Virus record (IMG/VR): IMGVR_UViG_3300018080_008436
Span: 412,249-476,248 of that record
Length of the DNA: 64,000 nt
Strand: one strand, 5' to 3'
Shown here: positions 1 to 64,000 of the stretch, one piece after another
Layout of the letters: every line of letters starts with the position of its first letter
How positions within the stretch are numbered: position 1 is the first letter of the stretch
Translations under genes and position numbers: made by a program
The notes under the pieces: generated by a model
Told to the model about the DNA's origin: nothing
The model's database searches: none
The model's input: the letters and a program-made list of their open reading frames with translations, nothing else

Positions 1-330
1 CAGGTCATAATTTATGTTGTAGGACTCTTGCACTTTTACCTCCCGTATAGGAATTTTTTTGGGCTTTATCTCTCTACTCTCTTTAACTGTGGGTTTATGA
101 CCTTTTAAAGCATCATATTCTTCAATTAAAGACACTGTTCCATTTGACCCATCCGATTCAATAACTACTGTTTGAAATTCTTGAGGGCCATCTGGATGCT
201 TCCAACACTCAACAAAATCTGGCAGTTCAATATCTGGATCGTCATTTTCAGTATTTAGAATCTTCATCTCTGGCTTTGGCACTATGACTCTTTCACATGC
301 CAATTCATATGCCGACTTAATTTTTGACAT
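1..330 (-). CDS. hypothetical protein, 3'-truncated by the window edge (MSKIKSAYELACERV...)
   Basis: Manual translation is open from ATG at 330 to position 1; TGTATAAT element upstream at ~358-365; not in the ORF track because there is no stop inside the window. Confidence 0.6.
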   Translation of the reverse strand, partial: MSKIKSAYELACERVIVPKPEMKILNTENDDPDIELPDFVECWKHPDGPQEFQTVVIESDGSNGTVSLIEEYDALKGHKPTVKESREIKPKKIPIREVKVQESYNINYDL

Positions 331-409
331 AAGTAGAATTTGCATACCCTTTTGTGCATTATACATATTTTCAGGGTATAATTTAGTAAACCGCATAGGA
401 GAACAGACA

Positions 410-733
410 ATGAAAAGATGGGAAGCTGTAGGTAAAAATGATAGTGAGATCAATGAAGATGACATCAATTGGGAGTTGGTAAAAAACAGAGTCAAGTCTC
501 TCCAATTAAACAACAATGGTCAAATCATCCGTTTGCCTGACAATATGGAATATATACAAGGGAAGACTGCCAGTGCCAATCTTATGGGTGGAAAAGTTCA
601 GATTGAATCTAGGTATGTTGGCATAAAAGTTGGAAATAATATAGTTAAGATACGAGTGGATGAAAAAACCAACGATATTTCCATAGAGGTAGAAGATGAC
701 CCCAATTACATACCTAATCCAAAACAGGACTAG
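410..733 (+). CDS. hypothetical protein
   Basis: ORF 284..733; more likely start is ATG 410 (MKRWEAV) after AGGAGA. Confidence 0.55.
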   Translation: MKRWEAVGKNDSEINEDDINWELVKNRVKSLQLNNNGQIIRLPDNMEYIQGKTASANLMGGKVQIESRYVGIKVGNNIVKIRVDEKTNDISIEVEDDPNYIPNPKQD

Positions 734-1121
734 AATTCCCATCAATACTTTGGATGCAAAGTCCTTAACATTTGGTATGGTGGCTCCAAACGAAACGGCC
801 CAAACCAATATCGTACAGCTTTATGTACCAGATGCCGCCGCAATTACCAATATTCGACTTGCATTAATCGATACTGGAGGTATAATGTTTGGATCTACTA
901 CTTTTGGAGTAGATAACAGATCGTTTATCGACAATAATGTAGTACCCGAATCATTTTTTCAAGGTGTTAGCGACAAAAGCGTAAATTCGCCTTACAATAT
1001 ATCAGTAGCAAACCTAAATAGATTAGCCAGTGAGTACATATATCTGAATGTGGATATCCCAATTGGTCAAACTTTTATCGCTGGAACAATAAGATATCAA
1101 TGGCTTTTTGACTATGCATAG
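696..1121 (+). CDS. hypothetical beta-rich protein
   Basis: 141-aa ORF overlapping the previous gene in an operon-like arrangement. Confidence 0.6.
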   Translation: MTPITYLIQNRTRIPINTLDAKSLTFGMVAPNETAQTNIVQLYVPDAAAITNIRLALIDTGGIMFGSTTFGVDNRSFIDNNVVPESFFQGVSDKSVNSPYNISVANLNRLASEYIYLNVDIPIGQTFIAGTIRYQWLFDYA

Positions 1122-1128
1122 GGGTAAT

Positions 1129-3135
1129 ATGAGAGTACAAATACAACCAACAAAAGACGAACAAGAGCTTTTTGAACTATTAAGGAATACAGTTAAGAAA
1201 GTGGCCCCTGGAACTTCATTAAGAGTTGCAGGCGGGTGGGTTCGTGACAATCTTCTAGGGAAGAAGTCAAATGACATTGATTTCATGGTTGACAACATGT
1301 CTGGAGAGCAAATTGCTCGATTAATCACAAATGAGCTTGGTCTAAGTGGACCCCATGTTGTTCAAGCAAACCCAGATGCCTCCAAACATTTGGAAACCGC
1401 TGGAGCAGAAATCCCCATATCAAATGGCAAGGTGTTTGATCTTGATTTTGCCATCGCAAGACAAGAAATTTACCATGATGACTCAAGAATTCCTGAGATC
1501 AAACCAGCGACTCCAGAAGAAGACGCTTTCAGAAGGGATTTGACCATTAATTCTATGTTCTACAATATTATGACTGGAGAACTGGAAGATTTCACTGGAA
1601 GAGGAATGGAAGATCTTAAGAGTAGAACAATTAAAACTCCTGAAGACCCACTGAAAACATTCAAAGATGACCCTTTAAGAATTTTCAGAACTATTCGTTT
1701 CGCTTCAAGGTACAATGGTAATATTGACCCAGAAACACTTTCTGCTATGAATAATCCAGAATTACATAGCGAAATTAGAGAAAAAGTGTCAAAAGAGAGG
1801 ATTCAAGAGGAACTCTTCAAAACAATGAAGGGACCAAATCCTCTGATGGCCATCAATTTGCTGAAAGAAACTGGCATATTCAGAGACATCATAGAAGATG
1901 CTGTCAAAGGTAGTAAATTTGAAGGAAAAATCGCTCCACTTGACATGGAGCAGAACAATCCTCATCATGAGCTAACGGTTTGGGGTCACACCCTAAAAGT
2001 TGTCGAAAATCTGTTGATGTACTATCCAGACACAGATCCTGAGAAACGTGCTATCATGATCCTAACAGCGGTTATGCATGATTTAGGGAAGCTTTATTAC
2101 GACATTCATGTCGATAAGGGGGATCAAACTTCTTACTATGGACATGCAGACGCTAGTGGTGAAATTGCTGAGATGATTATGCGTTACTTGAAGTTTAATA
2201 ACAAAATGATTGATCAAGTCTCCAAGATGTCAAAGCATCATATGAGAGTTCACTTGGTTGAAAATGACAAAAACTTAAGTGGCGAAGGAAAACGTTTGGC
2301 ATTTTTCAGAAAATTTATTAGAAAGATGCTGGCTGAAGGTATCGATGCGATGGACATAATGAATCTTTCTATTGCTGATGCTTATAGCAAAGGTCACAAA
2401 ATTGTTGATCCTTCAGTAGTTAAAAACTATCAACTTTTAAAAACTCAACTTGAGCAGGCTTTGGCTTCAATAAGTGTTGACCAAAATCAAAAGAAAGTTG
2501 TCCCAGTGTTGAATGGACGAGAAATTATGACTATTCTAAACATTAATCCTGGGTGCATGGTTGGTGATGCGACTAGATTTGTTTATGAGTTAATGGATGA
2601 GAATCCTAAAATCACCAAAGATGAGGCCGCAGAAAGATTAGTTGAAGAGTTCGCACACAAAATTGACAACGAAGAAAAAATTAGGCAAGCTTCTGCATGT
2701 CCAAAGCATCTTCTGTTTAGCAAGATTGATGAAATAAAAGAAGCGATTAATGATGAGAATTGTGACAGAGCAATTACAATTATGACCACTCTCAAGAAAG
2801 AGAATGAAGATGACGAAAGTGTATATGCAGAAATTGCGAACCGTATGCTTGATGTCTTGCTTATAGACCGTTCGAAAAGGAACTTTGAACTTCTAGGTTA
2901 TGTATTTGACAAAGCAATAGATAACTTCTTTGATGTAGAAGTTTGCATACCTGTTCTTGGAATCTTGTTACTCTTAAAGACAGGTACAAAAGAAGAGCAT
3001 ATAGAAACATTATGTGAAAGAATGAAGAACATGGCGAATGATAAATTACAAGTCATGTTAAAGAAATTACCTGATGATGCTTATCATAAGAAATTCATAA
3101 AAAGGTTAAAGAATGGAAGATGTAACTGCAAATGA
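1129..3135 (+). CDS. cca: class II CCA-adding tRNA nucleotidyltransferase with HD domain and C-terminal extension
   Basis: VAGGWVRDNLLG..DIDF, RRDLTINSM and DDPLRIFRTIRFA motifs; HH..VWGHT and MHDLGK HD domain; LNGREIM...PG..VG tail; start MRVQ after AGGGG. Confidence 0.9.
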   Translation: MRVQIQPTKDEQELFELLRNTVKKVAPGTSLRVAGGWVRDNLLGKKSNDIDFMVDNMSGEQIARLITNELGLSGPHVVQANPDASKHLETAGAEIPISNGKVFDLDFAIARQEIYHDDSRIPEIKPATPEEDAFRRDLTINSMFYNIMTGELEDFTGRGMEDLKSRTIKTPEDPLKTFKDDPLRIFRTIRFASRYNGNIDPETLSAMNNPELHSEIREKVSKERIQEELFKTMKGPNPLMAINLLKETGIFRDIIEDAVKGSKFEGKIAPLDMEQNNPHHELTVWGHTLKVVENLLMYYPDTDPEKRAIMILTAVMHDLGKLYYDIHVDKGDQTSYYGHADASGEIAEMIMRYLKFNNKMIDQVSKMSKHHMRVHLVENDKNLSGEGKRLAFFRKFIRKMLAEGIDAMDIMNLSIADAYSKGHKIVDPSVVKNYQLLKTQLEQALASISVDQNQKKVVPVLNGREIMTILNINPGCMVGDATRFVYELMDENPKITKDEAAERLVEEFAHKIDNEEKIRQASACPKHLLFSKIDEIKEAINDENCDRAITIMTTLKKENEDDESVYAEIANRMLDVLLIDRSKRNFELLGYVFDKAIDNFFDVEVCIPVLGILLLLKTGTKEEHIETLCERMKNMANDKLQVMLKKLPDDAYHKKFIKRLKNGRCNCK

Positions 3136-3721
3136 AGTCGCTTCATACGTTGAGGCATTAAATGTAGCCAATATGGATGGCGAGATAAAGAAACCAGAAG
3201 TGCTTGGAGTTTTGCAATCTCTTCCATCCCCAAATCACATCAAAAGATACTTATCAAATGAAGAAGCAAGAGTCTTGTTTGAAAGCATCCGATGGATTTG
3301 GAAAGAAACAAGTGGTAAAGATATTAGTGAGACATTTAATTTCGAGCCTGCTCCAGAATCATTGCTAGGAAATTACTGGATGCTAAGGAATGGTCTGATC
3401 TTTCATGGTATCAACCATTATGGCATCATTAAAAGAAATATGACGCTCTTTTCTAACGTCCTGAAGTTAGAGCCGTTTGTACTGCATCAGAAGCTTGCAG
3501 GCATACCACAAGACCTAATTAAGTACGTTATAGACAATGGGGGGATGAGAATCTTCGTTACGGCTGACAAAAGAGCATATTTCCAAATGAATGATCAGGT
3601 TTATGCCAATTGGGGTAGGGCCAAAGTTAAAGGACTGGACTTCGGAAACAAAGTGGTCAAACTTGTTGACCCCACTACCCGATTTGACGGTTGGAACTCT
3701 GGAATTACCTTAAAACTCTAG
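3113..3721 (+). CDS. hypothetical protein
   Basis: 202-aa ORF overlapping the cca stop. Confidence 0.7.
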   Translation: MEDVTANEVASYVEALNVANMDGEIKKPEVLGVLQSLPSPNHIKRYLSNEEARVLFESIRWIWKETSGKDISETFNFEPAPESLLGNYWMLRNGLIFHGINHYGIIKRNMTLFSNVLKLEPFVLHQKLAGIPQDLIKYVIDNGGMRIFVTADKRAYFQMNDQVYANWGRAKVKGLDFGNKVVKLVDPTTRFDGWNSGITLKL

Positions 3722-5475
3722 TTCATAAAGAACGGGTCATCATCATCGTCGTCGTCATCAAATTCTACAGGTGGCAGATCTTCCTCAGGATGTTTTCTCT
3801 TAGGTGGCAATGGTTCGTCTTTCGTTGAAGGGCCAAACAATGATGCAAGTTCTGCTTCAAAATCTACATCATCCCATATCAACTCATCAAGATCTTCTTC
3901 TGCACCAGGAGAAAGTGGGTCTGATGGATCAACTTCTGCACCATCGATAGCATCTCCAGTACCTTCATCAATGTCACCAGCATCTTTGTCTTCTTCATCT
4001 GTTTCGGTTTCCCAGAAACCAGTTTCATCCAACTGATCTTTGAATCGATTCAGAATTTCTTTCGCTTCTTCTTGATCACTAATAATATAACTTGATGCTT
4101 CGAAAAGCTCTTGTACTGGTCCAGCACCCATATATCCAACCAATCCTAATCCAACGATATCTTCTGGTTTACATTGCATGAATCTTCTGAAGTTCTCAGG
4201 ACCAATCTGCATTTGCATTTGCTCATTTACCAATTCATCTGATTCTTTTAGAATGGCAATCGCCTCTTCCATCTCCAAAGGACGTTGTCCTCTGCTTGCT
4301 CTAGACTCATTGTCCAATTGGTGATCAGTTGCTTTTGAGAAAATACCCTTGGTAAGTTCCTGACAAATAATAATAAAGTTCATACCTTGAGCTACAGTGT
4401 TACCTTCATCATCATTATGACTCCAACCAGTTCCTTTTTGGCCTAACTGATCAGCCATCATCCTAACCATCTCTGGATCGATGTAATAAAAATGCTGACA
4501 CATCAAATTAGAGAACTTTTCATAAAGTCCTAAGAGTTGAGGATTAATGTCATTGATCGCACCTTGGACTTCTTCCATCTCAGTTACATCAAATAATTCA
4601 TTAAGTCCTGCGCCTTGAGCCAATGAATTCATGATGATGCGTTTGTTAATTTCACCTTCAAGTTCTGGAGTTATTTCAATATCTACTTCTGGGAAGTCTT
4701 CTTCACCTGAAGGACCCATCTCTTCCATATATTTGATTTCTAACTCATCCCTATCAACATTCCATTTACGAGAGATAACGTCTTTTGCGAGGTCCATCAA
4801 CTGCTCTTCATTTCCTTGTTCCAAAGCTTGGATTTCTCTAAGGAGTCCAAGAATCTGCATCATAACTTGTTGAATGTTAGTGTTTACAGGGATATCCTTC
4901 TCTTCTGCAATATTCGTAATATATTCATAGTTTGCGCGAGCTAGTTCATCACCATAATGAGAAAGCACTGGATTTTGAGAAAGGATATTGTTTTGAGGAA
5001 TATCTTGCCAGAAATTTCTTACACCTCTTTGTACTGAGGCATCGTAATCAGCGGCGGCGACCTTCTGTTCAAGAAGACGGATTTCGTAACCACTTATCTT
5101 TTTTTTTAACTCCGAAGTAATGGTCGGCAAGTTATCAGGGGATACTTGTGCGGCCAATGGAAGATCTTCTTCTGGTTCTTCAGCTTTAGGTTTTGGTTGT
5201 ACGATAGGTTTAGGATTACGTGGTCTTCTTTTCCCAGGTTTTCCAGGCTTAGTCTTTTCTCCTGGTGTAGTTCTGGGTTTGGTTGTTGGAGCGGCTGGAG
5301 CAGGTCCTGATCTTTCGGTTGATGGAGCAGGTTCAGCTTCTCTTACCATATCTTCTGCTTGAACAACTAAATTGCCATCTTCGTCTAGCCATCCAGCTTT
5401 TTTACCAAATTCTTCCCAATCTTTTTGAGACAATTTAACGGTCTTTTTGCCATTGGCGTTTTTTATAATTTTCAT
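3718..5475 (-). CDS. acidic hypothetical protein with shared N-terminal leader module; candidate internal virion protein
   Basis: 585 aa; begins MKIIKNANGKKTVKLSQKDWEEFGKKAGWL; AGG-N19-GAA motif upstream. Confidence 0.75.
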   Translation of the reverse strand: MKIIKNANGKKTVKLSQKDWEEFGKKAGWLDEDGNLVVQAEDMVREAEPAPSTERSGPAPAAPTTKPRTTPGEKTKPGKPGKRRPRNPKPIVQPKPKAEEPEEDLPLAAQVSPDNLPTITSELKKKISGYEIRLLEQKVAAADYDASVQRGVRNFWQDIPQNNILSQNPVLSHYGDELARANYEYITNIAEEKDIPVNTNIQQVMMQILGLLREIQALEQGNEEQLMDLAKDVISRKWNVDRDELEIKYMEEMGPSGEEDFPEVDIEITPELEGEINKRIIMNSLAQGAGLNELFDVTEMEEVQGAINDINPQLLGLYEKFSNLMCQHFYYIDPEMVRMMADQLGQKGTGWSHNDDEGNTVAQGMNFIIICQELTKGIFSKATDHQLDNESRASRGQRPLEMEEAIAILKESDELVNEQMQMQIGPENFRRFMQCKPEDIVGLGLVGYMGAGPVQELFEASSYIISDQEEAKEILNRFKDQLDETGFWETETDEEDKDAGDIDEGTGDAIDGAEVDPSDPLSPGAEEDLDELIWDDVDFEAELASLFGPSTKDEPLPPKRKHPEEDLPPVEFDDDDDDDDPFFMN

Positions 5476-5511
5476 AATATCAATATCCTCTAAAAACTAA
5501 TTGATGTTTAA

Positions 5512-5536
5512 TTCCAATTAAGGTAGTAATAATCCT
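5512..5536 (-). promoter_or_regulatory. AGG-N19-GAA putative phage late promoter
   Basis: AGG attattactaccttaattg GAATTA on the minus strand; same spacing recurs at 16 other sites. Confidence 0.7.
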
Positions 5537-5537
5537 T

Positions 5538-6488
5538 TTATGGATTTACTTCTAGCCCCATTCTTGCATATTCTTCTAGATTTATCGCTGGATTTGAGGC
5601 TTTGACTTTTACAAAAGTCGAATGGTCACATTCTTTCCACAAATCTTCTCTATCCTCTCCCCCTTCAAAGATTATCATATCATAATCTATGTGTGCGGGA
5701 GTCATCCACTCTCCATTATGCCAAATCTGGAAATCCACATCTGCATCTCTATATTGGTTCAACTTGTTGATATGGACTTCTGCATAAAGGAAATCTGGTG
5801 GTTTTTCAATTTTTAATGTATATTTATTATAGCCTGCTGGGACTATCCAAGGGTTTTGGAAAACAAAATACAAATCTTTTGAAACTTTTAACAAATCACC
5901 TCTTTGTTGAACCCAATTCCCCTTTTCATACCAATTCTTATTTTGAGAGAATGAAACAATTCCCCTTCTAACAACATTTTGCTTATCCTTATATGTCCCA
6001 TAATATCCTGATTTAGCAATGGGACTGTAAAAAGTCAGATGACTTCCATCGGCCTCCACTTGTCTTCGAGCGTTATTAAAGGCTCTAACTTCTTCATCTT
6101 CCTCTTCTTCAATAGGATCAGCTTCTTGAGGAGCGTTCGGATCAGCTTCTTGAGGAGCGTTCGGATCAGCTTCTTGAGGAGCGTTCGGATCTATCCCTGC
6201 CAGAAGTTGAGCATTTCGTTCTCTCTCCAATAATTCAAAAAGATCATCTGGTTCATCTATGTCTGGAATTTTCATTTTTCCATCTTTCAACGCATCGTCT
6301 ATTTGTTCTGGAGTTAGAGGTTTTTTATAACCTTTTATCTTCCCTTGTTTATCAAGTACTGGTTGCCTTTCTTCTTGCGTCCAGCCTATTTCTTTTAGCC
6401 TATTCTGATATTCTTTACATTCTATATAGTCTGCTCTTTGAGCCTCTTTAAGAAAAGAATAAAATTCAAATTGCTTGTACCAACTCAT
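5538..6488 (-). CDS. hypothetical protein with WY-type leader (MSWYKQ...LKEAQ) and DPNAPQEA repeats
   Basis: 316-aa ORF with AGGAGA SD. Confidence 0.75.
   Translation of the reverse strand: MSWYKQFEFYSFLKEAQRADYIECKEYQNRLKEIGWTQEERQPVLDKQGKIKGYKKPLTPEQIDDALKDGKMKIPDIDEPDDLFELLERERNAQLLAGIDPNAPQEADPNAPQEADPNAPQEADPIEEEEDEEVRAFNNARRQVEADGSHLTFYSPIAKSGYYGTYKDKQNVVRRGIVSFSQNKNWYEKGNWVQQRGDLLKVSKDLYFVFQNPWIVPAGYNKYTLKIEKPPDFLYAEVHINKLNQYRDADVDFQIWHNGEWMTPAHIDYDMIIFEGGEDREDLWKECDHSTFVKVKASNPAINLEEYARMGLEVNP
6115..6191. repeat. 3 x 24-bp perfect coding tandem repeat (DPNAPQEA)
   Basis: ggatcagcttcttgaggagcgttc x3. Confidence 0.9.
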
Positions 6489-6504
6489 AGAATCTCCTAA
6501 AAAC

Positions 6505-6912
6505 TTATAACATCATTAAATCACTAAAATCTGTATCTTCTCTTTCAGGTGGGTTACAAAGTTCCTCAAGCTGTTCTACAGAAAGGCTTGGCTTAATATT
6601 GTCAAGTCCTCTGAACTCAACAACTTGATCGGTCCCCTTGTTTTTAAGAACTATGGCGTAAAGATCTCCACTAATGAAGTAAACGGATATATCATTTCTA
6701 GCAAGATATTCTCTGGCATAAGATTCTGACTGGACACTCCAACCACCTTCTTGACCCAGTTCCATTAGTCTTTTTACACCTGTAACATCTTCTTTCGTAA
6801 AATTGAAGTTTCTGTTTGCAGTTTTTAGCCAACCAGATTTCTGACCCATGACCAACCACTCTTTTTTAGACATTTGAACTGTTGTCTTTCCAGCTTTTCT
6901 AACTAGTTTCAT
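6505..6912 (-). CDS. hypothetical protein with shared N-terminal leader module
   Basis: MKLVRKAGKTTVQMSKKEWLVMGQKSGWLKTA. Confidence 0.75.
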   Translation of the reverse strand: MKLVRKAGKTTVQMSKKEWLVMGQKSGWLKTANRNFNFTKEDVTGVKRLMELGQEGGWSVQSESYAREYLARNDISVYFISGDLYAIVLKNKGTDQVVEFRGLDNIKPSLSVEQLEELCNPPEREDTDFSDLMML

Positions 6913-6915
6913 TAT

Positions 6916-7197
6916 TTACTCCTCAACATTAGCAACATCTTTTTCAGATGGTGCTTGGCCATGTTCCAGATGCATTTTCATTGCATCACGTAGCTTGAAT
7001 TTATCTGTATATCTAACAGTAATTACTCCACCTGGATAAATGAGGTCCCAGCAGATTTCACCATCACAATCTTTATTCCTAATCATCCCTCCAGCATCAC
7101 GCCATCTGTCGATTAGTTCTTCCATTTCTCTTCTAAAAACAAAGACATCATTCTCTCTTTGTAAAAATGGCATCGCTATTTTAATAATCTTCATCAA
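6916..7197 (-). CDS. hypothetical protein with MKIIKIA leader
   Basis: 93-aa ORF; promoter motif at 7230-7254. Confidence 0.65.
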   Translation of the reverse strand: MMKIIKIAMPFLQRENDVFVFRREMEELIDRWRDAGGMIRNKDCDGEICWDLIYPGGVITVRYTDKFKLRDAMKMHLEHGQAPSEKDVANVEE

Positions 7198-7229
7198 ATA
7201 TCCCCAAATGAATTGCTTATTCTAATTTA

Positions 7230-7254
7230 TTCTTCAATATCAACCATCTAACCT
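7230..7254 (-). promoter_or_regulatory. AGG-N19-GAA putative late promoter
   Basis: AGG ttagatggttgatattgaa GAATAA. Confidence 0.65.
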
Positions 7255-7264
7255 TCATTAACAC

Positions 7265-7291
7265 AAAAAAAGCCCCTTGATTTCAAGGGGC
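7265..7291 (-). terminator. rho-independent terminator
   Basis: GCCCCTTG/CAAGGGGC stem followed by a U-tract on the minus strand. Confidence 0.8.
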
Positions 7292-7371
7292 AGAAATAAT
7301 GCTCTGTCATTCAGGGAAGCAAAAATAATGCCTTATTCCCAAACAGCATCCATAAGTTCATATATTTATTT

Positions 7372-7947
7372 TTATTTATTCTCGCAGACATCTATTAACT
7401 CATAGATTAAATCTTTTTGATCATCTGTGAATTTCCATCGGACATTAACATTTTTGTCTGCCCAGTCTTTTGCGCTATTACCTTTCTCTTGCCCCATACT
7501 GACCCAATCAGCCACCATTTCAGCTATGTCAATGTCCCCCATCTTAGTGCCATCAATCATTTTTTCGGGTGGTTTGTCTCTATCATTTCTGTTGATGAGA
7601 TCGACCGTTTCAGATGAATGAAACTCTGGATGATGCCTATTACTTTTTACATGATGCTCAGTAGCTTTATTCATCTTTTCATCCATCCCATCTGGCGGTT
7701 CCCAGTCTACACCATCATCTTTGCATTTATAACTCCATGTTACATAAAGATATGGTTCATACTCTGGATCTTCAAATTTACTATCGTCATGATGACTGGC
7801 CTGTTCGATAAGGTCTTCGAATTTGTCATCGTAGTCAGCAATCTTTTTGCAGTATTTCTGAACTCGCTTGATATGTTCTCTAGTTCTTTTTTCAAAGAAC
7901 TCTTCTATTTCTTTCTTCTCACTTTTCGCTGTCCTGATTAATTTCAT
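7372..7947 (-). CDS. HD-like phosphohydrolase (DUF5662-like) with MKLIRTA leader
   Basis: RTREHI..V, HHDDSKF, HHVKSNRHHPEFH and EMVADW motifs; start 7947 after GGAGG. Confidence 0.65.
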   Translation of the reverse strand: MKLIRTAKSEKKEIEEFFEKRTREHIKRVQKYCKKIADYDDKFEDLIEQASHHDDSKFEDPEYEPYLYVTWSYKCKDDGVDWEPPDGMDEKMNKATEHHVKSNRHHPEFHSSETVDLINRNDRDKPPEKMIDGTKMGDIDIAEMVADWVSMGQEKGNSAKDWADKNVNVRWKFTDDQKDLIYELIDVCENK

Positions 7948-7965
7948 TGTAATACCTCCATGATT

Positions 7966-8001
7966 ATTATACAAAAAACCCCTTGTAGAGACAAGGGGTT
8001 T
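7966..8001 (-). promoter_or_regulatory. terminator hairpin with an embedded sigma70-type promoter (TTGTCT-17-TATAAT)
   Basis: AACCCCTTGT/ACAAGGGGTT stem plus U-tract; -35 at 7989-7994, -10 at 7966-7971. Confidence 0.7.
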
Positions 8002-8018
8002 AGATGTACACAGAAAGC

Positions 8019-8333
8019 TTATTTTTCTGGTTTGGGTTGTGGAGGTTGGGGTCTGCCTTTTCCATGGCCTCTCATGCCTTTTCCAGGGCCATTACCATGT
8101 CTTCCCCTCATGCCTTCACGATGACGCTTCATCCTTTCTTTCATCATAGCAGTTAACTCTGAACGATCTAACTTACCATCTTTGTCAACGTCAAAGTTTT
8201 CCATGACTCTGTCCAATACCTTTTCCAAACACTTCTCTGGACTTGGACGTTCAGGGCGTTCGGGTCTCTCGGTTTCTTGGGCTGAAAGAGTGCAGGCAAA
8301 AACTAGGGCGAGTAATACGATTAATGCTTTCAT
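8019..8333 (-). CDS. secreted EF-hand protein
   Basis: Signal peptide MKALIVLLALVFACTLSA; EF-hand loop FDVDKDGKLDRSEL; Gly/Pro/Arg-rich tail; start 8333 after AAGGAG. Confidence 0.75.
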   Translation of the reverse strand: MKALIVLLALVFACTLSAQETERPERPERPSPEKCLEKVLDRVMENFDVDKDGKLDRSELTAMMKERMKRHREGMRGRHGNGPGKGMRGHGKGRPQPPQPKPEK

Positions 8334-8370
8334 AATAAGATCTCCTTTATTAAGCAATGAATTTGTTAAC

Positions 8371-8385
8371 GCAAGTGCTGTGCCA
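8371..8385 (-). promoter_or_regulatory. sigma54 (RpoN) -24/-12 promoter
   Basis: TGGCAC-AGCAC-TTGC matches the -24/-12 consensus spacing, 38 nt upstream of the EF-hand start. Confidence 0.7.
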
Positions 8386-8459
8386 AATGTTTTATTGGGT
8401 AAATGGTCACTATAGTGCGCAAATATTAGAATTTTGGTAAAAATAGTGCGCAAAATATG

Positions 8460-8795
8460 CTATCTAAACTCATTTCCCCATTTGTCGAGGTTTTCGTATG
8501 GTATTGTAAACAAATAATCTTCAACTTTGCTTGAACGTGTCCCAAAAGAGACATCATAATATATCCCATCACATTTGACTAAAGCGTGGTTAACTCCATC
8601 CTTTCTACAAACAACAACATCTGCTTTGTATCCCGCTTCTCTTAATGCTTTGCAATACCTTCCACACAGATTACTGCAATCATTGGCATTGGGAATCTTC
8701 TTTTCTTTATTAAGTGACCAGAAAATATCTGGTAATGGTATTTTTTGAAAATTTAGTAATTTGTATAAGAACGATTTGAACCATTTCATGATCAC
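8460..8795 (-). CDS. small transglutaminase/papain-fold-like protein
   Basis: DCSN...NHALV...YYDV putative Cys-His-Asp arrangement. Confidence 0.5.
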   Translation of the reverse strand: MIMKWFKSFLYKLLNFQKIPLPDIFWSLNKEKKIPNANDCSNLCGRYCKALREAGYKADVVVCRKDGVNHALVKCDGIYYDVSFGTRSSKVEDYLFTIPYENLDKWGNEFR

Positions 8796-9212
8796 TTAAC
8801 ATTCGTATGATGTCCTCTTTTCATACTCTGGGCTTCTAGAATAGCTCGTTATAAATACATCAGGGTAATTAGCACCGAATTGATCTGCCGTAATGTCAAT
8901 TATTACCTTATTGTTTAATTCAACCCAGCAATGGTAACTCTTCATACAGTTCCCGCAAACTTTTTTGGCATCGAACCCTCTTTTATTAAGTTCTGCGCAC
9001 AATTCTTCGCTCATCATTTCACAGAATGGAGGAGATAGGAATTTTCCCCCGCTAAGAATTTCGTCTAACCGTTCTCTTTTTTCATCATCGTTGTCATAAT
9101 CTTCATTAACTTCTTCAAGTAGCTCTGAAACATATTCATCCATCATTCTTTCTCTGATCTCTGAAGCGATCTCAAAAATAATCCCCATTCTTGCTACTTT
9201 AATGATTTTCAT
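8796..9212 (-). CDS. transglutaminase/papain-fold-like protein (DITADQF family) with MKIIKVA leader
   Basis: FCEMMS...YHCWVEL...IIDITADQF; start reassigned to 9212. Confidence 0.6.
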   Translation of the reverse strand: MKIIKVARMGIIFEIASEIRERMMDEYVSELLEEVNEDYDNDDEKRERLDEILSGGKFLSPPFCEMMSEELCAELNKRGFDAKKVCGNCMKSYHCWVELNNKVIIDITADQFGANYPDVFITSYSRSPEYEKRTSYEC

Positions 9213-9213
9213 A

Positions 9214-9495
9214 TTAACCAAGAGTATCTTGAACTCTGTCCTCTCGTAACCAAAATTCTCCACTTCCACCAACAGGTTTCAATTTATATTGTGTCCTGCC
9301 GAACATTTTACGTTTACTAAGAACTTCAACAGGAAAGAAAACAGAAGTTGACCCTCTTCCAATTTCATAAAACTGAGCATATTTTATTTGTCCAACTTCG
9401 CTCTCATCCAGTTCCATCTCTTCTGGCACTTTTCTTTCTGGCTCTTCCTTCTGTGGCATAGGAGGAATTACTTGAGCCGCCTTCATTATTTTCAT
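9214..9495 (-). CDS. hypothetical protein with MKIMKAAQ leader
   Basis: 93-aa ORF coupled to its neighbours. Confidence 0.65.
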   Translation of the reverse strand: MKIMKAAQVIPPMPQKEEPERKVPEEMELDESEVGQIKYAQFYEIGRGSTSVFFPVEVLSKRKMFGRTQYKLKPVGGSGEFWLREDRVQDTLG

Positions 9496-9920
9496 TATCC
9501 ATCTCCTTTTATTATCTCGAATCCATTATCTAACCAACCTGCAACTGGAACTCCTTCAACAGGAGAGATGCCCATGCCAAATTTCAAAGAGACGACATCA
9601 TATCCAAGCATTCTCAAAAGAACCAAAGCTTGACTGGAAGTATGACCAACATAACAAACAAGAAGAATCTTTTTGTCTTTAGGTAATTTATCCAGGTTCT
9701 CTTTTTCTAATAAATCTAGCCAGAAAATGTTCTCTGCTCCTTCGATATGCCCTTCAGCAAAGTCTTCGGGCTTTCTTATGTCTAAGATGAAGAAGTTATC
9801 CAAGCCTTTTTCCTTCAACTCAACAGGAGTGATGTAGTTCCAAGTATCGTCTGTTTTGTCAATGAACTCTTTCAGCTTTTCCGTGAAAGTTAGATCGCAT
9901 GATATTTTTATGAGCTTCAT
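9495..9920 (-). CDS. rhodanese-domain protein with MKLIKIS leader
   Basis: ILDIRKPEDFAEGHIEGAENI; active-site loop VCYVGHTS; LRMLGY...GW. Confidence 0.85.
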   Translation of the reverse strand: MKLIKISCDLTFTEKLKEFIDKTDDTWNYITPVELKEKGLDNFFILDIRKPEDFAEGHIEGAENIFWLDLLEKENLDKLPKDKKILLVCYVGHTSSQALVLLRMLGYDVVSLKFGMGISPVEGVPVAGWLDNGFEIIKGDG

Positions 9921-9958
9921 TCACCCTTCCTTAATTCATAAGTATAGTCTTATTATAC

Positions 9959-9983
9959 TTCTAAATAAGGTGTTAGTATCCCT
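9959..9983 (-). promoter_or_regulatory. AGG-N19-GAA putative late promoter
   Basis: AGG gatactaacaccttattta GAAGTA. Confidence 0.6.
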
Positions 9984-10073
9984 ACACAAAAATACCCCCT
10001 GAGGCGAACCTAAGCAAGTCCATCGCAAGCGATATACTCGCTTTGAGACGAATCCCAAGGGGCAAATACTAAG

Positions 10074-10427
10074 TTACCTGTTGGGTTTTATGACTATTAC
10101 ATCAAAAACTCCACTATTTTGATCATTAGCTTCATCTAATGAATCTATGTCAGGGGACATTCGCTCTACGGAATCTATGTGTCGCTCATCAGGTGTTATT
10201 TCCTCTAAGGAATCGACATACTGCTCATCAAACTCTTCTAAACTATCTGTAACTTTCATGACAACTTGGCGATTTTCTATTTCATCCCAAATGTCACTAA
10301 GATCGTTATGACTTTCTACGAAACCTAAGCTTCCAACTCTCATTTGGGTATTAGTATCAGTATTGTGTATGTAAATTACCCCAGTTTCATAAACCCTCAG
10401 TTCACAATTCCTAATGATTATTTCCAC
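10074..10427 (-). CDS. hypothetical protein
   Basis: 117-aa ORF, GTG start after AGGAG. Confidence 0.6.
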   Translation of the reverse strand: MEIIIRNCELRVYETGVIYIHNTDTNTQMRVGSLGFVESHNDLSDIWDEIENRQVVMKVTDSLEEFDEQYVDSLEEITPDERHIDSVERMSPDIDSLDEANDQNSGVFDVIVIKPNR

Positions 10428-10457
10428 TTTTGGCTCCTAGTTTATTACAGTAATCCT

Positions 10458-10709
10458 TTATTCACCTTCTCTGTACCTTCTTCTTTCCAAACATCTATTG
10501 TAATTGTCTCGATAATTTAACTCTATGTCAGGATTTGGCAACAATCTAAGATTGACACTAATCTGGGTTATAATATCCTCTATGCTATCCCCAATTAGTA
10601 CTTGCTTACCTTGTTCAACATTGCACGCAATATAATCTTCCACCAAATTTTCCTCTATCTCGCCAAGAACCTGAAATCCATTAAAAATAGTTACTAGCGT
10701 CTTCTTCAT
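10458..10709 (-). CDS. hypothetical protein
   Basis: 83-aa ORF with GAGG SD and TGTATAAT upstream. Confidence 0.6.
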   Translation of the reverse strand: MKKTLVTIFNGFQVLGEIEENLVEDYIACNVEQGKQVLIGDSIEDIITQISVNLRLLPNPDIELNYRDNYNRCLERRRYREGE

Positions 10710-10843
10710 GATTTAACCTCTTTATGCTACTTACCATAAGGACATTATACAGATAACCTTGATTCATTTTTCTCTTGTAAAAAGCAACATTTTTCCACCT
10801 GGACTCTTACTATCAGAGATTCTGGTTTTCAAGCAAAATCGAC

Positions 10844-10879
10844 AAAAAAAATGCCCCTTGGGACGAATCCCAAGGGGCA
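10844..10879 (-). terminator. rho-independent terminator with UUCG loop
   Basis: TGCCCCTTGGGA-TTCG-TCCCAAGGGGCA plus U8. Confidence 0.85.
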
Positions 10880-10919
10880 AATATCTTTTACGAAATATCT
10901 ACAGAGTAGGTGTAAATAA

Positions 10920-11318
10920 TTAGCTGTCTTGAATTCCTTCTCTTGCTTTTTGGAGTTTGTCCATTAGCATTTGGTGTTCTTCAGGAGTAGGTTCCTCTGG
11001 AACTATGTCTTCCATTTCGTCATGCTCAAACAAATCCCAAAGCCCTTGCCTTTTTAATTGCTCTTCTATTATAGCCGCACGGAATTTATTGCATTTACCT
11101 TCGAAATAATCATCTACTTCAGCCAAATCAAGTGGTTGGTTTATAGCATCTTGGAAAATTTTTCTGAACCTGGCTAATACAGCTTCTGTACCTCCATCCC
11201 AATCTCCTTCCAAATCGTTTGCTTTTTTCATCCACCCAGCCTTCTTCCCCATATCAGTCCACTCTTTGCGAGTCATCTTAATCCTAGTTTTTCCACCAGC
11301 AGTTTTAACTATTTTCAT
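10920..11318 (-). CDS. hypothetical protein with shared N-terminal leader module
   Basis: MKIVKTAGGKTRIKMTRKEWTDMGKKAGWMKKA; AGG-N18-GAATAA at 11354-11377. Confidence 0.75.
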   Translation of the reverse strand: MKIVKTAGGKTRIKMTRKEWTDMGKKAGWMKKANDLEGDWDGGTEAVLARFRKIFQDAINQPLDLAEVDDYFEGKCNKFRAAIIEEQLKRQGLWDLFEHDEMEDIVPEEPTPEEHQMLMDKLQKAREGIQDS

Positions 11319-11397
11319 TTTAATCTCTCCATTAAGGTCTTAATTCTAATTTATTCAAAATCTTTTCTTTTGATCCTTTAATCAGCAGTAATTGTTA

Positions 11398-11925
11398 TTA
11401 AGCCTTTGCCCAAGCCAAGCCTACCCCATTTACACCTAAAGCATTTTTACATGCTTCTATCGTTGTACCTTTAGTTATTACATTATCAACAAAATAAACA
11501 TTCTTGTTGTCTAAATCCATAACGTCTGCATCATCTCTGACAATCATATTGTGCTCTTCAACCGTGTAATTAGGAAGATTTTGCTTTCTCCTTTGATGAG
11601 ATGGTTCTATACTAGAAGACCGACCCAATGGATCATATATCTCAGATCCAGTTATTTTAGCAATTGCCTCGCATAAAAGCATGTTTGACCCCCTATCCCC
11701 TGATGATGATGGAACTGGTACTAAGAGGCTATTAGATGCAACATATTTCGCCATAGTATCAGCCGCTATCTTAATGGCATCTGAATTTTTGTTCTTTATT
11801 TCGTAAGATATCTTTCTAACAAAAGCTTCTTGCTGTGATAGTTCTCTTCTTCTAGGAGAAATATATTGATAAATGGCTATATTTTTGCCATCATTTAAAA
11901 ATTGAGCTTTTTTATACCAGTTCAT
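11398..11925 (-). CDS. phosphoribosyltransferase-fold (ComF-like) protein with MNWYKKAQ leader
   Basis: LLVPVPSS and PRPP-binding loop VYFVDNVITKGTT. Confidence 0.75.
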   Translation of the reverse strand: MNWYKKAQFLNDGKNIAIYQYISPRRRELSQQEAFVRKISYEIKNKNSDAIKIAADTMAKYVASNSLLVPVPSSSGDRGSNMLLCEAIAKITGSEIYDPLGRSSSIEPSHQRRKQNLPNYTVEEHNMIVRDDADVMDLDNKNVYFVDNVITKGTTIEACKNALGVNGVGLAWAKA

Positions 11926-11936
11926 AACAATATTAA

Positions 11937-11961
11937 TTCAAAAATCTGTTCTTCTGACCCT
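11937..11961 (-). promoter_or_regulatory. AGG-N19-GAA putative late promoter
   Basis: AGG gtcagaagaacagattttt GAATTA, 11 nt before the ATG. Confidence 0.65.
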
Positions 11962-11971
11962 TTGTAAACAC

Positions 11972-12004
11972 AAAAATATCCCCTGAGGCGAACCTCAGGG
12001 GATA
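11972..12004 (-). terminator. major capsid gene terminator (UUCG loop)
   Basis: TATCCCCTGAGG-TTCG-CCTCAGGGGATA plus U-tract. Confidence 0.85.
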
Positions 12005-12035
12005 AATACTTTCTACGAGATATCTAAGCTTTCGC

Positions 12036-12899
12036 TTAGCTACCAGCGGTAACTGTGACCTTGGCTACTGCGTAGGTATTGATGATTACAATACCAACTT
12101 CCTCATAAATTACCCAACCGAGGCGGAGCTTCTTTGGATCGTCTGCTGGGAGGACGGTGATATCCTGACGAATCGGGAATGCACCAACGTACTCAGCAGG
12201 AGCGAGCAAGAAGACGGTATCGGTAGGCATCTTTGAAGATACGTGAATATCAGCAGTAAAGAGATGTCCGAACAAACCAGTTGTAAGAACTTCTTTCTGT
12301 GTTGCTTCATCATAGACAGTCTTACCAAATCCACGAATGTCAGCGTAACGAAGAGCATGCATAACAAGCTTACCTACTGTGAGGTCGTGCTGTTCGATGG
12401 TTGCGAAAGCTTGGTTCAAGGCGTTAAGGGTAAGAGCACCACCAGTTGAAACAACGGTATGTGCGGCATCAATTGCGGCGGCGATAGCGTTGAAGATGTT
12501 AAGATCTTCTTCCTTCTGAATCGCTTCTTTAGCTTTGATCTGAGCACGGTCTACAATGTAGAATCTACGAGCTTTAATCTCACTCAAGCGAATAGTAGGA
12601 TTGGTTGCAATCTCGAACGTAGGAACGAGAATTTCTTCACCTTCGGTAATACCATCAGGTACAGCGCCACGACGAGGAATAACCTGGGCGGTCTGGCGAA
12701 CGTCTTTCTCGTAACGTGCATAAGCGCCCTGAGGAAGCTCATCCACCATGAGAAGTTTACGTCCAACTGCTTGATATTCCAATGCTCTACGAATTGGCTC
12801 GACCATGGCCTGAGCCAATGCTACTCTACCTTCAGGTGTCTCAAGCGCCTGAGCGATAAGAGCTTCTCTTTCTGCATTAACAGATCTTTTATTAATCAT
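12036..12899 (-). CDS. major capsid protein (HK97 fold)
   Basis: 287 aa; spine-helix-like DRAQIKAKEAIQKEEDLNIF; C-terminal GWVIYEEVGIVIIN..AV; follows protease/scaffold and decoration genes; strong SD and codon bias. Confidence 0.85.
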   Translation of the reverse strand: MINKRSVNAEREALIAQALETPEGRVALAQAMVEPIRRALEYQAVGRKLLMVDELPQGAYARYEKDVRQTAQVIPRRGAVPDGITEGEEILVPTFEIATNPTIRLSEIKARRFYIVDRAQIKAKEAIQKEEDLNIFNAIAAAIDAAHTVVSTGGALTLNALNQAFATIEQHDLTVGKLVMHALRYADIRGFGKTVYDEATQKEVLTTGLFGHLFTADIHVSSKMPTDTVFLLAPAEYVGAFPIRQDITVLPADDPKKLRLGWVIYEEVGIVIINTYAVAKVTVTAGS

Positions 12900-12969
12900 T
12901 TTGTTTCTCTCCTAATTAGTTGTTCTATAGGGGGTAATAGCCTATAAAATAAACCTTTTTTACTATACC

Positions 12970-13491
12970 TTATACAAGAAGCTTGTATTCGATATAAGTG
13001 TTAGAGTTATCGCCAGCAAGGGCCTGATCGCCATTGATGTCGATGCCAGGTACGCCACTTGGGTATGAGCCAGCGGCACGAGTCAAACGAGCAACAGGAG
13101 TTCCAGTGGTCAAACCACCTTCATCTGTAGTGTCGAGTACACCAAGGGCATTACCATAAAGCAATGCGCCAGGATTGGCGGATGATACGTTTGAAGCGAA
13201 CTGGTCGGTTGCAAACTCACCACCTGAGTGATAGACAGTCATTTTACCTGAAGCTTTGGTTTCGTCAAAATAATCGGAAACCCTGTTCTGCCATCCTGCT
13301 GAGATGCCAGGCATTGCTGAAGCGCTAGTTGACTTGGTGTCACCAGCTACACCGTAAACGGCGGCGTTGGTGCTTGCAAGTACTACTTCGCCAGATGTAT
13401 TAAGAGAGACAAGCTGTCCTTCTTTAATAGTTTCGCCAGAGGCGACATCCTGTTCAGCGGCTACTACATGAAATTTTTCTACAAGAGCCAT
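12970..13491 (-). CDS. putative capsid decoration/cement protein
   Basis: 173 aa, Gly/Ala-rich beta protein (IKEGQLVSL...YGVAGD...GKMTVY) directly upstream of the MCP. Confidence 0.6.
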   Translation of the reverse strand: MALVEKFHVVAAEQDVASGETIKEGQLVSLNTSGEVVLASTNAAVYGVAGDTKSTSASAMPGISAGWQNRVSDYFDETKASGKMTVYHSGGEFATDQFASNVSSANPGALLYGNALGVLDTTDEGGLTTGTPVARLTRAAGSYPSGVPGIDINGDQALAGDNSNTYIEYKLLV

Positions 13492-13677
13492 TTTTTGTTT
13501 CTCCTTTTAGAGTTAATTTTTTGTCAATTTTCATTGACGGTTTTTTAACCAATTTGGTAAACGAAAACCAGCTTAACGCTACGATCTTTCTTCATTGATT
13601 TACTGAAAAAGTTGCCGTCATCTTATTAATCAAAACTGCAAACATTGAATTACTTACCAACTTGTTATATCCCTTTG

Positions 13678-13702
13678 TTCTATATTAATAAGGTGATTTC
13701 CT
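13678..13702 (-). promoter_or_regulatory. AGG-N19-GAA putative late promoter for the decoration/MCP operon
   Basis: AGG aaatcaccttattaatata GAACAA. Confidence 0.65.
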
Positions 13703-13713
13703 GCTTACTATAC

Positions 13714-13760
13714 AAAAAAACCACGAAATATTGCTGATAAAAGCCATATTTCGTGGTTTT
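13714..13760 (-). terminator. rho-independent terminator
   Basis: AAAACCACGAAATAT/ATATTTCGTGGTTTT inverted repeat plus U-tract. Confidence 0.7.
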
Positions 13761-13780
13761 GGCACAAAAATGATTGTTGT

Positions 13781-14014
13781 TTATTCTTTTAGAGACTTTC
13801 TTCTTTGCAATTCTTTTTTCATAGCATCTCTGGTTTTATCTAACTCTTCTAAGTCATATCCCCAATCGATACCATAATTTTCCTGTTCAATAATTTGATT
13901 ATCATAATAAAGCCAAGCCAACTCATTTTCTAATTCTTCTGTTGGAATTTCTTCTATTGGTTCTTTAGATATAATGTATTTATGTTCTTTGTTAGACACT
14001 CTTATTAATTTCAT
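13781..14014 (-). CDS. small hypothetical protein with MKLIRVS leader
   Basis: 77-aa ORF; start overlaps the upstream gene's end. Confidence 0.6.
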   Translation of the reverse strand: MKLIRVSNKEHKYIISKEPIEEIPTEELENELAWLYYDNQIIEQENYGIDWGYDLEELDKTRDAMKKELQRRKSLKE

Positions 14015-14262
14015 AATTTCCCCAATATTTCATCTAATCTTGTTGAAATCTCGACATCTGATAATTGTCTGAATGGAGCCTTAAATACAGTCCCAGACGG
14101 CAATGTAACCTGCACCTTGTCTCCACCTCCCAACACCTCTCTAAACTCATGATAAGTTAATCTATTGGGCTTGGCTCTTAATCCCTTGACATATACGACA
14201 TTGTTGTTTGAGTCTACCCAAACAATCGATGGAATTTTAGAAGATATCTTGATTATTTTCAT
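14011..14262 (-). CDS. small hypothetical protein with MKIIKIS leader
   Basis: 83-aa ORF; AGG-N19-GAATTA at 14272-14296. Confidence 0.6.
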   Translation of the reverse strand: MKIIKISSKIPSIVWVDSNNNVVYVKGLRAKPNRLTYHEFREVLGGGDKVQVTLPSGTVFKAPFRQLSDVEISTRLDEILGKL

Positions 14263-14306
14263 AACAATTAATTCACTAATATAAAAAGAACTTCCTTTAA
14301 GAATAC

Positions 14307-14356
14307 AAAAAAAAGCCGCTCCGGTTTGCTTGCGAACAAGCAGAAGAGCGGCTTTT
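14307..14356 (-). terminator. terminator after the scaffold gene (extended UUCG hairpin)
   Basis: GCCGCTC...GAGCGGC outer stem with inner TGCTTG-TTCG-CAAGCA; U-tract. Confidence 0.75.
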
Positions 14357-14370
14357 AGAGTTAACCGAAC

Positions 14371-17300
14371 TTAACGTTGGTCGTTGTCAATCAAGTTGTC
14401 ATTTAACAACTTGGAACCAATCGTAAACGCTCCAGCGATTTTGTCCTGGAAGCTAGGCTCCTGGGCAGGCTGTGATTGAATTACGATAGCTGGAAGACCA
14501 GTTCCAGCAGTTTTAACTTGCTGTTCAGTAGAAGCAGTTTTAACGGCCTTAACTGGGAACATAGTTTCCGCAACTGAAGCAATTTTATCAACTTCAAACT
14601 GAGCTAATGCAGTAACAACATTATCAAATGTGCTCTTATCAGAAGCAATTCTGTTGTTAGCGGCTAACCATGAAGCAGTACGAAGAGCTTCCTCTTTACG
14701 TGCTTCCTTGATTCTAGCAAGTTGTTCTTCTCTTTTCTGTTGTACCTGTTTGAGATACTTATCATTGATGCCAGGCATATCTGACTGAGTTTCCTTCTCA
14801 ACGCCCATATAAGCGTTATCGATAGGTACATCAGGCTTAGGTGCGTTAACGTCGATGTTATCTGGTCCTTCCTGTCCCATAGTAGCTTTTGCTCTAGGAA
14901 CGTCTGGATTTGCCATCTTTACATCGATGTTGTCAGCGCCTTCATGACCCAAAGAAGCATCGGCTCTAGGAACTCCAGCTTCAACATCACCCTCAACGGT
15001 GTCAACTTCTTTCATCTTTTTCGCTAATGCAAGCTGTCTCTGAGCCTCTTTGAGGTTTTTCTCAGCTTCAGCAATTACAGTACCTTTAATCTCATTATTG
15101 ATTGCAGGCATATCTGATTGAGTAGCTTTCTCAATTCCCATGTAGGAACTATCAACAGCTACGTCTGGCAGACCAGCAGGTGGATTAATGTTATCTGCGC
15201 CTTCATGGCCCATGGTAGCATTAGATCTAGGAACCTGAGGTTTGGCCATAGGAACGTCAATATTATCTGCTCCTTCATTCATCATAGTTGCCTTACTACG
15301 AGGTACTCCAGCTTCAACGTCTTTCTCAATAGTTTTGATGAGCTTAGGCTTACCTGCCAACTTAATGTTGGACTCAGCGCCAGAGCGTCTTACTCTTGAG
15401 GAATTCATTGCCAAAGCCTCTGCAAGTGCGTCGGTATCAAATGTTTCCATATCTTCTCCTTCTGGAACTTCTTCAGCTTCAAATGCAACGTCCTCTGCGA
15501 TGTCCTCTTCCAAGGCTTCATCACCAGTATTTTCAACAACTTCGAGGTTGTCTCCAGTGATGGTTACAGATTCAACTGCGACTTCTTCTGGTTCTTCAAT
15601 AATCTCATCAACCTCTACATCGACTGAGTCGAGTGGTTCGAGATCATCTCCGATTTCAACTTCTTCCAAGATAGCCTGAGCTTTCTTGGCTAAGTTTTCT
15701 TCTTTCTGAATGAACAATTCGTTCATTGTAGCGAGATCGTATTGGCTAAGTGCAATCTTTCCTTCTTTTGCTTCATCAGCAAAAGCTTGGACGTAAATGT
15801 TATCAGATTCTTCTTTAGCGAACTTCTTCTTAATGCAGTTGCAAATTGAAGTTGCTTGAACAACATCATGTCCTTTGCTCTTTTGATCTTCAATACATTC
15901 ATCCATTGGATCTACTTGCATTAAAGTGTCAGCCAATTTTTTCATTTGACGGACTTTGGTAAAACCAAGTCTCTTCAGTTCTTTGCATACGCATTCAGCC
16001 AATGGCTTATCTTTGCAAGGACCGAATCTAGCTACAGTGTTTCCACCATAAGTTCTAGCAATTCTTTCAACGCAGTTAGCAGTTGGGAACGTATCGGCGT
16101 TAGCCTGAGCAGTCTTCAACATTCCAACAACCTTAAGCTTAGAAGCGAACTTCCTTGCTTCTTCTTTGCATTCTGGGCAACTATTGTCAGGAGAAAGATC
16201 CCATTCAACTCTTAACAAGCCGTTTGAAGGATTCTTACTACTAACAATGAGGTTCTTCTCGAAAGAAGTTCCGCATTGTCCGCATTCGCATTTGGTGCGA
16301 CCATCGCCGCTTGCGATGACATCACATTTCTTATTTCCGCAAGCTGGGCAGACATCGCCATGGGCCTCTCTGTTAGCGGCAATACGAACAATAGAATCTT
16401 TATCAATTCTAGTTTGAGCGGCAACTGGAAGTGCTGGCATTTCTTCAGGCTCTTCAGGGCCTTCAACGTCTTCCATACCTTCTTCGCCAACGCTTTTGGT
16501 AGGTTTGATGATTCTAAATTCAATTTCTTTCTTAATGAGAGCTTCGTATTCGGCTCCGCAATTCTGGCAGTTACCGATAATTCCACCGTCATCTTCTTTA
16601 GTTACATCAACATCAGATGAACCACACTCTGGGCAAATGCTCCAAGGAGCTTGCTTTTCGCCAACAGTTGGGATCTCATCCTCTAACTCATCCTCATTAC
16701 CAGTGGTGAGAGCTTGAAGAGCAGGATCTTCTCCCATTGGAGGAGCGTCAAGACCTTCCTCAGGAGCGCCTGGAGCGGCGACTTCGCCTGCGGCCCCTGG
16801 CATTCCGCCACCCATTGGTGACTGAGCAGTTCTTTTCATCTTCTTATTATTATAGGCAACCTGATTAAGGTTTTCCATTTCAATATCAGCGTCAAGTCCG
16901 TCCTCAATGCCTTCTCCTACGAGATCGCCTTCAGGAACGATTTCTTCTTCAATTGGTGCTACTTCTTCGCCAATCGGAATTTCAACTGACTCTTCGCCAG
17001 CATCAGTCTGGACAGCGATTTGAATGGTATTACCATCAATAGTAACATTAGTGATAGAAGCAAGCTTCATATTTTCAGTTGCTAAAGCGCCTTTAGCAAA
17101 CTTAACGATATCTTTCTTGAAAGTGGCAGAAGTCTTTTGAGAACCAAGTTCTTCGAAATCGGTTTCAATTACGATGTCTGCTCCATCAAGTTTTTCAGGA
17201 TTAAGAATTTCTTCCTGAGCCTGGACTCGCTTTCTTGATTCCAAAGAAGCTAGAATTTCTTCTCTTTCAGCATCTCTTTTAGCCTTTTCGTTTTTAACGA

Positions 17301-17460
17301 CAGCTTTGGTTGATGCTTCTTTAGTTTCTTTCTTCTCTTCTTTTTCTTCGCATTCTTCATCCTCTTCGTCACACTCTTCTTCTCCAGCGACAGCTTGCTT
17401 CAGAGCATTTCTAAGTTCGTCCTTAACGTTAACTTTTGCTACTGTAGAGGCTTCAGCAGT
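14371..17460 (-). CDS. C-terminal scaffold/core part of the prohead protease-scaffold protein (Zn-ribbons, internal repeats); reached by a -1 shift
   Basis: Frame is open 72 codons upstream of the TTG at 17244, up to ~17463, with no ATG/GTG; many CxxC pairs; repeated VEAGVPR...EGADNID units. Confidence 0.7.
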   Translation of the reverse strand, partial: TAEASTVAKVNVKDELRNALKQAVAGEEECDEEDEECEEKEEKKETKEASTKAVVKNEKAKRDAEREEILASLESRKRVQAQEEILNPEKLDGADIVIETDFEELGSQKTSATFKKDIVKFAKGALATENMKLASITNVTIDGNTIQIAVQTDAGEESVEIPIGEEVAPIEEEIVPEGDLVGEGIEDGLDADIEMENLNQVAYNNKKMKRTAQSPMGGGMPGAAGEVAAPGAPEEGLDAPPMGEDPALQALTTGNEDELEDEIPTVGEKQAPWSICPECGSSDVDVTKEDDGGIIGNCQNCGAEYEALIKKEIEFRIIKPTKSVGEEGMEDVEGPEEPEEMPALPVAAQTRIDKDSIVRIAANREAHGDVCPACGNKKCDVIASGDGRTKCECGQCGTSFEKNLIVSSKNPSNGLLRVEWDLSPDNSCPECKEEARKFASKLKVVGMLKTAQANADTFPTANCVERIARTYGGNTVARFGPCKDKPLAECVCKELKRLGFTKVRQMKKLADTLMQVDPMDECIEDQKSKGHDVVQATSICNCIKKKFAKEESDNIYVQAFADEAKEGKIALSQYDLATMNELFIQKEENLAKKAQAILEEVEIGDDLEPLDSVDVEVDEIIEEPEEVAVESVTITGDNLEVVENTGDEALEEDIAEDVAFEAEEVPEGEDMETFDTDALAEALAMNSSRVRRSGAESNIKLAGKPKLIKTIEKDVEAGVPRSKATMMNEGADNIDVPMAKPQVPRSNATMGHEGADNINPPAGLPDVAVDSSYMGIEKATQSDMPAINNEIKGTVIAEAEKNLKEAQRQLALAKKMKEVDTVEGDVEAGVPRADASLGHEGADNIDVKMANPDVPRAKATMGQEGPDNIDVNAPKPDVPIDNAYMGVEKETQSDMPGINDKYLKQVQQKREEQLARIKEARKEEALRTASWLAANNRIASDKSTFDNVVTALAQFEVDKIASVAETMFPVKAVKTASTEQQVKTAGTGLPAIVIQSQPAQEPSFQDKIAGAFTIGSKLLNDNLIDNDQR

Positions 17461-19940
17461 TTTTCATCAACTTTCTTACTGATACTCTGTTCACCAAGTT
17501 CGCCATCTGAGAGAACATCAACAGCATCAATAATAGTATCTGGATTAATAGTGTCATCAGATGCAATTACTCTCAACTTGTTAACAAGACAGTGTTCGAC
17601 TTCAGTTGGGGAAGCAGTTGCAACTTTTACGTTTTTGGCGTTCCAATAGGATGATCGCTTCGAAAAAGAAGCAGATTCAGAAGATTGAGGTTCTTCTAAC
17701 AAAGATCCTGCTAATCTTACACGTTCCTTAGTGGTTGCAACGCAGTTGTTCGCAATTTCTTGCAATTCTTGTGGGGTTGCTCCAGTTTCAAGGGAAACCT
17801 CTGCAAACGCTTCAACGACAGCATCCATGTGTTCCTTAGCGGACTTAAATAGAGATGCATCTCTGTTGGCCTGACGTGCCCATGCAGGATCGACATTGTC
17901 TAACTGCTTCTGGGTGATTACTTCAGGCTCATTGTTGGTACGATAGCCTTCACTATCCAATTGTTTTTGGGTGACAGTATGTTTGTCCTCATCCTTACGG
18001 GGAGATACACCATTACTATCATTATCCAATTGTTTTTGGGTAATGACTTCAGGTTCGTCATCCTGTCTGGGGTTCAGCTTCAACTCGCTGTCATCCAACT
18101 GTTTCTCAGTGATAACTTCTTTTTCACCTTTTCTTGGACTCGCGTTATCATTGCTGTCCAGTTGTTTTTGTGTGATGACCTGCTGTTCTTCCCCAGTGCG
18201 ACCGTGATACAACTCGGATCTGTGATCTTCGAGTTGTTTCTGAGTGATCACTTCTGGAGTTGCAAGAACGGTATTGGCACCAGCCTCTTTAGTTTCTTTA
18301 CTCATTCTTTCTACTCCTTCTCTTGGATTTGTTTTGGCGAATAAATCTAAAAATTGATGAGCCGCTACTTTTGGCGACTCACTGATTAAATTCTTATCTT
18401 GATCTGACAGATCGTCATAGGTCCAAATTTGCATTCTGTCAGAGTTAGTGTCCTCCGCGACGATGATAAATGAATCGTCTCTATTTTTCACTGCGAGTTT
18501 TAAATTACCAATTTGCATTGATGGTACTTCTTTTATATACTCAAAAAAGCTTTGTTTTTCCTGCCACGAGTCAGATAAAACTTGCATAGCTTTTTCACGT
18601 TGTTTTTCTTTACTAGCTACGGTTCGTCTTTTTCCCATAGATTTAACTCCCGTTTTATTCATTTTATCGCACAGACTCGCGGCCTTTTGCAAAACAGAAG
18701 CTCCGAACTCATAATGATCTACGGCCTCATCTGCGACTCTCCTAATTAAATGTGAACTCTGGGCGGCTGGACGCATAGGTGCGGTAATAGGCATCTGCGG
18801 TGTATTTACTGGAGGTTGCCCTGGCGCTCCAGTTGTCGTTCCAACTTCCATCGCTTGTTCTGAAGCAACTGGCATTGGTGCGGCATCTCTTGGAGCCGTT
18901 TCCAATCCCCCTCCTGGTGTTGGTGGTACTTCCCCTGTTGGAGGCATACCTTCTTCTGGAGCGTTACCCTCGGTTCCAGGAACCTGAGATTCAACACTTC
19001 CATATCCAGCCCCTACTAATTCATCTGACCAAGTTTGTAGACTAGCAATAATATCTACTAAATCACTTGCAAATTCAACTTCAACTTGTTGTCGGTTCTT
19101 AATCAAGTTAACAGCAATGTTCTCTAATGTTTCAAGAACCTGATTAATCTGATCAATTTCTTCCTGACTTGCATTTTTCTCAAGTGCCGCAGTCTTAATC
19201 ATTCTAAGGTAATTCTCAACATTGGCAACTCTTGCAAGATAATCATCGTTTGGAATTATACCTTCAATATGGCAACTTGGGCAAGCAGGATCAACAACTC
19301 CACTTAACTCAATAAACTTGATCCCATAATTATGTTCAAATACTGGTTCGTCTTTGAATTCCTTCACTTCGCCAGTTCTAACGTTTCTGGCCCTACCAGT
19401 AAATTTTCTGCTCTTTCTATTTCTAATATGTTCGCAGTAATCTTCAGTTCTCTCAGCTTTGTTTTCGCAAATACTGCAAGTACTGTATTCAACTGAAGCA
19501 CCCATGGAGACTCCAGTCATATATCCTTGTTCAATACCGCGACAAATATGAGGATAAGCATCTCTATCTACAAAAGCTATTGTATAAACAGCATTATCAT
19601 CTTCGTTCCATTCGGCCCAGATGATCTTACCTTTAGCCTTTTCTATATCTTGATTTTCATGATTGGTAAAGAAAGGGACACCTTCGAAACTCTTATAAGC
19701 TTTAAGCAATTCTTCTTTCGAAAATGAATCACCATTACTATTAGGTTCGTCAGCTTTGATTGCTTTAGCCCTGAAAAATAAAGCATTTGGATGCTTTGTA
19801 ATTTCTGCTTGAACAATCTTTTCTTTCTCTGAACCAGGCTCTATCAAAACTCTGCCAGAGGCAGTTTTAATCATAACCTCGTCTTCCTTAGAAATTTGCT
19901 CTACAGGACAAGGTTCGGTTAAAGCAACTTTTATTAACAT
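17439..19940 (-). CDS. prohead (maturation) protease with scaffold extension
   Basis: NSNGDSF...FFTNH...AKGKI...GVSMGASVEYSTCSIC...CEHI...FIELSGVVDPA, typical of HK97-type prohead serine proteases; located between portal and MCP. Confidence 0.8.
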   Translation of the reverse strand: MLIKVALTEPCPVEQISKEDEVMIKTASGRVLIEPGSEKEKIVQAEITKHPNALFFRAKAIKADEPNSNGDSFSKEELLKAYKSFEGVPFFTNHENQDIEKAKGKIIWAEWNEDDNAVYTIAFVDRDAYPHICRGIEQGYMTGVSMGASVEYSTCSICENKAERTEDYCEHIRNRKSRKFTGRARNVRTGEVKEFKDEPVFEHNYGIKFIELSGVVDPACPSCHIEGIIPNDDYLARVANVENYLRMIKTAALEKNASQEEIDQINQVLETLENIAVNLIKNRQQVEVEFASDLVDIIASLQTWSDELVGAGYGSVESQVPGTEGNAPEEGMPPTGEVPPTPGGGLETAPRDAAPMPVASEQAMEVGTTTGAPGQPPVNTPQMPITAPMRPAAQSSHLIRRVADEAVDHYEFGASVLQKAASLCDKMNKTGVKSMGKRRTVASKEKQREKAMQVLSDSWQEKQSFFEYIKEVPSMQIGNLKLAVKNRDDSFIIVAEDTNSDRMQIWTYDDLSDQDKNLISESPKVAAHQFLDLFAKTNPREGVERMSKETKEAGANTVLATPEVITQKQLEDHRSELYHGRTGEEQQVITQKQLDSNDNASPRKGEKEVITEKQLDDSELKLNPRQDDEPEVITQKQLDNDSNGVSPRKDEDKHTVTQKQLDSEGYRTNNEPEVITQKQLDNVDPAWARQANRDASLFKSAKEHMDAVVEAFAEVSLETGATPQELQEIANNCVATTKERVRLAGSLLEEPQSSESASFSKRSSYWNAKNVKVATASPTEVEHCLVNKLRVIASDDTINPDTIIDAVDVLSDGELGEQSISKKVDEKLLKPLQ
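17895..18260 (-). repeat. six degenerate (E/Q)VITQKQL protein repeats in the scaffold
   Basis: EVITQKQLEDHR, QVITQKQLDSN, EVITEKQLDDS, EVITQKQLDND, TVTQKQLDSE, EVITQKQLDNV. Confidence 0.85.
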
Positions 19941-19941
19941 A

Positions 19942-22900
19942 TTATCTTCCTTTTCTAAGATTCTTCGAGAACTTCTTTGCTAACCTTAAGAGTTCTAAAG
20001 ATTCATGTGATTTTCCTTCATTGTCCAATTCTTGGGACAACTTTATGATGTTTTTAAGAGCGTCAGTCGATGCCTGTGGGCCATCATCATCGTCATCATC
20101 CACATCAAAATCTTCTTGAAGACCATCAAGAAGTCCAGGCAATGCAGGTGTTGCAGGTTGTTTTGCAGGAGGTTGCTCCCTTCTTTCCCCAGGTTGTTCT
20201 ACGACATCGACTTCTCTGTCAATAACAACCTCTGGCAAATCAGGTGTTACTTCTTCAGGACCTTCAGGACCTTCAGGAACAACCTCTTCAGCGCCATCAC
20301 CAACATCATTTATTTCGAAATCTTCTTGATCCAACAAATCTCCTTCATCAAGTACCTGTTCAAGCTCAAGTGCAACCTGATCCAACATATCTTGATCAAC
20401 ATCATGAACTCCTCTCATATAAGCGAGGTCTTCTGTGTTAATTCTAATCATTGCTTCGTCACCATATATCTCTTCGAAATATTTTCTCATGGTTTCATCA
20501 CTTCTGATTGTTCTGTATAACTTTCTTTGAGCAGGTGTTCTGGCATAGAATTCATATGCCAATTGATTTGAAGTTACATTGTCTGCTGGAGGTCTCTGGA
20601 ATACCAACGCAATTCTTTGAATATTCTTGTCCCCATTCTCATCCATAGATATCAGTGGAGTCTTGGTCCCTGGATCTGTAAGTCTCGTTCCTTTCTCAAC
20701 AAACTCAAAAGCCATTGTTTCAGTTATTTCTCCAACATCAAGAAATGCATCTAACAAACTATTATGAACTCCAAATTGACTCATTTCTTGTTTATCTTCA
20801 TCCCAAACAATACTAACAGCATTGCCAACATCTTCATCGGCACCTTTCTTTGTTCTCTTGCCATCAATTTGTTTTTGTCGTCTATAAACCTTTTCCATTT
20901 CATGAGCATAACTTCTTGCTTTCTTGGCTATGTCTTTTATTTCAGAATCAATTTGAATTTGTTCCCCATTTTCCCCTTCTTCAACATATGGTCTAAATGG
21001 CTCCAATTCTTTTATTTGTAAAGGTACATCTAATTGCCTTGCTCGAATAGCCCTTGTCATCATTGCTCTAACCTGACTTGGGAGAAACTTATTGGCATGT
21101 CCATTCTCATTAAGGAAGATTCGGCCCCTTTCTACAGAATCTTTATCTATCTGTTCTCTGGTGGTAATATTGTTCTCACCCATGAACTCAGCCAAAGTGT
21201 CTAAAGCATTTTTCTTATCGAAGAATTGCAATACTTTCTCCATAGGAGTTCTAACTGTATTCTCATTAAAGCATCTTGGGAAACCATTGGCATCCAAAAA
21301 TCGGACTACAGTTTCGGCAGTACCTTGACCAACATGAGCAAAGTTATTTGCCTCCATACACTCAGCAACCTTCTTTTTAACAACTCTGTCCAAAACTTTA
21401 ATCATTAATGGCTTTACATTACCCTTATTAAATAATGGAGTATAATTGTTAAACTCATCTTTGTGTTTCTTTCTCTTACCCCTACCACTAGCACTTCCAC
21501 CTGGGCCTTTGGGATCTCCACCAGCATTTAAGAAATCAACTACAACTTGCATTGAGTCTTCACTTATCTCTTCTATATTTCTAGAAGCCATAAATTCAGC
21601 AATTTCAGCAATAAGATTCTTCTCATTCTTCACATTTGATTTAATCTGAAGGGCTGAGTTTCTTAAAGCGCTACTAGGTTTAATGAATGCATGAGTCTCA
21701 CTCATTCTTTTGAAGTTCTTTCGCATAACATCAATACTTAATAACTTATCAATGTCTTCTTCTGCCAATTCTCTCTCTTCTTCTGTAGAGTCAGGGTCGC
21801 TAATAATATCTTTGCGGTTTTTGATTTTTTCTTCAATTATGTTTTCATAGAAAGCAAATATATGAGTGACTAACTTATTAAAGATTCTGTTCCCACTATA
21901 TCCATTAAGAGCGCCATCTTTAGAGAAGTTAAAGTTATCTAGGTTAAGAACTCCACCATTAGTAACCTGTTGTCTTGGATCTGGGTTATCTGCCTGTCGT
22001 TGACCTTCTTCCCATTCGTTCAGAGCTTCCTGCCTATCTTCAGAAACGCCACCAATTCCAGTTAGGAAATTAACAAATGTTCTAAAATCACTTGTAAAAT
22101 CAAACCCTGCTTGACCTGCTTGAGGGATTCCCCCAAGAAGTCTGTATCGGTATCTCTCTCCACCAGTTATATTTTGATCTTGGAGATAGGATCTCACATA
22201 ATGTAAAAGATCTTCATTGTATTGTTTGAACTCTTCCATTCCCATCATGTTAGCCAAAAGTTTCCTTAAACCATTTCTATTTAAGAACATTCTTGTTCCA
22301 TTTGGAGAAATGATCATGTTATTCTCAGCGGCTTGATTGTAATTAGCGAAAGAATAGATCTGACAATCAGGATCATTCATATAATTTGCGGGTAAAGTAG
22401 AATCTCTTTTAAGAAGACGATTGTCTACCATAGGACCAACAGCTTTTTTCTGGAAGAATCTTGGACCTTCTGTCTTCTTATCAAGATTATAAATAGTTCT
22501 ATAGTTAAAGATGTAGGAATAGTCATCCAATCCGAACTTCTGAATAAGAGGTGATGGACTCTCGGGATTGGTTAAGCTTTCCACTTGTTGTTCCTGAGTA
22601 ACATGATCTTCTCCTAGATCTTGGAACATATCAAGTTTATGAATTTTGAGATTCTTTTCTAATTCTTCATTCTCTCTGTTTGGAGCAGGGACTGGATAGG
22701 ATCTATGGAATGCTTGGAATTTCCCAAATGCGTCTGCGTAATACAAACCTGCTAGGTTAAGAACTTGATCTCCTTGTATCTTTTTCCCTCTAACTTTTGC
22801 AAATGCGGCATCCTTAGCTTTTCTTTTAGCCACTTCATCGGCGGCTTCCTGATCTTCATGTTTTGGATTTCTACGTTCTTCTTCTTGAATGTTTGGCAAT

Positions 22901-23859
22901 AACATTTGATAGAAGTGATCTTGAACCATCCCTTGAATTTGTCCAGATGACTTTTTGAGAAGTTGTATGATTGTTCCCATAGGGATATCTTCCCCATTTT
23001 CTGCATGGGGGTACATTCCCATAATACGCAATGCGTCACACAATCTACCGTTATCCTCTGGGGCCATTAAATAAGGCCCAACATAAATAGCATGAAGACC
23101 ATGATGTTTACTAAATCCGACATAAGTCTTAAAAATCTTTCTCATTTCTGCGGCACCAGCAGGATCAACTAATTCATCATCTTGACCCTCTTTCGCATCT
23201 CCATATCCATACTTTCTTTTATAGTATGCATATCTCTTCCTCTTCTCATCTTTGATGTCTTGTAATGCGCCTTCGAATGACGGGTTGTCTGCTATAAACT
23301 CTTTCAAGTCATCAGCTTCGTCTAGCATAATCGCTTCATATGGAACCCAAATATAATCGACTCTGTATCTAAGAGCGTCTGCGCCCATAGCTTCTTTAAT
23401 AATTACATCGATATTGAACGATTCTAGTTTCTTTTCTCTCTCTTCTTCCCTCTCTTCCTTTTTCTCTCTCTTGGCTTTCCAATCATTCACTTTCTGAGAA
23501 AGTCCATGGAGTTGTTTTGAGGTATAAGGTTTCAAGCTACTGGGGGTGGGGACTCCCCAAGTTTCTTTAGCATATTTAGCGGCTGAGTCTAAACTGTCGA
23601 AATATTTTCCACCAGCAGAGTAAGTAGCGGGTAGCTTTCTTACGCCTGCGAAGAATTTAGCTCTAGGAGCGTGTACTTTAGCTGGTCCAATAATACAATA
23701 GTATCCGTCACCATTTGGGGCTTGCCCTTCAAAACGGAAATAACTGCCTGGACCGACAACATCTTCAAACTGATCTTTGAGAAATTGGGTTTTATCAGTA
23801 TATTTCTCGCCCCACTTGATGTTTTTCTCAACGAGTTTTTCTTTGGATTCTTTGCGCAT
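19942..23859 (-). CDS. large hypothetical head-associated protein (1305 aa)
   Basis: Lies between portal and protease; AGG-N19-GAA at 23904-23928; internal IIKEA motif; acidic tail ending in a helix NIIKLSQELDNEGK. Confidence 0.7.
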   Translation of the reverse strand: MRKESKEKLVEKNIKWGEKYTDKTQFLKDQFEDVVGPGSYFRFEGQAPNGDGYYCIIGPAKVHAPRAKFFAGVRKLPATYSAGGKYFDSLDSAAKYAKETWGVPTPSSLKPYTSKQLHGLSQKVNDWKAKREKKEEREEEREKKLESFNIDVIIKEAMGADALRYRVDYIWVPYEAIMLDEADDLKEFIADNPSFEGALQDIKDEKRKRYAYYKRKYGYGDAKEGQDDELVDPAGAAEMRKIFKTYVGFSKHHGLHAIYVGPYLMAPEDNGRLCDALRIMGMYPHAENGEDIPMGTIIQLLKKSSGQIQGMVQDHFYQMLLPNIQEEERRNPKHEDQEAADEVAKRKAKDAAFAKVRGKKIQGDQVLNLAGLYYADAFGKFQAFHRSYPVPAPNRENEELEKNLKIHKLDMFQDLGEDHVTQEQQVESLTNPESPSPLIQKFGLDDYSYIFNYRTIYNLDKKTEGPRFFQKKAVGPMVDNRLLKRDSTLPANYMNDPDCQIYSFANYNQAAENNMIISPNGTRMFLNRNGLRKLLANMMGMEEFKQYNEDLLHYVRSYLQDQNITGGERYRYRLLGGIPQAGQAGFDFTSDFRTFVNFLTGIGGVSEDRQEALNEWEEGQRQADNPDPRQQVTNGGVLNLDNFNFSKDGALNGYSGNRIFNKLVTHIFAFYENIIEEKIKNRKDIISDPDSTEEERELAEEDIDKLLSIDVMRKNFKRMSETHAFIKPSSALRNSALQIKSNVKNEKNLIAEIAEFMASRNIEEISEDSMQVVVDFLNAGGDPKGPGGSASGRGKRKKHKDEFNNYTPLFNKGNVKPLMIKVLDRVVKKKVAECMEANNFAHVGQGTAETVVRFLDANGFPRCFNENTVRTPMEKVLQFFDKKNALDTLAEFMGENNITTREQIDKDSVERGRIFLNENGHANKFLPSQVRAMMTRAIRARQLDVPLQIKELEPFRPYVEEGENGEQIQIDSEIKDIAKKARSYAHEMEKVYRRQKQIDGKRTKKGADEDVGNAVSIVWDEDKQEMSQFGVHNSLLDAFLDVGEITETMAFEFVEKGTRLTDPGTKTPLISMDENGDKNIQRIALVFQRPPADNVTSNQLAYEFYARTPAQRKLYRTIRSDETMRKYFEEIYGDEAMIRINTEDLAYMRGVHDVDQDMLDQVALELEQVLDEGDLLDQEDFEINDVGDGAEEVVPEGPEGPEEVTPDLPEVVIDREVDVVEQPGERREQPPAKQPATPALPGLLDGLQEDFDVDDDDDDGPQASTDALKNIIKLSQELDNEGKSHESLELLRLAKKFSKNLRKGR

Positions 23860-23945
23860 TTGGTAATCTCCAACAAAAAAGATCTATTATCATTTTTTCT
23901 CTTTTCTAAAAAAATGACACAGATCCCTTTTTTATGATAAAAATG

Positions 23946-26168
23946 TTACTCTTTTGGTGCTTGATTTTGAATAGCCATTTCCTTTTTCATAATTGTCTGC
24001 ACAATTTTACTCATTGCCTGCTGTGGCTGTTTCTCTATCTCACTATCTTTAAACCTTAAAACAGTCCAGCCCATCTGGGCAAGTTGCCTATCTCTTTCTT
24101 GGTCTTTTTGAATCTGTTTTGGAGAATTGTGAAAAATCTCTCCATCTGCTTCAATAATAAGTCTCAAATGAGGGAGGGCAAAGTCTACAGGATGTTCCAT
24201 ATTTCCTATCATAATCTTATACTGAGGGATAATAGGATATTTAATAATCCCGTCTTTTTGATGTTGAACCATATGATCCATCAATTCTCTTTCAATTTTT
24301 GTAAAAGCGATTCTCCCCTTCTCATCTCTTACCTGTCCATCTTTCCCTTGCGAATAGGAAGATGGTTTTGCGGTCTCTGAACGCATTTTCTTTTGCTCAG
24401 AAACTAATTTATCTCTGGTTTTCTTTTTCAAAACCTTTCCGCCAAATTGTGATGGATCAGCAACTTCCGCAGTCAATGGCCCTGTTTTTGCCAATACGGG
24501 TTCTCCACCTGTTGGTGCGGCTGGCGCTCCACCGAGATCTCCTCCTGGCTCAATAGGGGGTTCTCCCCCCATACCTCCCATTCCACCTCCAAGATCCATG
24601 CCTCCTGGCATTCCGCCGAAGCCACCACCCATGTCTCCTCCAGGCTGTTGCCCCATACCTTGTCCAAGGGCCATCATTTGAACGGCATCATAGCGTTTTC
24701 TTTCAATTTCTTGATCTGGGTCAATATCAAATGCTTCAAGAACAGTCTGCGCACTAACAAGACCCTTCTCGTACAATTGAATAATAAATGTTCTGTATTG
24801 CTGTTGATCTCTAAGATGCATGGAGTTCCATTTAATCTTAGGAACCAGATACTCTTCTTCTCCCGTCTCAGGATTTGTATCAATAAACCCTTGTCGTTTA
24901 GCTTCTGGGAGATATAGGAAATCTGTTATCCAATCAGCTATTTGACTTCTAAATGTGTCCAACCTGTGAATCATAGCTTCAATACCAACAGAAGCGCTTG
25001 CAAATGTTGGACCTTCACCATTAAGAAGAGCATTGTTAATCATCATACCATCAAGGACTTCCTGATTGATGAATTCAAACTCATTACTAAGAGTAAGAAC
25101 TTTGCCAGAAGCACCCACCCAGTCAAAATCAAATGCATGGTGTGTGACAATGGTAAGGTTAGGGTCATTAGCAGTTTCGGCAAGCTGTGCTTGTACAGCG
25201 GCAATATCGGCAGGTCCAGCAGGACGTTCATCACTACCGACTTTAACAATCTTAATAGGAACGATTAGACGTTCTGCAACGATCCACTGAGCTACCATGA
25301 GCTTAGTTTTATATGAAAGTATAGGGAATAATCTACGGACCATTCCGATTCCATAACGAGTATATCCACTTTCACCATATTTCAAGTGAGAAACGTTACG
25401 ATTATCTAATCGGATAGGCTGACCTGACGAAACAAGTGCGATTACATCTGGAGAAAGTTTCTCATATCCAGGTGTTTTTCTCTGGACCATATTGATGAGT
25501 TCTTCATCTGGTTTCAAAGCGATAATCGGGTCAGGATTTAAAGGTGGGGTATAGACATCTACAAAGTCAGGGTTAAGGATGACCATTCTTCTGACCGTTC
25601 CTCCCTCATGATCGCAAATAATATCTCCGACCATTCCAGAGCCTCCACAATGCTCACAATGGATTTCTGCAAATGGGAAGCAATCGCCAAGCAAATGGAC
25701 TTCATGACTTATCAAACGACACCATTTAGTCAGTTCGAGTCTTTTTTTGAATTTATCAAAGTATAACTTAATCTCTCTATCTTTACACTCATGTTCCCAA
25801 TCACTCATTGGAAAATAACTGTAGAAATCAATTGCAGAAGCTACCTTGGGTTCGTTTTCATAGAAGAATCTTGCCCATTGATATTGTTCTATTCTTTTAC
25901 TTGGGATCTGCCAGTTGATTGGAGTATGAACTGGGGAGAAAAATTGAGGCTGACCATAAATAGTTCCTGCACTTGCTACGGAACTAAATTTCGCCATACC
26001 ATTTCCCCATTGGGTACTGGCACCAGTCGTTGGGGCATAGTTTTGTCTTGGGATAGGTCGATATGATTGGTGCTGTGGAACCTCGCTGGTAGCGAGTTTA
26101 GCGGGATCTCTATTTCTTAATGCTCTAAAAGTCTCTTCTAGATTGGTAGTTTGTAGGTGAACTTGCAT
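23946..26168 (-). CDS. portal protein with C-terminal DUF559/Vsr-like endonuclease domain
   Basis: WARFFYENEPKVASAIDFYS, HLLGDCFPF, YGIGMVRR, IVPIKIVKVG portal-like core; Gly/Met/Pro linker; then PVDFALP..RLIIEADGEIFH...KDQERDRQL..GWTVLRF. Confidence 0.8.
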   Translation of the reverse strand: MQVHLQTTNLEETFRALRNRDPAKLATSEVPQHQSYRPIPRQNYAPTTGASTQWGNGMAKFSSVASAGTIYGQPQFFSPVHTPINWQIPSKRIEQYQWARFFYENEPKVASAIDFYSYFPMSDWEHECKDREIKLYFDKFKKRLELTKWCRLISHEVHLLGDCFPFAEIHCEHCGGSGMVGDIICDHEGGTVRRMVILNPDFVDVYTPPLNPDPIIALKPDEELINMVQRKTPGYEKLSPDVIALVSSGQPIRLDNRNVSHLKYGESGYTRYGIGMVRRLFPILSYKTKLMVAQWIVAERLIVPIKIVKVGSDERPAGPADIAAVQAQLAETANDPNLTIVTHHAFDFDWVGASGKVLTLSNEFEFINQEVLDGMMINNALLNGEGPTFASASVGIEAMIHRLDTFRSQIADWITDFLYLPEAKRQGFIDTNPETGEEEYLVPKIKWNSMHLRDQQQYRTFIIQLYEKGLVSAQTVLEAFDIDPDQEIERKRYDAVQMMALGQGMGQQPGGDMGGGFGGMPGGMDLGGGMGGMGGEPPIEPGGDLGGAPAAPTGGEPVLAKTGPLTAEVADPSQFGGKVLKKKTRDKLVSEQKKMRSETAKPSSYSQGKDGQVRDEKGRIAFTKIERELMDHMVQHQKDGIIKYPIIPQYKIMIGNMEHPVDFALPHLRLIIEADGEIFHNSPKQIQKDQERDRQLAQMGWTVLRFKDSEIEKQPQQAMSKIVQTIMKKEMAIQNQAPKE

Positions 26169-26209
26169 GCACACATTCCTGATTTAGATTTTTTTTATTA
26201 TACAAAATC

Positions 26210-27541
26210 TTAGAGTTCATCAATTTCGAATGTGTCTACCTCTTCAACCTCTTGAACATCTTGAACACCCATTTCTTCGCCAACTTCATTTAGACCAATC
26301 TCATCTGCCGCATCCTGAATTGATTCAACTTCACCATTCTCGTCAAGTGCATCAAGGGCTTCAGTAAGATTTGAAATGTCAGTTTTGATAATGACAGTTT
26401 GACCGACCCCTTTCCCAGAAGCAATATCATAATTGCCTTGTGGAGTATTTGGGTCATCTACAAGAATTGTTCCCTGTAAAAGATTGACAGGAACATTCCC
26501 ACCATCTCCCATTGTTTCAGCCGCAAGGTCACTTAACAATCTGTAGGTTGACCTTGAATTTGCTGTTTTGACAGGTTTAACATCAAATGCATAAGCAATT
26601 TGATCATGTTTCTTCACCATCGTATCAGCAAACTTTCCGATCTGTGCTACGTTCGTTATTGAAGTGTCGTAATGCTCAGAGATCAAATCCAACATATTCT
26701 CATATCCGATGCCTGCCGCTTTCATATCCATGTAATCAGTAAAGATGCTATAAACAATATCATCAAACCTATTTACAGGGGTCTTACTAGCTGTTTTAAC
26801 CAATTTATTAAAAGAATTGGCAGTCGTCGTTACTTCAAGATCATAAGTCTCATTGCCTCTGGCCTCTTCCAGTCTTCTTTCAGTTGAATACTGATGAGGT
26901 CTTGGCTTTCTGGTCCTTTCATTCAGACCTAATTCCATTTGGTTTCCGCCATCTCTTGGAGCGTCTGGATTGGCAGGAGTACCAGCAGTAGGGTAAACAT
27001 GGAATCTGTCATTGATATATCCACCAACCCATTGTCCTTCTTCTGTTTTATACTCTCTGTAGAATTTGTCCATGACATACATTCTCCAGATAGCTTCCCC
27101 ACTATAAACACGATCAGGATCAGCGTCAAAAGAAATGGCATCTGGAGCATAATGAGTGAAATCAAAAAACTGATCTCTGTCAACTCTCCAAGGAGTGTCT
27201 TCATTATAAGCATCTACTGCTCTATTCCATTTATTACGCTCTCCTCGCATCCAACCGTTTCTCTGTCTGCTTTGAGCTTTCTTTTCCATATAAACACCTT
27301 TATTTAATGCCTCTGTTAAATTGTGTTTGGACAAAATTTTATACAATACATTAGACGCATCTTCGTCATCATCATTATAGATCGCTGTACAAGCGTCTTT
27401 AATGTCCAACTCATCCTCAATAAAGTCAATGTCAGTAGTTATCTTCACTACCTTCATTAACTCGTTAAATGCATCTCCTAACGTATCTTTATCTCTAATC
27501 CAATCATTAAGATCATTTGGATTTTTGAAAAAATTCGCCAC
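26210..27541 (-). CDS. hypothetical head-associated protein
   Basis: 443 aa; internal MEKKAQ, LVKTAS and VKTAN motifs. Confidence 0.7.
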   Translation of the reverse strand: MANFFKNPNDLNDWIRDKDTLGDAFNELMKVVKITTDIDFIEDELDIKDACTAIYNDDDEDASNVLYKILSKHNLTEALNKGVYMEKKAQSRQRNGWMRGERNKWNRAVDAYNEDTPWRVDRDQFFDFTHYAPDAISFDADPDRVYSGEAIWRMYVMDKFYREYKTEEGQWVGGYINDRFHVYPTAGTPANPDAPRDGGNQMELGLNERTRKPRPHQYSTERRLEEARGNETYDLEVTTTANSFNKLVKTASKTPVNRFDDIVYSIFTDYMDMKAAGIGYENMLDLISEHYDTSITNVAQIGKFADTMVKKHDQIAYAFDVKPVKTANSRSTYRLLSDLAAETMGDGGNVPVNLLQGTILVDDPNTPQGNYDIASGKGVGQTVIIKTDISNLTEALDALDENGEVESIQDAADEIGLNEVGEEMGVQDVQEVEEVDTFEIDEL

Positions 27542-27545
27542 AAAA

Positions 27546-28574
27546 TTATCCTAAATGTTTCTTCAACTCTTCAGTGAAGTGGTCACTAACCATTCTAGAA
27601 GGAGCGGCCTTGGTTTCTTCCCAAGTCCTATTTTCAGATTTAGTTTCTCTCTGAATAGAAGCTTTTCTAGTTTCGTTCTGCTGAGCTAAACTCTCACCAG
27701 CAGTTTTCTCAGGAAGATTTTTGAGGTCAGCTTCGCTATAAGCTCCCATGAAGCTACTACTAACTCCAGAGCCAACGTTCCCAACCTCAGTTGGGAAGAC
27801 AACACCTTGAGCCTCAAATCCATCAGCTTGCATTTCAGCGACCTTTTCTTCCTGCCAAGCTTGATGCTCTCTTTCTCTTTTCTTGGATCTTTCAAAATTA
27901 TCAAAGACAAGCTTTTCGCCAGGAGTGAATGTTTCACTTTCTTCAAGCCTTTCAATGGCCCCAGGATCGGCAATAGAATTCTGATTAGGAGCAAGGCTAG
28001 GTTGATTAGCAATTCTGTAATCCTCTCCACCTCTAATAGGACAAATACCTCCAAGCATAGCAACACCTGGAGCATCGCCTAATTTAGCCTCAGGAGCAAC
28101 CTGTTGCCAATTTGCTTCTTTCATGTGGTCCATATTTGTTCTTTCATCGATATGGAACGGATCGCCAAGAACTTCTTTCAGAGCTTCTTCCATTGTGGAA
28201 GTCTGAGGTTCTGCACTGGCAGTCTTAACCATTTGTTCAGATGAAGCCGTTCTCTCTACTACGGATGTAGGATCAATTCCAACAATTCGGTCTGTACCAA
28301 GTCCACATACAGAAGCGAACTCTTTAAGATGACGAACGTCTCTTTCAGACCAAGTTGAGTTATAGTAATAAGGTTGGTTGTTGGACGCACATTTCTCTAT
28401 TTGTTCACATTCTTCGAACAAGCACATCTCATCAACCTTAGAAGCGGCTGTGACATTAAGCCTATCAATGCCAGCTTGAAGCAGTCTTTCATTCTCTTCT
28501 ACTGCTTCTAAGTATGTTCCTGCGGTAACCCAATCAGGGACGTTATGAACATCTTGTGTTCTATTAATTTTCAT
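27546..28574 (-). CDS. hypothetical head-associated protein
   Basis: 342 aa; VERTAS, MVKTAS, EKTAG; tandem AGG-N19-GAA sites upstream. Confidence 0.7.
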   Translation of the reverse strand: MKINRTQDVHNVPDWVTAGTYLEAVEENERLLQAGIDRLNVTAASKVDEMCLFEECEQIEKCASNNQPYYYNSTWSERDVRHLKEFASVCGLGTDRIVGIDPTSVVERTASSEQMVKTASAEPQTSTMEEALKEVLGDPFHIDERTNMDHMKEANWQQVAPEAKLGDAPGVAMLGGICPIRGGEDYRIANQPSLAPNQNSIADPGAIERLEESETFTPGEKLVFDNFERSKKREREHQAWQEEKVAEMQADGFEAQGVVFPTEVGNVGSGVSSSFMGAYSEADLKNLPEKTAGESLAQQNETRKASIQRETKSENRTWEETKAAPSRMVSDHFTEELKKHLG

Positions 28575-28612
28575 GTTAATATCATCCTGTAATTAATGAC
28601 TTTTCGAACTTA

Positions 28613-28681
28613 TTCGTTAAAAATAAACAAAAGTCCTATTCCCATGTCATACTTAGTTCAACAAATATTATACACAAACCT
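28613..28681 (-). promoter_or_regulatory. two tandem AGG-N19-GAA putative late promoters
   Basis: 28613-28637 (AGG acttttgtttatttttaac GAATAA) and 28657-28681 (AGG tttgtgtataatatttgtt GAACTA). Confidence 0.65.
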
Positions 28682-28692
28682 TCATAAAACAC

Positions 28693-28720
28693 AAAAAAAG
28701 ACCACCCGAAGGGGTGGTCC
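28693..28720 (-). terminator. rho-independent terminator (CUUCGG loop)
   Basis: GACCACCC(C)-TTCG-GGTGGTC plus U7. Confidence 0.8.
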
Positions 28721-28750
28721 TTAATGGTACATTAGTATGTTAGAAAACGG

Positions 28751-28954
28751 TTACCAGTCGAAGTTTAACAGTACTTCTTCTTCAGGTTCGCATCCTATTG
28801 AAGTTAACCACTCTTCAATAGAACCTCCTATTTCTCCAACTGTTGTCCTAACGGCTGTTCTGTTCAAATCTCCGAGCCAACCGCCAATTTCTTTTCTAAC
28901 TTCTTTTGGAGCGTCATTGACATCAACGACTTTCATTATTTGTACAGTACCCAT
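28751..28954 (-). CDS. small hypothetical protein
   Basis: 67-aa ORF just after the AAA gene, with GAGG SD. Confidence 0.55.
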   Translation of the reverse strand: MGTVQIMKVVDVNDAPKEVRKEIGGWLGDLNRTAVRTTVGEIGGSIEEWLTSIGCEPEEEVLLNFDW

Positions 28955-28956
28955 GA

Positions 28957-30981
28957 TTATTCCTCTTGAAATCCTTTGGTCTCTTTGAGCTTCTCAACAT
29001 CCGTGACAGAGTCCTCGAACTCAACCTGGATTTCTTCAGGATCATCCTTGTAATAATCCCTATCGCCAAGTTTAAGCTCTCCAGTCGTTGCTCCCTTGAC
29101 AGAACCTTCGCTGTTCTCAAGAACCTTGACGAATGATTCAGTTGTCCATGGAATACCTCGGTCATCACCGTACTTATTGAAGTAGTAACGATGAGCCGCC
29201 ATTTCAATCATAAGCATCTCAACATCACGAACGGTGAACTTCTTAGTCATTGCCAATTCAGACAACTTTTCGAGATCCAGACCGTTGATTGCTCTCTGGA
29301 AGTCTTCTTGATCCTCAAAACCAATAACATCAACGCCTCGATTGTGCATTCTTCTTGCGCAAGTCTCAAATGTTTCCATCATACTTGCGGAATCGAAGTT
29401 ACCAATGTCAATGGCAAGGTCAGTACGACCAGAACGAAGCAGAGGTCCAGTGAAATTCTCAAGATGGTTCGTAGTCAAAACGAGGAAGATATTTCTTTTA
29501 ACAAAAAGATTCTCTTCCTGATTGTTCTGAAGCCAGTTCATGAACTCACTCTCAACCTGCTTATGAGCTTCATGCATTCCGCCACCTCGATCATTGGTGG
29601 AACCCATAGCTCTGTCATACTCATCAATTCGAATGATAATATGACTGGTTGAAGCGATTTTATCCAAAGACTTTCTCATCTGTTCGGAACCCTGACCAAT
29701 CCACTTTGAATGACATGCATTGATGTTGAAGTCCCAAACATCAATATCAAGCAATCCAGCCAAGTGAACGGGAAATGCAGACTTACCAACACCGCCCTGA
29801 CCATACAGAACAATAACATGAGGCATTCTGGTTCGAAGATCCTCAATGCTTTTATCGAGGACAGACATTTGGTCTCTTGCCTCATTAATCTTCTTGGCTG
29901 ATTTATTCTTGCTCTTCTGATGGATCTCTTTCTTCTCGTCAGAAAGAAGATCAACCTCATCAAAATCACGCATCAACTTCTGAACATCATAGGTGAAGTT
30001 ACTGTTCTTTGGACAGATATAGTCTTCCCAAGGTCTTCCCTGCAACTGAGTCAAACCAAAGCCATCCTTCATCAGGTTCTTATTGATCTTTGTTCTCAGA
30101 AGTCTCAGGGCTTCTCCCATGTCAATGTAGTCCTGACCGTTTGCATCTGTTGTAATCGCCCTTGGAAGGCAATATCCAAGAACATCACAAGCTTCACTGT
30201 AATTCAGACCAGCGAGTTTGCGGATTGTCTGGTTCATCTGAGATTCGGTGATCGAAAGACGAATGTTCTTTGCGCTGTAGCTCTTGACGTAAACATTGAA
30301 AAGGTGTTTAACCTCAAACTCGTCAACAGTACCAATCTCAACAACATCGACTTTAAAAGGGAACTTGAGTGGGACATTCGAAATCAGAACCAAAACACAT
30401 CCAAGACGAACGGTTGGGTTTCTGAATTTATCAAACAGGAACAAAGCTCTGGTGTCTACAACTCCTGGCTCTTCTGGTTTGCAGAAATCAAGGCAGAAAT
30501 CGACATTACTAATCAACAGAATTTTATCTCTGCACCCACCAGCTTCAGACTTTTTGCGAAGATCCTTTCTGGTTACAAGGCCATTCTCTTTTCTCCTGAT
30601 CTCACCAGTTTGTTCATTGATATCTGGCTCAGGATCTCCATTTGGCCCATTCTTGATTTTGTAAGCGCCATAGATCAACTCATCAAAGAAACGAACACTT
30701 GCTCCTTTCCCAGGTCTACCATGCTGTAACTCAACAGCATCAAATTTGGTTGTTCCATTGAAGAGTTGCTCTACACAGAACGTTTTCTTCAGGATGGACT
30801 GAACGAGGTAAGGATTTTCATGATTGACAACGAAATTGACGATACCAGTTATAGAGATGGAGCAAGTAGACTTCATCTCTTTAATTACCTTATTAATACC
30901 TGGGCTGTTTTCCAGCAGGTAAGGCATTCCAGTTTTCTTCTGCTTGTTGTCTTCTGTGGCACTTTTCTTGTCTTCGCTCAT
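28957..30981 (-). CDS. AAA+ ATPase, Ycf46-like
   Basis: Walker A GQGGVGKS, SKWIGQGSE pore loop, Walker B IRIDEYD, sensor TTN, Arg finger LLRSGRTD; degenerate N-terminal AAA domain. Confidence 0.8.
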   Translation of the reverse strand: MSEDKKSATEDNKQKKTGMPYLLENSPGINKVIKEMKSTCSISITGIVNFVVNHENPYLVQSILKKTFCVEQLFNGTTKFDAVELQHGRPGKGASVRFFDELIYGAYKIKNGPNGDPEPDINEQTGEIRRKENGLVTRKDLRKKSEAGGCRDKILLISNVDFCLDFCKPEEPGVVDTRALFLFDKFRNPTVRLGCVLVLISNVPLKFPFKVDVVEIGTVDEFEVKHLFNVYVKSYSAKNIRLSITESQMNQTIRKLAGLNYSEACDVLGYCLPRAITTDANGQDYIDMGEALRLLRTKINKNLMKDGFGLTQLQGRPWEDYICPKNSNFTYDVQKLMRDFDEVDLLSDEKKEIHQKSKNKSAKKINEARDQMSVLDKSIEDLRTRMPHVIVLYGQGGVGKSAFPVHLAGLLDIDVWDFNINACHSKWIGQGSEQMRKSLDKIASTSHIIIRIDEYDRAMGSTNDRGGGMHEAHKQVESEFMNWLQNNQEENLFVKRNIFLVLTTNHLENFTGPLLRSGRTDLAIDIGNFDSASMMETFETCARRMHNRGVDVIGFEDQEDFQRAINGLDLEKLSELAMTKKFTVRDVEMLMIEMAAHRYYFNKYGDDRGIPWTTESFVKVLENSEGSVKGATTGELKLGDRDYYKDDPEEIQVEFEDSVTDVEKLKETKGFQEE

Positions 30982-31054
30982 TGTTTACTCCAGTAATTGA
31001 TGGTCGCCTTCTAGGTTTTCAAGTTAAACTAATATTAGTATATCCCCCTAAAAC

Positions 31055-31095
31055 AAAAAAGCAAGCCGATAAATGCATATCGACTTGCTTTTTTT
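31055..31095. terminator. bidirectional-looking terminator
   Basis: AAAAAAGCAAGCCGAT...ATCGACTTGCTTTTTTT. Confidence 0.7.
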
Positions 31096-31116
31096 CGAGA
31101 TTCTTGGGATTACGAC

Positions 31117-31791
31117 TTATTTTTCGTAATCTTTTACCATTAACTTGACAAAGTCTTTGGGGTATCCAAGCTGTCTTGACCAGTAATCGTAGATCTTCTT
31201 ACGATTCTTTGGACTGATCTCAGCAAGCTTTACCCAATCATCAGCGGAAGCTTCAACAACTTCATCTTCTTCGTCTTCGGCTTCTACCACTTCATCTTCT
31301 TCGGAAGCTTCAACAGTTTCTTCGGAAGCTTCAACAGTTTCGTTTTCATCAGTTGCACATTTTTGAGTTGGACACTCTTCGCCACCTTCGATAACTTCTT
31401 CCTCAACTTCCATTTCGAATTCCTCTACAGGAGCATCTTCAGTTTCTCCACCAAGACACTCAACAGCATCTTCAATGGCATCCTGTGCTCTTTCGAGACA
31501 TTCAACTGCGGCATCTTCGCCTTCAGCTACTTCTTCGACTTGACCTTCGAATTCAACACCGTCAGTTTCAACAGCATCAGTCTCTGCAAGCTCATCGCCA
31601 CCCATAGCCATGCCACAACCTTGTGCGGCTTCTTTTTCTTCGTAATTAGCCACTACTTGTTTTGCGGCTTCGAAAAGATCATCTCTATATTGTTCCTGTT
31701 CGGAAACTTCTCCTTCATTATTTGAAGCGGTTTTCACCATAACTTTGGGAAGCCAATCCGTAGAACCTTTTCCAGAAGGCATAATTCTCAT
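31117..31791 (-). CDS. acidic hypothetical head-associated protein
   Basis: 224 aa; MVKTAS, ETVEASE repeats, WVKLAE; AGG-N19-GAATAA at 31857-31881. Confidence 0.7.
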   Translation of the reverse strand: MRIMPSGKGSTDWLPKVMVKTASNNEGEVSEQEQYRDDLFEAAKQVVANYEEKEAAQGCGMAMGGDELAETDAVETDGVEFEGQVEEVAEGEDAAVECLERAQDAIEDAVECLGGETEDAPVEEFEMEVEEEVIEGGEECPTQKCATDENETVEASEETVEASEEDEVVEAEDEEDEVVEASADDWVKLAEISPKNRKKIYDYWSRQLGYPKDFVKLMVKDYEK

Positions 31792-31853
31792 TTTAAACTC
31801 TCCTTATCTATGTTTTGTTGGTTTACACACTTGAAAAAGTATGGAATTCTCTC

Positions 31854-32057
31854 TTATTCTAAATAAGAGTCCTTTTTCCCTACATCTTTCTTGTCATATT
31901 TGTCTTGGCAGGTTTGCCATGCATCTTGAGGACTGTCCCCTTCATCAAGACACTCTTTCTGACAGTCCATCTTTTTCCTTTCTGGACGCATCAATTCTTG
32001 AGCACCTTCATAAAAGGCTTTCTTTTTTAAATGCCTTTTCAAATTGAAAATAGCCAT
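31854..32057 (-). CDS. small hypothetical protein
   Basis: 67 aa; MAIFNLKRHLKKKAF N-terminus. Confidence 0.55.
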   Translation of the reverse strand: MAIFNLKRHLKKKAFYEGAQELMRPERKKMDCQKECLDEGDSPQDAWQTCQDKYDKKDVGKKDSYLE

Positions 32058-32060
32058 AAT

Positions 32061-32975
32061 TCACCTAATAATGTTTTTTAACCTGTCCCACAAATTTTGT
32101 GGTTCTTCTATTGTTTGTTCTTGTTCTGGAGAGGTTTCTCCTTCATCAACTTTTATTTCTAGACTGATTATGTTATCAATCAAGAAGTTCTTTGGCGTTC
32201 CCCCTTCAATACTCCATCCACTTCCATTAATAGTAGGAGAAGCATCATAAGCCGTAAAATATCTTCCGTTAGGTCCAGACTTAATTGGATACCCTTCACC
32301 TGGAACTGGCATCAATCTTCTTGGTGGTAAAACCCTTCCGCTCAAAGTCCAGTAGACGATATCCATCTCCTGGTTATTTTGTTCTGCATACTTGATCTTA
32401 GCTGTCTGGTTCATGTTGTACTCAACAACTTGATTGGGCTGTGGAGGCTGTTCATACATTTGTTGTTGTTCAGGAGTAACTGGTATTTCTTCCATTGGGG
32501 CTTCTTGAAGAACTTGCTCTTCTTCGGGAGTTAACTCACCCTCTAAATCATTCGGCTCCATCAAAGGATCTTCATTCTCAACATTAACTTGAGCAAATCT
32601 TGAAAGATTCTTGTAAGTAACATTGCTTTTAAGAGTTCTCACCCAATCATCTCCATCAAACATCTGGAAACCAACATCAATATTGTTTTTGGAAAACCAC
32701 CCTTTATTAACTTCAACAGCATATTGGCATGGGCTTGAGGAAGTCGTCATTCTTGTACTCATTGGGGCCATGGATTCTATTTGCATAATCTTTCCACTAT
32801 CATCAAGAAAAGCAATATCCAATGGAATATAGGTGTTCTGCATCCAAAAACTTTGGGGATGCTTTCTAGGAAAGATGAATATCATTCCATCATTTTCCCC
32901 CAGTGTTTTACGATCCATTAAACCATAAGATCGTTTATGGGGAGTATCCGCTATTTCCAAACTCAAATAAGCCAT
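32061..32975 (-). CDS. DUF192 domain fused to a WYL-like domain
   Basis: EIADTP.KRSYGLM.R..L..NDGMIFIF...FWMQNTYIPLDIAF...YAVEVNKG (DUF192); C-terminal MDIVY...RRLMP...YFTAYD...KNFLIDNIISLE (WYL-like). Confidence 0.75.
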   Translation of the reverse strand: MAYLSLEIADTPHKRSYGLMDRKTLGENDGMIFIFPRKHPQSFWMQNTYIPLDIAFLDDSGKIMQIESMAPMSTRMTTSSSPCQYAVEVNKGWFSKNNIDVGFQMFDGDDWVRTLKSNVTYKNLSRFAQVNVENEDPLMEPNDLEGELTPEEEQVLQEAPMEEIPVTPEQQQMYEQPPQPNQVVEYNMNQTAKIKYAEQNNQEMDIVYWTLSGRVLPPRRLMPVPGEGYPIKSGPNGRYFTAYDASPTINGSGWSIEGGTPKNFLIDNIISLEIKVDEGETSPEQEQTIEEPQNLWDRLKNIIR

Positions 32976-33231
32976 ATCTTACCTCTTCATCCCAAGGGAT
33001 TCCGCTTTGATCCAAAGCATCGCAAAGCACTTCGGAAATTTCTCTATCCTCACACTCAAATTGGAGAACCTTAGAACCTGCTTTGTTGGTCATTTCAACT
33101 CCACTAGGAATTTCTAAAGTTGCCAGACCATGAATTAGCATATTGTAATGTCTTCTTGACAATACAGCCCTAATAGCTACTGGTCCGTTTCCTGGTTCGT
33201 GTTTTTTATTCCTGATCAGCATCTTTGACAT
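32935..33231 (-). CDS. hypothetical protein
   Basis: 98-aa ORF overlapping its neighbours in the operon. Confidence 0.55.
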   Translation of the reverse strand: MSKMLIRNKKHEPGNGPVAIRAVLSRRHYNMLIHGLATLEIPSGVEMTNKAGSKVLQFECEDREISEVLCDALDQSGIPWDEEVRYGLFEFGNSGYSP

Positions 33232-33676
33232 TAAGATTGTTTGATGTGTTAGAGCAGAATTTTGGAATGCGATATCCTTCCTTCCCTCTCTTATCCATGC
33301 TTGCCATGATTTCTAAATAACTCTTATCCGATTTACCTTTCTCGAACTTATTACCTTCACCAAGGGCCATAACAGTAATAACCTGTCTCCCTCGTTCAGT
33401 TATTCTAACTTCAGAAGAATCACCAGAAACCAACCCATAGGTTTTCAGTCTCATGATATCTCGGTTACTAAGACCCATATCAGAAGAAATCACAAACTTA
33501 TCATCATTGTTCTCTGCTTCGAGCCAAATTCTCATCAAAATCTCTGCGTCTTTATTACTAGCAGTGATTTTCTTTCTTTTCTCATCACTCTTAATGACTT
33601 CTTGTGCAAGAAACGAATAATCAACAAAACGATTGTTTTCTTGTGGATCTTGCATTGGTCTAATAGGTATAGGCAT
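33206..33676 (-). CDS. winged-helix-like hypothetical protein
   Basis: IMRLKTYGLV...VRITERGRQVI resembles a wHTH wing; KKITAS motif precedes it. Confidence 0.55.
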   Translation of the reverse strand: MPIPIRPMQDPQENNRFVDYSFLAQEVIKSDEKRKKITASNKDAEILMRIWLEAENNDDKFVISSDMGLSNRDIMRLKTYGLVSGDSSEVRITERGRQVITVMALGEGNKFEKGKSDKSYLEIMASMDKRGKEGYRIPKFCSNTSNNLNVKDADQE

Positions 33677-33678
33677 AA

Positions 33679-36063
33679 TTACTCTCCAAAATCCAATATT
33701 TTATCTAATTCATACTTCTTAAAAAGTTCCTGGGCTTCCTCTTCATTGAGTGACTCTATCTTTGCCTTCGCAAACTGCAAGAAGTCAACAGAATACTTTT
33801 CCAAAAGAACGGGAGCGTATTTTCCAATAGCTTCCTCTAATTCACTATCAATATCAAGACCAAGCTTGATTGACAAATACAACGCTCTCAATATAATGAA
33901 TGGGTTGAATGACAATACATCATCTGCATCCATGACCGTTTCGATATAATTATCTCCATTAAAAGGAGTGATGAACGATCCAGTGTAAGGGTTATATCCT
34001 CTAGCATTAATAGTGAAATCCTTGTTGCAAATATCATGCAATACATGGCTGGAAGAATCAAGATCCTGTTTTTTCATCCATCTCTCGATAGTTGGGATCT
34101 TTTGTCCTCCATTGAAACAAATCTTCACGCCTTTGTGATTAAAACAAAAACATCTAGTTGCTGGATCAATCTCAGAGACCTGTTCTCCCAATTCTTCAGC
34201 CAACAAACTTCCGAATTTATGGCAGTTTTGGGATGAATCACTTGTAAATTCAAGTTCCTCAACTTCTGGAGATCTGTTCCCAAAAGATTTCTCTCTTGCA
34301 TAAGAACCGATAGCATAAACATCTTTGATATCGTATTCATGAGCCACACTCTTTGCGGCATCCATAATGCAACTAATAGCATCTTCAAGCGTTGGTCTGC
34401 AACCAACAACCTTTGACATAATCTCTCTTAGTTGTTCATCATTGTTCTGAATAGCATCTTCGACTTTTTCAATTTCTTCACTACCAACTCCCCTATGAAT
34501 CCAGCAGGAGTATATCTCTTCTCCATCGGACTCTCCCAAAGAAAACATATCGACTCCAATAGGACTGCGCCCCATTGACTTTTCAATAACTGACAACATA
34601 TCTTCACTACAAACAATCCTAGTTGCCTTCATATCGCCCCTAAGAATGATTGATCGTATTTTTCTCAACATATCAACAATATGTCCAAGCCCACCCGAAG
34701 CAAAACGTTTTGCAGGATGAGTGTTGCTTAAGTCTCTTGTTGAATCAAACCAACTCTCTGGTTTGAACCTTGGCTCGATCCATCTGTAATAAAACCCCTT
34801 GATGTCATATGTTGGGTTATATCTAGGTTGTGACTTTATCCAGTCCTCTTCTTCTGAAAAACATTCATCTCTGTCATCCCAGGCCATGACTCTGTCACCT
34901 AACCCAGGAATAGTTGATCCATCAGAAATTTCGAGATTATTGTACCACCCAAAAACTGTCGCCATCTTTGTCATCTTTGATGCTTGCTTTAAAGGCATCA
35001 TCAATGGTTGTGGTCTAGTATCTTCCAGAAGATCTTCAGTGATTCTATATCCAGTATCGTCTTTGAGCCTGTCTTTGTCAAGCAATTCTTCAAAAATGAG
35101 ATCAGGATCTAATTCCCAATCACCTTCAGTAAATTTCCTCAACTGAACTTCATAGATGTCATGTTCTGGAGATAGGTCTGGAGGGAGTGGAGCCTGATAC
35201 TGTCTGCCAAGCATTTCTTCGATTGCTCGATTTTGATATTGATGGGCGATCATACCCCAATCTGGTTGGGCCTGGAAATTTGCTCCATGATCACCATATC
35301 TTCCTGACAAATCAGATCCTGAGGGAGGATAGAATGGAAAGTGGCTTTGAGCTTCTTTATACCAATTATTTGAGGCTCCTTGCCTTAAACTTAGTTCACC
35401 CTCTATGCTGTATTTCTGCTGAATCTCTCTCATGGCAGATTCAAGTAATGCTGTCTCAACTTGAGTTGGACCTGCTTCGTCTTCTGCCCCTTTAGCATGA
35501 GTGGCTTCGTGAGCCATTGTAGCGGCCATGTGAGCTATCATAAGATCTTGTCTTAGCTCTGCATGCATTTCTGGTGGAACGATGTCCTGAAGGTTCCTAA
35601 AGGATTGCTCCATCTCATTACGAGTGTCTGCTACATTCAGTCCTAGAACTGATCCTCCTTTACTTTCTAGATCAGCATATACTTGCTGGATTTCATTACG
35701 GATAGTTTCTTGGTCTTTCTCTTCTTTAGTGTCATACGCTCGAAGCATTCCATCTTCTTCGACAATTTCATAACCTCTTGATTCAAGTCTTTTTTGAAGT
35801 TCTTGGGTTTTGACTGCCCTATCTAGTGACGGAACATAAACTCCATAAACACCAGCTTTCGCGAAGTTGAACATATAAACAATATTCTGCAAAAGATTTG
35901 AGTCGAATCGATTGACTAAGTCAACTGATTTCTGGGCATCGCCAAATTGGGAAGAGATGTTGGAGATGTTAACACTTGGGCTTCCGATCAAACTACCTTT
36001 ATACTCTGGAGCATCACCAGAGTAATACCCTCCGTAGTCTTGAGATACTTTTATGATTTTCAT
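33679..36063 (-). CDS. multidomain protein: MKIIKVSQ leader, HExxH domain and degenerate CCA/poly(A)-polymerase domain
   Basis: MAHEATH; internal NNWYKEAQ; VYAIGSYARE...ELEF...DICNKDFTINA...NPFIILRAL; AGG-N19-GAATAA at 36100-36124. Confidence 0.7.
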   Translation of the reverse strand: MKIIKVSQDYGGYYSGDAPEYKGSLIGSPSVNISNISSQFGDAQKSVDLVNRFDSNLLQNIVYMFNFAKAGVYGVYVPSLDRAVKTQELQKRLESRGYEIVEEDGMLRAYDTKEEKDQETIRNEIQQVYADLESKGGSVLGLNVADTRNEMEQSFRNLQDIVPPEMHAELRQDLMIAHMAATMAHEATHAKGAEDEAGPTQVETALLESAMREIQQKYSIEGELSLRQGASNNWYKEAQSHFPFYPPSGSDLSGRYGDHGANFQAQPDWGMIAHQYQNRAIEEMLGRQYQAPLPPDLSPEHDIYEVQLRKFTEGDWELDPDLIFEELLDKDRLKDDTGYRITEDLLEDTRPQPLMMPLKQASKMTKMATVFGWYNNLEISDGSTIPGLGDRVMAWDDRDECFSEEEDWIKSQPRYNPTYDIKGFYYRWIEPRFKPESWFDSTRDLSNTHPAKRFASGGLGHIVDMLRKIRSIILRGDMKATRIVCSEDMLSVIEKSMGRSPIGVDMFSLGESDGEEIYSCWIHRGVGSEEIEKVEDAIQNNDEQLREIMSKVVGCRPTLEDAISCIMDAAKSVAHEYDIKDVYAIGSYAREKSFGNRSPEVEELEFTSDSSQNCHKFGSLLAEELGEQVSEIDPATRCFCFNHKGVKICFNGGQKIPTIERWMKKQDLDSSSHVLHDICNKDFTINARGYNPYTGSFITPFNGDNYIETVMDADDVLSFNPFIILRALYLSIKLGLDIDSELEEAIGKYAPVLLEKYSVDFLQFAKAKIESLNEEEAQELFKKYELDKILDFGE

Positions 36064-36134
36064 ATTTTAACTCAGGAAAATTGTACAATTGCATTTTTAT
36101 TCTCACTTTTCCGTTGAATGTCCTATTTGGGCAC

Positions 36135-36162
36135 AAAAAAACGGGACTATTTCTAGTCCCGT
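36135..36162 (-). terminator. rho-independent terminator
   Basis: ACGGGACTA/TAGTCCCGT stem plus U-tract. Confidence 0.8.
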
Positions 36163-36192
36163 ATATTATACATTTTATTGTGGGCCGAAAAC

Positions 36193-36540
36193 TTAGATGC
36201 CAAAACCTCCTGCATCATAAGGATCAACGGCCATTGGGGAGTCGTCCAGAGGATTGTAGCCGTCCTCTTCCTCTTCTTCGTCATTTTCAAGTGGATTGAA
36301 AGTGACAGAGGCTTGGCGATGCACCATCTCCCCCTTCTTTGTTAATTCTGGTTCCCCAGAAGATCCGCCAATTTGTTCAGCGATGTACTTCACAATTTTG
36401 GCATTGATGTTTTCACCGTTTTCATCAATCGCAGTACATGAGACTTGCTCCCCATGGTCCAAGATTGTAACGGTGTACTTTCCTGTCAATTTGTCGATTT
36501 TTACTTCGACATCGAGATGAGTTCCAAAAAGGTCAGCCAT
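36193..36540 (-). CDS. DUF2997-like protein
   Basis: VEVKIDKLTGKYTVTI...SC pattern; adjacent to a DUF1257-like gene. Confidence 0.45.
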   Translation of the reverse strand: MADLFGTHLDVEVKIDKLTGKYTVTILDHGEQVSCTAIDENGENINAKIVKYIAEQIGGSSGEPELTKKGEMVHRQASVTFNPLENDEEEEEDGYNPLDDSPMAVDPYDAGGFGI

Positions 36541-36550
36541 TGTTATACTC

Positions 36551-36994
36551 CTAAACCATTCCGTTCAAAATGTCGTCACCATCGATCTTGAACTTGAAGA
36601 TGAAGTTATCATCATCTTCTTCCTCGGTGAAGCCCAGTACGTCCAAACGATTGACCATCGTCTTGGCTTTGTACCTTCCGATTTCACCTGGGAGTTCATC
36701 TTCGAACTTCTTCTGGCGCTTTCCAGCGACAGAGCTATGACCACCCAAAGCAACAATCCATTTATTGCCTTCCCGTCTCATACCGAATTCCTCGTAGCAA
36801 ACTCCTTTTGCTCCGACTGGAACGCGAATGTGATAGGTTGACTTGGCTTGTTGATAGCCACTTCTCAAAGAAATGTTTCCAGATTCAGAAGTGTCGATTT
36901 GACCTTTCCATTCTGGGACCATGTTTTCGAGAACTCTGGCCATTGTTTGGACATCGCAATTTGCTTGCACTTCACCATAAACATAGTGACTCAT
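36551..36994 (-). CDS. DUF1257 (Ycf35)-like protein
   Basis: Start reassigned to MSHYV (36994, after AGGAGA); EFGMRREGNKW motif. Confidence 0.5.
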   Translation of the reverse strand: MSHYVYGEVQANCDVQTMARVLENMVPEWKGQIDTSESGNISLRSGYQQAKSTYHIRVPVGAKGVCYEEFGMRREGNKWIVALGGHSSVAGKRQKKFEDELPGEIGRYKAKTMVNRLDVLGFTEEEDDDNFIFKFKIDGDDILNGMV

Positions 36995-37020
36995 TGCTCT
37001 TCTCCTTGGTTGTTTTTGTT

Positions 37021-38082
37021 TTATCTTGCTACTTGAATACCATTCTTTTCGCAAAATTCGATGGCGTATATTGAGAATACTCCAGCACTCAATCCGTAGT
37101 TGTCGTTGTCTCCAACAATTGCAGTTATTACTCCGATAACCTTACCATCATGACGATTGATAATTGGACCGCCACTGTTTCCTGGTAATATTGCGAGATC
37201 TAAAAACATGTATAGAGGTGCTCCATTATGAGAATAGATCTCCCTGTCAAGAGAGCTAACATAACCGAAAGTTGTGTTGTTTTCGAATCCATGAGGACTT
37301 CCAACTGCAAAAATTTCATCTCCGACATTAACGATTTGATCGAATTCAAAAGGTTTTGCATTGATATCGGCCTTCAGTAAAGCTAGGTCTTTAGCTCCAT
37401 CAAAGGCTATAACCTCTGCGTTAACCATCTGATCTCCATCTTTGATCAGTACCCTTATCATATCCTCATATTCAGAGAAGTCAAGCGAGCTTTCAGTATT
37501 TTTGTTGTAATTTTTTACGACATGGGCGCAAGTAAGGAAATAATTAGGGGCTACGCAGAAAGCAGAACCCGTTTCCTCAGTATTCGTGCTGAAGTTCTGT
37601 GACTTTACAACAAACGTCTTTTCAAGAGCCTCATCAACTTGATTTGGTTCTGGTTCAGCTTGCGCTACTCTAGAGATCCATTTGACAAGAACTCCCCTCT
37701 CTTCCATCTTTCTTCGATATTGTTGAGCCGATTCCAAAGATGGGAAAGTTTTATAGCCACCTCTAACCTTTAACTTCCAAACCTCTTTATCACCAGAATT
37801 ATTAGTAAGGTTTCTGAAGATGTCTAAATCTCTTTCTCTTCTTTTGTAATCGTCACCCTCATCTTTGTAAGATCCAGGTTGAGATTCTTCGTTCCTTGAC
37901 CAATCTCCCCAATCACCTTGTTGACCTGGGAGTTTATATTGTTTGCCAGTCAATACATCCCATATGGTATGCACATTATTGAAGGGCATAACGGATTTTG
38001 GAGTAGTGGGACTTAAGCCAGAGCCTGGATATAGAATCTCAGGCATTGTTGTGCGATAAGCTTTTTTCTTTTGTTTGCCCAT
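37021..38082 (-). CDS. trypsin-like (S1/HtrA-type) serine protease with N-terminal extension
   Basis: GSAF...FLTCAHVV, DLALLK, GNSGGP triad; AGG-N19-GAATAA at 38116-38140. Confidence 0.85.
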   Translation of the reverse strand: MGKQKKKAYRTTMPEILYPGSGLSPTTPKSVMPFNNVHTIWDVLTGKQYKLPGQQGDWGDWSRNEESQPGSYKDEGDDYKRRERDLDIFRNLTNNSGDKEVWKLKVRGGYKTFPSLESAQQYRRKMEERGVLVKWISRVAQAEPEPNQVDEALEKTFVVKSQNFSTNTEETGSAFCVAPNYFLTCAHVVKNYNKNTESSLDFSEYEDMIRVLIKDGDQMVNAEVIAFDGAKDLALLKADINAKPFEFDQIVNVGDEIFAVGSPHGFENNTTFGYVSSLDREIYSHNGAPLYMFLDLAILPGNSGGPIINRHDGKVIGVITAIVGDNDNYGLSAGVFSIYAIEFCEKNGIQVAR

Positions 38083-38140
38083 TTTTGATACCTAAATTAA
38101 GTGTACTCTAACTTATTCAAAAAAAGTACACTTTGAACCT

Positions 38141-38971
38141 TTAGACTTCAATAAAGGCATCTCCAAGTTGATCTTCTTCATCAACTTCATCTGGAATGAA
38201 GGCATTTTCCACATCTTCATCTACAGGTTCTTCTTCATCGATAAAAGCATCTTCTACATCATCTCCGAAGATTTCATCAACATCTAGGAAATTTGCATCT
38301 GGTCTATCACCGAAAGCATTGTTTTTCATTTCAACCTGGGTTGCCTTGCCATTGCCAGCGCCAATAACAGCGGTTGTTCCCATTCTTTCAGATGGATCTA
38401 ACAAAGATTCATCGATGGGTGTTTCTTCCTCAACCTCTTCCCCTGCCTCTTCTGCATCAAGCTTTGCGGCGGCTTTCATGGATGCCTCACAACGAGGCTC
38501 ATTTTCATCAATTTCCCCATTCATCTTGTGAACCATCTCTTGAGTCTTAGGCCCTACATCAGTCATTACAACCACTTTCTCTTTTGGTTTTTCTTCCTTT
38601 TCAGCCTTCTTTTCAGTTTTCTTGCTTTTGCTCTTGCCTCTTCTTGACTTAGGCTTCCTTTTGGGCTTCTCTTCTTCAGCCTTTTCTTCAGGCTTTTCTT
38701 CAGGCTTTTCTTGGGGAGGTTCAGTGGTCAGAATCTCTTCTACCTTTTCTGCTTCTTTAGGTTTTTCTTCGATCACTTCCATACGAATCAAACCATAGTT
38801 GGCAACTTGTCTGAGTTCACTTGCTTGCGCTTCGTTTTCAACTTCGATATTTAAAGCGTAACTACATCCATCACATTTTTTAGGATTGGGGTCATATTTA
38901 CCCCTAAGCATCATGCCAATAGTGTTGAAGGAAATTGTAGCTTCTGTCAAACCATATACGTTAACTTTCAT
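38141..38971 (-). CDS. hypothetical protein with Lys/Glu-rich low-complexity segments
   Basis: 276-aa ORF; TGTATAAT upstream at ~39005-39012. Confidence 0.7.
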   Translation of the reverse strand: MKVNVYGLTEATISFNTIGMMLRGKYDPNPKKCDGCSYALNIEVENEAQASELRQVANYGLIRMEVIEEKPKEAEKVEEILTTEPPQEKPEEKPEEKAEEEKPKRKPKSRRGKSKSKKTEKKAEKEEKPKEKVVVMTDVGPKTQEMVHKMNGEIDENEPRCEASMKAAAKLDAEEAGEEVEEETPIDESLLDPSERMGTTAVIGAGNGKATQVEMKNNAFGDRPDANFLDVDEIFGDDVEDAFIDEEEPVDEDVENAFIPDEVDEEDQLGDAFIEV

Positions 38972-39208
38972 AATAAAACTCCCAATTTAGTCTTGGTGTT
39001 GTTTATTATACAAATTAACCGAGCAGATCTAACCCTATGTTTTTGTCTTGCATAAAGGTGTTGATGTGTTTAAGGAAAAGAGCTTTCTCTTGTGGAGTAA
39101 AAAATGCAGATGCAAGTAAACTACTCAACTCATCACTTGTCGCAGGGATATCATCCTCGTCAAACGATCTTTTGAATGAAACAAATGCTCGACTTACTTT
39201 CTGGTCAT

Positions 39209-40150
39209 CTACTTTTTTTTTGTAGCTTCAACGATTTGACGGTTTTTGAAATAATTGGATGCAAAGAGTCTATCTTCCTCATCCATTAGATCTTCTTCGT
39301 CTAAGTCAGTTACTTCAAAATCCTCACCCACTTCGTCAAGACCGATTTGGTAAGTTACAATGCCCTGACTAAGTTTTGAATCATCAAATGAAGCTAATGA
39401 AAATGGAATTTCGCCATGATGTTTGGACATGAAGTATTCCAAATCGTCAGCGATATCTTCCAAAGTCAAACTACTTGTATCGTTTGTACCAGTTATTTCA
39501 AGTTTACCAACAGCGGTAGGGGTTCCACCTATGTCAATCTCTTCGTAGTAGACTTCTTTAACAGCTTCTAGAACATCATCGTCGTCTCCGAGGTCTTCTA
39601 TTGGAAAATCAGGATCGATTTCATTAATTTCAAAGTCCTGTCCATAAGGATCATCTAGGATATCATCCATATTGTCTTCAAGACTACGATCACGTTCCAC
39701 ATAATCCCAATCAATATCCATTGACTGAGCTTTCTTCTCGAAAGCTATTTTAAGGCCATCTTCGCTTTTGATTTCCCACCATCTTTGTCGCTTGGGAGTT
39801 TCTGAGGCTGTCTCATACTCCTCTCCTTCGATATTGTAATCGGCCAATCGTTTCTCTTCAAGCTTATTCATATCACCTTCATAAGCTTGAGCATTTCTGT
39901 GTTTAGAACCAAATTCATCTTTGGCTTCATCTAGGTTTTTCTCAATAACAACTTCTGCACTACCAGTTCTGTTGTTTTCAAGAAGCTTTTCCATAACTGA
40001 ATCTTTGTCACCTACGTGATGAGGATCTAACTGCTTATCTGTAATTTCCTCTGGAATGTCGCCATGGGATTCTGACAACATGCGATCAGTATGGGCATCT
40101 TCATCTAATTTTTCATAGACTACAAATTTATATTCAGACATTTTATGCAC
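39209..40150 (-). CDS. acidic hypothetical head-associated protein; candidate -1 frameshift extension to 39015
   Basis: 313 aa ending ACA AAA AAA AAG TAG; AGG-N19-GAACAA at 40176-40200; LKIAFEKKAQ motif. Confidence 0.7.
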   Translation of the reverse strand: MHKMSEYKFVVYEKLDEDAHTDRMLSESHGDIPEEITDKQLDPHHVGDKDSVMEKLLENNRTGSAEVVIEKNLDEAKDEFGSKHRNAQAYEGDMNKLEEKRLADYNIEGEEYETASETPKRQRWWEIKSEDGLKIAFEKKAQSMDIDWDYVERDRSLEDNMDDILDDPYGQDFEINEIDPDFPIEDLGDDDDVLEAVKEVYYEEIDIGGTPTAVGKLEITGTNDTSSLTLEDIADDLEYFMSKHHGEIPFSLASFDDSKLSQGIVTYQIGLDEVGEDFEVTDLDEEDLMDEEDRLFASNYFKNRQIVEATKKK

Positions 40151-40200
40151 TCTCCTGAAGAATATTTCTTATTTGTTCTTCTTCTATTATAAAAAATCCT

Positions 40201-42036
40201 CTAAAATCTCATCCTAACAGTTACAGGTTCTGGAAGAGCAGGGTTCAGTCCATCAGTAGCAGAAGAAACAGCCCCTACTAAGCAATCAACTACATCATCT
40301 GTCTTCACATCTGCATTTTTATCTGGCAGAAGAGAAATTCCTCTTGCAATTCTTTTGAATTTTAAGTGTTGCATCTCTGCTAACATATATGAAGCATGTC
40401 CATCATCATCATAAAGATAAATTTCAGGATTTGGTTGATACTCCATCATCATCTTCATATTTCTATATAATTTCTGTTTAACACTTCTGTTATATTGAAT
40501 CTTTTGACAATTTACTCCATGACTCCTCAAAAACTGCAAACTGTGTACAGACTGAAAGTCATCATAAGTAACTCTCAATGGTCTAAAGATTTTGCAAATA
40601 GTTAGAACATCTCTATCAATCTCATGGAATTGTAATCCAATACCTGGAACTGGTTTCCAGATCCATACGCCAGCTAATTCAACCATCCATCTCTTTTCCC
40701 CCTGATTGTTTCTATATTTCTTAGCGGCAATCAAAACCATACTGAAGTTATTTCCGCCATTGGCTGGATCAACATGAGCATAATAATTGTATCCTGGTGC
40801 TGGTTTGGCATGAGGGCCAAGATCTGCCCTTACACATCTTTCAAGCAATCCTTCCTCAAAATAGTTACCATAAATACCGCCACTAGCCCATTGAGCGCCA
40901 TACTCAATAGCAAACATTTCTGGGTTACTCTCTCTATCACCAACCATCTCTTTGTTATAAAAATCAATATCATCATTTACACACCAAGTTGGCAACTGAA
41001 ACGATAAGATAGAATCATCTTCTAATGATCTTCGATACATATCATAGAAAATACCCATCCTATTGTTCGGTGATGATATCATCACTATTCGAGCCGCATT
41101 ATATTTGTAGAATTTAGATAATGATGGCTTTAATCTGTTGAAGAAATAGGTCCCTGTTACCTTACCACTCTCATCATAGAATGCAATCTCGTCAAACAGA
41201 ATAAGAATAGCACTATATCCAGCAAGTGAGTCTGGATTACTATGACCACAAAGAAGTAGAATAGATCCCGCAACTTCAATGTCAACTCCCTGACTTTTCT
41301 TTTCTAAGTCAGAGTCAGTATACAAACGAATCTCCGAAGAAATTGATTTAGCGATTCGTCCTTTGAAAAAAGGAGAGTTTCTAATTCTAGCCTGAATCTG
41401 TCCAAACAAACGTCCAGCCTGAGATTGTGACAAGGCAACATTAATAATTGCAATTTCATCATCACTAGGTAGATTATAGTAGCTATGGGGATTACCCTCA
41501 TTAATAACTAGTAACTTGTACGCTTCATACACAGTTATGATTGAAGCCATCAAGGTTTTACTTCCACGTCTACCTAAGACAAGATGCAACATACTAAAAT
41601 ATTCAGGTCGTCTGTCTTCTGGCTTCTTCCCCTCATTTTCATCATTCCCCTTGGCCTTCTCATCGTGGAACCTGTCCATCTCGATCATTTTTTTGATAAC
41701 CTCTTTGATGTTCCTTTCATAAGTAACACCTTCAAGAGTCTCATCTTCTTCATTACCGTAAAGCCACTCCCACTCTTCTTTATTGAGATGAAGGTCTTCA
41801 TTTCCTATAGTGTTCTTGTAGAAGCACTTAAGGATAACTCTTTGGGAAGTCCAGAGATCAAGCTGATTCTCTTCTGATGGTAAGTTTAGGTAGTCTGGAT
41901 GATCACAAAACGTTATGATATCGACTATCTCTTTGTAACCCTTGTTCTTTTTCAGAATCGGGTTTTTGGTATTAATCTGAAGTATTGCTTCTTCAAGTGG
42001 ATTAATAGCTTTCTGCTTCTTCTGGCGACTCGACAT
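40201..42036 (-). CDS. terL: terminase large subunit
   Basis: Walker A GRRGSKT, Walker B ILFDEIAF, motif III ISSP, EYGAQW, RNase H-like HVDPA and C-terminal DDVVD. Confidence 0.9.
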   Translation of the reverse strand: MSSRQKKQKAINPLEEAILQINTKNPILKKNKGYKEIVDIITFCDHPDYLNLPSEENQLDLWTSQRVILKCFYKNTIGNEDLHLNKEEWEWLYGNEEDETLEGVTYERNIKEVIKKMIEMDRFHDEKAKGNDENEGKKPEDRRPEYFSMLHLVLGRRGSKTLMASIITVYEAYKLLVINEGNPHSYYNLPSDDEIAIINVALSQSQAGRLFGQIQARIRNSPFFKGRIAKSISSEIRLYTDSDLEKKSQGVDIEVAGSILLLCGHSNPDSLAGYSAILILFDEIAFYDESGKVTGTYFFNRLKPSLSKFYKYNAARIVMISSPNNRMGIFYDMYRRSLEDDSILSFQLPTWCVNDDIDFYNKEMVGDRESNPEMFAIEYGAQWASGGIYGNYFEEGLLERCVRADLGPHAKPAPGYNYYAHVDPANGGNNFSMVLIAAKKYRNNQGEKRWMVELAGVWIWKPVPGIGLQFHEIDRDVLTICKIFRPLRVTYDDFQSVHSLQFLRSHGVNCQKIQYNRSVKQKLYRNMKMMMEYQPNPEIYLYDDDGHASYMLAEMQHLKFKRIARGISLLPDKNADVKTDDVVDCLVGAVSSATDGLNPALPEPVTVRMRF

Positions 42037-42853
42037 AATATTCCTCCAATATATAAACACAACCATTGTCTGATGGACAAAAGGTCAGAATTTTATTTCC
42101 AACCTTATATATTTCAAACAAATGAGTCGCATCTCCTTCAGAGGAAAGCATATGCACAGTATTGTCACTTAAAAAGAAAAGTTTGTTCTTGACATAATAT
42201 ATGTCTTTTAGGTCTTTGCAGTCATCGATAATTGTGTACGTTGAGTTTTTTCGTATCCCCCTTAAGCAATTGTTACCACTGTCTGCAAAACAGACAGTTT
42301 TTCCCATTATTGCAACTCCAGTTGGTTTAGAAATCCTCGTATTTTTTAAATTTGATATTGAGAATCCAGCCTTACCACAACCTATAAGTGGAAAGGCGTT
42401 CTCCTCATTCATTATAAAGCATCTGTGACAATTTGTAGTGCTCCAGATGACTTGATTTTCTAATGAAGTTACATAAGTCCTTGAGTCGCTTCTTCCAAGG
42501 ACTTTTCTTCTAAATTGTTTAGCACTGTTTTTTGAGATCAAATTCTCAAAATCCATCAACTCCAAATCGACTTTGTGAATTCGGCTACCACCTTCTGAAA
42601 CTATATATAAACAATCATAACTGGAATTATAGCATATCGAACTGAAAGTTGAAAAGTCTGGCTTCTCAGTATATGTGAGTTCATAACGCCAATCAGGATT
42701 GCAGTCGCCATTATTCATCTTTCCTATGCCATCATCATGTAGGAAAAACAGATTATCCCCAACACAACAAAAATCCTTGATCTCGAAGTTGATCTCGAAA
42801 TTTCGTTGTTTTCGGGTGGTAAGGTTCTTTTCTGTAAGTTTATAGATCATCAA
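42002..42853 (-). CDS. NHL-repeat/beta-propeller-like protein
   Basis: KPTGVAI...FADSGNNCLR NHL-like repeat. Confidence 0.55.
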   Translation of the reverse strand: MMIYKLTEKNLTTRKQRNFEINFEIKDFCCVGDNLFFLHDDGIGKMNNGDCNPDWRYELTYTEKPDFSTFSSICYNSSYDCLYIVSEGGSRIHKVDLELMDFENLISKNSAKQFRRKVLGRSDSRTYVTSLENQVIWSTTNCHRCFIMNEENAFPLIGCGKAGFSISNLKNTRISKPTGVAIMGKTVCFADSGNNCLRGIRKNSTYTIIDDCKDLKDIYYVKNKLFFLSDNTVHMLSSEGDATHLFEIYKVGNKILTFCPSDNGCVYILEEYYVESPEEAESY

Positions 42854-44207
42854 TGATTTCGAACTGATCTTCTACCATTCTACAAATGTGATTACCAAAG
42901 TTAATATCAACTTCCAAATGATCACCAAATGGTATAACTTGGACAACATGTCCTGTTTGTTGATAATAGCTTTCCAAAGTTGGATCAGTGCAAACAACAA
43001 TTGCGCCTTTTCCATTTTGGTAGTAATCCTGTTCAGAGTATTTTGATCCTGCTTCTTTCGTCATTGAAGATGGATTAACAAACCAAGCAGGTTTGTCTCC
43101 TTTAAAAGAAACAGTAAAAGTTGATGCCGCCTTAGATTCTTTATCTATTGTTTCGAAAGTAGGGCTTTCATAGGGAAAGTCTTTAGGTATGTCTGGTAAA
43201 CTACGTCCCTCTAAATGTAATACAGATGAATTGTCTCCTACACAGCAATGCCCTATCTTCTCCACAATTGGCTTCCAATATGCTTGATAGAACTCCAGGG
43301 AGTGATATGGATACATATCCCTGATTTTGCCCCCAGGTCTTATGTCTTGCAAAAACAAATCTTTCCCAATATCTAATGCGATTACAATATCGTCACCATC
43401 AAATAAATCAATACCATGGGAATGTTTTACCCATACTGCACTTGGATGATTATTTTCAACTGCTGAACAAGCACGTTTGCCATACTCATTCATCAACTCT
43501 TGGATTGCATCAGCGTCGATGTCTCCCCAAGCATCTTGATAAGAAGTAAGAGATTGGGCTTGCTTTATTAAAGACTTAGATGAGGCCATCGGCATTTCCA
43601 TTGGATCGGCCATTGGCATCCCTCCCATCGGATCGGCCATCGGATCAGCCATTGGATCAGCCATTGGGACATCTTCCTCTTCTTCACTTTCTTTTTTGTC
43701 CTTGGCTAAATCCTCAGAATAATATTTGTGGACAAGTTCCTTTATTTTAGAAATAATTCCGTTCAGTCTTTCTTCGCTTTTTTCTTTATCTTCTTCTTCA
43801 GCGAGTTCATCTTCGTCCATGTTGTCTATCACAAACAAAATTTCACTAACAACAGCTTTTGCTTCGAAGTAATTTACTTTCTTCTGATTCTTATCCTCTT
43901 CATCCATGCCATCCGCCGTATCCACGAGACCATCATAAATTTCTTCATAATGATCTGCTAATCTCGTCTCTGCCGAAACATCTTCTACTAATGGCTTTTG
44001 CAAATCCTCTATAGCGAATTTTTCTAAAGCGTCAATGTGATAAGAATGTTTCTCCGCAATTTGTTTGGCATCGCTATATGCTTCCCAGGCGTAACGATAC
44101 AAAGGTTCTGAGAATTTTGTAAGGTTACTGTGATGGATGGATGAGAATTTGTTTATTGTAAAACAATATCTGTCTTTTATCTTGAAAACTTTAATGTGTT
44201 TGTTCAT
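42840..44207 (-). CDS. hypothetical head-associated protein with PMAD repeats
   Basis: 455 aa; LEKFA, LIKQAQ, MTKEAG; AGG-N19-GAA at 44242-44266. Confidence 0.7.
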   Translation of the reverse strand: MNKHIKVFKIKDRYCFTINKFSSIHHSNLTKFSEPLYRYAWEAYSDAKQIAEKHSYHIDALEKFAIEDLQKPLVEDVSAETRLADHYEEIYDGLVDTADGMDEEDKNQKKVNYFEAKAVVSEILFVIDNMDEDELAEEEDKEKSEERLNGIISKIKELVHKYYSEDLAKDKKESEEEEDVPMADPMADPMADPMGGMPMADPMEMPMASSKSLIKQAQSLTSYQDAWGDIDADAIQELMNEYGKRACSAVENNHPSAVWVKHSHGIDLFDGDDIVIALDIGKDLFLQDIRPGGKIRDMYPYHSLEFYQAYWKPIVEKIGHCCVGDNSSVLHLEGRSLPDIPKDFPYESPTFETIDKESKAASTFTVSFKGDKPAWFVNPSSMTKEAGSKYSEQDYYQNGKGAIVVCTDPTLESYYQQTGHVVQVIPFGDHLEVDINFGNHICRMVEDQFEIIDDL

Positions 44208-44218
44208 AGCTAAAACCT

Positions 44219-44266
44219 AAAAAAGGCTGTATCGTGTTTATTTCCACAAATACAGCCTTTTTACCT
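44219..44266 (-). terminator. terminator after RNR, overlapping an AGG-N19-GAA promoter
   Basis: AAAAAGGCTGTAT...ATACAGCCTTTTT. Confidence 0.7.
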
Positions 44267-44275
44267 TTTATATGA

Positions 44276-47200
44276 TTACGAGTCTTTTTCGCTTAGCTTC
44301 TCACGTATGGATACTCCAAGTGCTCCGCTTTCACAATGACCGCCTGAGCAAGCGTCTCCAGCCCCGCCACCATAATTGTCTAAATTGCCATATTCATCTT
44401 CATAACATCCTGACCAGTCAACATCAATATATGTTCTAGTCAGATCTAACCACTTCTTCCAGTTCGCGACATCTTTAAGGCAATATGTCATTTTTCTAAC
44501 ATCACCTTCAAAATAGCGATCTGCAAATTGTTTTGCCCTTCTGACCCAATCCAATTTTTCTTTGTAGTTTTCTACATTATGGTTAAGCCAAGCTTCAAGT
44601 AGTTTGTCTGGAGAGTCAGGGGACAATCCTTCGTTTTTCCACTTGATCCCATTTGTTTCAAAATCTCTGGAGATCTTATTTCTTAAAGGATCAACATAGA
44701 TAATCTCTCCAATGCCAAGCAAACAATCACAAGCTTCCCAAAGATTGTCTTTAAATACTCTCAATCCGTCAACAATAAGACCGCTGGCGAATAAACTGCC
44801 ATCCCCATACTCTCTGACGATCTCTGTGATGGTCATAACTGCCGTAAAAGGCGCTTGAGGGTAATCTTTGTCCCCAGACATAGGTAACATAGAAATTCCC
44901 GCATAATACCTTCTATTGCGATAAATGTGGTTAGCAACATCATCCCATTCATGTGGCTTGATGTTAATAGTGTTTGATACATTATGTCTTAGCCAAGGAT
45001 AAATAGCCGTATCATGTCTTGTCCCTGACTCAACCCAATTCTGTTGAGTAAGCTTAACATTCTCAAGAAGAGTTATGGCACCGACCTGATTTTTGGTTTT
45101 GGCTCCATCAGGAACTTCGCATAAGAAGGTAATAACAACATCAGTGTTATTATTTGACCATACTGATTCTTCGATAGCATCTGGGTTATGTTTTTCAAAA
45201 TATTTCAGCGGAGTCTCAAGTTTGTTTGCTTGAACTCTCCTGAAATATCTTTTGGCATGATGAGGATGAATCCCAGATGCAGTTCCCAAAACACAACTCG
45301 TAGATCCAGCAGGCTTAACACATGTAGCTCTTGCACATAAATTGATGCCAAGTATTCCTGCAATCTTCTCATTAGTTTTAAGAATAAGTTTAGCACCCTT
45401 CCTTTGTAATGCAGGATCAAAGGCCATATCAGGATTATCTGCCATACCTGTCATAGAAACACCGAGAAGTGCCTCAAGCTTTACGATTTCCTGAGTGATG
45501 TTGCCCAAATAATGAAAGGTATCATACGAAGCTTGAATAGTGCCAATGATTGCCGCCGCTTTACAAGAGTCAAGAAAATCCTCTTCGGTTTTAACCTTCT
45601 TTACATTGATCTCACATAAATTGCAAAATTGCCATCCGCTAAGATATTCATTATTGTCCTGAGCGATAACAGCAGAGGCAAATTCTTTGCGGAATTGATC
45701 ATTCAAAGGGAGCTTTGGGACCATGCCGATTTCAACACAGTTATGTACATAAACTCCGTTTCCATCGAACGCATGAACAACGGGAACAGTACAATCATAT
45801 ACTTTTTCAATCCCCTTACTCTCTTTAGAGGCAACTGTAGCTATGAATTTACTCTTATTTGGTTTTCTTTTATATTGACTCAACAAACTATCAAGTTTTT
45901 GAATTTTATATGGTTCTGAAAACCCGATCCTATTTCTATAAACCCAAATAGATTCATTTGAAATAACAAGTTCATGGGCCGTTTGGCAAAAATAATCTTT
46001 TTTACCACCTTTTCCGTCAGGCATTGGTTTAAAACCCTCACCTCTACGGTTTTTATAAACTTTAGACACAATACCAAGGCGGAGGAGCATCCTTTGTACA
46101 GTTTTTAAATTGTTAAGAGAGATGCTGTGTAAACGTATTGACATCCCCTTCTTTAAATCGCCCTGGACAGATCCATCTGCATCAAAATACCCCTGAAGGA
46201 ACCCTCTATACATATCTGAAGAACTTCCCTCTATTTTACACCCTATCTCCTTTTCACCACGTTTTATTCCGTAGTATTCTGCCATCTTTTTTAACCCAGA
46301 AGAATATAACCTTAATTTACCGACATTTGACGTTTGTTTTCCTCCTGTCATTTCTTTATATGTATGAAGTCCTGACATTTTTATTCTTTTGATAGCCATC
46401 TTCATCATATGAGACCTTGACTCTCCCCAATAGTCAAGCAATGCACTATTTTTAGTAAAGGTTCCGTCCCCAAGCAAACTGCCCAACAACCAACCTTTAT
46501 CAAAGGTTTCATGAAACCCTTCTCCCTTCCATGTAAGATTTTGGTGATTATGTAAAACTATTTGATCTCCAACGTTTAGGTCTTTCAGTTCAACCCAACC
46601 CTCTGGAGTCATTATCTGGTGATTACTGGTCGCCTCTATGCAAAATCCCTCTTTAGTTTCTAAACCAAAAAGCTCTTTTTCCCCAGTTTCAAACATCCCC
46701 TTTTTTGTAGTAGGATATACTTGACCATCAACTATTGCTCCAAACTGTTTGCCCAAAAGATTTTTTGCTTTCTTCGGGCCATGATCTGTCATAACCCAAG
46801 TGTCACCACTAACACATGGATTATAAACGATGTCATTACTTTCTGCCCAAACGAAGCCTGGTTCACCAAATTCTTTGTTCAATTCAATGAATTTCATGAA
46901 CTGCTCTTTGGAGGTTTCGCTTCGCACTAAAATAACAGAATTATTTGATCTTCCTCTTTGAGGATTCTCTTTGCGCCAAGCGCCAGTTTTGGCTTTTGCC
47001 ATCTCTTCGTCTTCAGGAGAGAATAAACAAATAGATGCACTGCGGCGAATTCCACCAGACAAAACAGCATCAGAGGAATGCATCATGATATCATAAGCAT
47101 CAATTGGCCTAAGACAGTCACCAAACTTACAACATCTATTAAGCAGAACATTGATATTATATAGTGATATTTTCAGTCCATCTGGTCCAGGGGCCTTGCT

Positions 47201-47779
47201 TCCTGAGGAAATTGGAGCACCTTCTGGTCGAATTTGGGAAAAATCGAAGATCACTTCATATCCTTGATATTCTGGGAAAGGAACGTCATCTCCAATAAAA
47301 AATGAAGATAACAAAACCCCGACAGAATCGGCCCATCCTTCGATGCTGTCTGGGATTACGAAAGTCTTAGTCCCTTTAGTCGGGTTGGCTATGCCAGGAA
47401 GCTTCGCGACATGGTGGGTTTGAACTGAAAATCCGATTCCACAACCACAAAGTAAAAGGAACATACCTTCTTGAAAAAATCTTGGTCTGTCACAATACGA
47501 GACCGTACAATTGTATAACTTCTCATGCTTGTCTAGAATTGGTTTCCCCCCAAACTGCAATGCCCTTTGAGATCCAAGAACCCTTTTTCTTCGAACCATT
47601 CGTTCTGCGAAATCCATTTCTTCTTTTAATTGCTCACAAATCTCTGGCCCAAGCTTCTTTCGATGCATGTCAAATACTCTAGTGACTTGTTCTTCCCAAG
47701 TCTCTCGTCTTTTCATCTCAGGTAGGTATTTGGCATACTTCGAAAAACGTGTATATTCTTGAAGTGCTCTGACGGACAT
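44276..47779 (-). CDS. nrdJ: class II (adenosylcobalamin-dependent) ribonucleotide reductase with intein
   Basis: RRETWEE, YNCTV, GCGIGFSV, GGIRRSA, GEPGF, NP[intein]CVEI, CNLCEIN, TCVKPAGS, HNVSNT and C-terminal CSGGHCE. Confidence 0.9.
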   Translation of the reverse strand: MSVRALQEYTRFSKYAKYLPEMKRRETWEEQVTRVFDMHRKKLGPEICEQLKEEMDFAERMVRRKRVLGSQRALQFGGKPILDKHEKLYNCTVSYCDRPRFFQEGMFLLLCGCGIGFSVQTHHVAKLPGIANPTKGTKTFVIPDSIEGWADSVGVLLSSFFIGDDVPFPEYQGYEVIFDFSQIRPEGAPISSGSKAPGPDGLKISLYNINVLLNRCCKFGDCLRPIDAYDIMMHSSDAVLSGGIRRSASICLFSPEDEEMAKAKTGAWRKENPQRGRSNNSVILVRSETSKEQFMKFIELNKEFGEPGFVWAESNDIVYNPCVSGDTWVMTDHGPKKAKNLLGKQFGAIVDGQVYPTTKKGMFETGEKELFGLETKEGFCIEATSNHQIMTPEGWVELKDLNVGDQIVLHNHQNLTWKGEGFHETFDKGWLLGSLLGDGTFTKNSALLDYWGESRSHMMKMAIKRIKMSGLHTYKEMTGGKQTSNVGKLRLYSSGLKKMAEYYGIKRGEKEIGCKIEGSSSDMYRGFLQGYFDADGSVQGDLKKGMSIRLHSISLNNLKTVQRMLLRLGIVSKVYKNRRGEGFKPMPDGKGGKKDYFCQTAHELVISNESIWVYRNRIGFSEPYKIQKLDSLLSQYKRKPNKSKFIATVASKESKGIEKVYDCTVPVVHAFDGNGVYVHNCVEIGMVPKLPLNDQFRKEFASAVIAQDNNEYLSGWQFCNLCEINVKKVKTEEDFLDSCKAAAIIGTIQASYDTFHYLGNITQEIVKLEALLGVSMTGMADNPDMAFDPALQRKGAKLILKTNEKIAGILGINLCARATCVKPAGSTSCVLGTASGIHPHHAKRYFRRVQANKLETPLKYFEKHNPDAIEESVWSNNNTDVVITFLCEVPDGAKTKNQVGAITLLENVKLTQQNWVESGTRHDTAIYPWLRHNVSNTINIKPHEWDDVANHIYRNRRYYAGISMLPMSGDKDYPQAPFTAVMTITEIVREYGDGSLFASGLIVDGLRVFKDNLWEACDCLLGIGEIIYVDPLRNKISRDFETNGIKWKNEGLSPDSPDKLLEAWLNHNVENYKEKLDWVRRAKQFADRYFEGDVRKMTYCLKDVANWKKWLDLTRTYIDVDWSGCYEDEYGNLDNYGGGAGDACSGGHCESGALGVSIREKLSEKDS
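45740..46816 (-). mobile_element. 359-aa intein with LAGLIDADG homing endonuclease, inserted before the catalytic Cys of RNR
   Basis: Begins CVSGDT, block B ATSNHQI, WLLGSLLGDG and FLQGYFDADG motifs, ends VYDCTV...VHN followed by C. Confidence 0.92.
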
Positions 47780-47790
47780 AAAGTGTCTCC

Positions 47791-49011
47791 TTATTTCTCT
47801 ATTAAATCTTCTACAAAACTACTGACAACTTCGAACATAAACTGCTTTACATCCCCCCTAAAGTCATCCACATCATCGATTGGTTGATCCAATCGTTTCA
47901 ATAACTCTCTCCCATCTTCAACAATGTCTTCTGTGTCATCAAACGTTTGCAGTTTTATCAGAGCATCTTTGATTTCATCATGCACTTGCAATCTCCAGGG
48001 TTCTTTGCGATAAATATCACTACAATTTAACAATCTCAAGTCATGAACTTGGTTTTTGTCTGAAAAATTTCTGGAGATATGATAGCTATGAGTTGTTGTG
48101 ATGATTTGACTATCCTCAAAACATCTTTTCATAGCCCTGATTAAAGGTAAATGTCTTCCACTTTCAACATGCATTTCTACATTATCTATTAGGATTATAG
48201 ATGGGACGTATTCTAAATTCAAAAGAGAAGAAAATGTTTTCATGATTTTCCTCTCTCCATCGCTACATTCTTTATAGTGAATTGTTTCATTGGGTTTGTG
48301 TACGTAGAACCCGAACACATACTCTTTTTTAATTCTGGAGTTTCCGACAGAGAATTCCGTTTCTTCTTCTTCTATCTCAAATCCAGTTACAGCTTCAAAC
48401 AATTCTTTGAAGATCACCCATTTACCTCTGTCCAATTGGAACTTTCTTAGCTCCTGATCAAATCGAGTGAAGTAACATAATCTCATTACGAGATTTCTGA
48501 TTTTTTCAGGGTGTCCTTTCTTAAATCCCTCCTTAGTGAGTATAACTTCATAATCTCCCAAAGATGTCCCCAGAGTTGCCCTAATGCAGAAGTCGGCATC
48601 CCCATAAACACCTGACTTATCCCCTCCTTCCACATGACGAACAGCCTTACCAAGTATGGATTTTAGACGAACTTCATCATATTGTTCGTAATTAGTAAAA
48701 AGGGAGTAAATAATTTCAAGGGTTGTTGACTTTCCACAGCCATTGGGTCCGATAAAACAGGCAAAATTGCTGGTTTCATCTTTATAAGTAAAGTCTATTA
48801 AGAAGTCATGGAAGATTTTATAGTCTCTTATGTAGAGACGCTTCACTTTGACGTAAGGAAAATCTTTCTCTGAGAAATTGGGCATAGCAGAAATGAGCTT
48901 CTGAAGGTCATCAGTGACATTTGTCTCATTGGTTACCTGATCTTCGGCACAATCAAACTCAGTTTTGTTCTCTATGAAAAAATCTTTACCTTTTGTCGTC
49001 ACTTCGTCCAT
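47791..49011 (-). CDS. ABC-type ATPase (AAA_15/AAA_21, OLD/AbiEii-like)
   Basis: GPNGCGKST, signature-like CSDGE, Walker B ILIDNVEMH, H-loop TTHS. Confidence 0.75.
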   Translation of the reverse strand: MDEVTTKGKDFFIENKTEFDCAEDQVTNETNVTDDLQKLISAMPNFSEKDFPYVKVKRLYIRDYKIFHDFLIDFTYKDETSNFACFIGPNGCGKSTTLEIIYSLFTNYEQYDEVRLKSILGKAVRHVEGGDKSGVYGDADFCIRATLGTSLGDYEVILTKEGFKKGHPEKIRNLVMRLCYFTRFDQELRKFQLDRGKWVIFKELFEAVTGFEIEEEETEFSVGNSRIKKEYVFGFYVHKPNETIHYKECSDGERKIMKTFSSLLNLEYVPSIILIDNVEMHVESGRHLPLIRAMKRCFEDSQIITTTHSYHISRNFSDKNQVHDLRLLNCSDIYRKEPWRLQVHDEIKDALIKLQTFDDTEDIVEDGRELLKRLDQPIDDVDDFRGDVKQFMFEVVSSFVEDLIEK

Positions 49012-49174
49012 ACTTGCCTCCGCATAACTTCTTTGTTACTGTTCTATCAATAATCATTCGTCGTTTTTCATATTCAGTTTCAGGTTCAGGTGCAGGTTTA
49101 TTTTCTGTATTTACTCTTGCACCATCTGGCACATGGACATAGAATCCACCCAATTCATATTTTTCATCATTCAT
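48986..49174 (-). CDS. small hypothetical protein
   Basis: 62-aa ORF filling the operon gap. Confidence 0.45.
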   Translation of the reverse strand: MNDEKYELGGFYVHVPDGARVNTENKPAPEPETEYEKRRMIIDRTVTKKLCGGKYGRSDDKR

Positions 49175-49178
49175 TCTA

Positions 49179-49649
49179 TTACCAATCCAAAGATCTGAGT
49201 TCTTCAGTAAGTATTCTGGGCAGTAGACTTATGTGAAATTTAAATTTTGCAACATTTCCGAGAACTGTTACACCAAACTTTCTATGAGTTTTTGACGATA
49301 TCGCCTCAATATAATCTTGTGCTTCTAATTTAGAGGTTAACTCTACAAATTGGCTGATATTCTCTCTTACCAAGAACTCTCCCAAGAAGTCGATCATGAA
49401 AGTGGAGAAGAACTCTTTCTCATATTTGATGTAGGTTTCTCTATCAAACCCCATATCATCCATGAATACTGAGAAAGTGATATCTTCGGTATCAATCGCT
49501 TCTTCATTTTCATTTTGAGACTGGACAAAAGAAAGAGATCTGATTTGAGGCTTCGTTTTTATAAAGCGCTCAATCATTTCTCGACAATGAAAACACTTGC
49601 CTCCATTCGAGTCTTGAAACAACTTATTGTTTGTTTGCTCTTTATTCAC
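49179..49649 (-). CDS. hypothetical protein
   Basis: 156-aa ORF. Confidence 0.6.
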   Translation of the reverse strand: MNKEQTNNKLFQDSNGGKCFHCREMIERFIKTKPQIRSLSFVQSQNENEEAIDTEDITFSVFMDDMGFDRETYIKYEKEFFSTFMIDFLGEFLVRENISQFVELTSKLEAQDYIEAISSKTHRKFGVTVLGNVAKFKFHISLLPRILTEELRSLDW

Positions 49650-49716
49650 TTAATCTTGCCCTTGTTAGATTATGGTTATAAGCCTTTGATATTATAACCT
49701 GAGACGACCCAAAATC

Positions 49717-50184
49717 CTAGAACTTTATTGTCATTTTTAGGCCGACCTTTAAATTTTTCTTAAGTTTATCTCCGATTTCTTGGATATCGTCGTTCATATA
49801 GTCTGGACCTTCGCCTTCTTTGAAAGGTGTAAGTCCAATATCTGGTCTGACATGTTTCTTTATAAAATTACCTATTCTTCCCAATCTCGTCTTGGGTCTT
49901 TTGTCGAATTCTGTCTCTTGAACTGGCTCAACACTCTCTAAAATTTCTTTCTTTTCTTCGTCTGTAAGTCTAAATATCTCGGTTTTAGTTGGCGGTTTTG
50001 AGTCTTCCGTTTCGACTATTTCCACCTTATCCTCTGAAGTTCCAAAAAGAGAGTTCAAATCGTCTTGGACATCTTCCAGTTTTTCCGTCTCTTTTTGTTT
50101 TTGAAGTGCTTTTTCGGCTTCTCTAGCTTCTTTCTCCCGCCGTCTTCTCTCTTTTCTTTCTCGGAGTTTTCGTAGTAATCCCAT
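49717..50184 (-). CDS. charged hypothetical protein
   Basis: 155-aa ORF; AGG-N19-GAA at 50232-50256. Confidence 0.6.
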   Translation of the reverse strand: MGLLRKLRERKERRRREKEAREAEKALQKQKETEKLEDVQDDLNSLFGTSEDKVEIVETEDSKPPTKTEIFRLTDEEKKEILESVEPVQETEFDKRPKTRLGRIGNFIKKHVRPDIGLTPFKEGEGPDYMNDDIQEIGDKLKKNLKVGLKMTIKF

Positions 50185-50189
50185 GTGAA

Positions 50190-50256
50190 AGGTTTTTCTC
50201 GATTTTAGTTAGAATTATTGGTAAGTTATAGTTCAAAAAAGTCAAGTTAAAAACCT
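50190..50256. promoter_or_regulatory. face-to-face AGG-N19-GAA promoter pair serving divergent genes
   Basis: Plus strand 50190-50214 (AGG tttttctcgattttagtta GAATTA); minus strand 50232-50256. Confidence 0.65.
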
Positions 50257-50267
50257 GTATCTGAAAA

Positions 50268-51044
50268 ATGATTAACAACAAAAATAATTGGTATTCTGAG
50301 GCTAGAGAAGCCTCTTTAATCGTTCAAGAAGCTGGTATCACTGATAACTGGAAAACATTGGTGTTTGCGGTTGCACTTGTTTTATCAGGGTTATCTCTAA
50401 TTGATGTATCTGAGAAGACTGGATTACCACCTGAACAAATACAACAAGCCCTCAATAATAAAGAAATAGTTGAACAAGCTCAAAATCAGGAAGAATCATC
50501 AATGCCTAGATTAGATTTCTCTGGAATCGAGGAATTAATTCGACAGCATGAAGTTTCTGGTGCCGAAAGGTATGTTAGAGTTAAAGGTAAAAACGTTGAC
50601 ATAAGAAAAGCATATCCTGATCCTATTCATGGATGGAAAGTTCCAACCATTGGTGTTGGTTATAATTTAAACAAACCTGAAGCCAGAGGGGAAATTGAAG
50701 CTCTAGGACTAGATTATGACAAAGTCCGTAAAGGAGAGCAAGCCCTAACTGATGAACAGGTAAATATACTATACCGAGACGATATAGCAAAAGCAATACT
50801 TTCTGCAAGAAGATTCCTACCGAATTTCGATCAACAACCAACTGAAGTAAAAACAGTAATCGTAGACATGGCTTTTAATTTAGGTGAAACCCGATTGAGA
50901 AAATTTAAAAAATTCAGGAAAGCGCTCGAAAACAACAATTATCAAGAAGCCGCAGAAGAGATGAAAAACTCTAGGTGGTATCATCAAGTTGGGAATAGAG
51001 CGAAAAGAAACGTTGAAAAAATGTTGGAATTTCACTCCAAATAG
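50268..51044 (+). CDS. T4-type (GH24) lysozyme with WY-type leader and hydrophobic helix
   Basis: IRQHE...AYPD...PTIGVGYNL, DMAFNLG, SRWYHQVGNRA; N-terminal NNWYSEAREA and LVFAVALVLSGL. Confidence 0.85.
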   Translation: MINNKNNWYSEAREASLIVQEAGITDNWKTLVFAVALVLSGLSLIDVSEKTGLPPEQIQQALNNKEIVEQAQNQEESSMPRLDFSGIEELIRQHEVSGAERYVRVKGKNVDIRKAYPDPIHGWKVPTIGVGYNLNKPEARGEIEALGLDYDKVRKGEQALTDEQVNILYRDDIAKAILSARRFLPNFDQQPTEVKTVIVDMAFNLGETRLRKFKKFRKALENNNYQEAAEEMKNSRWYHQVGNRAKRNVEKMLEFHSK

Positions 51045-51190
51045 CCTATTTTTTCTCCCAGAATCGTAACACTTATATAATACTATATCTTACTTATTAA
51101 TATAATAACTTATTATAATAATAAAGGCGAAACCCAACTTTCACAAACCATTGATAACTTTATTGTTACATAAGTGCTATTTATTTTTCG

Positions 51191-51298
51191 TTAGTAAAAA
51201 TTACTAACCCTTGAGCCACACTTTAGTAAAAATTACTAACGAAAAATTAAAGATTAGTAAAAATTACTAATTTGCCATTTTTTAGTAAAAATTACTAA
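51191..51298. repeat. four identical 17-bp palindromes TTAGTAA-AAA-TTACTAA
   Basis: Copies at 51191, 51223, 51254 and 51282. Confidence 0.95.
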
Positions 51299-51447
51299 TT
51301 TGCAAAAATCTTGCATTTTTTCTTGGAATCAGAAAATGTGGTTGTATAATGACAATATGCTTTCGAAACCAATTGTTTTGAAAGTGAACCCTTCCTAGCG
51401 GGGTATAGGCTAGAGAGCGAGAGACATAATAAAAGGAGAAAAGTATC

Positions 51448-52371
51448 ATGTCTAATGAAACGCCCACCGACTCTTGGGAGTCAAGAATCAACCAAGTTGC
51501 TAAGATCCTTAGCAAAACCCCAGATGACATTGAGGAAATCCTCAGTGCAGATCCGTTCAGAATTACTCAGGACCCAAACCGTCTTGAGATGCTGGCGGAT
51601 GAAGAAGTAACCCCATTCGGAGATCTTCGCAAGATGTTTTGCGATGAGAATGGAGTTTCCCTACCCCAATTACGTATGTGCATGAAAGTATTACGTGGAC
51701 CTAAAGGTAGCCAGAAGGCTTCTGAAATGGATACAAACGTACTTGCTTTCAATGCTAAGTATGGATTGGAAACTCATGTAGAAGATCTGGACATTGAACA
51801 GATCCTCCCATTCTACAATCCCAAAAAGCGCAATAGAATTCATGAACTCATTCGTGATCGTTATGAAAGTGAGTTCGGCCCTGTTATCGCTTTCAAACCG
51901 AACTCTGAAAAGATTGCTGTTGAAGAAACACTTGATTACATTGCTGATCTTGAATCTGGCCTTCCAGCAGAAGAAAGTATCGAGGTAGATGGGGAACTTG
52001 TCCGTCTTTATAAAGTTGGAGAAGTTCCAAACGAAAAGGTCGATGAAGATCCACTCTTCCCAGACTGTCCATTGAGAAAAGGCCGTTCTACTCATAACAG
52101 AGTGAATTGGACTGACATCTCAATAGAAGTTCGTCAATTCTTCCGCATTCTTCATGAGTATTCTGAGGATATCGATCCAAACAATCGTCTTGAACTACGT
52201 AAAGTGGTTCGTCTTCCTCTTGATGAACTTAGAGAAATCTTCCCAGAAATCTATTTGATTTACAAAGAGCTTAAGGCAGACAACAAACTGCCAAGTTTGA
52301 AGATGTCTTTAAGAACCGTTACTTCAAGAACGCAAAATCCATTTGCCATTGGCAGAAACAGAACTCGATAA
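51448..52371 (+). CDS. hypothetical protein
   Basis: 307 aa, strong AAGGAG SD, TGTATAAT at ~51343-51350. Confidence 0.75.
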   Translation: MSNETPTDSWESRINQVAKILSKTPDDIEEILSADPFRITQDPNRLEMLADEEVTPFGDLRKMFCDENGVSLPQLRMCMKVLRGPKGSQKASEMDTNVLAFNAKYGLETHVEDLDIEQILPFYNPKKRNRIHELIRDRYESEFGPVIAFKPNSEKIAVEETLDYIADLESGLPAEESIEVDGELVRLYKVGEVPNEKVDEDPLFPDCPLRKGRSTHNRVNWTDISIEVRQFFRILHEYSEDIDPNNRLELRKVVRLPLDELREIFPEIYLIYKELKADNKLPSLKMSLRTVTSRTQNPFAIGRNRTR

Positions 52372-52425
52372 AAATATAAGGGAGTGGGGTTATCCTCACT
52401 CCCTTTACTTTCTGGGAGAATAATT

Positions 52426-53571
52426 ATGAAAAATTTTGATACCGTATGGGATTATGAATACTGGATGAAATCCAATGGGATGTTTGTTGGACTAAATACC
52501 CCCGAAGCTCTTAAGTCCGAAGATTTTAATCATGGTCTGCCACCATATGCTAGAAGAAAATCATTTCTAGTAGATGAATACCCAGCTTGCCCTAAAAACT
52601 GGATGCAAAGTGAAGGAACGTTAGCCAGTTATTTTGTTCCTGTAAAAGAAGGTAATGGAATGTGGTTAGATTTCAATAAAAACTATGACCATGACTATGA
52701 TGTGGCTATCGTCATTTCAATTCAAGGTGTAAACCCAATTTCAGGTTTACCTTGTAAAGATGAATATCTGGAGCAATACATTGAATGTTGTCCAAAATGC
52801 GAGACTCCTTTCAAACCAGATAGGTTGTGTGAGAAGTGTAACATTAGATATCCTAAGCAGAATTATATTGCTACAACTACAACTCCAAAAGGCAAACTTT
52901 GGCTTGATGGGTTCAGAAGTTTAGAGGGTATCGTTCGTCAATACATTTTAACAGCAGAAAAAATGAGAGGTGTCGCATCTAACGTAAAAGGAGTTGGGAG
53001 CAATAGAGTGTTCGCTATTGGAGTCTCTTTCTTTTTAAGTAAGGAAAAGAAACCAGTATATGAATCTTCATCTTCGTCTTCATCATGGGGGTTCCCATGT
53101 TCATCATCTTCTTCGTCTTCTATTGGAAGTGCATCATCATCTTCGATTCCTGACGCTTATGAAGATGATGACGACGATTACACATATTTGGATATGGATT
53201 TTGAAAGTATAAGTAGCGCTGACAACAAATCCAGTGAGAGTTACAAGATTACATGTGACAACTCTGACATACATAAAGTTTTTTCCAAAAAATCACGTCT
53301 CTCTAAACCACAACGTTCAGCCAAACCAGTAACTTGCAACTTTATCCAACAAGTTAAAACCAAAAAGCTTGAGGTTGGTGCTGGAGCGAACATTGATCAA
53401 CAGGTTTATGATGATAACGAAAAGATTGATTTCTGGAGAAGTGAACCTGAAGCCAGAATTTGCGTAAATTACGTCCTTGAGGAAGACGCAGTTAAGATCA
53501 TTGAGCAAGGAAGAAGAATATTGGAAGGCCACAAGGAAGGCTTTCTGCAAAACGTACCAGTAGGAAATTAA
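52426..53571 (+). CDS. conserved protein of unknown function (MWLDF...VNPISG...WLDGF...VRQY...GAGA.I.Q family) with Zn-ribbon insert
   Basis: Start reassigned to 52426; motif pattern recalled from an uncharacterised family; CPKC..C..C insert. Confidence 0.65.
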   Translation: MKNFDTVWDYEYWMKSNGMFVGLNTPEALKSEDFNHGLPPYARRKSFLVDEYPACPKNWMQSEGTLASYFVPVKEGNGMWLDFNKNYDHDYDVAIVISIQGVNPISGLPCKDEYLEQYIECCPKCETPFKPDRLCEKCNIRYPKQNYIATTTTPKGKLWLDGFRSLEGIVRQYILTAEKMRGVASNVKGVGSNRVFAIGVSFFLSKEKKPVYESSSSSSSWGFPCSSSSSSSIGSASSSSIPDAYEDDDDDYTYLDMDFESISSADNKSSESYKITCDNSDIHKVFSKKSRLSKPQRSAKPVTCNFIQQVKTKKLEVGAGANIDQQVYDDNEKIDFWRSEPEARICVNYVLEEDAVKIIEQGRRILEGHKEGFLQNVPVGN

Positions 53572-53582
53572 GGAGAATTAAA

Positions 53583-54281
53583 ATGCCTAGAGAAGATTAT
53601 ACCCATTTAGTTTTTGTCGTTGATCGTTCTGGATCTATGTCTGGAATCGCATCAACAATGTGTGAAGGATATAACGGACTTATGGTTGATCAAAGAGAAG
53701 TCGATGGTAAAGCAACCGTCACATTAGCTCAATTTGATGACCGATATGAGTTGTTATATGATATGGTTGACATTGAGACCGTTCCAGAGCTTACATTGCA
53801 ACCAAGAGGCTGTACGGCCCTTCTGGACGCAATGGGAAGGACCATGAATACTGTCTTAGAACAGATTATGGAGATGGAAGAGTCTGAAAGACCAGCAAGA
53901 TGTCTGTTTGTTACCATTACTGACGGTGGAGAAAATTCATCAATGGAATATACCAGAGATCGGATTTTCCAAATGATCCAGGATTGCCAGGAAAGAGACG
54001 ATATTAACTTTGACTTCACTTTCCTTGGAGCTAACCAAGATGCTATCGCTGTTGGTGGAGGTCTTGGTATTCGTCAAGATGCGGCTTTGACTTATGCCGC
54101 AAACAATGTCTCTGCTCAAGCAATGTGCGATACTTTGTCAAGAAGCATGACGCAGTATAGATGTTGTAAATCTAGGGATGCTTCATTGAGTTATTCTCTT
54201 GAAGATCGGGAAAATGTATTGGGAGAAAACCCCCTTGTCCCTGACATCGATTCTGATGTAATCAAGAATTTCAAGAAATAA
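53583..54281 (+). CDS. von Willebrand factor A domain protein
   Basis: MIDAS DRSGS, GCTALLDA, ITDGGENSS, FLGANQDA. Confidence 0.88.
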   Translation: MPREDYTHLVFVVDRSGSMSGIASTMCEGYNGLMVDQREVDGKATVTLAQFDDRYELLYDMVDIETVPELTLQPRGCTALLDAMGRTMNTVLEQIMEMEESERPARCLFVTITDGGENSSMEYTRDRIFQMIQDCQERDDINFDFTFLGANQDAIAVGGGLGIRQDAALTYAANNVSAQAMCDTLSRSMTQYRCCKSRDASLSYSLEDRENVLGENPLVPDIDSDVIKNFKK

Positions 54282-54293
54282 TTCATCGTACAG

Positions 54294-54346
54294 TTGTCAA
54301 ATATCCAACGGTTAGTTATAATATCTCTAACCGTTGGATATTTTTT
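54294..54346 (+). promoter_or_regulatory. sigma70-type promoter (TTGTCA-17-TATAAT) nested in a terminator hairpin
   Basis: 16-bp inverted repeat 54300-54315/54327-54342 plus T-tract; the -10 lies in the loop. Confidence 0.75.
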
Positions 54347-54369
54347 GTTAAGATTAGGAGAATAAAGAC

Positions 54370-54942
54370 ATGGGTAAAGAAGACACCAATCCCTGCAACA
54401 ATCTTGAAGACAACCGAATTATTTATGTAAATGGAAATTTCAACGAAGAAATGACCAAGAACATATATGAAAAGCTAATAGCACTGGAAACAAAAGATCC
54501 TAGAAAAGACATTTTCATGGTCATTGACTCTTATGGTGGATACTGCCACAGCTTCCTTGCAATTCATGATGCCATGAAAATGTGTAGGTGTGATGTTGCA
54601 ACGTTTTGTATTGGGAAAGCTATGTCATGTGGGCAAATGTTATTGATGTCTGGGACTAAGGGTAAGAGATTTGCCTCCCCAAATTGCAGAATACTTGTCC
54701 ATCAACTTTCTAGTGCTTGTTGGGGAACTTTGTCAGAAATGCAGGTCGAAGTTACTGAGAGTGAAGAAATCCAGAAAATTATGGACAAAATCATTCTTGA
54801 GAACACTGGGATGACCAAAAGGGAATTAAAAAAGCTGATGTCAAGAGATTCTTATCTATCTCCAGAAGAAGCTATAGAATTTGGAATTGTTGATAAGGTC
54901 GTTACCAGTTATAAAGACATTTACAAAACGGTAAAAATCTAA
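54370..54942 (+). CDS. clpP: ClpP-family serine protease
   Basis: IDSYGG, GKAMSCG (Ser), ILVHQ (His), RDSYLSPEEAIEFGIVDKV (Asp). Confidence 0.9.
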   Translation: MGKEDTNPCNNLEDNRIIYVNGNFNEEMTKNIYEKLIALETKDPRKDIFMVIDSYGGYCHSFLAIHDAMKMCRCDVATFCIGKAMSCGQMLLMSGTKGKRFASPNCRILVHQLSSACWGTLSEMQVEVTESEEIQKIMDKIILENTGMTKRELKKLMSRDSYLSPEEAIEFGIVDKVVTSYKDIYKTVKI

Positions 54943-55746
54943 TTACCAGACTGTTCTATAGATCTTCAAGCCAAGAACATGATTGTTTTGTGTTCCTGCT
55001 GGATAATAAACATATGTTCTTACCCTTGCCGCTTCTTGAGTAACACTTGGGTCCAATGGGAATCCGAATGTATTCAAACAGCTAATCCATTGCCCTTCAT
55101 AAGGGTATAGATAACTATCAAAGAATGGTAGTGATCCTCCCATAGAAGTAGGTATATTAGGTGCCAATACACAATAGAGTTGATGCCCCCAAGCGTCTCC
55201 ACTTAGGTTTTTATCACACCAGAAAGTTCCCCCCATTGTATCAACATCCAATGCGGCTGGAGTTTCTGCTTGATCATTAGCTACATAATCCCATATAGAT
55301 AAAACACCATTATTGTTTGCATCAGTCTCATCTGAGCAAGCTGTGTAGCCTGAAGAATCGTCCCCTTTATAACATCCAACAAAAGATAGCTCTCCCCAAC
55401 TTGTCCTTTTATTGGTTGAAGTGTTAACTCTCAAATCTTCGAATGTATCAGAAAGTGTTGCTGTTGTTAATTTAAAATCTCTAAATGACATGTAGTAACC
55501 AGATCTTGCTGGTTGTTGAACAAATCTTTGAACATAACCAACTGTTGGTTTCTCAAGTGTAGCCATGTTTGCAATTTCTACAGCTTCCCCTTCTGTTGTT
55601 TCTACAACACTAGTTTTATTACTGTCAATTGTATGTCCAACTGGATCTGCTGGACAAGTTGTTGGTGCTGTTTCACTTTCTGACCAGAGATATTCCCATT
55701 GAGAATCAGTGTCGCACCATACTCTATATTTATATAATACTGCCAT
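54943..55746 (-). CDS. hypothetical virion (tail/fibre-associated) protein
   Basis: 267 aa, last gene of the fibre operon. Confidence 0.6.
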   Translation of the reverse strand: MAVLYKYRVWCDTDSQWEYLWSESETAPTTCPADPVGHTIDSNKTSVVETTEGEAVEIANMATLEKPTVGYVQRFVQQPARSGYYMSFRDFKLTTATLSDTFEDLRVNTSTNKRTSWGELSFVGCYKGDDSSGYTACSDETDANNNGVLSIWDYVANDQAETPAALDVDTMGGTFWCDKNLSGDAWGHQLYCVLAPNIPTSMGGSLPFFDSYLYPYEGQWISCLNTFGFPLDPSVTQEAARVRTYVYYPAGTQNNHVLGLKIYRTVW

Positions 55747-55756
55747 AATTTTCTCT

Positions 55757-56392
55757 CTATTTTACGACTGCTGATGAAATCCTCAGTTCATTACCTTTAT
55801 TATTGATTCTACCCTCTATACTTAGGACTACTTCGTCTGTTGGAAGATTTGCTAATGGCGTAAGAGTTACAATAGAAGGAAGATTATTAGTCTTACCTGT
55901 AGCTTCGACAATTACATCTCCAGTATCTTCTCTTACAATCCTAACATCATATGAATCGTTTGATTTAGTCTGCCATGAAACTAACTTAATTACTGTTGGG
56001 ACTCCAAGCGTATCAATTCCCTCGAATATAAAACTTGCTATAACACTATAGTTTGTTGAAGTTGTTCTGGTGTAAGGTTTTCTCCCAGATGGAAAAATAA
56101 CATTAACATCGGACATTTTTTGCTCAGCAACAACTGATTGGTTCTTAAATAACTGAATTAAACCAGTTTGAGGCGACTTAAGGGTTATTATAAGTTCGTT
56201 CTTTTTATTGCCAGGTGAGGTCATAACACTTTCTATAAGGTCTTCTCTAGATTTCCCATTAAGAATTACTTTTGCTGTTAGATCTTTGTATCCAAGGTTA
56301 TGAGTCACTGTTATAACTGATTCAGGTGATAGAGTTCCTTCCTCTTCATCATATCCAAAGATATGCCTGTATACCAATACATCTTTAGCCAT
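55757..56392 (-). CDS. hypothetical virion (fibre-associated) protein
   Basis: ITVTHNLG motif, typical of phage fibre/baseplate proteins. Confidence 0.6.
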   Translation of the reverse strand: MAKDVLVYRHIFGYDEEEGTLSPESVITVTHNLGYKDLTAKVILNGKSREDLIESVMTSPGNKKNELIITLKSPQTGLIQLFKNQSVVAEQKMSDVNVIFPSGRKPYTRTTSTNYSVIASFIFEGIDTLGVPTVIKLVSWQTKSNDSYDVRIVREDTGDVIVEATGKTNNLPSIVTLTPLANLPTDEVVLSIEGRINNKGNELRISSAVVK

Positions 56393-58698
56393 TACAATTT
56401 ACCTCCATGAGTCCATTTTACTCCACTTAATCCGAGTTCAACCACTCCTATTTGTGAAGAAGACGTTCCTAAATCATCTAACTCAAATCTAATAAAAACC
56501 ATGTCTCCAGGATAATACCCAGATATATAAAATGGGCCAAATTCAACAAACTGAATTTTAGTTGTGTCAACATCGTCAACTTTTACAGAATCTGACTGAG
56601 CGGCAGTTGCCGTTTTTGATTCTGTATTGACTAAAGTCCTTGCAACAGGAGTTATCCCTCCAGATGGATCTGCTTCCAAGACACCTTGCACTTCAACAAC
56701 TTTAAAGCCAATAGTCATATCTATATCTAAGCCAGATCCTGTATTAACAGTATCTAGGAAAGTTAAATCAACAAAAATAGGTAAGCTTGTGTCCATCCCC
56801 TTAGGTATGCTGAATTGATAGTATATTGCATCCCCCGCGTCATTTAACAATGAGTTTGGACATTGATGTGTCCATCCGTCAGGCTCAGTTCCCAAGCCAA
56901 TTGCAGTCGTCCAAGCCGCAACCCCACCAGATTCTCCAAAAACATTCCCAGCGGCGTTTAGAGATACCCTGAATCTAGATCTTCCATGATAAGTGTTCGT
57001 TCCATCTGGATTAGCTTCAAATCTATTGCAACTTAATTTAAATTGTTCGAAAACTGGAGCAGTTGTAACAGCAGTATCAATTCTAATTCTTGTCCAATAT
57101 AGATTTTTACTATCAATTGTTTTCTTTGTCCAGTCAGTACCAGTAACATCTTCAGTTAGTCCAAATCTAATATGTTCACTTGAGTTTGCTCTGATAAATA
57201 CTTCGTCAGCATAATTGTAAAATTCAGATGATTCTGTTGACTGAACTGCGAACTCTGTCCAGGCACTGCCATTCCAATACTCAAAAACAAAACTTTTAGG
57301 AGTTACTTCAACAGCGGCTGTGGTTTGTTTGACTTTTATTCCCCAATGTTTAACCAAATCTGTTGCAGTTTGTCTTTGTGAACCAATTAAAATTGTATGA
57401 TTCGCCGCAGTACCTTGGAATGAAAAAGTACTGCCTGATGAAGAAGACGCATCCTCTGATTCATCTACGAAATTACCACCATCAGTAGTTGATGACGCTG
57501 TGCTGTCTGTAGTTAAAACAACCATTCCTGAGGTATAAGAGTCACCTTCTCCAGCAATAAGTTCAGATCCACGATCTGGTCGTCCAACTGCGAGTTCTCC
57601 AGAGAATTTAAAGCCTTCATCACCTTCAAAATCATCTTGAATAAATACAATTTCATTAGCATATCCTGCTGGAAATTGAGCTAACCCAAAATTAGCGTCC
57701 AAACCAATAATGTGAATCTCCACATCAAGACTTTCTACCAAAAAATCAAGACTTGACGATGTACGGAATTCACACGACGAAATAGTAATCTTACCTGTCC
57801 CATCGGCTCTCATCGCGTTGGTGCAATTTCTTATCGTCATGGAAGATATTATTAACGATGAATCTGTTCCTAAGATATAAACCCCATCAGTTGCTCCATC
57901 AATTTCACCAGCACGAACGGTAAGAGTTGCTCCATCATCACACTTTATCCCTGTAGTAACATTAGTTGACACACACTCAAAAGTTACAAAATCAATTTTT
58001 GATGTAGAACCATTTGCGTGAAAAACATTTGTTATGCTACAAGCAACTGGCACAACAAGGCCAGTACCTCTTATTGTTCCACTATTCGCATAAATAAGGT
58101 TGGTTACTGAACCAACTGGCGCTGTAGTTAAGTTAATAACAACAACGCTTGAACTCGAAGTACATTCAATACCATTCGCACAATTATAAATAACACAGTC
58201 TTTAACTATAGATGACGGAACACCTGGAGTTGCCATTAAGAATGCTGTTCCTGAAGTTGCTCCAGTCAAAGAAAATCCTGCCAAAGTGTTATATCCAGTA
58301 GATGTTACTATTGTATCACTTGCGCTTGATGCTGAAATAGTAGTTGTAAATGGACCAGCTATGGCTCGTATATCAACATAGTTCTTCATTGCTATGGGAG
58401 TTTCTGTGTAAATTCCAGGTGCAACTGCAATTGTATAGCTATTGGTTGGACCATTGTCTGTAATGTTTGATAAGGCCCCATTTATAGTTAAATATGGGCT
58501 ATGTGCATCACCGTCACCTTCTGTATCGCTACCCGTTTTGGATACATATAAAACGTTTGAAAGTGGAACAAGAAGATTTTCTCTTTTGATATATTGTGAT
58601 TCATAACTTCCACCACCAAGGTTTTTTGAAACAGCGACTAAGTCATCTGCTTCTAAAGTGGTCATTTCTGAAAGTTGTGATAATGATTTGTCAGCCAT
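56392..58698 (-). CDS. tail spike/fibre with right-handed beta-helix
   Basis: LYVSKTGSD..GDG..SPYLTI..AL...IAVAPGIYTE cap followed by beta-helix repeats; AGG-N19-GAA at 58729-58753. Confidence 0.7.
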   Translation of the reverse strand: MADKSLSQLSEMTTLEADDLVAVSKNLGGGSYESQYIKRENLLVPLSNVLYVSKTGSDTEGDGDAHSPYLTINGALSNITDNGPTNSYTIAVAPGIYTETPIAMKNYVDIRAIAGPFTTTISASSASDTIVTSTGYNTLAGFSLTGATSGTAFLMATPGVPSSIVKDCVIYNCANGIECTSSSSVVVINLTTAPVGSVTNLIYANSGTIRGTGLVVPVACSITNVFHANGSTSKIDFVTFECVSTNVTTGIKCDDGATLTVRAGEIDGATDGVYILGTDSSLIISSMTIRNCTNAMRADGTGKITISSCEFRTSSSLDFLVESLDVEIHIIGLDANFGLAQFPAGYANEIVFIQDDFEGDEGFKFSGELAVGRPDRGSELIAGEGDSYTSGMVVLTTDSTASSTTDGGNFVDESEDASSSSGSTFSFQGTAANHTILIGSQRQTATDLVKHWGIKVKQTTAAVEVTPKSFVFEYWNGSAWTEFAVQSTESSEFYNYADEVFIRANSSEHIRFGLTEDVTGTDWTKKTIDSKNLYWTRIRIDTAVTTAPVFEQFKLSCNRFEANPDGTNTYHGRSRFRVSLNAAGNVFGESGGVAAWTTAIGLGTEPDGWTHQCPNSLLNDAGDAIYYQFSIPKGMDTSLPIFVDLTFLDTVNTGSGLDIDMTIGFKVVEVQGVLEADPSGGITPVARTLVNTESKTATAAQSDSVKVDDVDTTKIQFVEFGPFYISGYYPGDMVFIRFELDDLGTSSSQIGVVELGLSGVKWTHGGKL

Positions 58699-58751
58699 AA
58701 TTTTTCCTCGGCATTAATTATTTTCTATTTCTATATTTATGTTAAATAATC

Positions 58752-61700
58752 CTATTGGCTTTCGCTAGAACTTTCGCTAAACATTTCAGATGAAGAGGAA
58801 GATGACTCACCTTGAGATGATGTTGATGAGCTTTCGGAGTATAACTCACTAGAGGTACTTGAGCTTTCGGAGTATAACTCACTAGAGGTACTTGAACTTT
58901 CAGAGAATCCTTCAGATGATGTACTTGAACTATCGGTACTTTGTGAGTATTGTTCACTAGATGTACTTGAACTATCAGTACTCTCTGTTAATCTACGGAA
59001 AGTTCCATCCTCCCAAATTGCGTTTCCTAAATCACCATCCCAGACAAAGTTATCTCCATTCTCTAGTATCCATTGTTCGTCATTAATGGATGAAGATGAA
59101 CTTTCTGAACCAGAGCTTGTGGAGAATGGACAACTTTCTTCAACAAATCCAGGGTCGCCAAATCCCCTGCCTTTTGTCCAGACATTACCTTGATTAATTG
59201 GATAAATTTGGTTTGGGTCACTATAGAACATCCAAAGATTTATGTCATTAGTAACTGTATCGTTAACGGCCCAATAAAAATTACCACCTGATTCTCCATA
59301 AAATAGATATAAGTCATTTGTATAACGTTTATATATTGGATACCCATTAAATGTTTGTATAGTTTTGTAATACGGCCCATTAACATCTTGAGCAGGGACA
59401 GAGCTTGAACTTGATTCTGAAGAAAATTGTTCACTTGATGTTGAGGAACTCTGAGAAATACTGCTAGATGATTCAGATTTTGATGAATCGCTTACTGAAC
59501 TTTCAGAAAGTGAGCTTGAACTTTCAGATTGAGAGCTAGAAGACTCACTAGTAAATCCTCCAGAACTTGTACTACTAGAGTCTTTAGAACTTGAACTACT
59601 TTCTCCAACTCCATCAGCAAGGGTTGAAAGTCTAATGGCAGATAAACCAATTTGGCTTGCTACCGTTAAATCTGTTCCACCTGCCTGACCTTGGAGAGAT
59701 GTCCTTAACTCAACTTCCTCCCCCGCTGTCAATTCAAGGACAGTGTGGGCGTTAAAACCACCATTCCAAGTGTCTGCTCCCCCCTGAGAACCACGTTTGT
59801 AATTACCATGACCCCCAATATTACTTTCGACATCATCAACAAACCAATCCGCGCCAAATGTAAGTCTTGTCCCACTAGTTGAAACTGTATCATCTGACAA
59901 TCCATTCCCCATAAACAAATAATCATCAGTAATATTAACTTGAACTTCAGCATTAGAGTTTTGAGTATAGGAGTTTGTGTCAATTTGATCAACATCTCTA
60001 GCAATATTAAGAATGGTACTTGCTCCCACATCCTGTCCACCAGTACTATCATGAGTAATAATGGTTTCTGTATGCCATGGTACTTCCATAATTTCCAGAC
60101 TAGATGAGTTAACAACTCTGGCCATACCTGTTCCATCAATGTCTGCGTTACCTCTTTGGATTTGCAAGATAAGATCTTGATTTGCAGTTGTATTATCGAC
60201 TAGAAAAAGCGCATGAGCCACACCTGGACCTGAACTATTACCTCTTTCATAGACATATGAATAACTACCCTCAATTGCTGTACCACCCAAAGTTGTCCTT
60301 AATATTCTTTGTGTTCTACTAGATCCAGGTCCAAACTTGAAAGAATATTTGACAAGATATTTTGCGACCTTTTTAAGTCGAACGGTTGTTGCATTTTGTT
60401 GTTCGATAACATCTGTGTCAGTTTCGTCTTTAGTATTAAATGTAATGTCCTGCCATACTGTTCCAACGTAAGCTGTAGTATCTATATCGTCAAAGTATTG
60501 TCCATATGCGACTTTGTCTTCACTTGGCAATTTTACCAACATTAATGAAGTTTTAGAGTTCGATAACACATCAGATGCACTTATAAGTACGGGTTGCCAT
60601 TCAACTCGGACATCTTGTCCTCTAACTACATCTATAAAAACCGCTCCAGATGTAAAGCCTTCATCATTCTCATTATTTCTGGCATAGCCATATCCATAAC
60701 CACCATCTTGAACTACACCATTAACCAAAACTCTTGATTGAATTGAATGTCTGCCATCAGATGTTGATGTTGATCTAATCTCATACATGAGTAGGTATTT
60801 ACCATTGCTATCTATAGTGATGTCTGTATTGTTTACGTTTTTGTTATAAATGCTGTCTTCTCTAACAGTGTTATTAAATTGAACTCCTTCCCATACCCCA
60901 ATGTTTCCTATTGTTTGGGTATTATTTGTGTCTTGGTAAATTGCAATAAGTCCAGTATTTTCTACATCAGACTCACTACTGGAACTTGTGATTCCCTCAC
61001 TACTGGAACTATTGGAACTGTCAGAACTAAATTCATCGTTAAGCCATTTATCAGCGAGATATGCTTCTACTTCATATCTCTCTGATGTAGACAGAACCCT
61101 ATCATAGAGAAGTATTTCAGCGACTAAACCTTCAGTATATGAATCATTATTTCTGTTTCTTCCAACAGCATAAAAATCAAACAACGGATTGAAAACGGAA
61201 CCAAGAGTTTGATCTAAGGTTTTCAATCCATTTATATAACCTTTTAAACTATTGGCACCATCAGCAGTAATTGATAAAACGGTTGGCAATCTATTCCCAG
61301 AAGATTGCTCAATGGAATATTCTGTAGCTCCTACTCTAATTCCTAAAGTATCTGATGCATTATAATTGACTTGAAAGGAAGTGTCTGGAGTTTCTGAAGA
61401 ATCATTACAAAACCAACTATCAAATTCAGATTGAGTTTCTGTTGATTTATAAACCAAGAAAAAAGTCATTGGGCCTTGCCAATTAACGATATCTCTGTCT
61501 AAATAATCGTTATCACCATCAAACTCAACAGTGTTCCTTCCATTCATTGAGTTCAAGTTGTAAACTGGTTGATTTGCAGGGGTTGTCTGCTCCACATTAA
61601 GTATATTACCAGATTTGTCAGCCCAAGCAGATACATTACTTCCGTTCAAGGTAATAGTGGATGCATCATCTGCATCTAGCCATAACCTCAATCCATTGGA

Positions 61701-61835
61701 CGGGAGTCCTTCTGATGATGTTGAGCTACTATCTCTGCTTGAACTGGAGCTACTATCTCTACTGGAAGAGCTAGAACTACTGTCTCTGCTTGAGCTTGAG
61801 CTACTATCAAAACTACTTGAACTACTTGAAGCCAT
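58752..61835 (-). CDS. Ser-rich modular fibre protein with LamG/ConA-like domain and repeated beta-sandwich domains
   Basis: LWLDADD...VSAWADKSGN...EILLYDRVLS..ERYEVEAYLADKW; poly-Ser/Glu linkers. Confidence 0.75.
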   Translation of the reverse strand: MASSSSSSFDSSSSSSRDSSSSSSSRDSSSSSSRDSSSTSSEGLPSNGLRLWLDADDASTITLNGSNVSAWADKSGNILNVEQTTPANQPVYNLNSMNGRNTVEFDGDNDYLDRDIVNWQGPMTFFLVYKSTETQSEFDSWFCNDSSETPDTSFQVNYNASDTLGIRVGATEYSIEQSSGNRLPTVLSITADGANSLKGYINGLKTLDQTLGSVFNPLFDFYAVGRNRNNDSYTEGLVAEILLYDRVLSTSERYEVEAYLADKWLNDEFSSDSSNSSSSEGITSSSSESDVENTGLIAIYQDTNNTQTIGNIGVWEGVQFNNTVREDSIYNKNVNNTDITIDSNGKYLLMYEIRSTSTSDGRHSIQSRVLVNGVVQDGGYGYGYARNNENDEGFTSGAVFIDVVRGQDVRVEWQPVLISASDVLSNSKTSLMLVKLPSEDKVAYGQYFDDIDTTAYVGTVWQDITFNTKDETDTDVIEQQNATTVRLKKVAKYLVKYSFKFGPGSSRTQRILRTTLGGTAIEGSYSYVYERGNSSGPGVAHALFLVDNTTANQDLILQIQRGNADIDGTGMARVVNSSSLEIMEVPWHTETIITHDSTGGQDVGASTILNIARDVDQIDTNSYTQNSNAEVQVNITDDYLFMGNGLSDDTVSTSGTRLTFGADWFVDDVESNIGGHGNYKRGSQGGADTWNGGFNAHTVLELTAGEEVELRTSLQGQAGGTDLTVASQIGLSAIRLSTLADGVGESSSSSKDSSSTSSGGFTSESSSSQSESSSSLSESSVSDSSKSESSSSISQSSSTSSEQFSSESSSSSVPAQDVNGPYYKTIQTFNGYPIYKRYTNDLYLFYGESGGNFYWAVNDTVTNDINLWMFYSDPNQIYPINQGNVWTKGRGFGDPGFVEESCPFSTSSGSESSSSSINDEQWILENGDNFVWDGDLGNAIWEDGTFRRLTESTDSSSTSSEQYSQSTDSSSTSSEGFSESSSTSSELYSESSSTSSELYSESSSTSSQGESSSSSSEMFSESSSESQ

Positions 61836-61894
61836 TAAATGTTTCCATTACTATTTTTCGTATTCTATATTATAAATTTTTTTCTATTAATCCC

Positions 61895-64000
61895 TTATCC
61901 AAAACCAAATAAACAGTATTGATCTGGGAATGCCTCTGATGAACTTGAACTTTCGGAGAATCCTTCGCTTGAACTTGAACTTGAACTTTCGGAGAATCCT
62001 TCGCTTGAACTTGAACTTTCTGAAGAAGAGCTTTCTGAAGAAGAGCTTTCAGAGAAACCCTCTGATGAACTGCTACTTGAATCTTTAGAACTACTTGATG
62101 ACGAAATATCAGCTTCAAAACAAGTTGCCATTGCTGACAAACTGATATTAGTACCAGTAACAGTAGTTCCTGTTTCAGTGTACCACCTACCTTTAATGGT
62201 ATAGGTTCCTGCTGGTAATTTATTTTCTGTTCTTACAAAAATTGAGCAACTTCCATCTTCATTAGCTGTTCCATGACTTCTTCTAATCTCACCATAATCA
62301 GTTCCATCAATGTTGATCGTGAAAAGAACATCTCTATTTGCAACATCTGCTGATGTCTGTAATGTCATGCATGCAAAAATGTGGCCCTCTTGATTTAACT
62401 GTAGGGTTATGGAAGATCCATCTATATCCTCTATGGAAGTTGCAGTTGTTGTATCAGAATTAACTATTGTCTGGGATGATGGAAGAAACTCTTCTTGATT
62501 TGTTTCGCATCCGAAGGCCGTAAGCATAAATGGAGCACCAGTGGCAGTAACTGGAGATTCAACACTCCACCTTCCTTTAACTGTTATGTCTCCAGGACCA
62601 AAGTTACTTCCAGTTCTTGAAGCTATACATATAGAAGATCTGTCTCCTGCACTTGAATGGAACCTGGTAATAGGCAACTCTTGACCACCAATGTTCAGGG
62701 CGCAAGTAATGTCTTTGGCGGCTCCACCAGAAATGTATGTGGTTGCAGATAGGAAACCAAAAATTGGATGGTTCGTCTGCATGGTCAAGTCTTGAGTTAA
62801 GCCATCAATATCCTCTAGTGTTGCAGATGTTGTTGTGTCATTTGCAACTGTATCATATATTGATGGGATTTCATTTCCATAACAACTCTGCATAGGAATG
62901 GCGATAACAGTGATGCTAGTTGCAGATAGAGTTCCTCCTTCAGTATACCATCTACCTTTAACTGTGTATGTCCCTGCTGGAAGAGTGCTTGGAGTTCTAT
63001 AAACAACACCAACACTACCATAATCATTTGAACTTGACTGGTATCTAGTAATCACAGGAGAATCTGTTCCATTGATGCTAATGGCGAAATAACCTTCTTG
63101 GTTATTAGTTGTATTGTTGCTTGATAACGACATGAATCCCATTATGTGGGCATCGTCAACCAATATAACGTCAACGCTTGCTCCATCGATATCCTCAAGA
63201 GCGGTTGTATTGGTTGTGGAGTCAGATGCAACAACTGCTCTTTCAACAAACATGCAATTAAGACATTCCAAGCTTGAAGAGCTACTTGATGAACTGCTAA
63301 ATCCTTCACTACTTGAGCTTGAAGGAGAAGATTCAGAAATACTTGACGATGACTCAGACAGAGATGAAGACGATTCGGACTGAGAACTCTCTGAGAAAGA
63401 ACTCTCAGATTGACTACTGCTGGATTCTGATGTACTACTTGAGCTAGATGATTCTGAGCTTATACTTTCAGTAAACTCATCGCAGTGTCTGTACCTAAAA
63501 TGAACGTTCTCTGTAGAACTACTTGATGAGTTACTACTTGATGATTCACTCTGCGAACTTGAACTTTCTGAGAATCCTTCGGATGAACTGCTTGAAGGAG
63601 AGGATTCCGACTGACTAGATGATGATTCTGATTGAGAACTACTAGACTCACTTTGTGATGACGAACTCTCTGACTGAGAAGATTCACTTTGAGAACTAGA
63701 ACTCTCTGACTGCGAAGAACTGGATTCAGATTGAGATGAATCGGACTGACTACTTGAGCTTTCAGACTGACTACTTGAGCTTTCAGATTGAGATGAATCG
63801 GACTGACTAGATGAACTTTCAGATTGACTACTTTCACTTTGTGAACTGCTTGACTCTGATTGACTACTTTCAGACTGAGATGATTCACTTTGAGATGATT
63901 CCGATTGACTACTTATACTTTCGGTAAATAAATCGCATAACAAATATTTGTAATGAACGTTTTCTGTTGAACTACTTGATGATTCACTACTTGAGCTTTC
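61895..64000 (-). CDS. Ser-rich modular fibre protein, start lies beyond the window edge
   Basis: Frame stays open from 63943 to 64000; (SQSESSS)n tracts; three repeats of TT.T..EDIDG...T.KGRW domains. Confidence 0.75.
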   Translation of the reverse strand, partial: ESSSSESSSSSTENVHYKYLLCDLFTESISSQSESSQSESSQSESSQSESSSSQSESSQSESSSSQSDSSQSESSSSQSESSSSQSDSSQSESSSSQSESSSSQSESSQSESSSSQSESSSSQSESSSSQSESSPSSSSSEGFSESSSSQSESSSSNSSSSSTENVHFRYRHCDEFTESISSESSSSSSTSESSSSQSESSFSESSQSESSSSLSESSSSISESSPSSSSSEGFSSSSSSSSSLECLNCMFVERAVVASDSTTNTTALEDIDGASVDVILVDDAHIMGFMSLSSNNTTNNQEGYFAISINGTDSPVITRYQSSSNDYGSVGVVYRTPSTLPAGTYTVKGRWYTEGGTLSATSITVIAIPMQSCYGNEIPSIYDTVANDTTTSATLEDIDGLTQDLTMQTNHPIFGFLSATTYISGGAAKDITCALNIGGQELPITRFHSSAGDRSSICIASRTGSNFGPGDITVKGRWSVESPVTATGAPFMLTAFGCETNQEEFLPSSQTIVNSDTTTATSIEDIDGSSITLQLNQEGHIFACMTLQTSADVANRDVLFTINIDGTDYGEIRRSHGTANEDGSCSIFVRTENKLPAGTYTIKGRWYTETGTTVTGTNISLSAMATCFEADISSSSSSKDSSSSSSEGFSESSSSESSSSESSSSSEGFSESSSSSSSEGFSESSSSSEAFPDQYCLFGFG

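Follow-up and report, generated by a model that had tools for sequence, protein, structure and literature searches.

A seven-residue N-terminal leader shared by unrelated proteins of a phage G-like giant phage matches a motif conserved in its prohead protease and other head proteins

Introduction

Why should a rhodanese-domain protein, a DUF5662 protein and a row of proteins of other kinds begin with the same few residues? The question is raised by a 64-kb stretch of DNA (the window; all coordinates are positions in it) from a giant relative of Bacillus phage G, with which its portal and capsid proteins group. To our knowledge, phage G is the only representative in culture of the megaphages (~0.5 Mb), and we know of no role for most megaphage genes. 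A preliminary description of the window had listed 11 otherwise unrelated ORFs starting with MK[IL][IVM][KR]x[AS] and had taken this start for a portable tag that addresses enzymes to the capsid. Here we analyze the leader in the window and in related contigs, together with the prohead protease and other head proteins, and conclude that it probably marks proteins for entry into the assembling capsid and for trimming inside it. Our searches of the literature, using the motif strings and phage G processing as queries, found no description of the leader in the searchable literature.

Results

The leader in the window

Translation gives the start MK[IL][IVM][KR]x[AS] in all 11 ORFs (5475, 6912, 7194, 7947, 9212, 9495, 9920, 11318, 14014, 14262 and 36063), each on the minus strand. 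From the amino-acid composition of the window 0.0012 matching genes would be expected, and 0.0037 when the N-terminal composition of the untagged genes is taken as the base. A second flavour, MxWYK, heads two further genes (11925 and 6488), bringing the total in the window to 13 genes with a leader:

3718..5475, minus strand: tagged protein of 585 aa that opens with MKIIKNA (nt 5455-5475) and continues through a 'GW' module and a Pro/Thr-rich linker to a C-terminal part without assigned function
5538..6488, minus strand: variant-leader protein, 316 aa; MSWYKQF, with an additional FLKEA at residues 12-16
6505..6912, minus strand: tagged protein, 135 aa; MKLVRKA and a GW module whose end is a second motif copy, GWLKTA, at residue 28
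6916..7194, minus strand: tagged protein, 92 aa; MKIIKIA
7372..7947, minus strand: tagged DUF5662 protein, 191 aa; MKLIRTA, Pfam domain from residue 16
8796..9212, minus strand: tagged protein, 138 aa; MKIIKVA
9214..9495, minus strand: tagged protein, 93 aa; MKIMKAA
9495..9920, minus strand: tagged rhodanese-domain protein, 141 aa; MKLIKIS, Pfam match from residue 41
10920..11318, minus strand: tagged protein, 132 aa; MKIVKTA and a GW module ending in GWMKKA
11398..11925, minus strand: tagged protein, 175 aa; MNWYKKA (second flavour)
13781..14014, minus strand: tagged protein, 77 aa; MKLIRVS
14011..14262, minus strand: tagged protein, 83 aa; MKIIKIS
33679..36063, minus strand: tagged protein, 794 aa; MKIIKVS, with NNWYKEA inside the chain at residue 234 and a weak match to nucleotidyltransferases (PolyA_pol) close to the C-terminus

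At its core the leader reads hydrophobic-hydrophobic-[K/R]-x-[A/S], with a conserved small residue (Ala or Ser) at position 7. The residue that follows varies (K, N, G, Q, R and others), and the leaders then run into polar or acidic linkers. When the core was relaxed to hydrophobic-hydrophobic-[KR]-x-[ASG] within the first 9 residues, it was found in 13 of the 30 genes of the minus-strand block 3718-36063 and in none of the 26 genes in the rest of the window (Fisher p = 7e-5); residue shuffles gave a count of 0.7. The genes for RNR, terminase, ClpP, VWA and the AAA and ABC-type ATPases lack the tag, as had been claimed. The codons of the leader differ from copy to copy (ATT/ATA/ATC, AAA/AAG/AGA/AGG, CTA/TTA/CTC, GCN/TCN), which speaks against an A-rich 5′ bias and for selection on the protein. 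A conserved 5′ DNA cassette or promoter was rejected because a comparison of the DNA upstream of the tagged genes revealed no conservation; together with the codon differences, this places the signal in the protein rather than in the DNA. One 14-mer lies upstream of both 7194 and 11318, but these are its only two exact copies and the count is not above chance. A TGTATAAT-type motif common to the portal gene, the capsid gene and some tagged genes was set aside as a generic extended -10. None of the leaders has the hydrophobic core of at least 10 residues after a basic N-terminus by which we scored Sec, Tat and lipoprotein signal peptides.

Searches of PHROGs and Pfam gave no match for most of the tagged proteins. 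The domains that can be assigned are varied, in keeping with the claim that the ORFs are otherwise unrelated, except that the proteins starting at 5475, 6912 and 11318 have an extra N-terminal module of ~25 residues in common (the GW module). Pfam upheld the rhodanese call for 9920, while no analysis that we ran lent support to a 'papain-fold' protein at 9212. The 'HD-like' protein at 7947 belongs to DUF5662 and has the invariant pattern H...HD...H...HH...D of that family, but the HD-domain matches in a fold search of its model were all non-significant.

The leader is a separable module that stands ahead of a variable linker on unrelated domains. Among DUF5662 homologues, 94 of 120 have the tag, with linkers of 8-18 residues, and the homologues in the cultured phages LysYB1 and SP-15 and in Rhizobium phages have none. 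On one and the same protein family, MxWYK (with Asn or Ser at position 2) and MKII interchange. In the model of the DUF5662 protein (pLDDT 92.8), tag residues 1-5 are of low confidence. In two other contigs (L007 and L015) the neighbourhood of the DUF5662 gene shows no other tagged gene, which means that the tag is also able to move with one gene alone. The portability proposed in the preliminary description is thus borne out.

The same motif in the prohead protease

The protease, for which the start MLIKVA had been reported correctly, is encoded in the window in two pieces:

17439..19940, minus strand: protease polyprotein, N-terminal piece; the domain of the protease spans roughly residues 30-230, and the motif occurs at the N-terminus (MLIKVA), again at 23-27 (nt 19860-19874) and once more just beyond the domain at 247-251 (nt 19188-19202)
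14371..17244, minus strand: protease polyprotein, C-terminal piece; internal MLKTA at residue 375 (nt 16108-16122)

The two pieces are split by a frameshift; in relatives they form a single ORF of 1800-2000 aa. Across the family (50 homologues at 29-85% identity and 47 IMG/VR loci) the N-terminus M-phi-x-K-x-[A/S] is conserved. A second conserved site (IKTAS and similar) lies 20-40 residues further in, and a third lies just past the domain (PGLLKAAS, RMIKTAA), aligned at 247-251 in many homologues.

Sequence searches of Pfam and the PDB found nothing for the protease domain, and its classification comes from a fold search alone. The AF2 model (pLDDT 79) exceeds 90 across most of residues 40-220; residues 1-29 are disordered, and the third motif site sits in a helix of medium confidence. 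The best Foldseek match of this model was T4 gp21 (5jbl; E 7e-4, target-normalised TM 0.61), and the proteases of HCMV, HSV-2 and PrV came next; all matches, 5jbl included, had probabilities of 0.96-1.00. No variation was seen at His94 or at Ser145, which lies in an SMG triplet, across 30 protease sequences at 31-85% identity. On the strength of its modelled fold, the protein is a predicted serine protease of the gp21/assemblin type, encoded as a long protease-scaffold polyprotein. In herpesviruses, enzymes of this fold cut after Ala, often before Ser; the sites given for PrV assemblin are YLQA-T and VQA-S, and the order of parts is protease, release site, scaffold, maturation site and capsid-binding tail (PMC4498786).

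The motif in other head proteins

We found further copies of the motif within several proteins of the head module; the portal and major capsid proteins are listed with them:

31117..31791, minus strand: acidic scaffold-like protein, 224 aa; two motif copies, MVKTA followed by S (nt 31726-31740) after a conserved N-terminal leader, and WVKLA (nt 31222-31236) directly ahead of a conserved basic C-terminal tail
26210..27541, minus strand: portal-adjacent protein, 443 aa; conserved island LVKTA followed by S, residues 247-252 (nt 26789-26803)
27546..28574, minus strand: head-module protein, 342 aa; internal MVKTA followed by S, residues 115-119 (nt 28218-28232)
23946..26168, minus strand: portal protein; no motif copy
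12036..12899, minus strand: major capsid protein, 287 aa, sharing 55% identity with gp27 of phage G; leader, motif and delta-like N-terminal domain all absent

In the scaffold-like family (127 homologues) the two conserved sites flank the acidic body. The N-terminal site has K in 110, T in 89, A in 114 and S in 96 of 118 ungapped sequences; the C-terminal site has F in 105, K/R in 124 and A/S in 125 of 128, and the conserved tail follows it immediately. In the family of the 443-aa protein the surrounding stretch is variable, and the site itself has K in 87 of 92, A/S in 91 of 92 and S in 71 of 92. These conserved internal sites are followed by Ser, unlike the N-terminal tags.

Seven internal copies of hydrophobic-hydrophobic-KTA occur in the window as against 0.31 expected (reached in 0 of 2000 shuffles). 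Six of them are in head-module proteins, and there are none in the 9254 residues of the other proteins. Leaders aside, head-module proteins are essentially the only ones in the window to have the motif. The link between tag and capsid protease that had been suggested from the protease N-terminus is therefore strengthened, since the core of the tag is the motif conserved in the protease (three sites), scaffold-like and portal-adjacent families. We also considered whether the internal Met-Val/Ile-Lys-Thr-Ala-Ser copies might be hidden start codons, and rejected this because 28232 and 31740 have no ribosome-binding site ahead of them and that of 19874 stands too near the ATG.

Occurrence and versions in related phages

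The exact coding pattern of MNWYKKA was found 36 times in 24 IMG/VR contigs. In 32 of the 36 cases it heads an ORF of at least 50 residues, with no stop-free frame reaching far upstream. The protease was found in 184 IMG/VR contigs, and nine of the 24 belong to the 80 that rank best for it, a co-occurrence of tag and protease that is confounded by shared ancestry. Other versions mark other lineages: RL[IK]KK[A/S] in phage G and NRWKxA in a 398-kb relative, with Trp-Tyr and Arg-Trp versions present in relatives of 24-50% G+C. The tagged proteins of phage G include gp17, gp38, gp53, gp126 and gp141, and copies of the conserved sites lie in gp19, its counterpart of the protease, in gp20 and in its scaffold. 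The tagged domains in related contigs include ART-PolyVal (ADP-ribosyltransferase), an Acb1-like 2H phosphoesterase, an AAA_33 kinase and a UvrD helicase. The preliminary description had drawn attention to a clustering of tagged genes around the capsid gene; in phage G and other contigs they are not confined to the capsid neighbourhood, occur also among genes of nucleotide metabolism and include a helicase. Cluster C mycobacteriophages have the protease family yet no clear tags. One of them, Alice, has the gene order in common as well, and its lack of clear tags makes it unsuitable as a proxy with published data.

Discussion

A proposed recognition motif for the prohead protease

On balance, we favour the reading that the leader is an N-terminal recognition motif of the clade's own prohead protease, resembling the capsid targeting sequence (CTS) of T4, and that it serves capsid targeting and processing with a cut after Ala/Ser. 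The leader, M-[K/N/S]-hydrophobic-hydrophobic-[K/R]-x-[A/S], would be an N-terminal copy of the motif that this protease recognizes, and the protease would cut after A/S by analogy with the herpesvirus assemblins, which cut after Ala. Such a cut could release the protease from the scaffold part of its polyprotein and could free the body of the scaffold-like protein from its capsid-binding tail. Proteins with the leader would be drawn to the procapsid's protease/scaffold core, trimmed and retained in the head, a scheme that we model on the CTS that T4 has on its internal proteins and on Alt; as cargo they might then be delivered into the host along with the DNA. It is the position of the motif and the assemblin precedent that suggest a cleavage site, and the case for cleavage is weaker at the N-terminal tags than at the internal ones. 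The variable residue after the tags, as opposed to Ser after the internal sites, means that the leaders may be bound and not cut. Against processing, a propeptide of seven residues has no obvious role except recognition, and a simple cleavage site leaves the fixed register beside Met1 unexplained.

Comparison with known systems

In T4, a CTS of 10-20 residues at the N-terminus brings proteins into the core of the prohead, after which the prohead protease cleaves it off (PMC5694885). The system described here is like that of T4 (IPI-III and Alt, with gp21) in that a short N-terminal leader is common to unrelated proteins, in the predicted gp21 fold of the protease and, as with Alt, in the presence of ADP-ribosyltransferases among the putative cargo of the clade. 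It differs in that the leader has 7 residues and no sequence similarity to that of T4, and in that the putative cut falls after Ala/Ser, with Lys two residues before, and not after Glu. No Glu was found at or beside the leader ends, where Ala/Ser is conserved, and as judged from sequence the leader is an analogue, not a homologue, of the T4 system. The protease is a polyprotein of 1800-2000 residues and not a small separate protein, and tagged genes are far more numerous in each genome, with 13 in 64 kb. In giant phages of the phiKZ/SPN3US type, tens of proteins are packaged and their propeptides are removed by the gp21-like gp175/gp245; these N-terminal propeptides are thought to target ejection proteins to the prohead (PMC5694885). 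They are mostly longer than 100 residues and have no shared short consensus, the cleavage motif ends in Glu, and the phages are of another lineage than the present one.

The layout of pUL26/pUL26.5 of herpesviruses offers a further parallel: an N-terminal Ser/His protease domain, of the same fold as the one predicted here, then a cleavage site and a scaffold part, with a second site just before a capsid-binding C-terminal tail (PMC4498786). The corresponding candidates here are the third protease site, the C-terminal site of the scaffold-like protein and the islands ending in KTA before S. Unlike in herpesviruses, the scaffold-like protein is encoded by a separate gene, and the Lys/Arg two residues before Ala and the preceding hydrophobic residues are specific to this clade. 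We know of no herpesvirus in which the cleavage site doubles as a portable tag at the N-terminus of accessory enzymes. In the staphylococcal phage 80alpha, a short N-terminal leader that ends in Ala before Ser is present on several head proteins, and the capsid and scaffold leaders are cut by Prp, the host protease for L27. There, the enzyme is a cysteine protease supplied by the host, the leader is a mimic of ribosomal protein L27, and it is found on capsid and scaffold proteins only, with no set of accessory enzymes.

Other readings of the leader

The leader could also be an uncleaved docking peptide that binds the inner capsid shell, the portal or the scaffold, with the internal copies in protease and scaffold acting as shell-binding motifs and not as cleavage sites. 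We regard this as unlikely, although several observations agree with it. The cargo-loading peptides of encapsulins are likewise short conserved peptides on a flexible linker that bring diverse enzymes into an HK97-fold shell, and in the present phage such a peptide and a variable linker precede diverse cargo. The HK97-fold capsid protein, at 287 aa, lacks an N-terminal scaffolding (delta) domain, the residue after the tags is free to vary, and the fixed N-terminal register points to recognition of a terminus. Encapsulin peptides, however, are mostly C-terminal, are not removed by proteolysis and follow another consensus, and encapsulins have no protease or scaffold with the same motif. Docking also leaves unexplained the conserved Ser after the internal sites, and these sites lie exactly at assemblin-type cut points, past the protease domain and before the C-terminal tail (PMC4498786).

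A reading without packaging appears improbable to us, namely that the leader, at the N-terminus, signals degradation or handling by a cytoplasmic machine that the phage encodes. The machine would be ClpP (54370-54942) together with a partner of the ClpX type, or else the AAA ATPase (28957-30981), ClpP and the ATPase both being encoded in the window, and the leader would set the time at which early or accessory proteins are removed. One reported class of ClpX N-terminal signals is of a Met-basic-hydrophobic-hydrophobic-like kind, which these N-termini resemble, and some tagged genes lie outside the head modules; the genome of phage G encodes both ClpP and ClpX (PMC12484599). Such a signal sits poorly with the exchange of MxWYK for MKII on one protein family and with the conserved small residue at position 7, and it does not predict a core that is conserved inside the protease, scaffold-like and portal-adjacent proteins and depleted elsewhere. 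That the shared start reflects optimised translation initiation (A/U-rich early codons, Lys second) or common descent of 5′ ends, with no trans-acting receptor, we consider very improbable; it is already contradicted by the codon, gene-count and internal-motif results. Many copies do have AAA/ATT-rich codons after the ATG, and the longer GW module of three proteins is homologous. Yet the copies vary by synonymous and conservative codon changes behind unconserved upstream DNA, none of the 26 other genes of the same genome segment has the leader, and Trp-Tyr and Arg-Trp versions occur in relatives over a wide range of G+C. Ala/Ser is kept at position 7, identical motifs lie inside head proteins, and the downstream domains (rhodanese, DUF5662, ART, Acb1-like, kinase, helicase) are unrelated.

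Implications

Extending the protease-recognition reading from this phage to its relatives, we offer a broader proposal tentatively and with less confidence than the reading itself: G-like megaphages, a large and mostly uncultivated clade, may load dozens of enzymes by one label that is read by the protease-scaffold core and may deliver them with the DNA. Its dialects (IIKxA, WYKxA, RWKxA and RLIKKA) would evolve in concert within each genome, and the cargo would include ADP-ribosyltransferases, Acb1-like nucleotide phosphodiesterases, kinases and helicases. Sequence alone would then suffice to read out the 'effectorome' that any such phage injects, if the proposal holds.

If the leader does mark capsid cargo, a single short pattern would place a considerable fraction of the unassigned genes of these phages in a class of packaged, and probably injected, proteins, candidate counter-defence enzymes among them. 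It would also supply the cleavage specificity for a branch of the gp21/assemblin protease family that is large and unstudied. That branch would combine a herpesvirus-like specificity for cutting after Ala with a herpesvirus-like protease-scaffold layout, which would bear on the common origin of capsid assembly in tailed phages and herpesviruses. A seven-residue tag might moreover serve for loading proteins, foreign ones included, into very large capsids. The proposed role of the leader is directly testable in phage G.

Tagged genes and their source

The window matches the 476-kb IMG/VR contig IMGVR_UViG_3300018080_008436. Because its portal, prohead protease and major capsid protein resemble gp14, gp19 and gp27 of Bacillus phage G (35%, 43% and 55% identity), its source is, by sequence, an uncultivated member of the phage G group of megaphages. 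The main features are:

12036-12899: major capsid protein
17439-19940 and 14371-17244: prohead protease, split into 833 and 957 residues; protease domain at 19221-19940
19942-23859: 1305-aa protein
23946-26168: portal
26210-27541: portal-adjacent protein, 443 aa
28957-30981: AAA ATPase, 674 aa, within the head-gene block
31117-31791: scaffold-like protein, 224 aa, strongly acidic, with a basic, conserved C-terminal tail
32061-32975: DUF192 protein, within the head-gene block
40201-42036: terminase
44276-47779: class II RNR, with an intein carrying a LAGLIDADG homing endonuclease
54370-54942: ClpP
58752-61835: 1027-aa protein, a probable virion appendage of fibre or hair-like type, with a poly-Ser run at its start and a weak BclA C-terminal-domain match

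A VWA protein, a lysozyme, a trypsin-like protease and a CCA-adding enzyme are also annotated. The AAA ATPase and DUF192 genes lie between the portal-side genes and a 794-aa tagged protein. The portal carries a C-terminal DUF559 / MTES_1575 endonuclease-like domain (residues ~657-726), a combination also seen in the related contigs L044, L045 and L046, in some with inteins; inteins likewise interrupt protease, portal and helicase genes of related contigs.

The preliminary description had listed eleven genes that begin with MK[IL][IVM][KR]x[AS]; translation bore out all eleven, each on the minus strand, where composition predicts 0.001-0.004. A second flavour of the tag heads two further genes (11925, MNWYKKA; 6488, MSWYKQF), and the prohead protease itself begins MLIKVA. 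In relaxed form, the core (hydrophobic-hydrophobic-[K/R]-x-[A/S]) marks 13 of the 30 genes in the minus-strand block 3718-36063 vs none of the 26 in the rest of the window (p = 7e-5). Judged from the alignments, conservation is at the peptide level, because tag codons vary between copies, synonymously and conservatively, and the DNA upstream of tagged genes showed no conservation when copies were compared. An extended -10-like motif, TGTATAAT(A), occurs upstream of 7947, 9920, 10709, 12899, 26168 and 38971; the genes behind it include those for the portal and the capsid protein and some of the tagged set, and it may represent a common promoter class. Two exact copies of GAATAAATTAGAAT (7219-7232 and 11343-11356) lie ~25 nt upstream of two tagged genes, and its total count with mismatches allowed was not above chance.

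Modularity of the leader

Three tagged proteins (5475, 6912 and 11318) share a module of ~25 residues after the tag (5385-5475, 6820-6912 and 11225-11318), with the consensus G-K-x-x-x-x-[LM]-[ST]-x-x-[EQ]-W-x-x-[FIM]-G-x-K-[AS]-G-W and no match in Pfam. Another copy of the core (GW-L/M-K-x-A) ends the module in two of these three, and across its occurrences, which include L013:7169-7900 and L013:8365-8883, a W-hydrophobic-K-x-A copy is often found at the end.

The DUF5662 protein (7372-7947) has 120 homologues listed at 59-73% identity, 94 of which start with M[KR]I[YIV][KR]x[AS] or M[NST]WYKx[A]; most of the others carry degenerate versions. The two flavours swap freely, and between 8 and 18 residues separate the tag from the first conserved motif of the domain. 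In the window protein the Pfam model begins at residue 16, and the structure model (pLDDT 92.8) falls below 50 over the first five residues. More remote homologues, from cultured phages (Lysinibacillus LysYB1, Bacillus SP-15 and Rhizobium phages), either open with the domain itself or carry a different N-terminus, and in the tagged rhodanese protein the domain match starts at residue 41. On these comparisons, the tag is a separable module.

A lysozyme-domain protein (50268-51044) begins MINNKNNWYSEA. This is the tag in a WY-S-x-A version, with a hydrophobic segment behind it, and the protein may be a tagged or a membrane-anchored lysin.

The core motif in head-assembly proteins

Internal hydrophobic-hydrophobic-K-T-A occurs seven times in the window against 0.31 expected, a number reached in 0 of 2000 shuffles. 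Six of the seven copies are in head-module proteins, and none was found in 9254 residues of other proteins. The scaffold-like protein has two sites, one N-terminal and near-invariant (K 110, T 89, A 114 and S 96 of 118 ungapped, among 127 full-length relatives) and one abutting the conserved tail on its N-terminal side (F 105, K/R 124 and A/S 125 of 128). In the portal-adjacent family, [ILVM]-[VI]-K-x-[A/S]-S forms an island amid variable sequence, with K in 87 of 92 sequences. The motif is absent from the window portal and capsid protein. The protease family (50 homologues of 29-85% identity and 47 IMG/VR loci) retains M-hydrophobic-x-K-x-[A/S] at the N-terminus and a second site, of the type IKTAS or IKVAS, 20-45 residues into the protein; many members also have a third immediately behind the protease domain. 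By these alignments, head-assembly proteins also contain the tag core, as a conserved linear motif.

The protease domain had no match in Pfam or the PDB by sequence. For an AlphaFold model from 30 sequences (mean pLDDT 79, core >90), the best match was T4 gp21 (5jbl), ahead of the HCMV, HSV-2 and pseudorabies proteases. His94 and Ser145 do not vary, and the model leaves residues 1-29 disordered, a stretch that includes the first two copies of the motif. Four cysteines, three of them invariant (155, 158 and 169) and the fourth (223) almost so, point to a possible zinc-ribbon insert; gp21 and the assemblins are not known to have one. Herpesvirus proteases of gp21-like fold are produced as protease-scaffold polyproteins. 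They cleave after Ala in two places, a release site that follows the protease domain and a maturation site that immediately precedes the capsid-binding tail; the pseudorabies virus sites are YLQA-T and VQA-S (PMC4498786). The positions of the motif copies in the phage proteins mirror this layout.

Close relatives encode the protease in one ORF of 1800-2000 residues. The split in the window, shared by the 476-kb contig, reflects a one-base length difference near 17457 (17439-17470) from the 296-kb contig L047, which is otherwise identical and has a single 1856-aa ORF; an error of assembly, a true mutation and a programmed shift are all candidate causes. Directly upstream of the protease, many relatives encode a 136-158-aa protein (L062, L064, L069, L072, L088 and L094, about 5430-5840; L083:4563-5039; L101:1850-2260) that starts MIK[ILST][AS]A or xxWLK[TE][SA], then KRIKDRxIxW; its window counterpart is the N-terminus of the 1305-aa protein, without the tag.

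Distribution among relatives

Phage G uses the dialect RL[IK]KK[A/S] on gp17, gp38, gp53 (with a weak, sub-threshold PARP-type match), gp126, gp141 and others, some near head genes and some away. A 398-kb relative of 50% G+C carries NRWKxA and RVVKRYA on small genes adjoining its capsid gene. The exact MNWYKKA coding pattern occurs 36 times on 24 IMG/VR contigs (5.7-548 kb, 24-44% G+C): 32 occurrences head ORFs of at least 50 residues, two head 11-residue ORFs and two lie deep inside longer open frames. Five copies fall in one 1.6-kb stretch next to a capsid/decoration/protease cluster. Tagged proteins on these contigs include ART-PolyVal, Acb1-like 2H phosphoesterase, AAA_33 / zeta-like kinase, UvrD helicase and nucleotidyltransferase. 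Nine of the 24 contigs are among the best 80 of 184 protease-family contigs, a co-occurrence confounded by common descent. The protease family extends to Cluster C mycobacteriophages and some Gordonia, Erwinia and Rhizobium phages. Mycobacterium phage Alice (L127, 30795-55289) has the same gene order (portal, giant protein, protease polyprotein, decoration-like protein, capsid protein), and no N-terminal tag set was evident there.

A model for the leader

These data establish how the sequences are related, which fold the protease has and that the leader is modular. The best-supported reading is that the leader represents an N-terminal copy of the prohead protease recognition motif. In T4, the capsid targeting sequence (CTS), a leader of 10-20 residues, directs proteins with no common ancestry to the core of the prohead, where gp21 removes it (PMC5694885). 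We propose that the leader works in the same manner: it would bring proteins to the procapsid, and the protease would cut it after A/S. The tagged proteins would also be injected.

Three observations weaken the recognition-motif reading. The residue following N-terminal tags is variable, whereas Ser follows the internal sites; the register of the tag beside Met1 is fixed; and the tagged genes of phage G are scattered. The main rival is an uncleaved docking peptide, like the loading peptides of encapsulins. It is less likely that the leader is a Clp/AAA degron, or that it arose from translation bias or common descent.

In the literature searched, no paper mentions such leaders or the specificity with which phage G-type proteases cleave. 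The principle is already known from the T4 CTS, phiKZ-type propeptides and assemblin sites. What is new is a seven-residue consensus leader, its identity with the motif after whose Ala/Ser an assemblin-like protease-scaffold polyprotein would be cut, its dialects by lineage and its breadth across uncultivated megaphages.

What the first reader, a model, noticed from the sequence alone, without database searches (positions are those of the whole stretch)
3718..11318. A ~30-aa N-terminal module reused on three unrelated proteins
Seen: MKIIKNANGKKTVKLSQKDWEEFGKKAGWL (5475), MKLVRKA-GKTTVQMSKKEWLVMGQKSGWLKTA (6912) and MKIVKTAGGKTRIKMTRKEWTDMGKKAGWMKKA (11318) share the consensus MKxxKxA..K..vkmS.keW...GkKaGW. 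Two end in K-x-A before an unrelated body. The three bodies (585, 135 and 132 aa total) show no further similarity. Inference: a shuffled propeptide or targeting domain, a longer version of the short leader.
Basis: partly seen in the sequence, partly recalled or inferred. Interest (0 to 1): 0.8.

Follow-up and report, generated by a model that had tools for sequence, protein, structure and literature searches.

The report
Shared N-terminal leader domain in megaphages
Three unrelated proteins of an uncultivated 0.5-Mb phage related to Bacillus phage G start with the same ~33-residue basic mini-domain, which also heads more than a thousand protein families in related megaphages and nothing else, and which probably works as a protease-trimmed tag that loads cargo proteins into the capsid.

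Summary
Three genes (3718-5475, 6505-6912, 10920-11318, all minus strand) begin with a 30-34-aa module that is 47-56% identical pairwise (E 1e-7 to 1e-11). Their bodies show no significant similarity.

A profile search of 1.84 billion proteins found 1378 cluster representatives. In 149 of the 150 listed proteins the module sits at the N-terminus; 145 bodies fall into 106 unrelated groups. The consensus is MKLVKTASGKxTIKMSKKEWxxIGKKAGWMKEAQ.

The module is absent from 185,579 species genomes, from 50,697 deposited phage records, from Pfam, PHROGs and NCBIfam, and from the searched literature. Carriers are phage-G-like megaphages, where module genes form tandem arrays, in five loci inside the head-gene block.

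AlphaFold predicts a basic beta-hairpin plus helix (pLDDT 85).

Residues 4-8 of the module (VKTAS) and its end (WMKxA-Q/N) match a motif, h-K-x-A-S/Q. This motif is about 14-fold enriched in head-region proteins. It conservedly flanks the assemblin-fold prohead protease domain of a ~1870-aa protease-scaffold polyprotein.

Best reading (inferred, not shown): a capsid-targeting propeptide domain, analogous to the T4 capsid targeting sequence, trimmed by the prohead protease.

The parts
11217..11318 (-). Module copy on the 132-aa protein (MKIVKTAGGKTRIKMTRKEWTDMGKKAGWMKKAN)
   Evidence: predicted beta-hairpin + helix
10920..11318 (-). 132-aa module-bearing gene; the body is an ORFan
   Evidence: Body homologues only in near-identical contigs; no Pfam, PHROG or NCBIfam hit
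6814..6912 (-). Module copy on the 135-aa protein (MKLVRKAGKTTVQMSKKEWLVMGQKSGWLKTAN)
6505..6912 (-). 135-aa module-bearing gene; the body is an ORFan
5377..5475 (-). Module copy on the 585-aa protein (MKIIKNANGKKTVKLSQKDWEEFGKKAGWLDED)
3718..5475 (-). 585-aa gene: module, Pro/Lys-rich linker, acidic body. Orthologues P0143, P0151 and P0152 keep the module. P0153 lacks it and starts MSKVHISNSTIKFKKKAQ
17439..19940 (-). N-terminal part of the protease-scaffold polyprotein: assemblin-fold prohead serine protease domain (about residues 48-220)
   Evidence: PHROG 18299 E 1.9e-19; NCBIfam prohead-protease fusion E 4e-4; AF2 model pLDDT 85, best PDB matches are herpesvirus proteases, probability 0.97-0.99; His and Ser invariant in 34 orthologues
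19857..19871 (-). IKTAS motif before the protease domain (putative cleavage site)
   Evidence: Conserved as h-[KR]-x-A-[SA] in about 50 orthologues of 29-56% identity
19185..19199 (-). IKTAA motif just after the protease domain (putative self-release site)
   Evidence: Conserved in the closer relatives (10 of the 11 with 50-56% identity); a KxA site lies in the same linker in the remote ones
14371..17244 (-). C-terminal, scaffold-like acidic part of the polyprotein; carries 7 h-[KR]-x-A-[SQNA] motifs (0.8 expected)
   Evidence: forms one ORF with the protease in relatives
12036..12899 (-). Major capsid protein, 55% identical to phage G gp27; marks the head-gene block
11398..11925 (-). 175-aa gene with the alternative short leader MNWYKKAQ. 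It lies with the 132-aa module gene between two strong terminator-like hairpins
7372..7947 (-). DUF5662 gene with short leader MKLIRTA. Orthologues start MKIIKIA or MSWYKTAS, so the leader flavours are interchangeable
26786..26800 (-). Internal VKTAS (context NKLVKTAS, the same as the module start) in a conserved 443-aa head-block protein
28215..28229 (-). Internal VKTAS in a conserved 342-aa head-block protein
31723..31737 (-). VKTAS near the N-terminus of a conserved 224-aa head-block protein

Best explanation
The module is a portable N-terminal propeptide domain of phage-G-like megaphages. It is a highly basic (net about +6) beta-hairpin-plus-helix mini-domain fused to many unrelated, mostly acidic, small proteins. 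Proposed mechanism (inferred): during prohead assembly the module docks its cargo onto the acidic protease-scaffold core. The assemblin-fold prohead protease then cuts at h-K-x-A|S/Q motifs. One motif lies in the hairpin loop of the module (VKTA|S, residues 4-8). In about half of carriers a second lies at the module's C-terminal edge (W-M-K-x-A|Q/N). Cutting frees the cargo inside the capsid, from where it could be ejected with the DNA. The 'short leader' MK[IL][IV]K.A found on neighbouring genes is the minimal form of the same signal. SHOWN: the module exists, is under protein-level selection, is N-terminal, sits on more than 100 unrelated bodies, and is restricted to this phage clade. Also shown: it is often encoded inside the head-gene block, and its two ends match a motif that is strongly enriched in head proteins and conserved on both sides of the protease domain. 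INFERRED: cleavage, capsid targeting and ejection.
For: Distribution: 1378 representative proteins at E<=1e-3 and 144 at E<=1e-10; 149 of the top 150 carry the module at the N-terminus.

Bodies: 145 bodies fall into 106 BLAST clusters, 113 of 149 are acidic, and the module has net charge +6. Pfam hits on bodies are scattered singletons such as zinc ribbons, sigma-70 region 4 and Lar.

Selection: within one tandem array the modules are 76-94% identical in protein, but only 48-90% of conserved residues share a codon.

Fold: AF2 gives pLDDT 85, strands 2-5 and 11-14 and helix 17-27. Residues 6-10 (TASGK) form the loop, and the tail 31-36 has low confidence.

Motif in the window: h-[KR]-x-A-[SQNA] occurs 30 times against 9.2 expected, concentrated in head-block proteins. 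[VI]KTAS occurs five times, including NKLVKTAS.

Motif across relatives: in 79 related loci [LIVM][KR]TA[SAN] occurs at 3.05 per 10,000 aa in long coding-strand ORFs, against 0.21 expected and 0.18-0.28 in other frames. The motif is conserved before and after the protease domain in about 50 orthologues. Polyproteins carry 534 sites against 113 expected.

Protease: assemblin fold, fused to the scaffold as in herpesvirus pUL26, whose R and M sites are cut after Ala (YLQA-T, VQA-S; PMC4498786).

Genomic position: module genes are inserted at five different intergenic positions inside the conserved portal-protease-scaffold-MCP block, always co-oriented. Arrays of six and four consecutive module genes exist.

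Interchangeable leaders: a 585-aa orthologue lacking the module starts ...IKFKKKAQ. DUF5662 orthologues swap MKLIRTA, MKIIKIA and MSWYKTAS.

[quoted passage not shown] SPN3US has N-terminal propeptides of 20-254 residues removed by the prohead protease (PMC10052503).
Against: There is no proteomic or biochemical evidence of cleavage or packaging for any member. The closest cultured relative, phage G, lacks the module and has only short-leader-like N-termini. The h-K-x-A match in the hairpin loop could instead reflect structural needs of a beta-turn. Only about half of modules have the second K-x-A site, and the 585-aa family lacks it. About 10% of carriers have internal or C-terminal copies, which a pure N-terminal signal does not need. 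Some module genes lie outside the head block (L011, L012). Strong terminator-like hairpins separate the 132-aa gene's unit from the capsid gene. The fold prediction for a 36-residue peptide is unvalidated and has no structural match.
Confidence: 0.5

Rival explanations
1. The module is a retained, uncleaved adaptor mini-domain. This small basic beta-beta-alpha fold would bind a common partner, such as DNA/RNA or a phage or host hub protein, and bring many different effector bodies to it. It would have no role in capsid loading.
For: It is confidently predicted as an autonomous fold with a hydrophobic core and many conserved lysines (net +6). It occurs in tandem, internally and even at the C-terminus in about 10% of carriers. 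Several bodies are nucleic-acid-binding types (zinc ribbons, sigma-70 region 4). Half of the modules lack the second K-x-A site.
Against: This does not explain why Met1-Lys2 and the first strand are nearly invariant and identical to the short leader on other genes. It also does not explain why the same motif flanks the protease domain and is about 14-fold enriched in head proteins. No similarity to any known DNA-binding family was found.
Confidence: 0.25
2. The three genes, and the wider family, are members of one expanding paralogous family made by tandem duplication. The C-terminal bodies have diverged or been replaced beyond recognition. The N-terminus is kept for a generic reason such as oligomerisation or stability, not as a targeting signal.
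For: Tandem arrays of four to six adjacent module genes of similar small size exist. The bodies of the 132-aa and 135-aa proteins are ORFans.
Against: Body lengths range from 0 to 552 aa, with different Pfam domains and 106 unrelated clusters among 145 bodies. The 585-aa family is an old orthologous group that has the module in some phages and a short KKAQ leader in another. This shows the module is gained and lost independently of the body.
Confidence: 0.12
3. The leader, short and long, is an N-terminal recognition tag (degron) for a phage-encoded AAA+/ClpP machine. It would control timed degradation or unfolding of the tagged proteins.
For: The window encodes a ClpP (54370-54942, E 1e-52) and a conserved AAA ATPase inside the head block (28957-30981). 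N-terminal Met-basic-hydrophobic motifs are known ClpX tags (from memory, not tested).
Against: Internal copies of the motif that conservedly flank the prohead protease domain and populate the scaffold are not explained by an N-degron. No ClpX-type unfoldase was identified.
Confidence: 0.08
4. The similarity is chance, low-complexity lysine richness, or a nucleotide-level feature such as translation-initiation optimisation or a recombination hotspot.
For: The N-termini are AT-rich and Lys-rich, and MK starts are common.
Against: Pairwise E-values reach 1e-11 and profile hits 1e-24 against 1.8 billion proteins. Trp20, Gly28 and Trp29 are invariant. Synonymous sites have diverged. The short leader occurs 40 times on the coding strand against once on the other strand, and it is absent from the 36-64 kb genes of the same genome.
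Confidence: 0.01

Closest known systems
T4 capsid targeting sequence (CTS) on the internal proteins IPI/IPII/IPIII and the variable IP loci of T-even phages
   Same: A conserved N-terminal leader is shared by otherwise unrelated, fast-evolving small proteins. In T4 it directs them into the scaffolding core, and propeptides are removed by the prohead protease (PMC3012670; PMC10052503). Here too, diverse bodies share only the leader, genes form variable clusters, and the leader contains the motif found at putative protease sites.
   Different: The T4 CTS is described as a short linear peptide; its ~10-residue length and L/I-x-E cleavage motif are from memory. This module is about 33 residues, predicted to fold (beta-beta-alpha), strongly basic, uses an h-K-x-A motif and can be repeated within a protein. 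There is no sequence relation. Packaging is unproven here.
N-terminal propeptides of giant-phage head proteins (SPN3US gp245 and phiKZ-type protease substrates)
   Same: Many head and ejection proteins carry N-terminal propeptides of 20-254 residues removed at a recurrent motif, and the protease removes its own C-terminal propeptide (PMC10052503). Here a recurrent motif lies after N-terminal leaders and directly after the protease domain.
   Different: In SPN3US the propeptides are protein-specific, not one conserved shuffled module. The cleavage motif differs: in SPN3US cleavage follows a P3-P2-P1 motif with Val preferred at P4 and Ser at P1'; that P1 is Glu (A/S/G-X-E) is recalled from memory. 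Here the putative P1 is Ala.
Herpesvirus pUL26 protease-scaffold fusion with release (R) and maturation (M) sites
   Same: An assemblin-fold serine protease is fused to its scaffold and cuts itself out after Ala (YLQA-T, VQA-S; PMC4498786). The window's protease model matches herpesvirus proteases best. It is fused to a scaffold-like region in relatives and is flanked by h-K-T-A-S/A motifs.
   Different: The relationship is at fold level only (about 10% identity, TM about 0.3). The herpesvirus system is not known to use a shared leader module on cargo proteins.
Encapsulin cargo-loading peptides
   Same: A short conserved tag on diverse cargo proteins directs them into an HK97-fold shell.
   Different: In encapsulins the tag is usually C-terminal (from memory), linear and not protease-removed, and there is no phage context. 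This is an analogy only and was not tested.

Membership tests
T4-type capsid targeting sequence / internal-protein system | A conserved N-terminal leader shared by otherwise unrelated proteins | tested here: met
   149 of 150 top hits are N-terminal; 106 unrelated body clusters; the three window bodies are unrelated
T4-type capsid targeting sequence / internal-protein system | The leader ends in, or contains, the prohead protease cleavage motif and is removed at maturation | tested here: inconclusive
   The module start and end match h-K-x-A-S/Q, which flanks the protease domain and is about 14-fold enriched in head-region ORFs. Actual cleavage cannot be tested with these tools
T4-type capsid targeting sequence / internal-protein system | The tagged proteins are packaged in the capsid and ejected | not testable with these tools
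   Needs virion proteomics or reporter encapsidation
T4-type capsid targeting sequence / internal-protein system | Sequence homology to T-even CTS or internal-protein families | tested here: not met
   No PHROG or Pfam family matches the three proteins; no tblastn match in 50,697 phage records
Assemblin/HK97-type prohead protease with fused scaffold (the proposed processing enzyme) | Herpesvirus-protease fold with conserved catalytic His and Ser | tested here: met
   AF2 pLDDT 85; the top PDB hits are HCMV, VZV, PrV and HSV-2 proteases, probability 0.97-0.99 but TM only about 0.3; His75 and Ser126 invariant in 34 orthologues; PHROG head maturation protease E 1.9e-19
Assemblin/HK97-type prohead protease with fused scaffold (the proposed processing enzyme) | Protease and scaffold encoded as one polyprotein with self-cleavage sites | tested here: inconclusive
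   There is a single ORF of about 1700-2480 aa (mostly 1800-2040) in 65 relatives and in a 99.98%-identical contig. Conserved K-x-A motifs flank the protease. Cleavage itself is untested
Sec/Tat/lipoprotein signal peptides | A hydrophobic core of about 10 or more residues after a short basic N-region | tested here: not met
   Direct reading of the consensus: charged residues are spread throughout and there is no hydrophobic stretch; net charge +6
RiPP precursor leader peptides | A short leader on a short core peptide, with modifying enzymes encoded nearby | tested here: not met
   Bodies reach 552 aa with a median of 93. Neighbours are head-assembly genes, not modification enzymes
Known small DNA-binding folds (zinc-finger beta-beta-alpha, AbrB/SpoVT, RHH) | Profile or structural match; metal ligands for zinc fingers | tested here: not met
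   No Pfam hit; no PDB sequence-profile hit at E<=10; Foldseek and VIA-align gave nothing significant; no conserved Cys or His

The most novel reading that the evidence does not exclude
The module is a true folded cargo-loading domain, not just a linear tag. It would mark the complete packaged and ejected effector repertoire of a whole clade of uncultivated megaphages, with more than 100 unrelated bodies in over 1,300 protein clusters. A protease-cut 'release switch' in its hairpin loop would let the cargo go. If so, one 33-residue profile would read out the injected proteome of these phages directly from metagenomes.
Probability: 0.35. Interest if true: 0.8.

Novelty: new variant of a known kind. 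Interest (0 to 1): 0.68.

Why it matters
Megaphages related to phage G are almost entirely uncultivated, and most of their genes are unannotated. A single, very well conserved N-terminal domain on over a thousand otherwise unrelated protein families is a rare handle on function. If it is a capsid-loading propeptide, it predicts which proteins these phages carry into the cell, which are likely host-takeover and anti-defence factors. It also predicts the specificity of their prohead protease (after Ala in h-K-x-A). Finally, it offers a compact natural tag for loading foreign proteins into very large capsids. Even if the mechanism is different, the module is an undescribed, virus-restricted mini-domain that deserves a family entry.

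Tried and rejected
- The word-index homology search with the 132-aa protein (region 1-40) returned only the protein itself. The exhaustive profile search was needed.
- tblastn of the window module and of a consensus-like module (P0065:1-36) against 50,697 phage records gave nothing significant. Phage G does not have the module.
- Megablast of the region against the phage records gave no match.
- Pfam, PHROGs and NCBIfam have no family for the module or for the three bodies.
- Foldseek against PDB, VIA-align wide and a PDB sequence-profile search found no meaningful match for the 36-residue model.
- ESM Atlas look-alikes were uninformative for the module and for the 585-aa body.
- Two scans of 185,579 species genomes gave no true hit. 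The single DNA-pattern match, in Mangrovivirga, is out of frame with stops.
- Full-text searches for the peptide strings (KKAGWMK, WYKKAQ, MKIIKTA and others) found no paper.
- I found no paper on phage G prohead processing in the library.
- Rejected ideas: signal peptide, RiPP leader, chance or low complexity, nucleotide-level element (see the rivals and the membership tests).
- The looser motif W[YMLIFV][KR].A[QNS] is not clearly enriched on the coding strand (14 against 9). Only the N-terminal M[NS]W[YF]K.A[QNS] cases are noteworthy.

Full report
WHAT THE WINDOW IS. The 64-kb window is 36-44% G+C, and from about 3.7 to 50 kb nearly all genes lie on the minus strand. It belongs to an uncultivated megaphage. 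Its own proteins map to a 524,692-bp contig. IMG/VR holds contigs of 476 kb and 296 kb that are 99.98-100% identical over a 5.7-kb stretch compared. The major capsid protein (12036-12899) is 55% identical to Bacillus phage G gp27. The gene order portal, protease, scaffold, decoration, capsid parallels phage G. IMG/VR contains at least 170 related capsid genes at 63-100% identity, on contigs up to 548 kb.

THE OBSERVATION. All three ATGs have Shine-Dalgarno-like motifs upstream.
- Similarity is confined to residues 1-30/36: 47-56% identity, E 1e-7 to 1e-11. The bodies give nothing significant.
- A three-sequence profile finds only these three copies in all six frames.
- A degenerate DNA pattern finds only three matches in the near-identical 476-kb contig.
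- Codon comparison shows the conservation is at the protein level.

HOW WIDESPREAD IT IS. A profile of the three modules, run without a word index against 1.84 billion representative proteins, found 1378 proteins at E<=1e-3 and 144 at E<=1e-10.
- Among the 150 listed, 149 carry the module within the first 16 residues, and nearly all of these start at Met1. Fifteen have one or two further internal copies. Internal copies read ...PIKLIKKANGK..., so they are true repeats and not missed gene starts.
- The consensus is MKLVKTASGKxTIKMSKKEWxxIGKKAGWMKEAQ. In a 52-sequence alignment M1, G9, W20, G28 and W29 are invariant. K2, K5, A7, K10, K14, S16, G24 and A27 are conserved at 90% or more.
- Conservation stops abruptly after the module. 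The next residues are [MLI]-K-x-A in about half of the cases.
- The 145 bodies of at least 30 aa form 106 BLAST clusters. The median body length is 93 aa (range 0-552), 113 of 149 bodies are acidic, and the module has a mean net charge of +6.
- Pfam recognises only scattered single domains in the bodies: zinc ribbons, sigma-70 region 4, Lar, GvpG and PGDYG.

WHERE IT IS NOT.
- No match in 50,697 deposited phage records, including phage G.
- No relative in one genome each of 185,579 bacterial and archaeal species.
- No Pfam, PHROG or NCBIfam family.
- No solved structure by sequence profile.
- No paper containing the peptide strings.

WHO CARRIES IT. Most IMG/VR contigs carrying the module (11 loci) also encode homologues of the window's head-block or neighbouring proteins at 25-93% identity; L012 and several short contigs gave no such match. 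Module genes lie on the coding strand, often in arrays. L010 has six consecutive genes (89-139 aa) with near-identical modules and unrelated bodies; L012 has four. Module genes are inserted at five different intergenic positions of the otherwise syntenic portal-protease-scaffold-capsid block (L010, L013, L016, L017, L019). In the window they lie just downstream of the capsid gene. Two loci place them elsewhere (L011, L012). Within 10 kb of the capsid gene the module is common only in the sub-clade with at least 90% capsid identity, plus three more distant loci.

STRUCTURE. AlphaFold2 with the 52-sequence alignment gives mean pLDDT 85. It predicts strand 2-5, loop 6-10, strand 11-14 and helix 17-27, with a less confident tail at 31-36. 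No structural neighbour is significant, as expected for 36 residues. This is a prediction only.

THE LINK TO THE SHORT LEADER AND TO THE PROTEASE. Eleven further genes between 3.7 and 14.3 kb begin with a short leader.
- These genes begin MK[IL][IV][KR].[AS] or M[NS]WYK.... Two more such genes lie at about 26-36 kb. No gene between 36 and 64 kb does.
- Across 80 related loci this short leader occurs 40 times on the coding strand and once on the other strand.
- Phage G has MKRLIKKAS, MKRLISKTAA and LKRLIKKSN N-termini.
- The module's first eight residues are this leader.

The same motif also occurs inside head proteins.
- In the window, h-[KR]-x-A-[SQNA] is found 30 times against 9.2 expected. 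Seven sites are in the scaffold-like 957-aa protein (0.8 expected). [VI]KTAS occurs five times, once as NKLVKTAS.
- In long coding-strand ORFs of 79 related loci, [LIVM][KR]TA[SAN] occurs at 3.05 per 10,000 residues. Composition predicts 0.21, and other frames give 0.18-0.28.

The motif brackets the protease domain.
- The 833-aa protein carries a prohead protease domain: PHROG 18299 at E 1.9e-19 and an NCBIfam prohead-protease fusion at E 4e-4.
- Its AlphaFold model (pLDDT 85) matches herpesvirus assemblins best, with probability 0.97-0.99 although TM is only about 0.3. One His and one Ser are invariant in 34 orthologues.
- In about 50 orthologues of 29-56% identity, an h-[KR]-x-A-[SA] motif is conserved just before the protease domain. 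One or two more are conserved just after it, within otherwise variable sequence.
- In relatives, and in the 296-kb near-identical contig, protease and scaffold form one ORF of about 1870 aa. These ORFs carry 534 motif sites in 65 sequences against 113 expected.
- This is the architecture of herpesvirus pUL26, which cuts itself after Ala at its R and M sites (PMC4498786).

The module therefore carries one such motif in its predicted hairpin loop (KTA-S, residues 5-8). In about half of the carriers a second sits at its flexible C-terminal edge (W-M-K-x-A-Q/N). That second motif is also the stand-alone leader MNWYKKAQ of the neighbouring 175-aa gene.

Leaders are interchangeable between orthologues. 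The 585-aa family keeps the module at about 70% identity while its body is only 36-40% identical. One homologue instead starts MSKVHISNSTIKFKKKAQ. The DUF5662 orthologues start MKLIRTA, MKIIKIA or MSWYKTAS.

INTERPRETATION. The simplest model that accounts for all of this is a capsid-targeting propeptide system analogous to the T4 capsid targeting sequence. [quoted passage not shown] The model is also analogous to the protease-removed N-terminal propeptides of giant-phage head proteins (PMC10052503). The difference is that the tag here is a folded, strongly basic mini-domain, reused on more than 100 unrelated, mostly acidic bodies. I put this at about 0.5. The distribution, the conservation, the motif sharing and the genomic association are shown. 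Cleavage, docking to the scaffold and ejection are inferred.

The main rival (0.25) is a retained adaptor or nucleic-acid-binding mini-domain. The internal and tandem copies and the frequent absence of the second site favour it. Lesser rivals:
- a duplicating paralogous family (0.12);
- a degron for the phage's own ClpP/AAA proteins (0.08; ClpP at 54370-54942, AAA ATPase at 28957-30981);
- chance (0.01).

NOVELTY. The principle, a shared N-terminal leader on diverse phage proteins, is known from T4. This module, its size and predicted fold, its motif, its scale (1378 cluster representatives) and its restriction to uncultivated phage-G-like megaphages appear undescribed in the libraries and literature searched. 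I rate it a new variant of a known kind.

Noticed in passing
window ~17457 (between ORFs 14371-17244 and 17439-19940, minus strand): The window and the 476-kb IMG/VR contig lack one T (GAAAAACTGCTG against GAAAAACTTGCTG) relative to the 99.98%-identical 296-kb contig L031. This splits a protease-scaffold polyprotein into 833 + 957 aa. The polyprotein is a single ORF of 1869 aa in L031 and of about 1700-2480 aa in 65 relatives. The cause could be an assembly error, a natural variant or a frameshift site; which one is unresolved.
   Followed up: partly
window 3718-14262 (minus strand), plus 26210-27457 and 33679-36063: Thirteen genes start MK[IL][IV][KR].[AS] or M[NS]WYK... . They include a rhodanese (9495-9920), a DUF5662 protein (7372-7947) and a 794-aa nucleotidyltransferase-like protein. 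No gene at 36-64 kb does. Orthologues swap MKIIKIA and MSWYKTAS. Phage G has similar N-termini (gp13, gp17, gp38).
   Followed up: partly
window 54370-54942 (+) and 28957-30981 (-): The phage encodes a ClpP protease (Pfam E 1e-52) next to a VWA-domain protein (53583-54281). It also encodes a conserved 674-aa AAA ATPase embedded in the head-assembly block. Neither role is known.
   Followed up: no
window 44276-47779 (-): A 1167-aa ribonucleotide-reductase-like protein (weak RNR class II insertion-domain match) is interrupted by an intein with a LAGLIDADG homing-endonuclease domain.
   Followed up: no
window 23946-26174 (-): The portal protein has an extra C-terminal region (residues ~630-734) that matches HNH-endonuclease-type PHROG families. 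Several relatives have much longer portal and protease ORFs, suggesting inteins or insertions.
   Followed up: no
window 14371-17244 (-): The scaffold-like protein contains zinc-ribbon motifs (CPECGSS...CQNCG, CPACGNKKC...) and a repeated unit of about 45 aa (VEAGVPR.KATM..EGADNIDV...). It is very acidic.
   Followed up: no
window 8019-8453 (-): A small EF-hand protein preceded by a signal-peptide- or lipoprotein-like sequence (MKALIVLLALVFAC...). This is an unusual secreted calcium-binding protein for a phage.
   Followed up: no
window 1108-3135 (+) and 33679-36063 (-): There is a CCA-adding/poly(A)-polymerase-family enzyme with an HD domain, and a second 794-aa protein with a weak nucleotidyltransferase head domain at its C-terminus. 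In relative L010 the six-gene module array sits immediately after the homologue of the 794-aa protein.
   Followed up: partly
window 58752-61835 and 61895-63943 (-); 5538-6488 (-): Two large proteins begin with long Ser-rich repeats (SSSSRDSSSS..., SQSESSQSESS...). The 316-aa protein has three tandem DPNAPQEA repeats.
   Followed up: no
window 11977-12004, 10852-10879, 7976-8001, 7272-7291 (minus strand): Four strong terminator-like hairpins (8-12 bp stems followed by T-runs). The first lies directly after the capsid gene and the second directly after the 132-aa module gene. Together they define a two-gene unit (11398-11925 plus 10920-11318).
   Followed up: no
P0002, P0008, P0018, P0038, P0056, P0058; L015:3374-4726, L018:1354-2670: A sub-family has two or three modules per protein. 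In these the module is followed by a glycine-rich, possibly membrane-active stretch (GFWDNVQQVGKGVKGIGQGAWNAGAGIVGILGN).
   Followed up: no

What the first reader, a model, noticed from the sequence alone, without database searches (positions are those of the whole stretch)
5512..58753. Genome-wide bipartite promoter motif AGG-N19-GAA(T/C/A)
Seen with exactly 19-nt spacing upstream of starts at 5512, 7230, 9959, 11937, 13678, 14272, 23904, 28613, 28657, 31857, 36100, 38116, 40176, 44242, 50232 and 58729 (minus) and 50190 (plus), plus an N18 variant at 11354. All are oriented with the downstream gene and several sit just past a terminator. Downstream genes are mostly head, fibre, lysozyme or leader-tagged genes, whereas clpP, 51448, 38971, 10709 and 7947 have TATAAT-type elements. 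The motif does not resemble sigma70 or the T4 late TATAAATA. Inference: the late promoter of a phage-encoded alternative sigma factor located outside this window.
Basis: partly seen in the sequence, partly recalled or inferred. Interest (0 to 1): 0.75.

Follow-up and report, generated by a model that had tools for sequence, protein, structure and literature searches.

The report
SigH-type late promoters of a megaphage
The AGG-N19-GAA motif is a real, rigidly spaced promoter class of a roughly 0.5-Mb uncultivated phage; it matches the known sigma-H (SigH) promoter consensus, and the phage encodes its own SigH-like sigma factor outside the window, so this is a new example of a familiar phage strategy.

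Summary
All 18 listed sites exist. Raw counts are at chance (37 vs 33.8), but position is not. In the window, 19 AGG-N19-GAA sites lie 5-90 nt upstream of a same-strand start, against 2.6 at other spacings (P 4e-11). An unbiased dyad scan of the 476-kb genome ranks this dyad just behind a ribosome-binding-site dyad.

The fuller consensus is RnAGG-N19-GAAnWA. The A three bases after GAA is present in 33 of 34 sites. GAA lies 31-39 nt before the start codon in most sites.

The motif equals the published SigH promoter (-35 AGGA, -10 GAAT, 17-18 nt spacer). The genome encodes four sigma factors. One of them (280 aa, about 250 kb upstream of the window) hits only SigH models and the one SigH structure in the PDB. 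No RNA polymerase gene was found.

Relatives keep both the sigma and the motif. In six syntenic late regions, N19 gives 44 sites against 1-8 at other spacings. At one aligned orthologous promoter AAAGG and GAA are invariant while the spacer diverges.

Downstream operons hold portal, terminase, protease and tail-tube genes. Timing and transcription start sites could not be tested because no RNA runs were listed.

Verdict: a phage SigH-like sigma plus its cognate promoters; a new member of a known kind.

The parts
5509..5538 (-). SigH-type promoter (RnAGG-N19-GAAnWA) upstream of the 585-aa gene 3718-5475
   Evidence: Half-site score 21.7 bits; GAA ends 37 nt before the ATG.
7227..7256 (-). SigH-type promoter upstream of the 92-aa gene 6916-7194, just past terminator 7291-7272
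   Evidence: 18.3 bits, distance 36 nt; terminator.
9956..9985 (-). SigH-type promoter upstream of the 141-aa gene 9495-9920; the -10 reads GAAGTA
   Evidence: 21.5 bits, distance 39 nt.
11351..11379 (-). SigH-type promoter, N18 spacer variant, upstream of the 132-aa gene 10920-11318
   Evidence: 18.2 bits with the same half-site matrices at N18, distance 36 nt. A G003 gene with partial similarity (49% identity over 57 aa) carries an N19 site.
11934..11963 (-). SigH-type promoter just past terminator 12004-11977; the ATG of gene 11398-11925 lies only 12 nt after GAA, so the mRNA may be nearly leaderless
   Evidence: 17.0 bits; terminator; sequence.
13675..13704 (-). SigH-type promoter; the nearest called gene is 187 nt away, but an uncalled short ORF starts at an ATG about 33 nt after GAA
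   Evidence: 17.5 bits; sequence read. The small ORF is my reading and was not tested.
14269..14298 (-). SigH-type promoter; the ATG of the 83-aa gene 14011-14262 begins 10 nt after GAA, exactly at the predicted +1, so the mRNA is a leaderless candidate
   Evidence: 20.2 bits; sequence; the purine-rich position 10 nt after GAA is.
23901..23930 (-). SigH-type promoter for the operon of the 1305-aa, 833-aa (prohead-protease-like) and 957-aa genes; it sits inside a terminator hairpin whose loop holds the -10
   Evidence: 20.1 bits; hairpin -20 kcal/mol, z -7.6; PHROG protease hit.
28610..28639 (-). Proximal member of a tandem SigH-type promoter pair for the operon of the 342-aa gene, the 443-aa gene and the portal (23946-26174)
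   Evidence: 18.1 bits, distance 39 nt. Both tandem sites are conserved in three relatives. Portal hit.
28654..28683 (-). Distal member of the tandem pair; a TGTATAAT element lies in its spacer
   Evidence: 20.7 bits; alignment A3; TGTATAAT at 28667-28674.
31854..31883 (-). SigH-type promoter upstream of the 224-aa gene 31117-31791
   Evidence: 20.1 bits, distance 66 nt; N19 sites at the syntenic position in L078-L080.
33713..33742 (-).
   Evidence: 14.9 bits, distance 40 nt. N19 sites at the syntenic position in L078, L079, L080 and L082. It lies in coding sequence, so conservation is weaker evidence here.
36097..36126 (-). SigH-type promoter upstream of the 794-aa gene 33679-36063
   Evidence: 15.2 bits, distance 37 nt; N19 sites at the syntenic position in L078-L080 and L083.
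38113..38142 (-). SigH-type promoter upstream of the trypsin-like protease gene 37021-38082; a hairpin spans the -10
   Evidence: 20.0 bits, distance 34 nt. In the 7-sequence orthologous alignment AAAGG and GAA are invariant and the spacer has diverged. Hairpin.
40173..40202 (-). SigH-type promoter upstream of the 310-aa gene 39209-40141
   Evidence: 14.5 bits, distance 35 nt; N19 sites at the syntenic position in L078, L081 and L083.
42110..42139 (-).
   Evidence: 17.2 bits; conserved in L078-L080; terminase hit. It lies in coding sequence, so this is weaker evidence.
44239..44268 (-). SigH-type promoter for the operon of the 455-aa gene, the 283-aa gene and the terminase; it sits inside the terminator hairpin that follows the ribonucleotide reductase gene
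   Evidence: 18.3 bits, distance 35 nt; hairpin -21.4 kcal/mol, z -7.0, followed by a T-run; an N19 site at the syntenic position in all six relatives.
50188..50217 (+). SigH-type promoter on the plus strand for gene 50268-51044; it overlaps the minus-strand promoter at 50229-50258
   Evidence: 21.0 bits; sequence.
50229..50258 (-). SigH-type promoter upstream of the 155-aa gene 49717-50184
   Evidence: 20.6 bits, distance 48 nt.
58726..58755 (-). SigH-type promoter upstream of the 768-aa gene 56392-58698 (tail-protein and beta-helix hits)
   Evidence: 21.3 bits, distance 31 nt; family hits.

Best explanation
The motif is the promoter of a phage-encoded SigH-family sigma factor. The proposed anatomy is a -35 element RnAGG(wwt), a 16-nt spacer, a -10 hexamer GAAnWA, and a purine +1 seven bases after the hexamer (10 nt after GAA). 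A leader of about 25 nt carrying the ribosome-binding site follows.

The proposed mechanism has three steps:
1. Host RNA polymerase with its housekeeping sigma transcribes the early region from TTGACA/TGnTAT-type promoters. That region includes an operon holding a DNA polymerase III clamp-loader gene and the 280-aa SigH-like sigma gene (genome 163344-164186, about 250 kb upstream of the window).
2. The sigma binds host core polymerase, since the phage has no detectable polymerase of its own.
3. The holoenzyme initiates at about 45-55 RnAGG-N19-GAAnWA sites. These lie mostly in the 220-306 kb and 394-476 kb parts of the genome and head the head, packaging and tail operons of the window.

Shown here: the reality of the motif, its spacing, orientation and position; its identity with the SigH consensus; the presence and conservation of the SigH-like sigma; and motif conservation in relatives. 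Inferred: which sigma reads the motif, the transcription start sites, and late timing.
For: - Statistics: as given in the observation check.
- Match to a known class: SigH promoters are described as -35 AGGA and -10 GAAT with 17-18 nt spacers (PMC12456013), which equals AGG-N18/19-GAAT. N19 dominates here, with a few N18 sites.
- Cognate factor: four sigma genes are present. The one at 163344-164186 has SigH-specific models as its top five NCBIfam hits (E 2e-25 to 2e-17), with the next family at 3e-8. Its only PDB sequence hit is 3MZY, 'RNA polymerase sigma-H factor'. It aligns over most of its length with a verified Listeria SigH at 32% identity, E 6e-24.
- Its operon is preceded by TTGTCA-N16-TATATT and TGGTATAAT elements and by a clamp-loader gene.
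- No RNA polymerase beta subunit or T7-like polymerase was found.
- Co-conservation: four IMG/VR contigs carry the sigma at 50-57% identity with the same clamp-loader synteny. The other sigmas are at most 33% identical or absent there. Those contigs show N19 enrichment near gene starts: 38 against 13.8, and 16 against 2.5 for the extended pattern.
- Six syntenic late regions (protease 48-74% identical) give 44 N19 sites against 1-8 at other spacings. The A after GAA is present in 41 of 44.
- Orthologous promoter alignments keep AAAGG and GAA while the spacer diverges.
- Gene content downstream: portal, terminase, prohead-protease-like and virion protein, and tail tube.
- The early-type TTGAC promoters are confined to 0-350 kb, complementary to the motif.
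Against: - There is no transcript data. No RNA run was listed, so start sites, timing and sigma dependence are untested.
- The sigma scores below the curated equivalog cut-offs of every SigH model. It carries an N-terminal extension and a roughly 16-aa insertion in region 4, so its specificity could differ from bacterial SigH.
- The phage -10 differs from GAAT. The fourth base is T in only 15 of 34 sites, while an A two bases further on is nearly invariant.
- The motif also precedes non-structural genes (caspase-like peptidase, homing endonucleases, a glycosyltransferase), so 'late' may be too narrow.
- Three other phage sigmas exist.
- The host is unknown.
Confidence: 0.7

Rival explanations
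1. The promoters are read by the host's own SigH, not by the phage protein. Late genes would then be coupled to the host's transition or stationary state, and the phage sigma would have another role, such as manipulating host sporulation or competence.
For: The motif matches the bacterial SigH consensus. Phage 'sporulation' sigma homologues are usually read as host-manipulating genes. The nearest bacterial clusters to the sigma in the protein atlas are from Bacillota.
Against: The phage carries its own SigH-like gene, conserved at 50-57% identity across relatives that also keep the motif. The -10 departs from GAAT toward GAAnWA, which suggests a shifted specificity. Making about 50 structural-gene promoters depend on a host stationary-phase factor would be risky for a lytic programme. 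The host phylum is unknown.
Confidence: 0.12
2. One of the other three phage sigma factors reads the motif. These are RpoD/RpoS/RpoH-like proteins at genome 72647-73462, 73471-74319 and 132956-133786.
For: They are full-length sigma factors with regions 2 and 4. The third one lies in an operon headed by a motif site at 135668, so a cascade exists in some form.
Against: Their best models are the RpoS, RpoD and RpoH groups, and from general knowledge those groups read TTGACA/TATAAT-like or heat-shock-type promoters, not AGG/GAAT. They are poorly conserved or absent in relatives that keep the motif (26-33% identity or no hit). The SigH-like sigma is 50-57% identical in the same relatives.
Confidence: 0.08
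3. The motif is not a promoter. It would be the binding site of a regulator, or an RNA-level element in 5' leaders.
For: No transcript data exist. Several sites overlap hairpins.
Against: The motif has two short blocks at a rigid 19-nt distance with an unconserved spacer. It is strictly oriented with the gene and sits at a fixed distance upstream of start codons, leaving room for a leader. It coincides with a known -35/-10 consensus. Only 12 of 45 sites fold better than shuffles, so structure is not a shared feature.
Confidence: 0.05

Closest known systems
SigH (sigma-H, Spo0H) regulon promoters of Bacillota (Bacillus subtilis, Clostridioides difficile, Sporomusa)
   Same: The -35 AGG(A), the -10 GAA(T) and the spacing are the same: AGGA-N17/18-GAAT in PMC12456013 equals AGG-N18/19-GAAT. 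From my memory of Britton et al. 2002, not re-read here, the B. subtilis consensus also has a purine two bases before AGG; that feature is seen here.
   Different: The fourth base of each block is weak here (A after AGG in 14 of 34 sites; T after GAA in 15 of 34). An A three bases after GAA is nearly invariant (33 of 34, and 41 of 44 in relatives). The promoters lie in a phage genome and head virion genes, not transition-state or sporulation genes.
SigH family sigma factors (NCBIfam PRK08295.x, TIGR02859; PDB 3MZY)
   Same: SigH-specific models are the best hits, regions 2 and 4 are covered, and the protein aligns with Listeria SigH at 32% identity.
   Different: Scores fall below the equivalog cut-offs. 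The protein is 280 aa against about 200, with an N-terminal extension and a roughly 16-aa insertion in region 4. Homologues are found only in phage-like metagenomic contigs and in no GTDB species genome.
Bacillus phage SPO1 sigma cascade (gp28 middle, gp33/34 late) and T4 gp55 late promoters
   Same: The logic is the same: a phage-encoded sigma redirects host core polymerase to a phage-specific promoter class for later genes. In a published tree, gp28 groups with sigD, sigH and sigI (bioRxiv 10.1101/2021.11.12.468384). From memory, the gp28 -35 element is AGGAGA.
   Different: The consensus differs. From memory, SPO1 middle promoters have a TTTnTTT -10, and T4 late promoters are TATAAATA with no -35. 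No SPO1 or T4 relative appeared in the tblastn search of phage genomes with this sigma.
'Sporulation-specific sigma factor' genes annotated in phage G and other phages
   Same: [quoted passage not shown] Phage G has a gene with that label (PMC12484599).
   Different: In the literature these genes are read as tools to manipulate host sporulation. Here the gene is tied to about 50 phage promoters, which points to a role in the phage's own programme. The phage G gene was not detected as a relative at E 1e-3.

Membership tests
SigH-type promoter | -35 element AGGA | tested here: met
   AGG was the selection criterion, so its invariance is by construction. Independent support comes from R at -2 in 33 of 34 sites. 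The fourth base is only weakly A (14 of 34 here; 23 of 38 in distant relatives).
SigH-type promoter | -10 element GAAT | tested here: inconclusive
   GAA was selected for. T follows in 15 of 34 sites, A in 12 and C in 5. Instead the pattern is GAAnWA, with A in 33 of 34. This is a variant of the published -10.
SigH-type promoter | 17-18 nt between AGGA and GAAT | tested here: met
   With the half-site matrices, N19 (= 18 nt between the tetramers) gives 56 sites, N18 (= 17 nt) gives 8, and almost no intergenic sites appear at N17, N20 or N21.
SigH-type promoter | Transcription starts about 7 nt after the -10 and depends on SigH | not testable with these tools
   No RNA run was listed. The only indirect hints are a purine-rich position 10 nt after GAA (30 of 34; 34 of 44 in relatives) and a fixed distance to start codons.
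SigH family sigma factor | Scores above the curated cut-off of a SigH equivalog model | tested here: not met
   The best score is 89.5 bits against a cut-off of 212 (PRK08295.1-4); TIGR02859 gives 68.7 against 294.8. The protein is therefore SigH-like, not an orthologue by NCBI's rule.
SigH family sigma factor | Closer to SigH than to any other sigma group | tested here: met
   The top five NCBIfam hits are all SigH models (E 2e-25 to 2e-17), and the next is the generic sigma-70/ECF model at 3e-8. Three relatives behave the same way. The only PDB hit is a sigma-H factor. The alignment with a verified Listeria SigH gives E 6e-24.
Phage sigma-driven late transcription (SPO1 or T4 type) | Phage-encoded sigma and no phage RNA polymerase | tested here: met
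   Four sigma genes are present. PF00562 and PF00940 give no match. The T7-type search had no positive control, and very divergent polymerases could be missed.
Phage sigma-driven late transcription (SPO1 or T4 type) | The promoter class heads virion and packaging genes | tested here: met
   Portal, terminase, prohead-protease-like, virion-protein and tail-tube genes lie downstream of sites. Some non-structural genes do too.
Phage sigma-driven late transcription (SPO1 or T4 type) | Expression late in infection | not testable with these tools
   The phage is uncultivated, from sediment and seawater metagenomes, and has no RNA data.

The most novel reading that the evidence does not exclude
A whole clade of uncultivated huge phages has recruited a SigH-family sigma factor as the master switch of its structural-gene programme. 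The clade is seen as hundreds of metagenomic homologues, on contigs up to 525 kb. If so, the 'sporulation-specific sigma factor' label on such phage genes is a misreading. The promoters are also built into compact modules: in some, the terminator hairpin of the upstream operon carries the next promoter's -10 in its loop, and some late mRNAs would be leaderless.
Probability: 0.55. Interest if true: 0.55.

Novelty: new member of a known kind. Interest (0 to 1): 0.45.

Why it matters
It gives a sequence-only reading of the transcription programme of a phage of about 0.5 Mb that cannot be grown. There is an early class (TTGACA/TGnTAT-type) and a second class of about 50 SigH-type promoters tied to a phage sigma factor.

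That allows operon and timing annotation in genomes where most proteins have no known family. It also offers a testable promoter and sigma pair. Finally, it cautions against reading phage 'sporulation sigma' genes as host-manipulation genes by default.

Tried and rejected
- A raw motif count in the window shows no enrichment. This measure is uninformative, not evidence against the motif.
- A megablast search of phage genomes found no match.
- Searches for RNA runs listed none; only DNA runs from sediment and seawater were found. Start-site mapping with read laying was therefore not attempted.
- The search for related loci with single proteins returned only other assemblies of the same phage.
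- Raw pattern counts in four related contigs were not clearly above the backwards control. Enrichment appeared only once position relative to gene starts was used.
- Promoter checks upstream of similar genes in those distant contigs were mostly negative, because operon structure differs and the contigs mainly cover the replication region.
- A scan of GTDB genomes for the sigma found nothing, so it gave no host clue.
- Britton 2002 and Saujet 2011 are not in the paper library. Literature searches for a described phage SigH-like late system found none in the held library.
- The chance explanation is rejected. A repeat or duplication origin is rejected because spacer columns carry almost no information.
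Full report
**Context.** The window is the last 64 kb (412249-476248) of a 476,248-bp IMG/VR virus record. That record was cut from a 524,692-bp sediment metagenome contig. About 83% of genes are on the minus strand and the standard genetic code fits, with 92% of the sequence coding. The genome carries 59 tRNAs and a tmRNA. No close relative exists among deposited phage genomes.

- In the window, 19 AGG-N19-GAA sites end 5-90 nt upstream of a same-strand start. The mean at the other spacings N12-27 (N18 left out) is 2.6 (P 4.5e-11). Antisense, reversed and swapped controls give 2, 2 and 6.
- I called genes across the whole genome and ran an unbiased 3mer-Nx-3mer scan over 290 upstream regions. 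AGG-N19-GAA was found in 49 regions against 9.4 at other spacings (P 7e-20). It ranks second, just behind the ribosome-binding-site dyad GAG-N8-ATG (P 4e-20).
The spacer columns carry almost no information.
- The pattern RnAGG-N19-GAAnWA has 40 intergenic matches at N19 and 1-3 at N16-18 and N20-22.
- Half-site matrices give 56 sites at N19 and 8 at N18 (5 of them intergenic), and almost no intergenic sites at other spacings.
- GAA lies 31-39 nt before the start codon in 28 of 51 upstream sites.
- A purine-rich position 10 nt after GAA fits a +1 seven bases after a GAAnWA hexamer.

**What is it?** The motif is the published SigH promoter: -35 AGGA, -10 GAAT, 17-18 nt spacer (PMC12456013). That equals AGG-N18/19-GAAT.
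- The genome has four sigma-70-family genes, all outside the window.
- Three of them resemble RpoD, RpoS or RpoH.
- The fourth (163344-164186, 280 aa) has SigH models as its top five NCBIfam hits (E 2e-25 to 2e-17), followed by the generic model at 3e-8. All scores are below the equivalog cut-offs.
- Its only sequence match in the PDB is 3MZY, a sigma-H factor.
- It aligns with a Listeria ORF at 32% identity, E 6e-24. I verified that ORF as SigH (396 bits against a cut-off of 212).
- The phage protein has an N-terminal extension and a roughly 16-aa insertion in region 4.
- The gene follows a DNA polymerase III clamp-loader gene. The operon is preceded by TTGTCA-N16-TATATT and TGGTATAAT elements.
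- No RNA polymerase beta subunit or T7-like polymerase was detected. The sigma therefore has to work with host core enzyme.

**Two promoter classes.** A class with consensus CTTGACAT-N14-TGCTATGTT lies mainly in the first 155 kb. TTGAC-type sites occur only in 0-350 kb. The SigH-type sites concentrate at 200-306 kb and 394-476 kb. In the window a TGTATAAT extended -10 class is also present, with 8 matches against 2.7 expected.

**Downstream genes.** Most have no family hit. Operons headed by the motif include:
- the portal (23946-26174);
- the large terminase (40201-42066);
- a prohead-protease-like protein (17439-19940);
- a virion structural protein next door (58752-61835);
- a trypsin-like protease (37021-38082);
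- outside the window, a tail-tube protein.

A caspase-like peptidase, homing endonucleases and a glycosyltransferase are also preceded by the motif. The class is therefore 'middle/late' rather than strictly structural.

**Relatives.** The sigma has more than 400 metagenomic homologues, many on long phage-like contigs. None was found in GTDB species genomes.
- Four IMG/VR contigs carry it at 50-57% identity with the same clamp-loader synteny. The other sigmas are 26-33% identical or absent there.
- In those four contigs, AGG-N19-GAA near gene starts totals 38 against 13.8 at other spacings (P 6e-8). The extended pattern gives 16 against 2.5.
- Using homologues of the protease, I fetched six syntenic late regions at 48-74% protein identity.
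- These have 44 N19 sites upstream of called starts, against 1-8 at any other spacing. The A after GAA is present in 41 of 44.
- The orthologous protease promoter keeps AAAGG and GAA invariant in seven sequences while the spacer and leader diverge.
- The tandem pair upstream of the 342-aa gene is conserved in three relatives.

**Mechanism and confidence.** The best reading is a sigma cascade. Host housekeeping holoenzyme makes the SigH-like sigma early. The sigma then directs host core polymerase to about 50 RnAGG-N19-GAAnWA promoters.
- That this is a sigma-type promoter class: about 0.9.
- That the SigH-like protein is its factor: about 0.7.
- Rivals: host SigH (0.12), another phage sigma (0.08), a non-promoter element (0.05).

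Timing and start sites are inferred, because no RNA run was listed.

**Known or new?** Phage-encoded sigmas with their own promoter class are classic (SPO1, T4), and the SigH consensus is known. The held literature describes phage 'sporulation sigma' genes as host-manipulation genes. It contains no SigH-like phage late system. This is a new member of a known kind, with a modest variant in the -10 element.

Noticed in passing
window 23901-23930, 38113-38142, 44239-44268; genome G000 88905, 237926, 399847: At these sites the promoter sits inside a strong hairpin, followed in most cases by a T-run, that looks like the terminator of the upstream operon. AGG lies at or just before the 5' foot of the stem, the -10 GAAnWA lies in the loop, and the predicted +1 falls in the 3' arm. 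A transcript started there would lack the 5' arm and so would not terminate itself. z-scores are -2.0 for window 38116 and -5 to -8 for the other five.
   Followed up: partly
window 14262 and 11925 (start codons); G000 290657: Three genes have their ATG only 10-12 nt after GAA, with no room for a ribosome-binding site. At 14262 and at G000 290657 the A of the ATG falls exactly on the predicted +1, which suggests leaderless late mRNAs.
   Followed up: partly
window 3718-36063 (nine genes, for example starts at 5475, 7194, 9920, 11318, 14262, 36063): Eleven genes in the genome begin MK[ILV][ILV][KR]. Nine of them are in this part of the window, and six lie directly behind a SigH-type promoter. 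The meaning is unknown; it could be a shared N-terminal signal or a paralogous N-terminus.
   Followed up: partly
window 358, 7966, 10744, 26197, 28667, 36165, 39005 (minus strand), 51343 (plus strand): TGTATAAT extended -10 elements occur 8 times against 2.7 expected, mostly upstream of gene starts. One precedes the portal gene, and one lies inside the spacer of the distal SigH-type promoter at 28654-28683.
   Followed up: partly
G000 1-155 kb (outside the window): There is a second, early-type promoter class with consensus CTTGACAT-N14-TGCTATGTT: 21 sites, 15 of them in the first 155 kb and none beyond 308 kb.
   Followed up: partly
window 50188-50258: Two SigH-type promoters on opposite strands share one 83-nt intergenic region. 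Their -10 elements face each other and the predicted starts are about 2 nt apart, so polymerase binding should be mutually exclusive.
   Followed up: no
G000 409748-409822 (2.4 kb before the window) and the whole genome: A tRNA with anticodon CUA (called tRNA-Pyl by ARAGORN, a potential amber suppressor) lies just upstream of the structural region. The genome has 59 tRNAs and a tmRNA. TAG is still used as a stop codon by 76 of 460 called genes, and frames are open under code 11.
   Followed up: no
G000 135668 and 131933 (outside the window): SigH-type sites head the operon that contains the third, RpoD-like phage sigma gene (132956-133786), together with a caspase-like peptidase and a RuvB-like ATPase. 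This hints at a further step in a sigma cascade.
   Followed up: no
window 23946-26174 and 44276-47779: The portal protein carries a C-terminal DUF559/endonuclease-like domain (residues about 660-730). The ribonucleotide reductase gene contains an intein with a LAGLIDADG domain. In relatives the terminase gene carries inteins instead.
   Followed up: no
whole record: IMG/VR classes the record as a provirus, but it is a 476-kb piece of a 524,692-bp contig. By my coordinate arithmetic from the contig range, the first ~48 kb of that contig were trimmed. The window abuts the contig end, so the true genome is probably about 525 kb.
   Followed up: no
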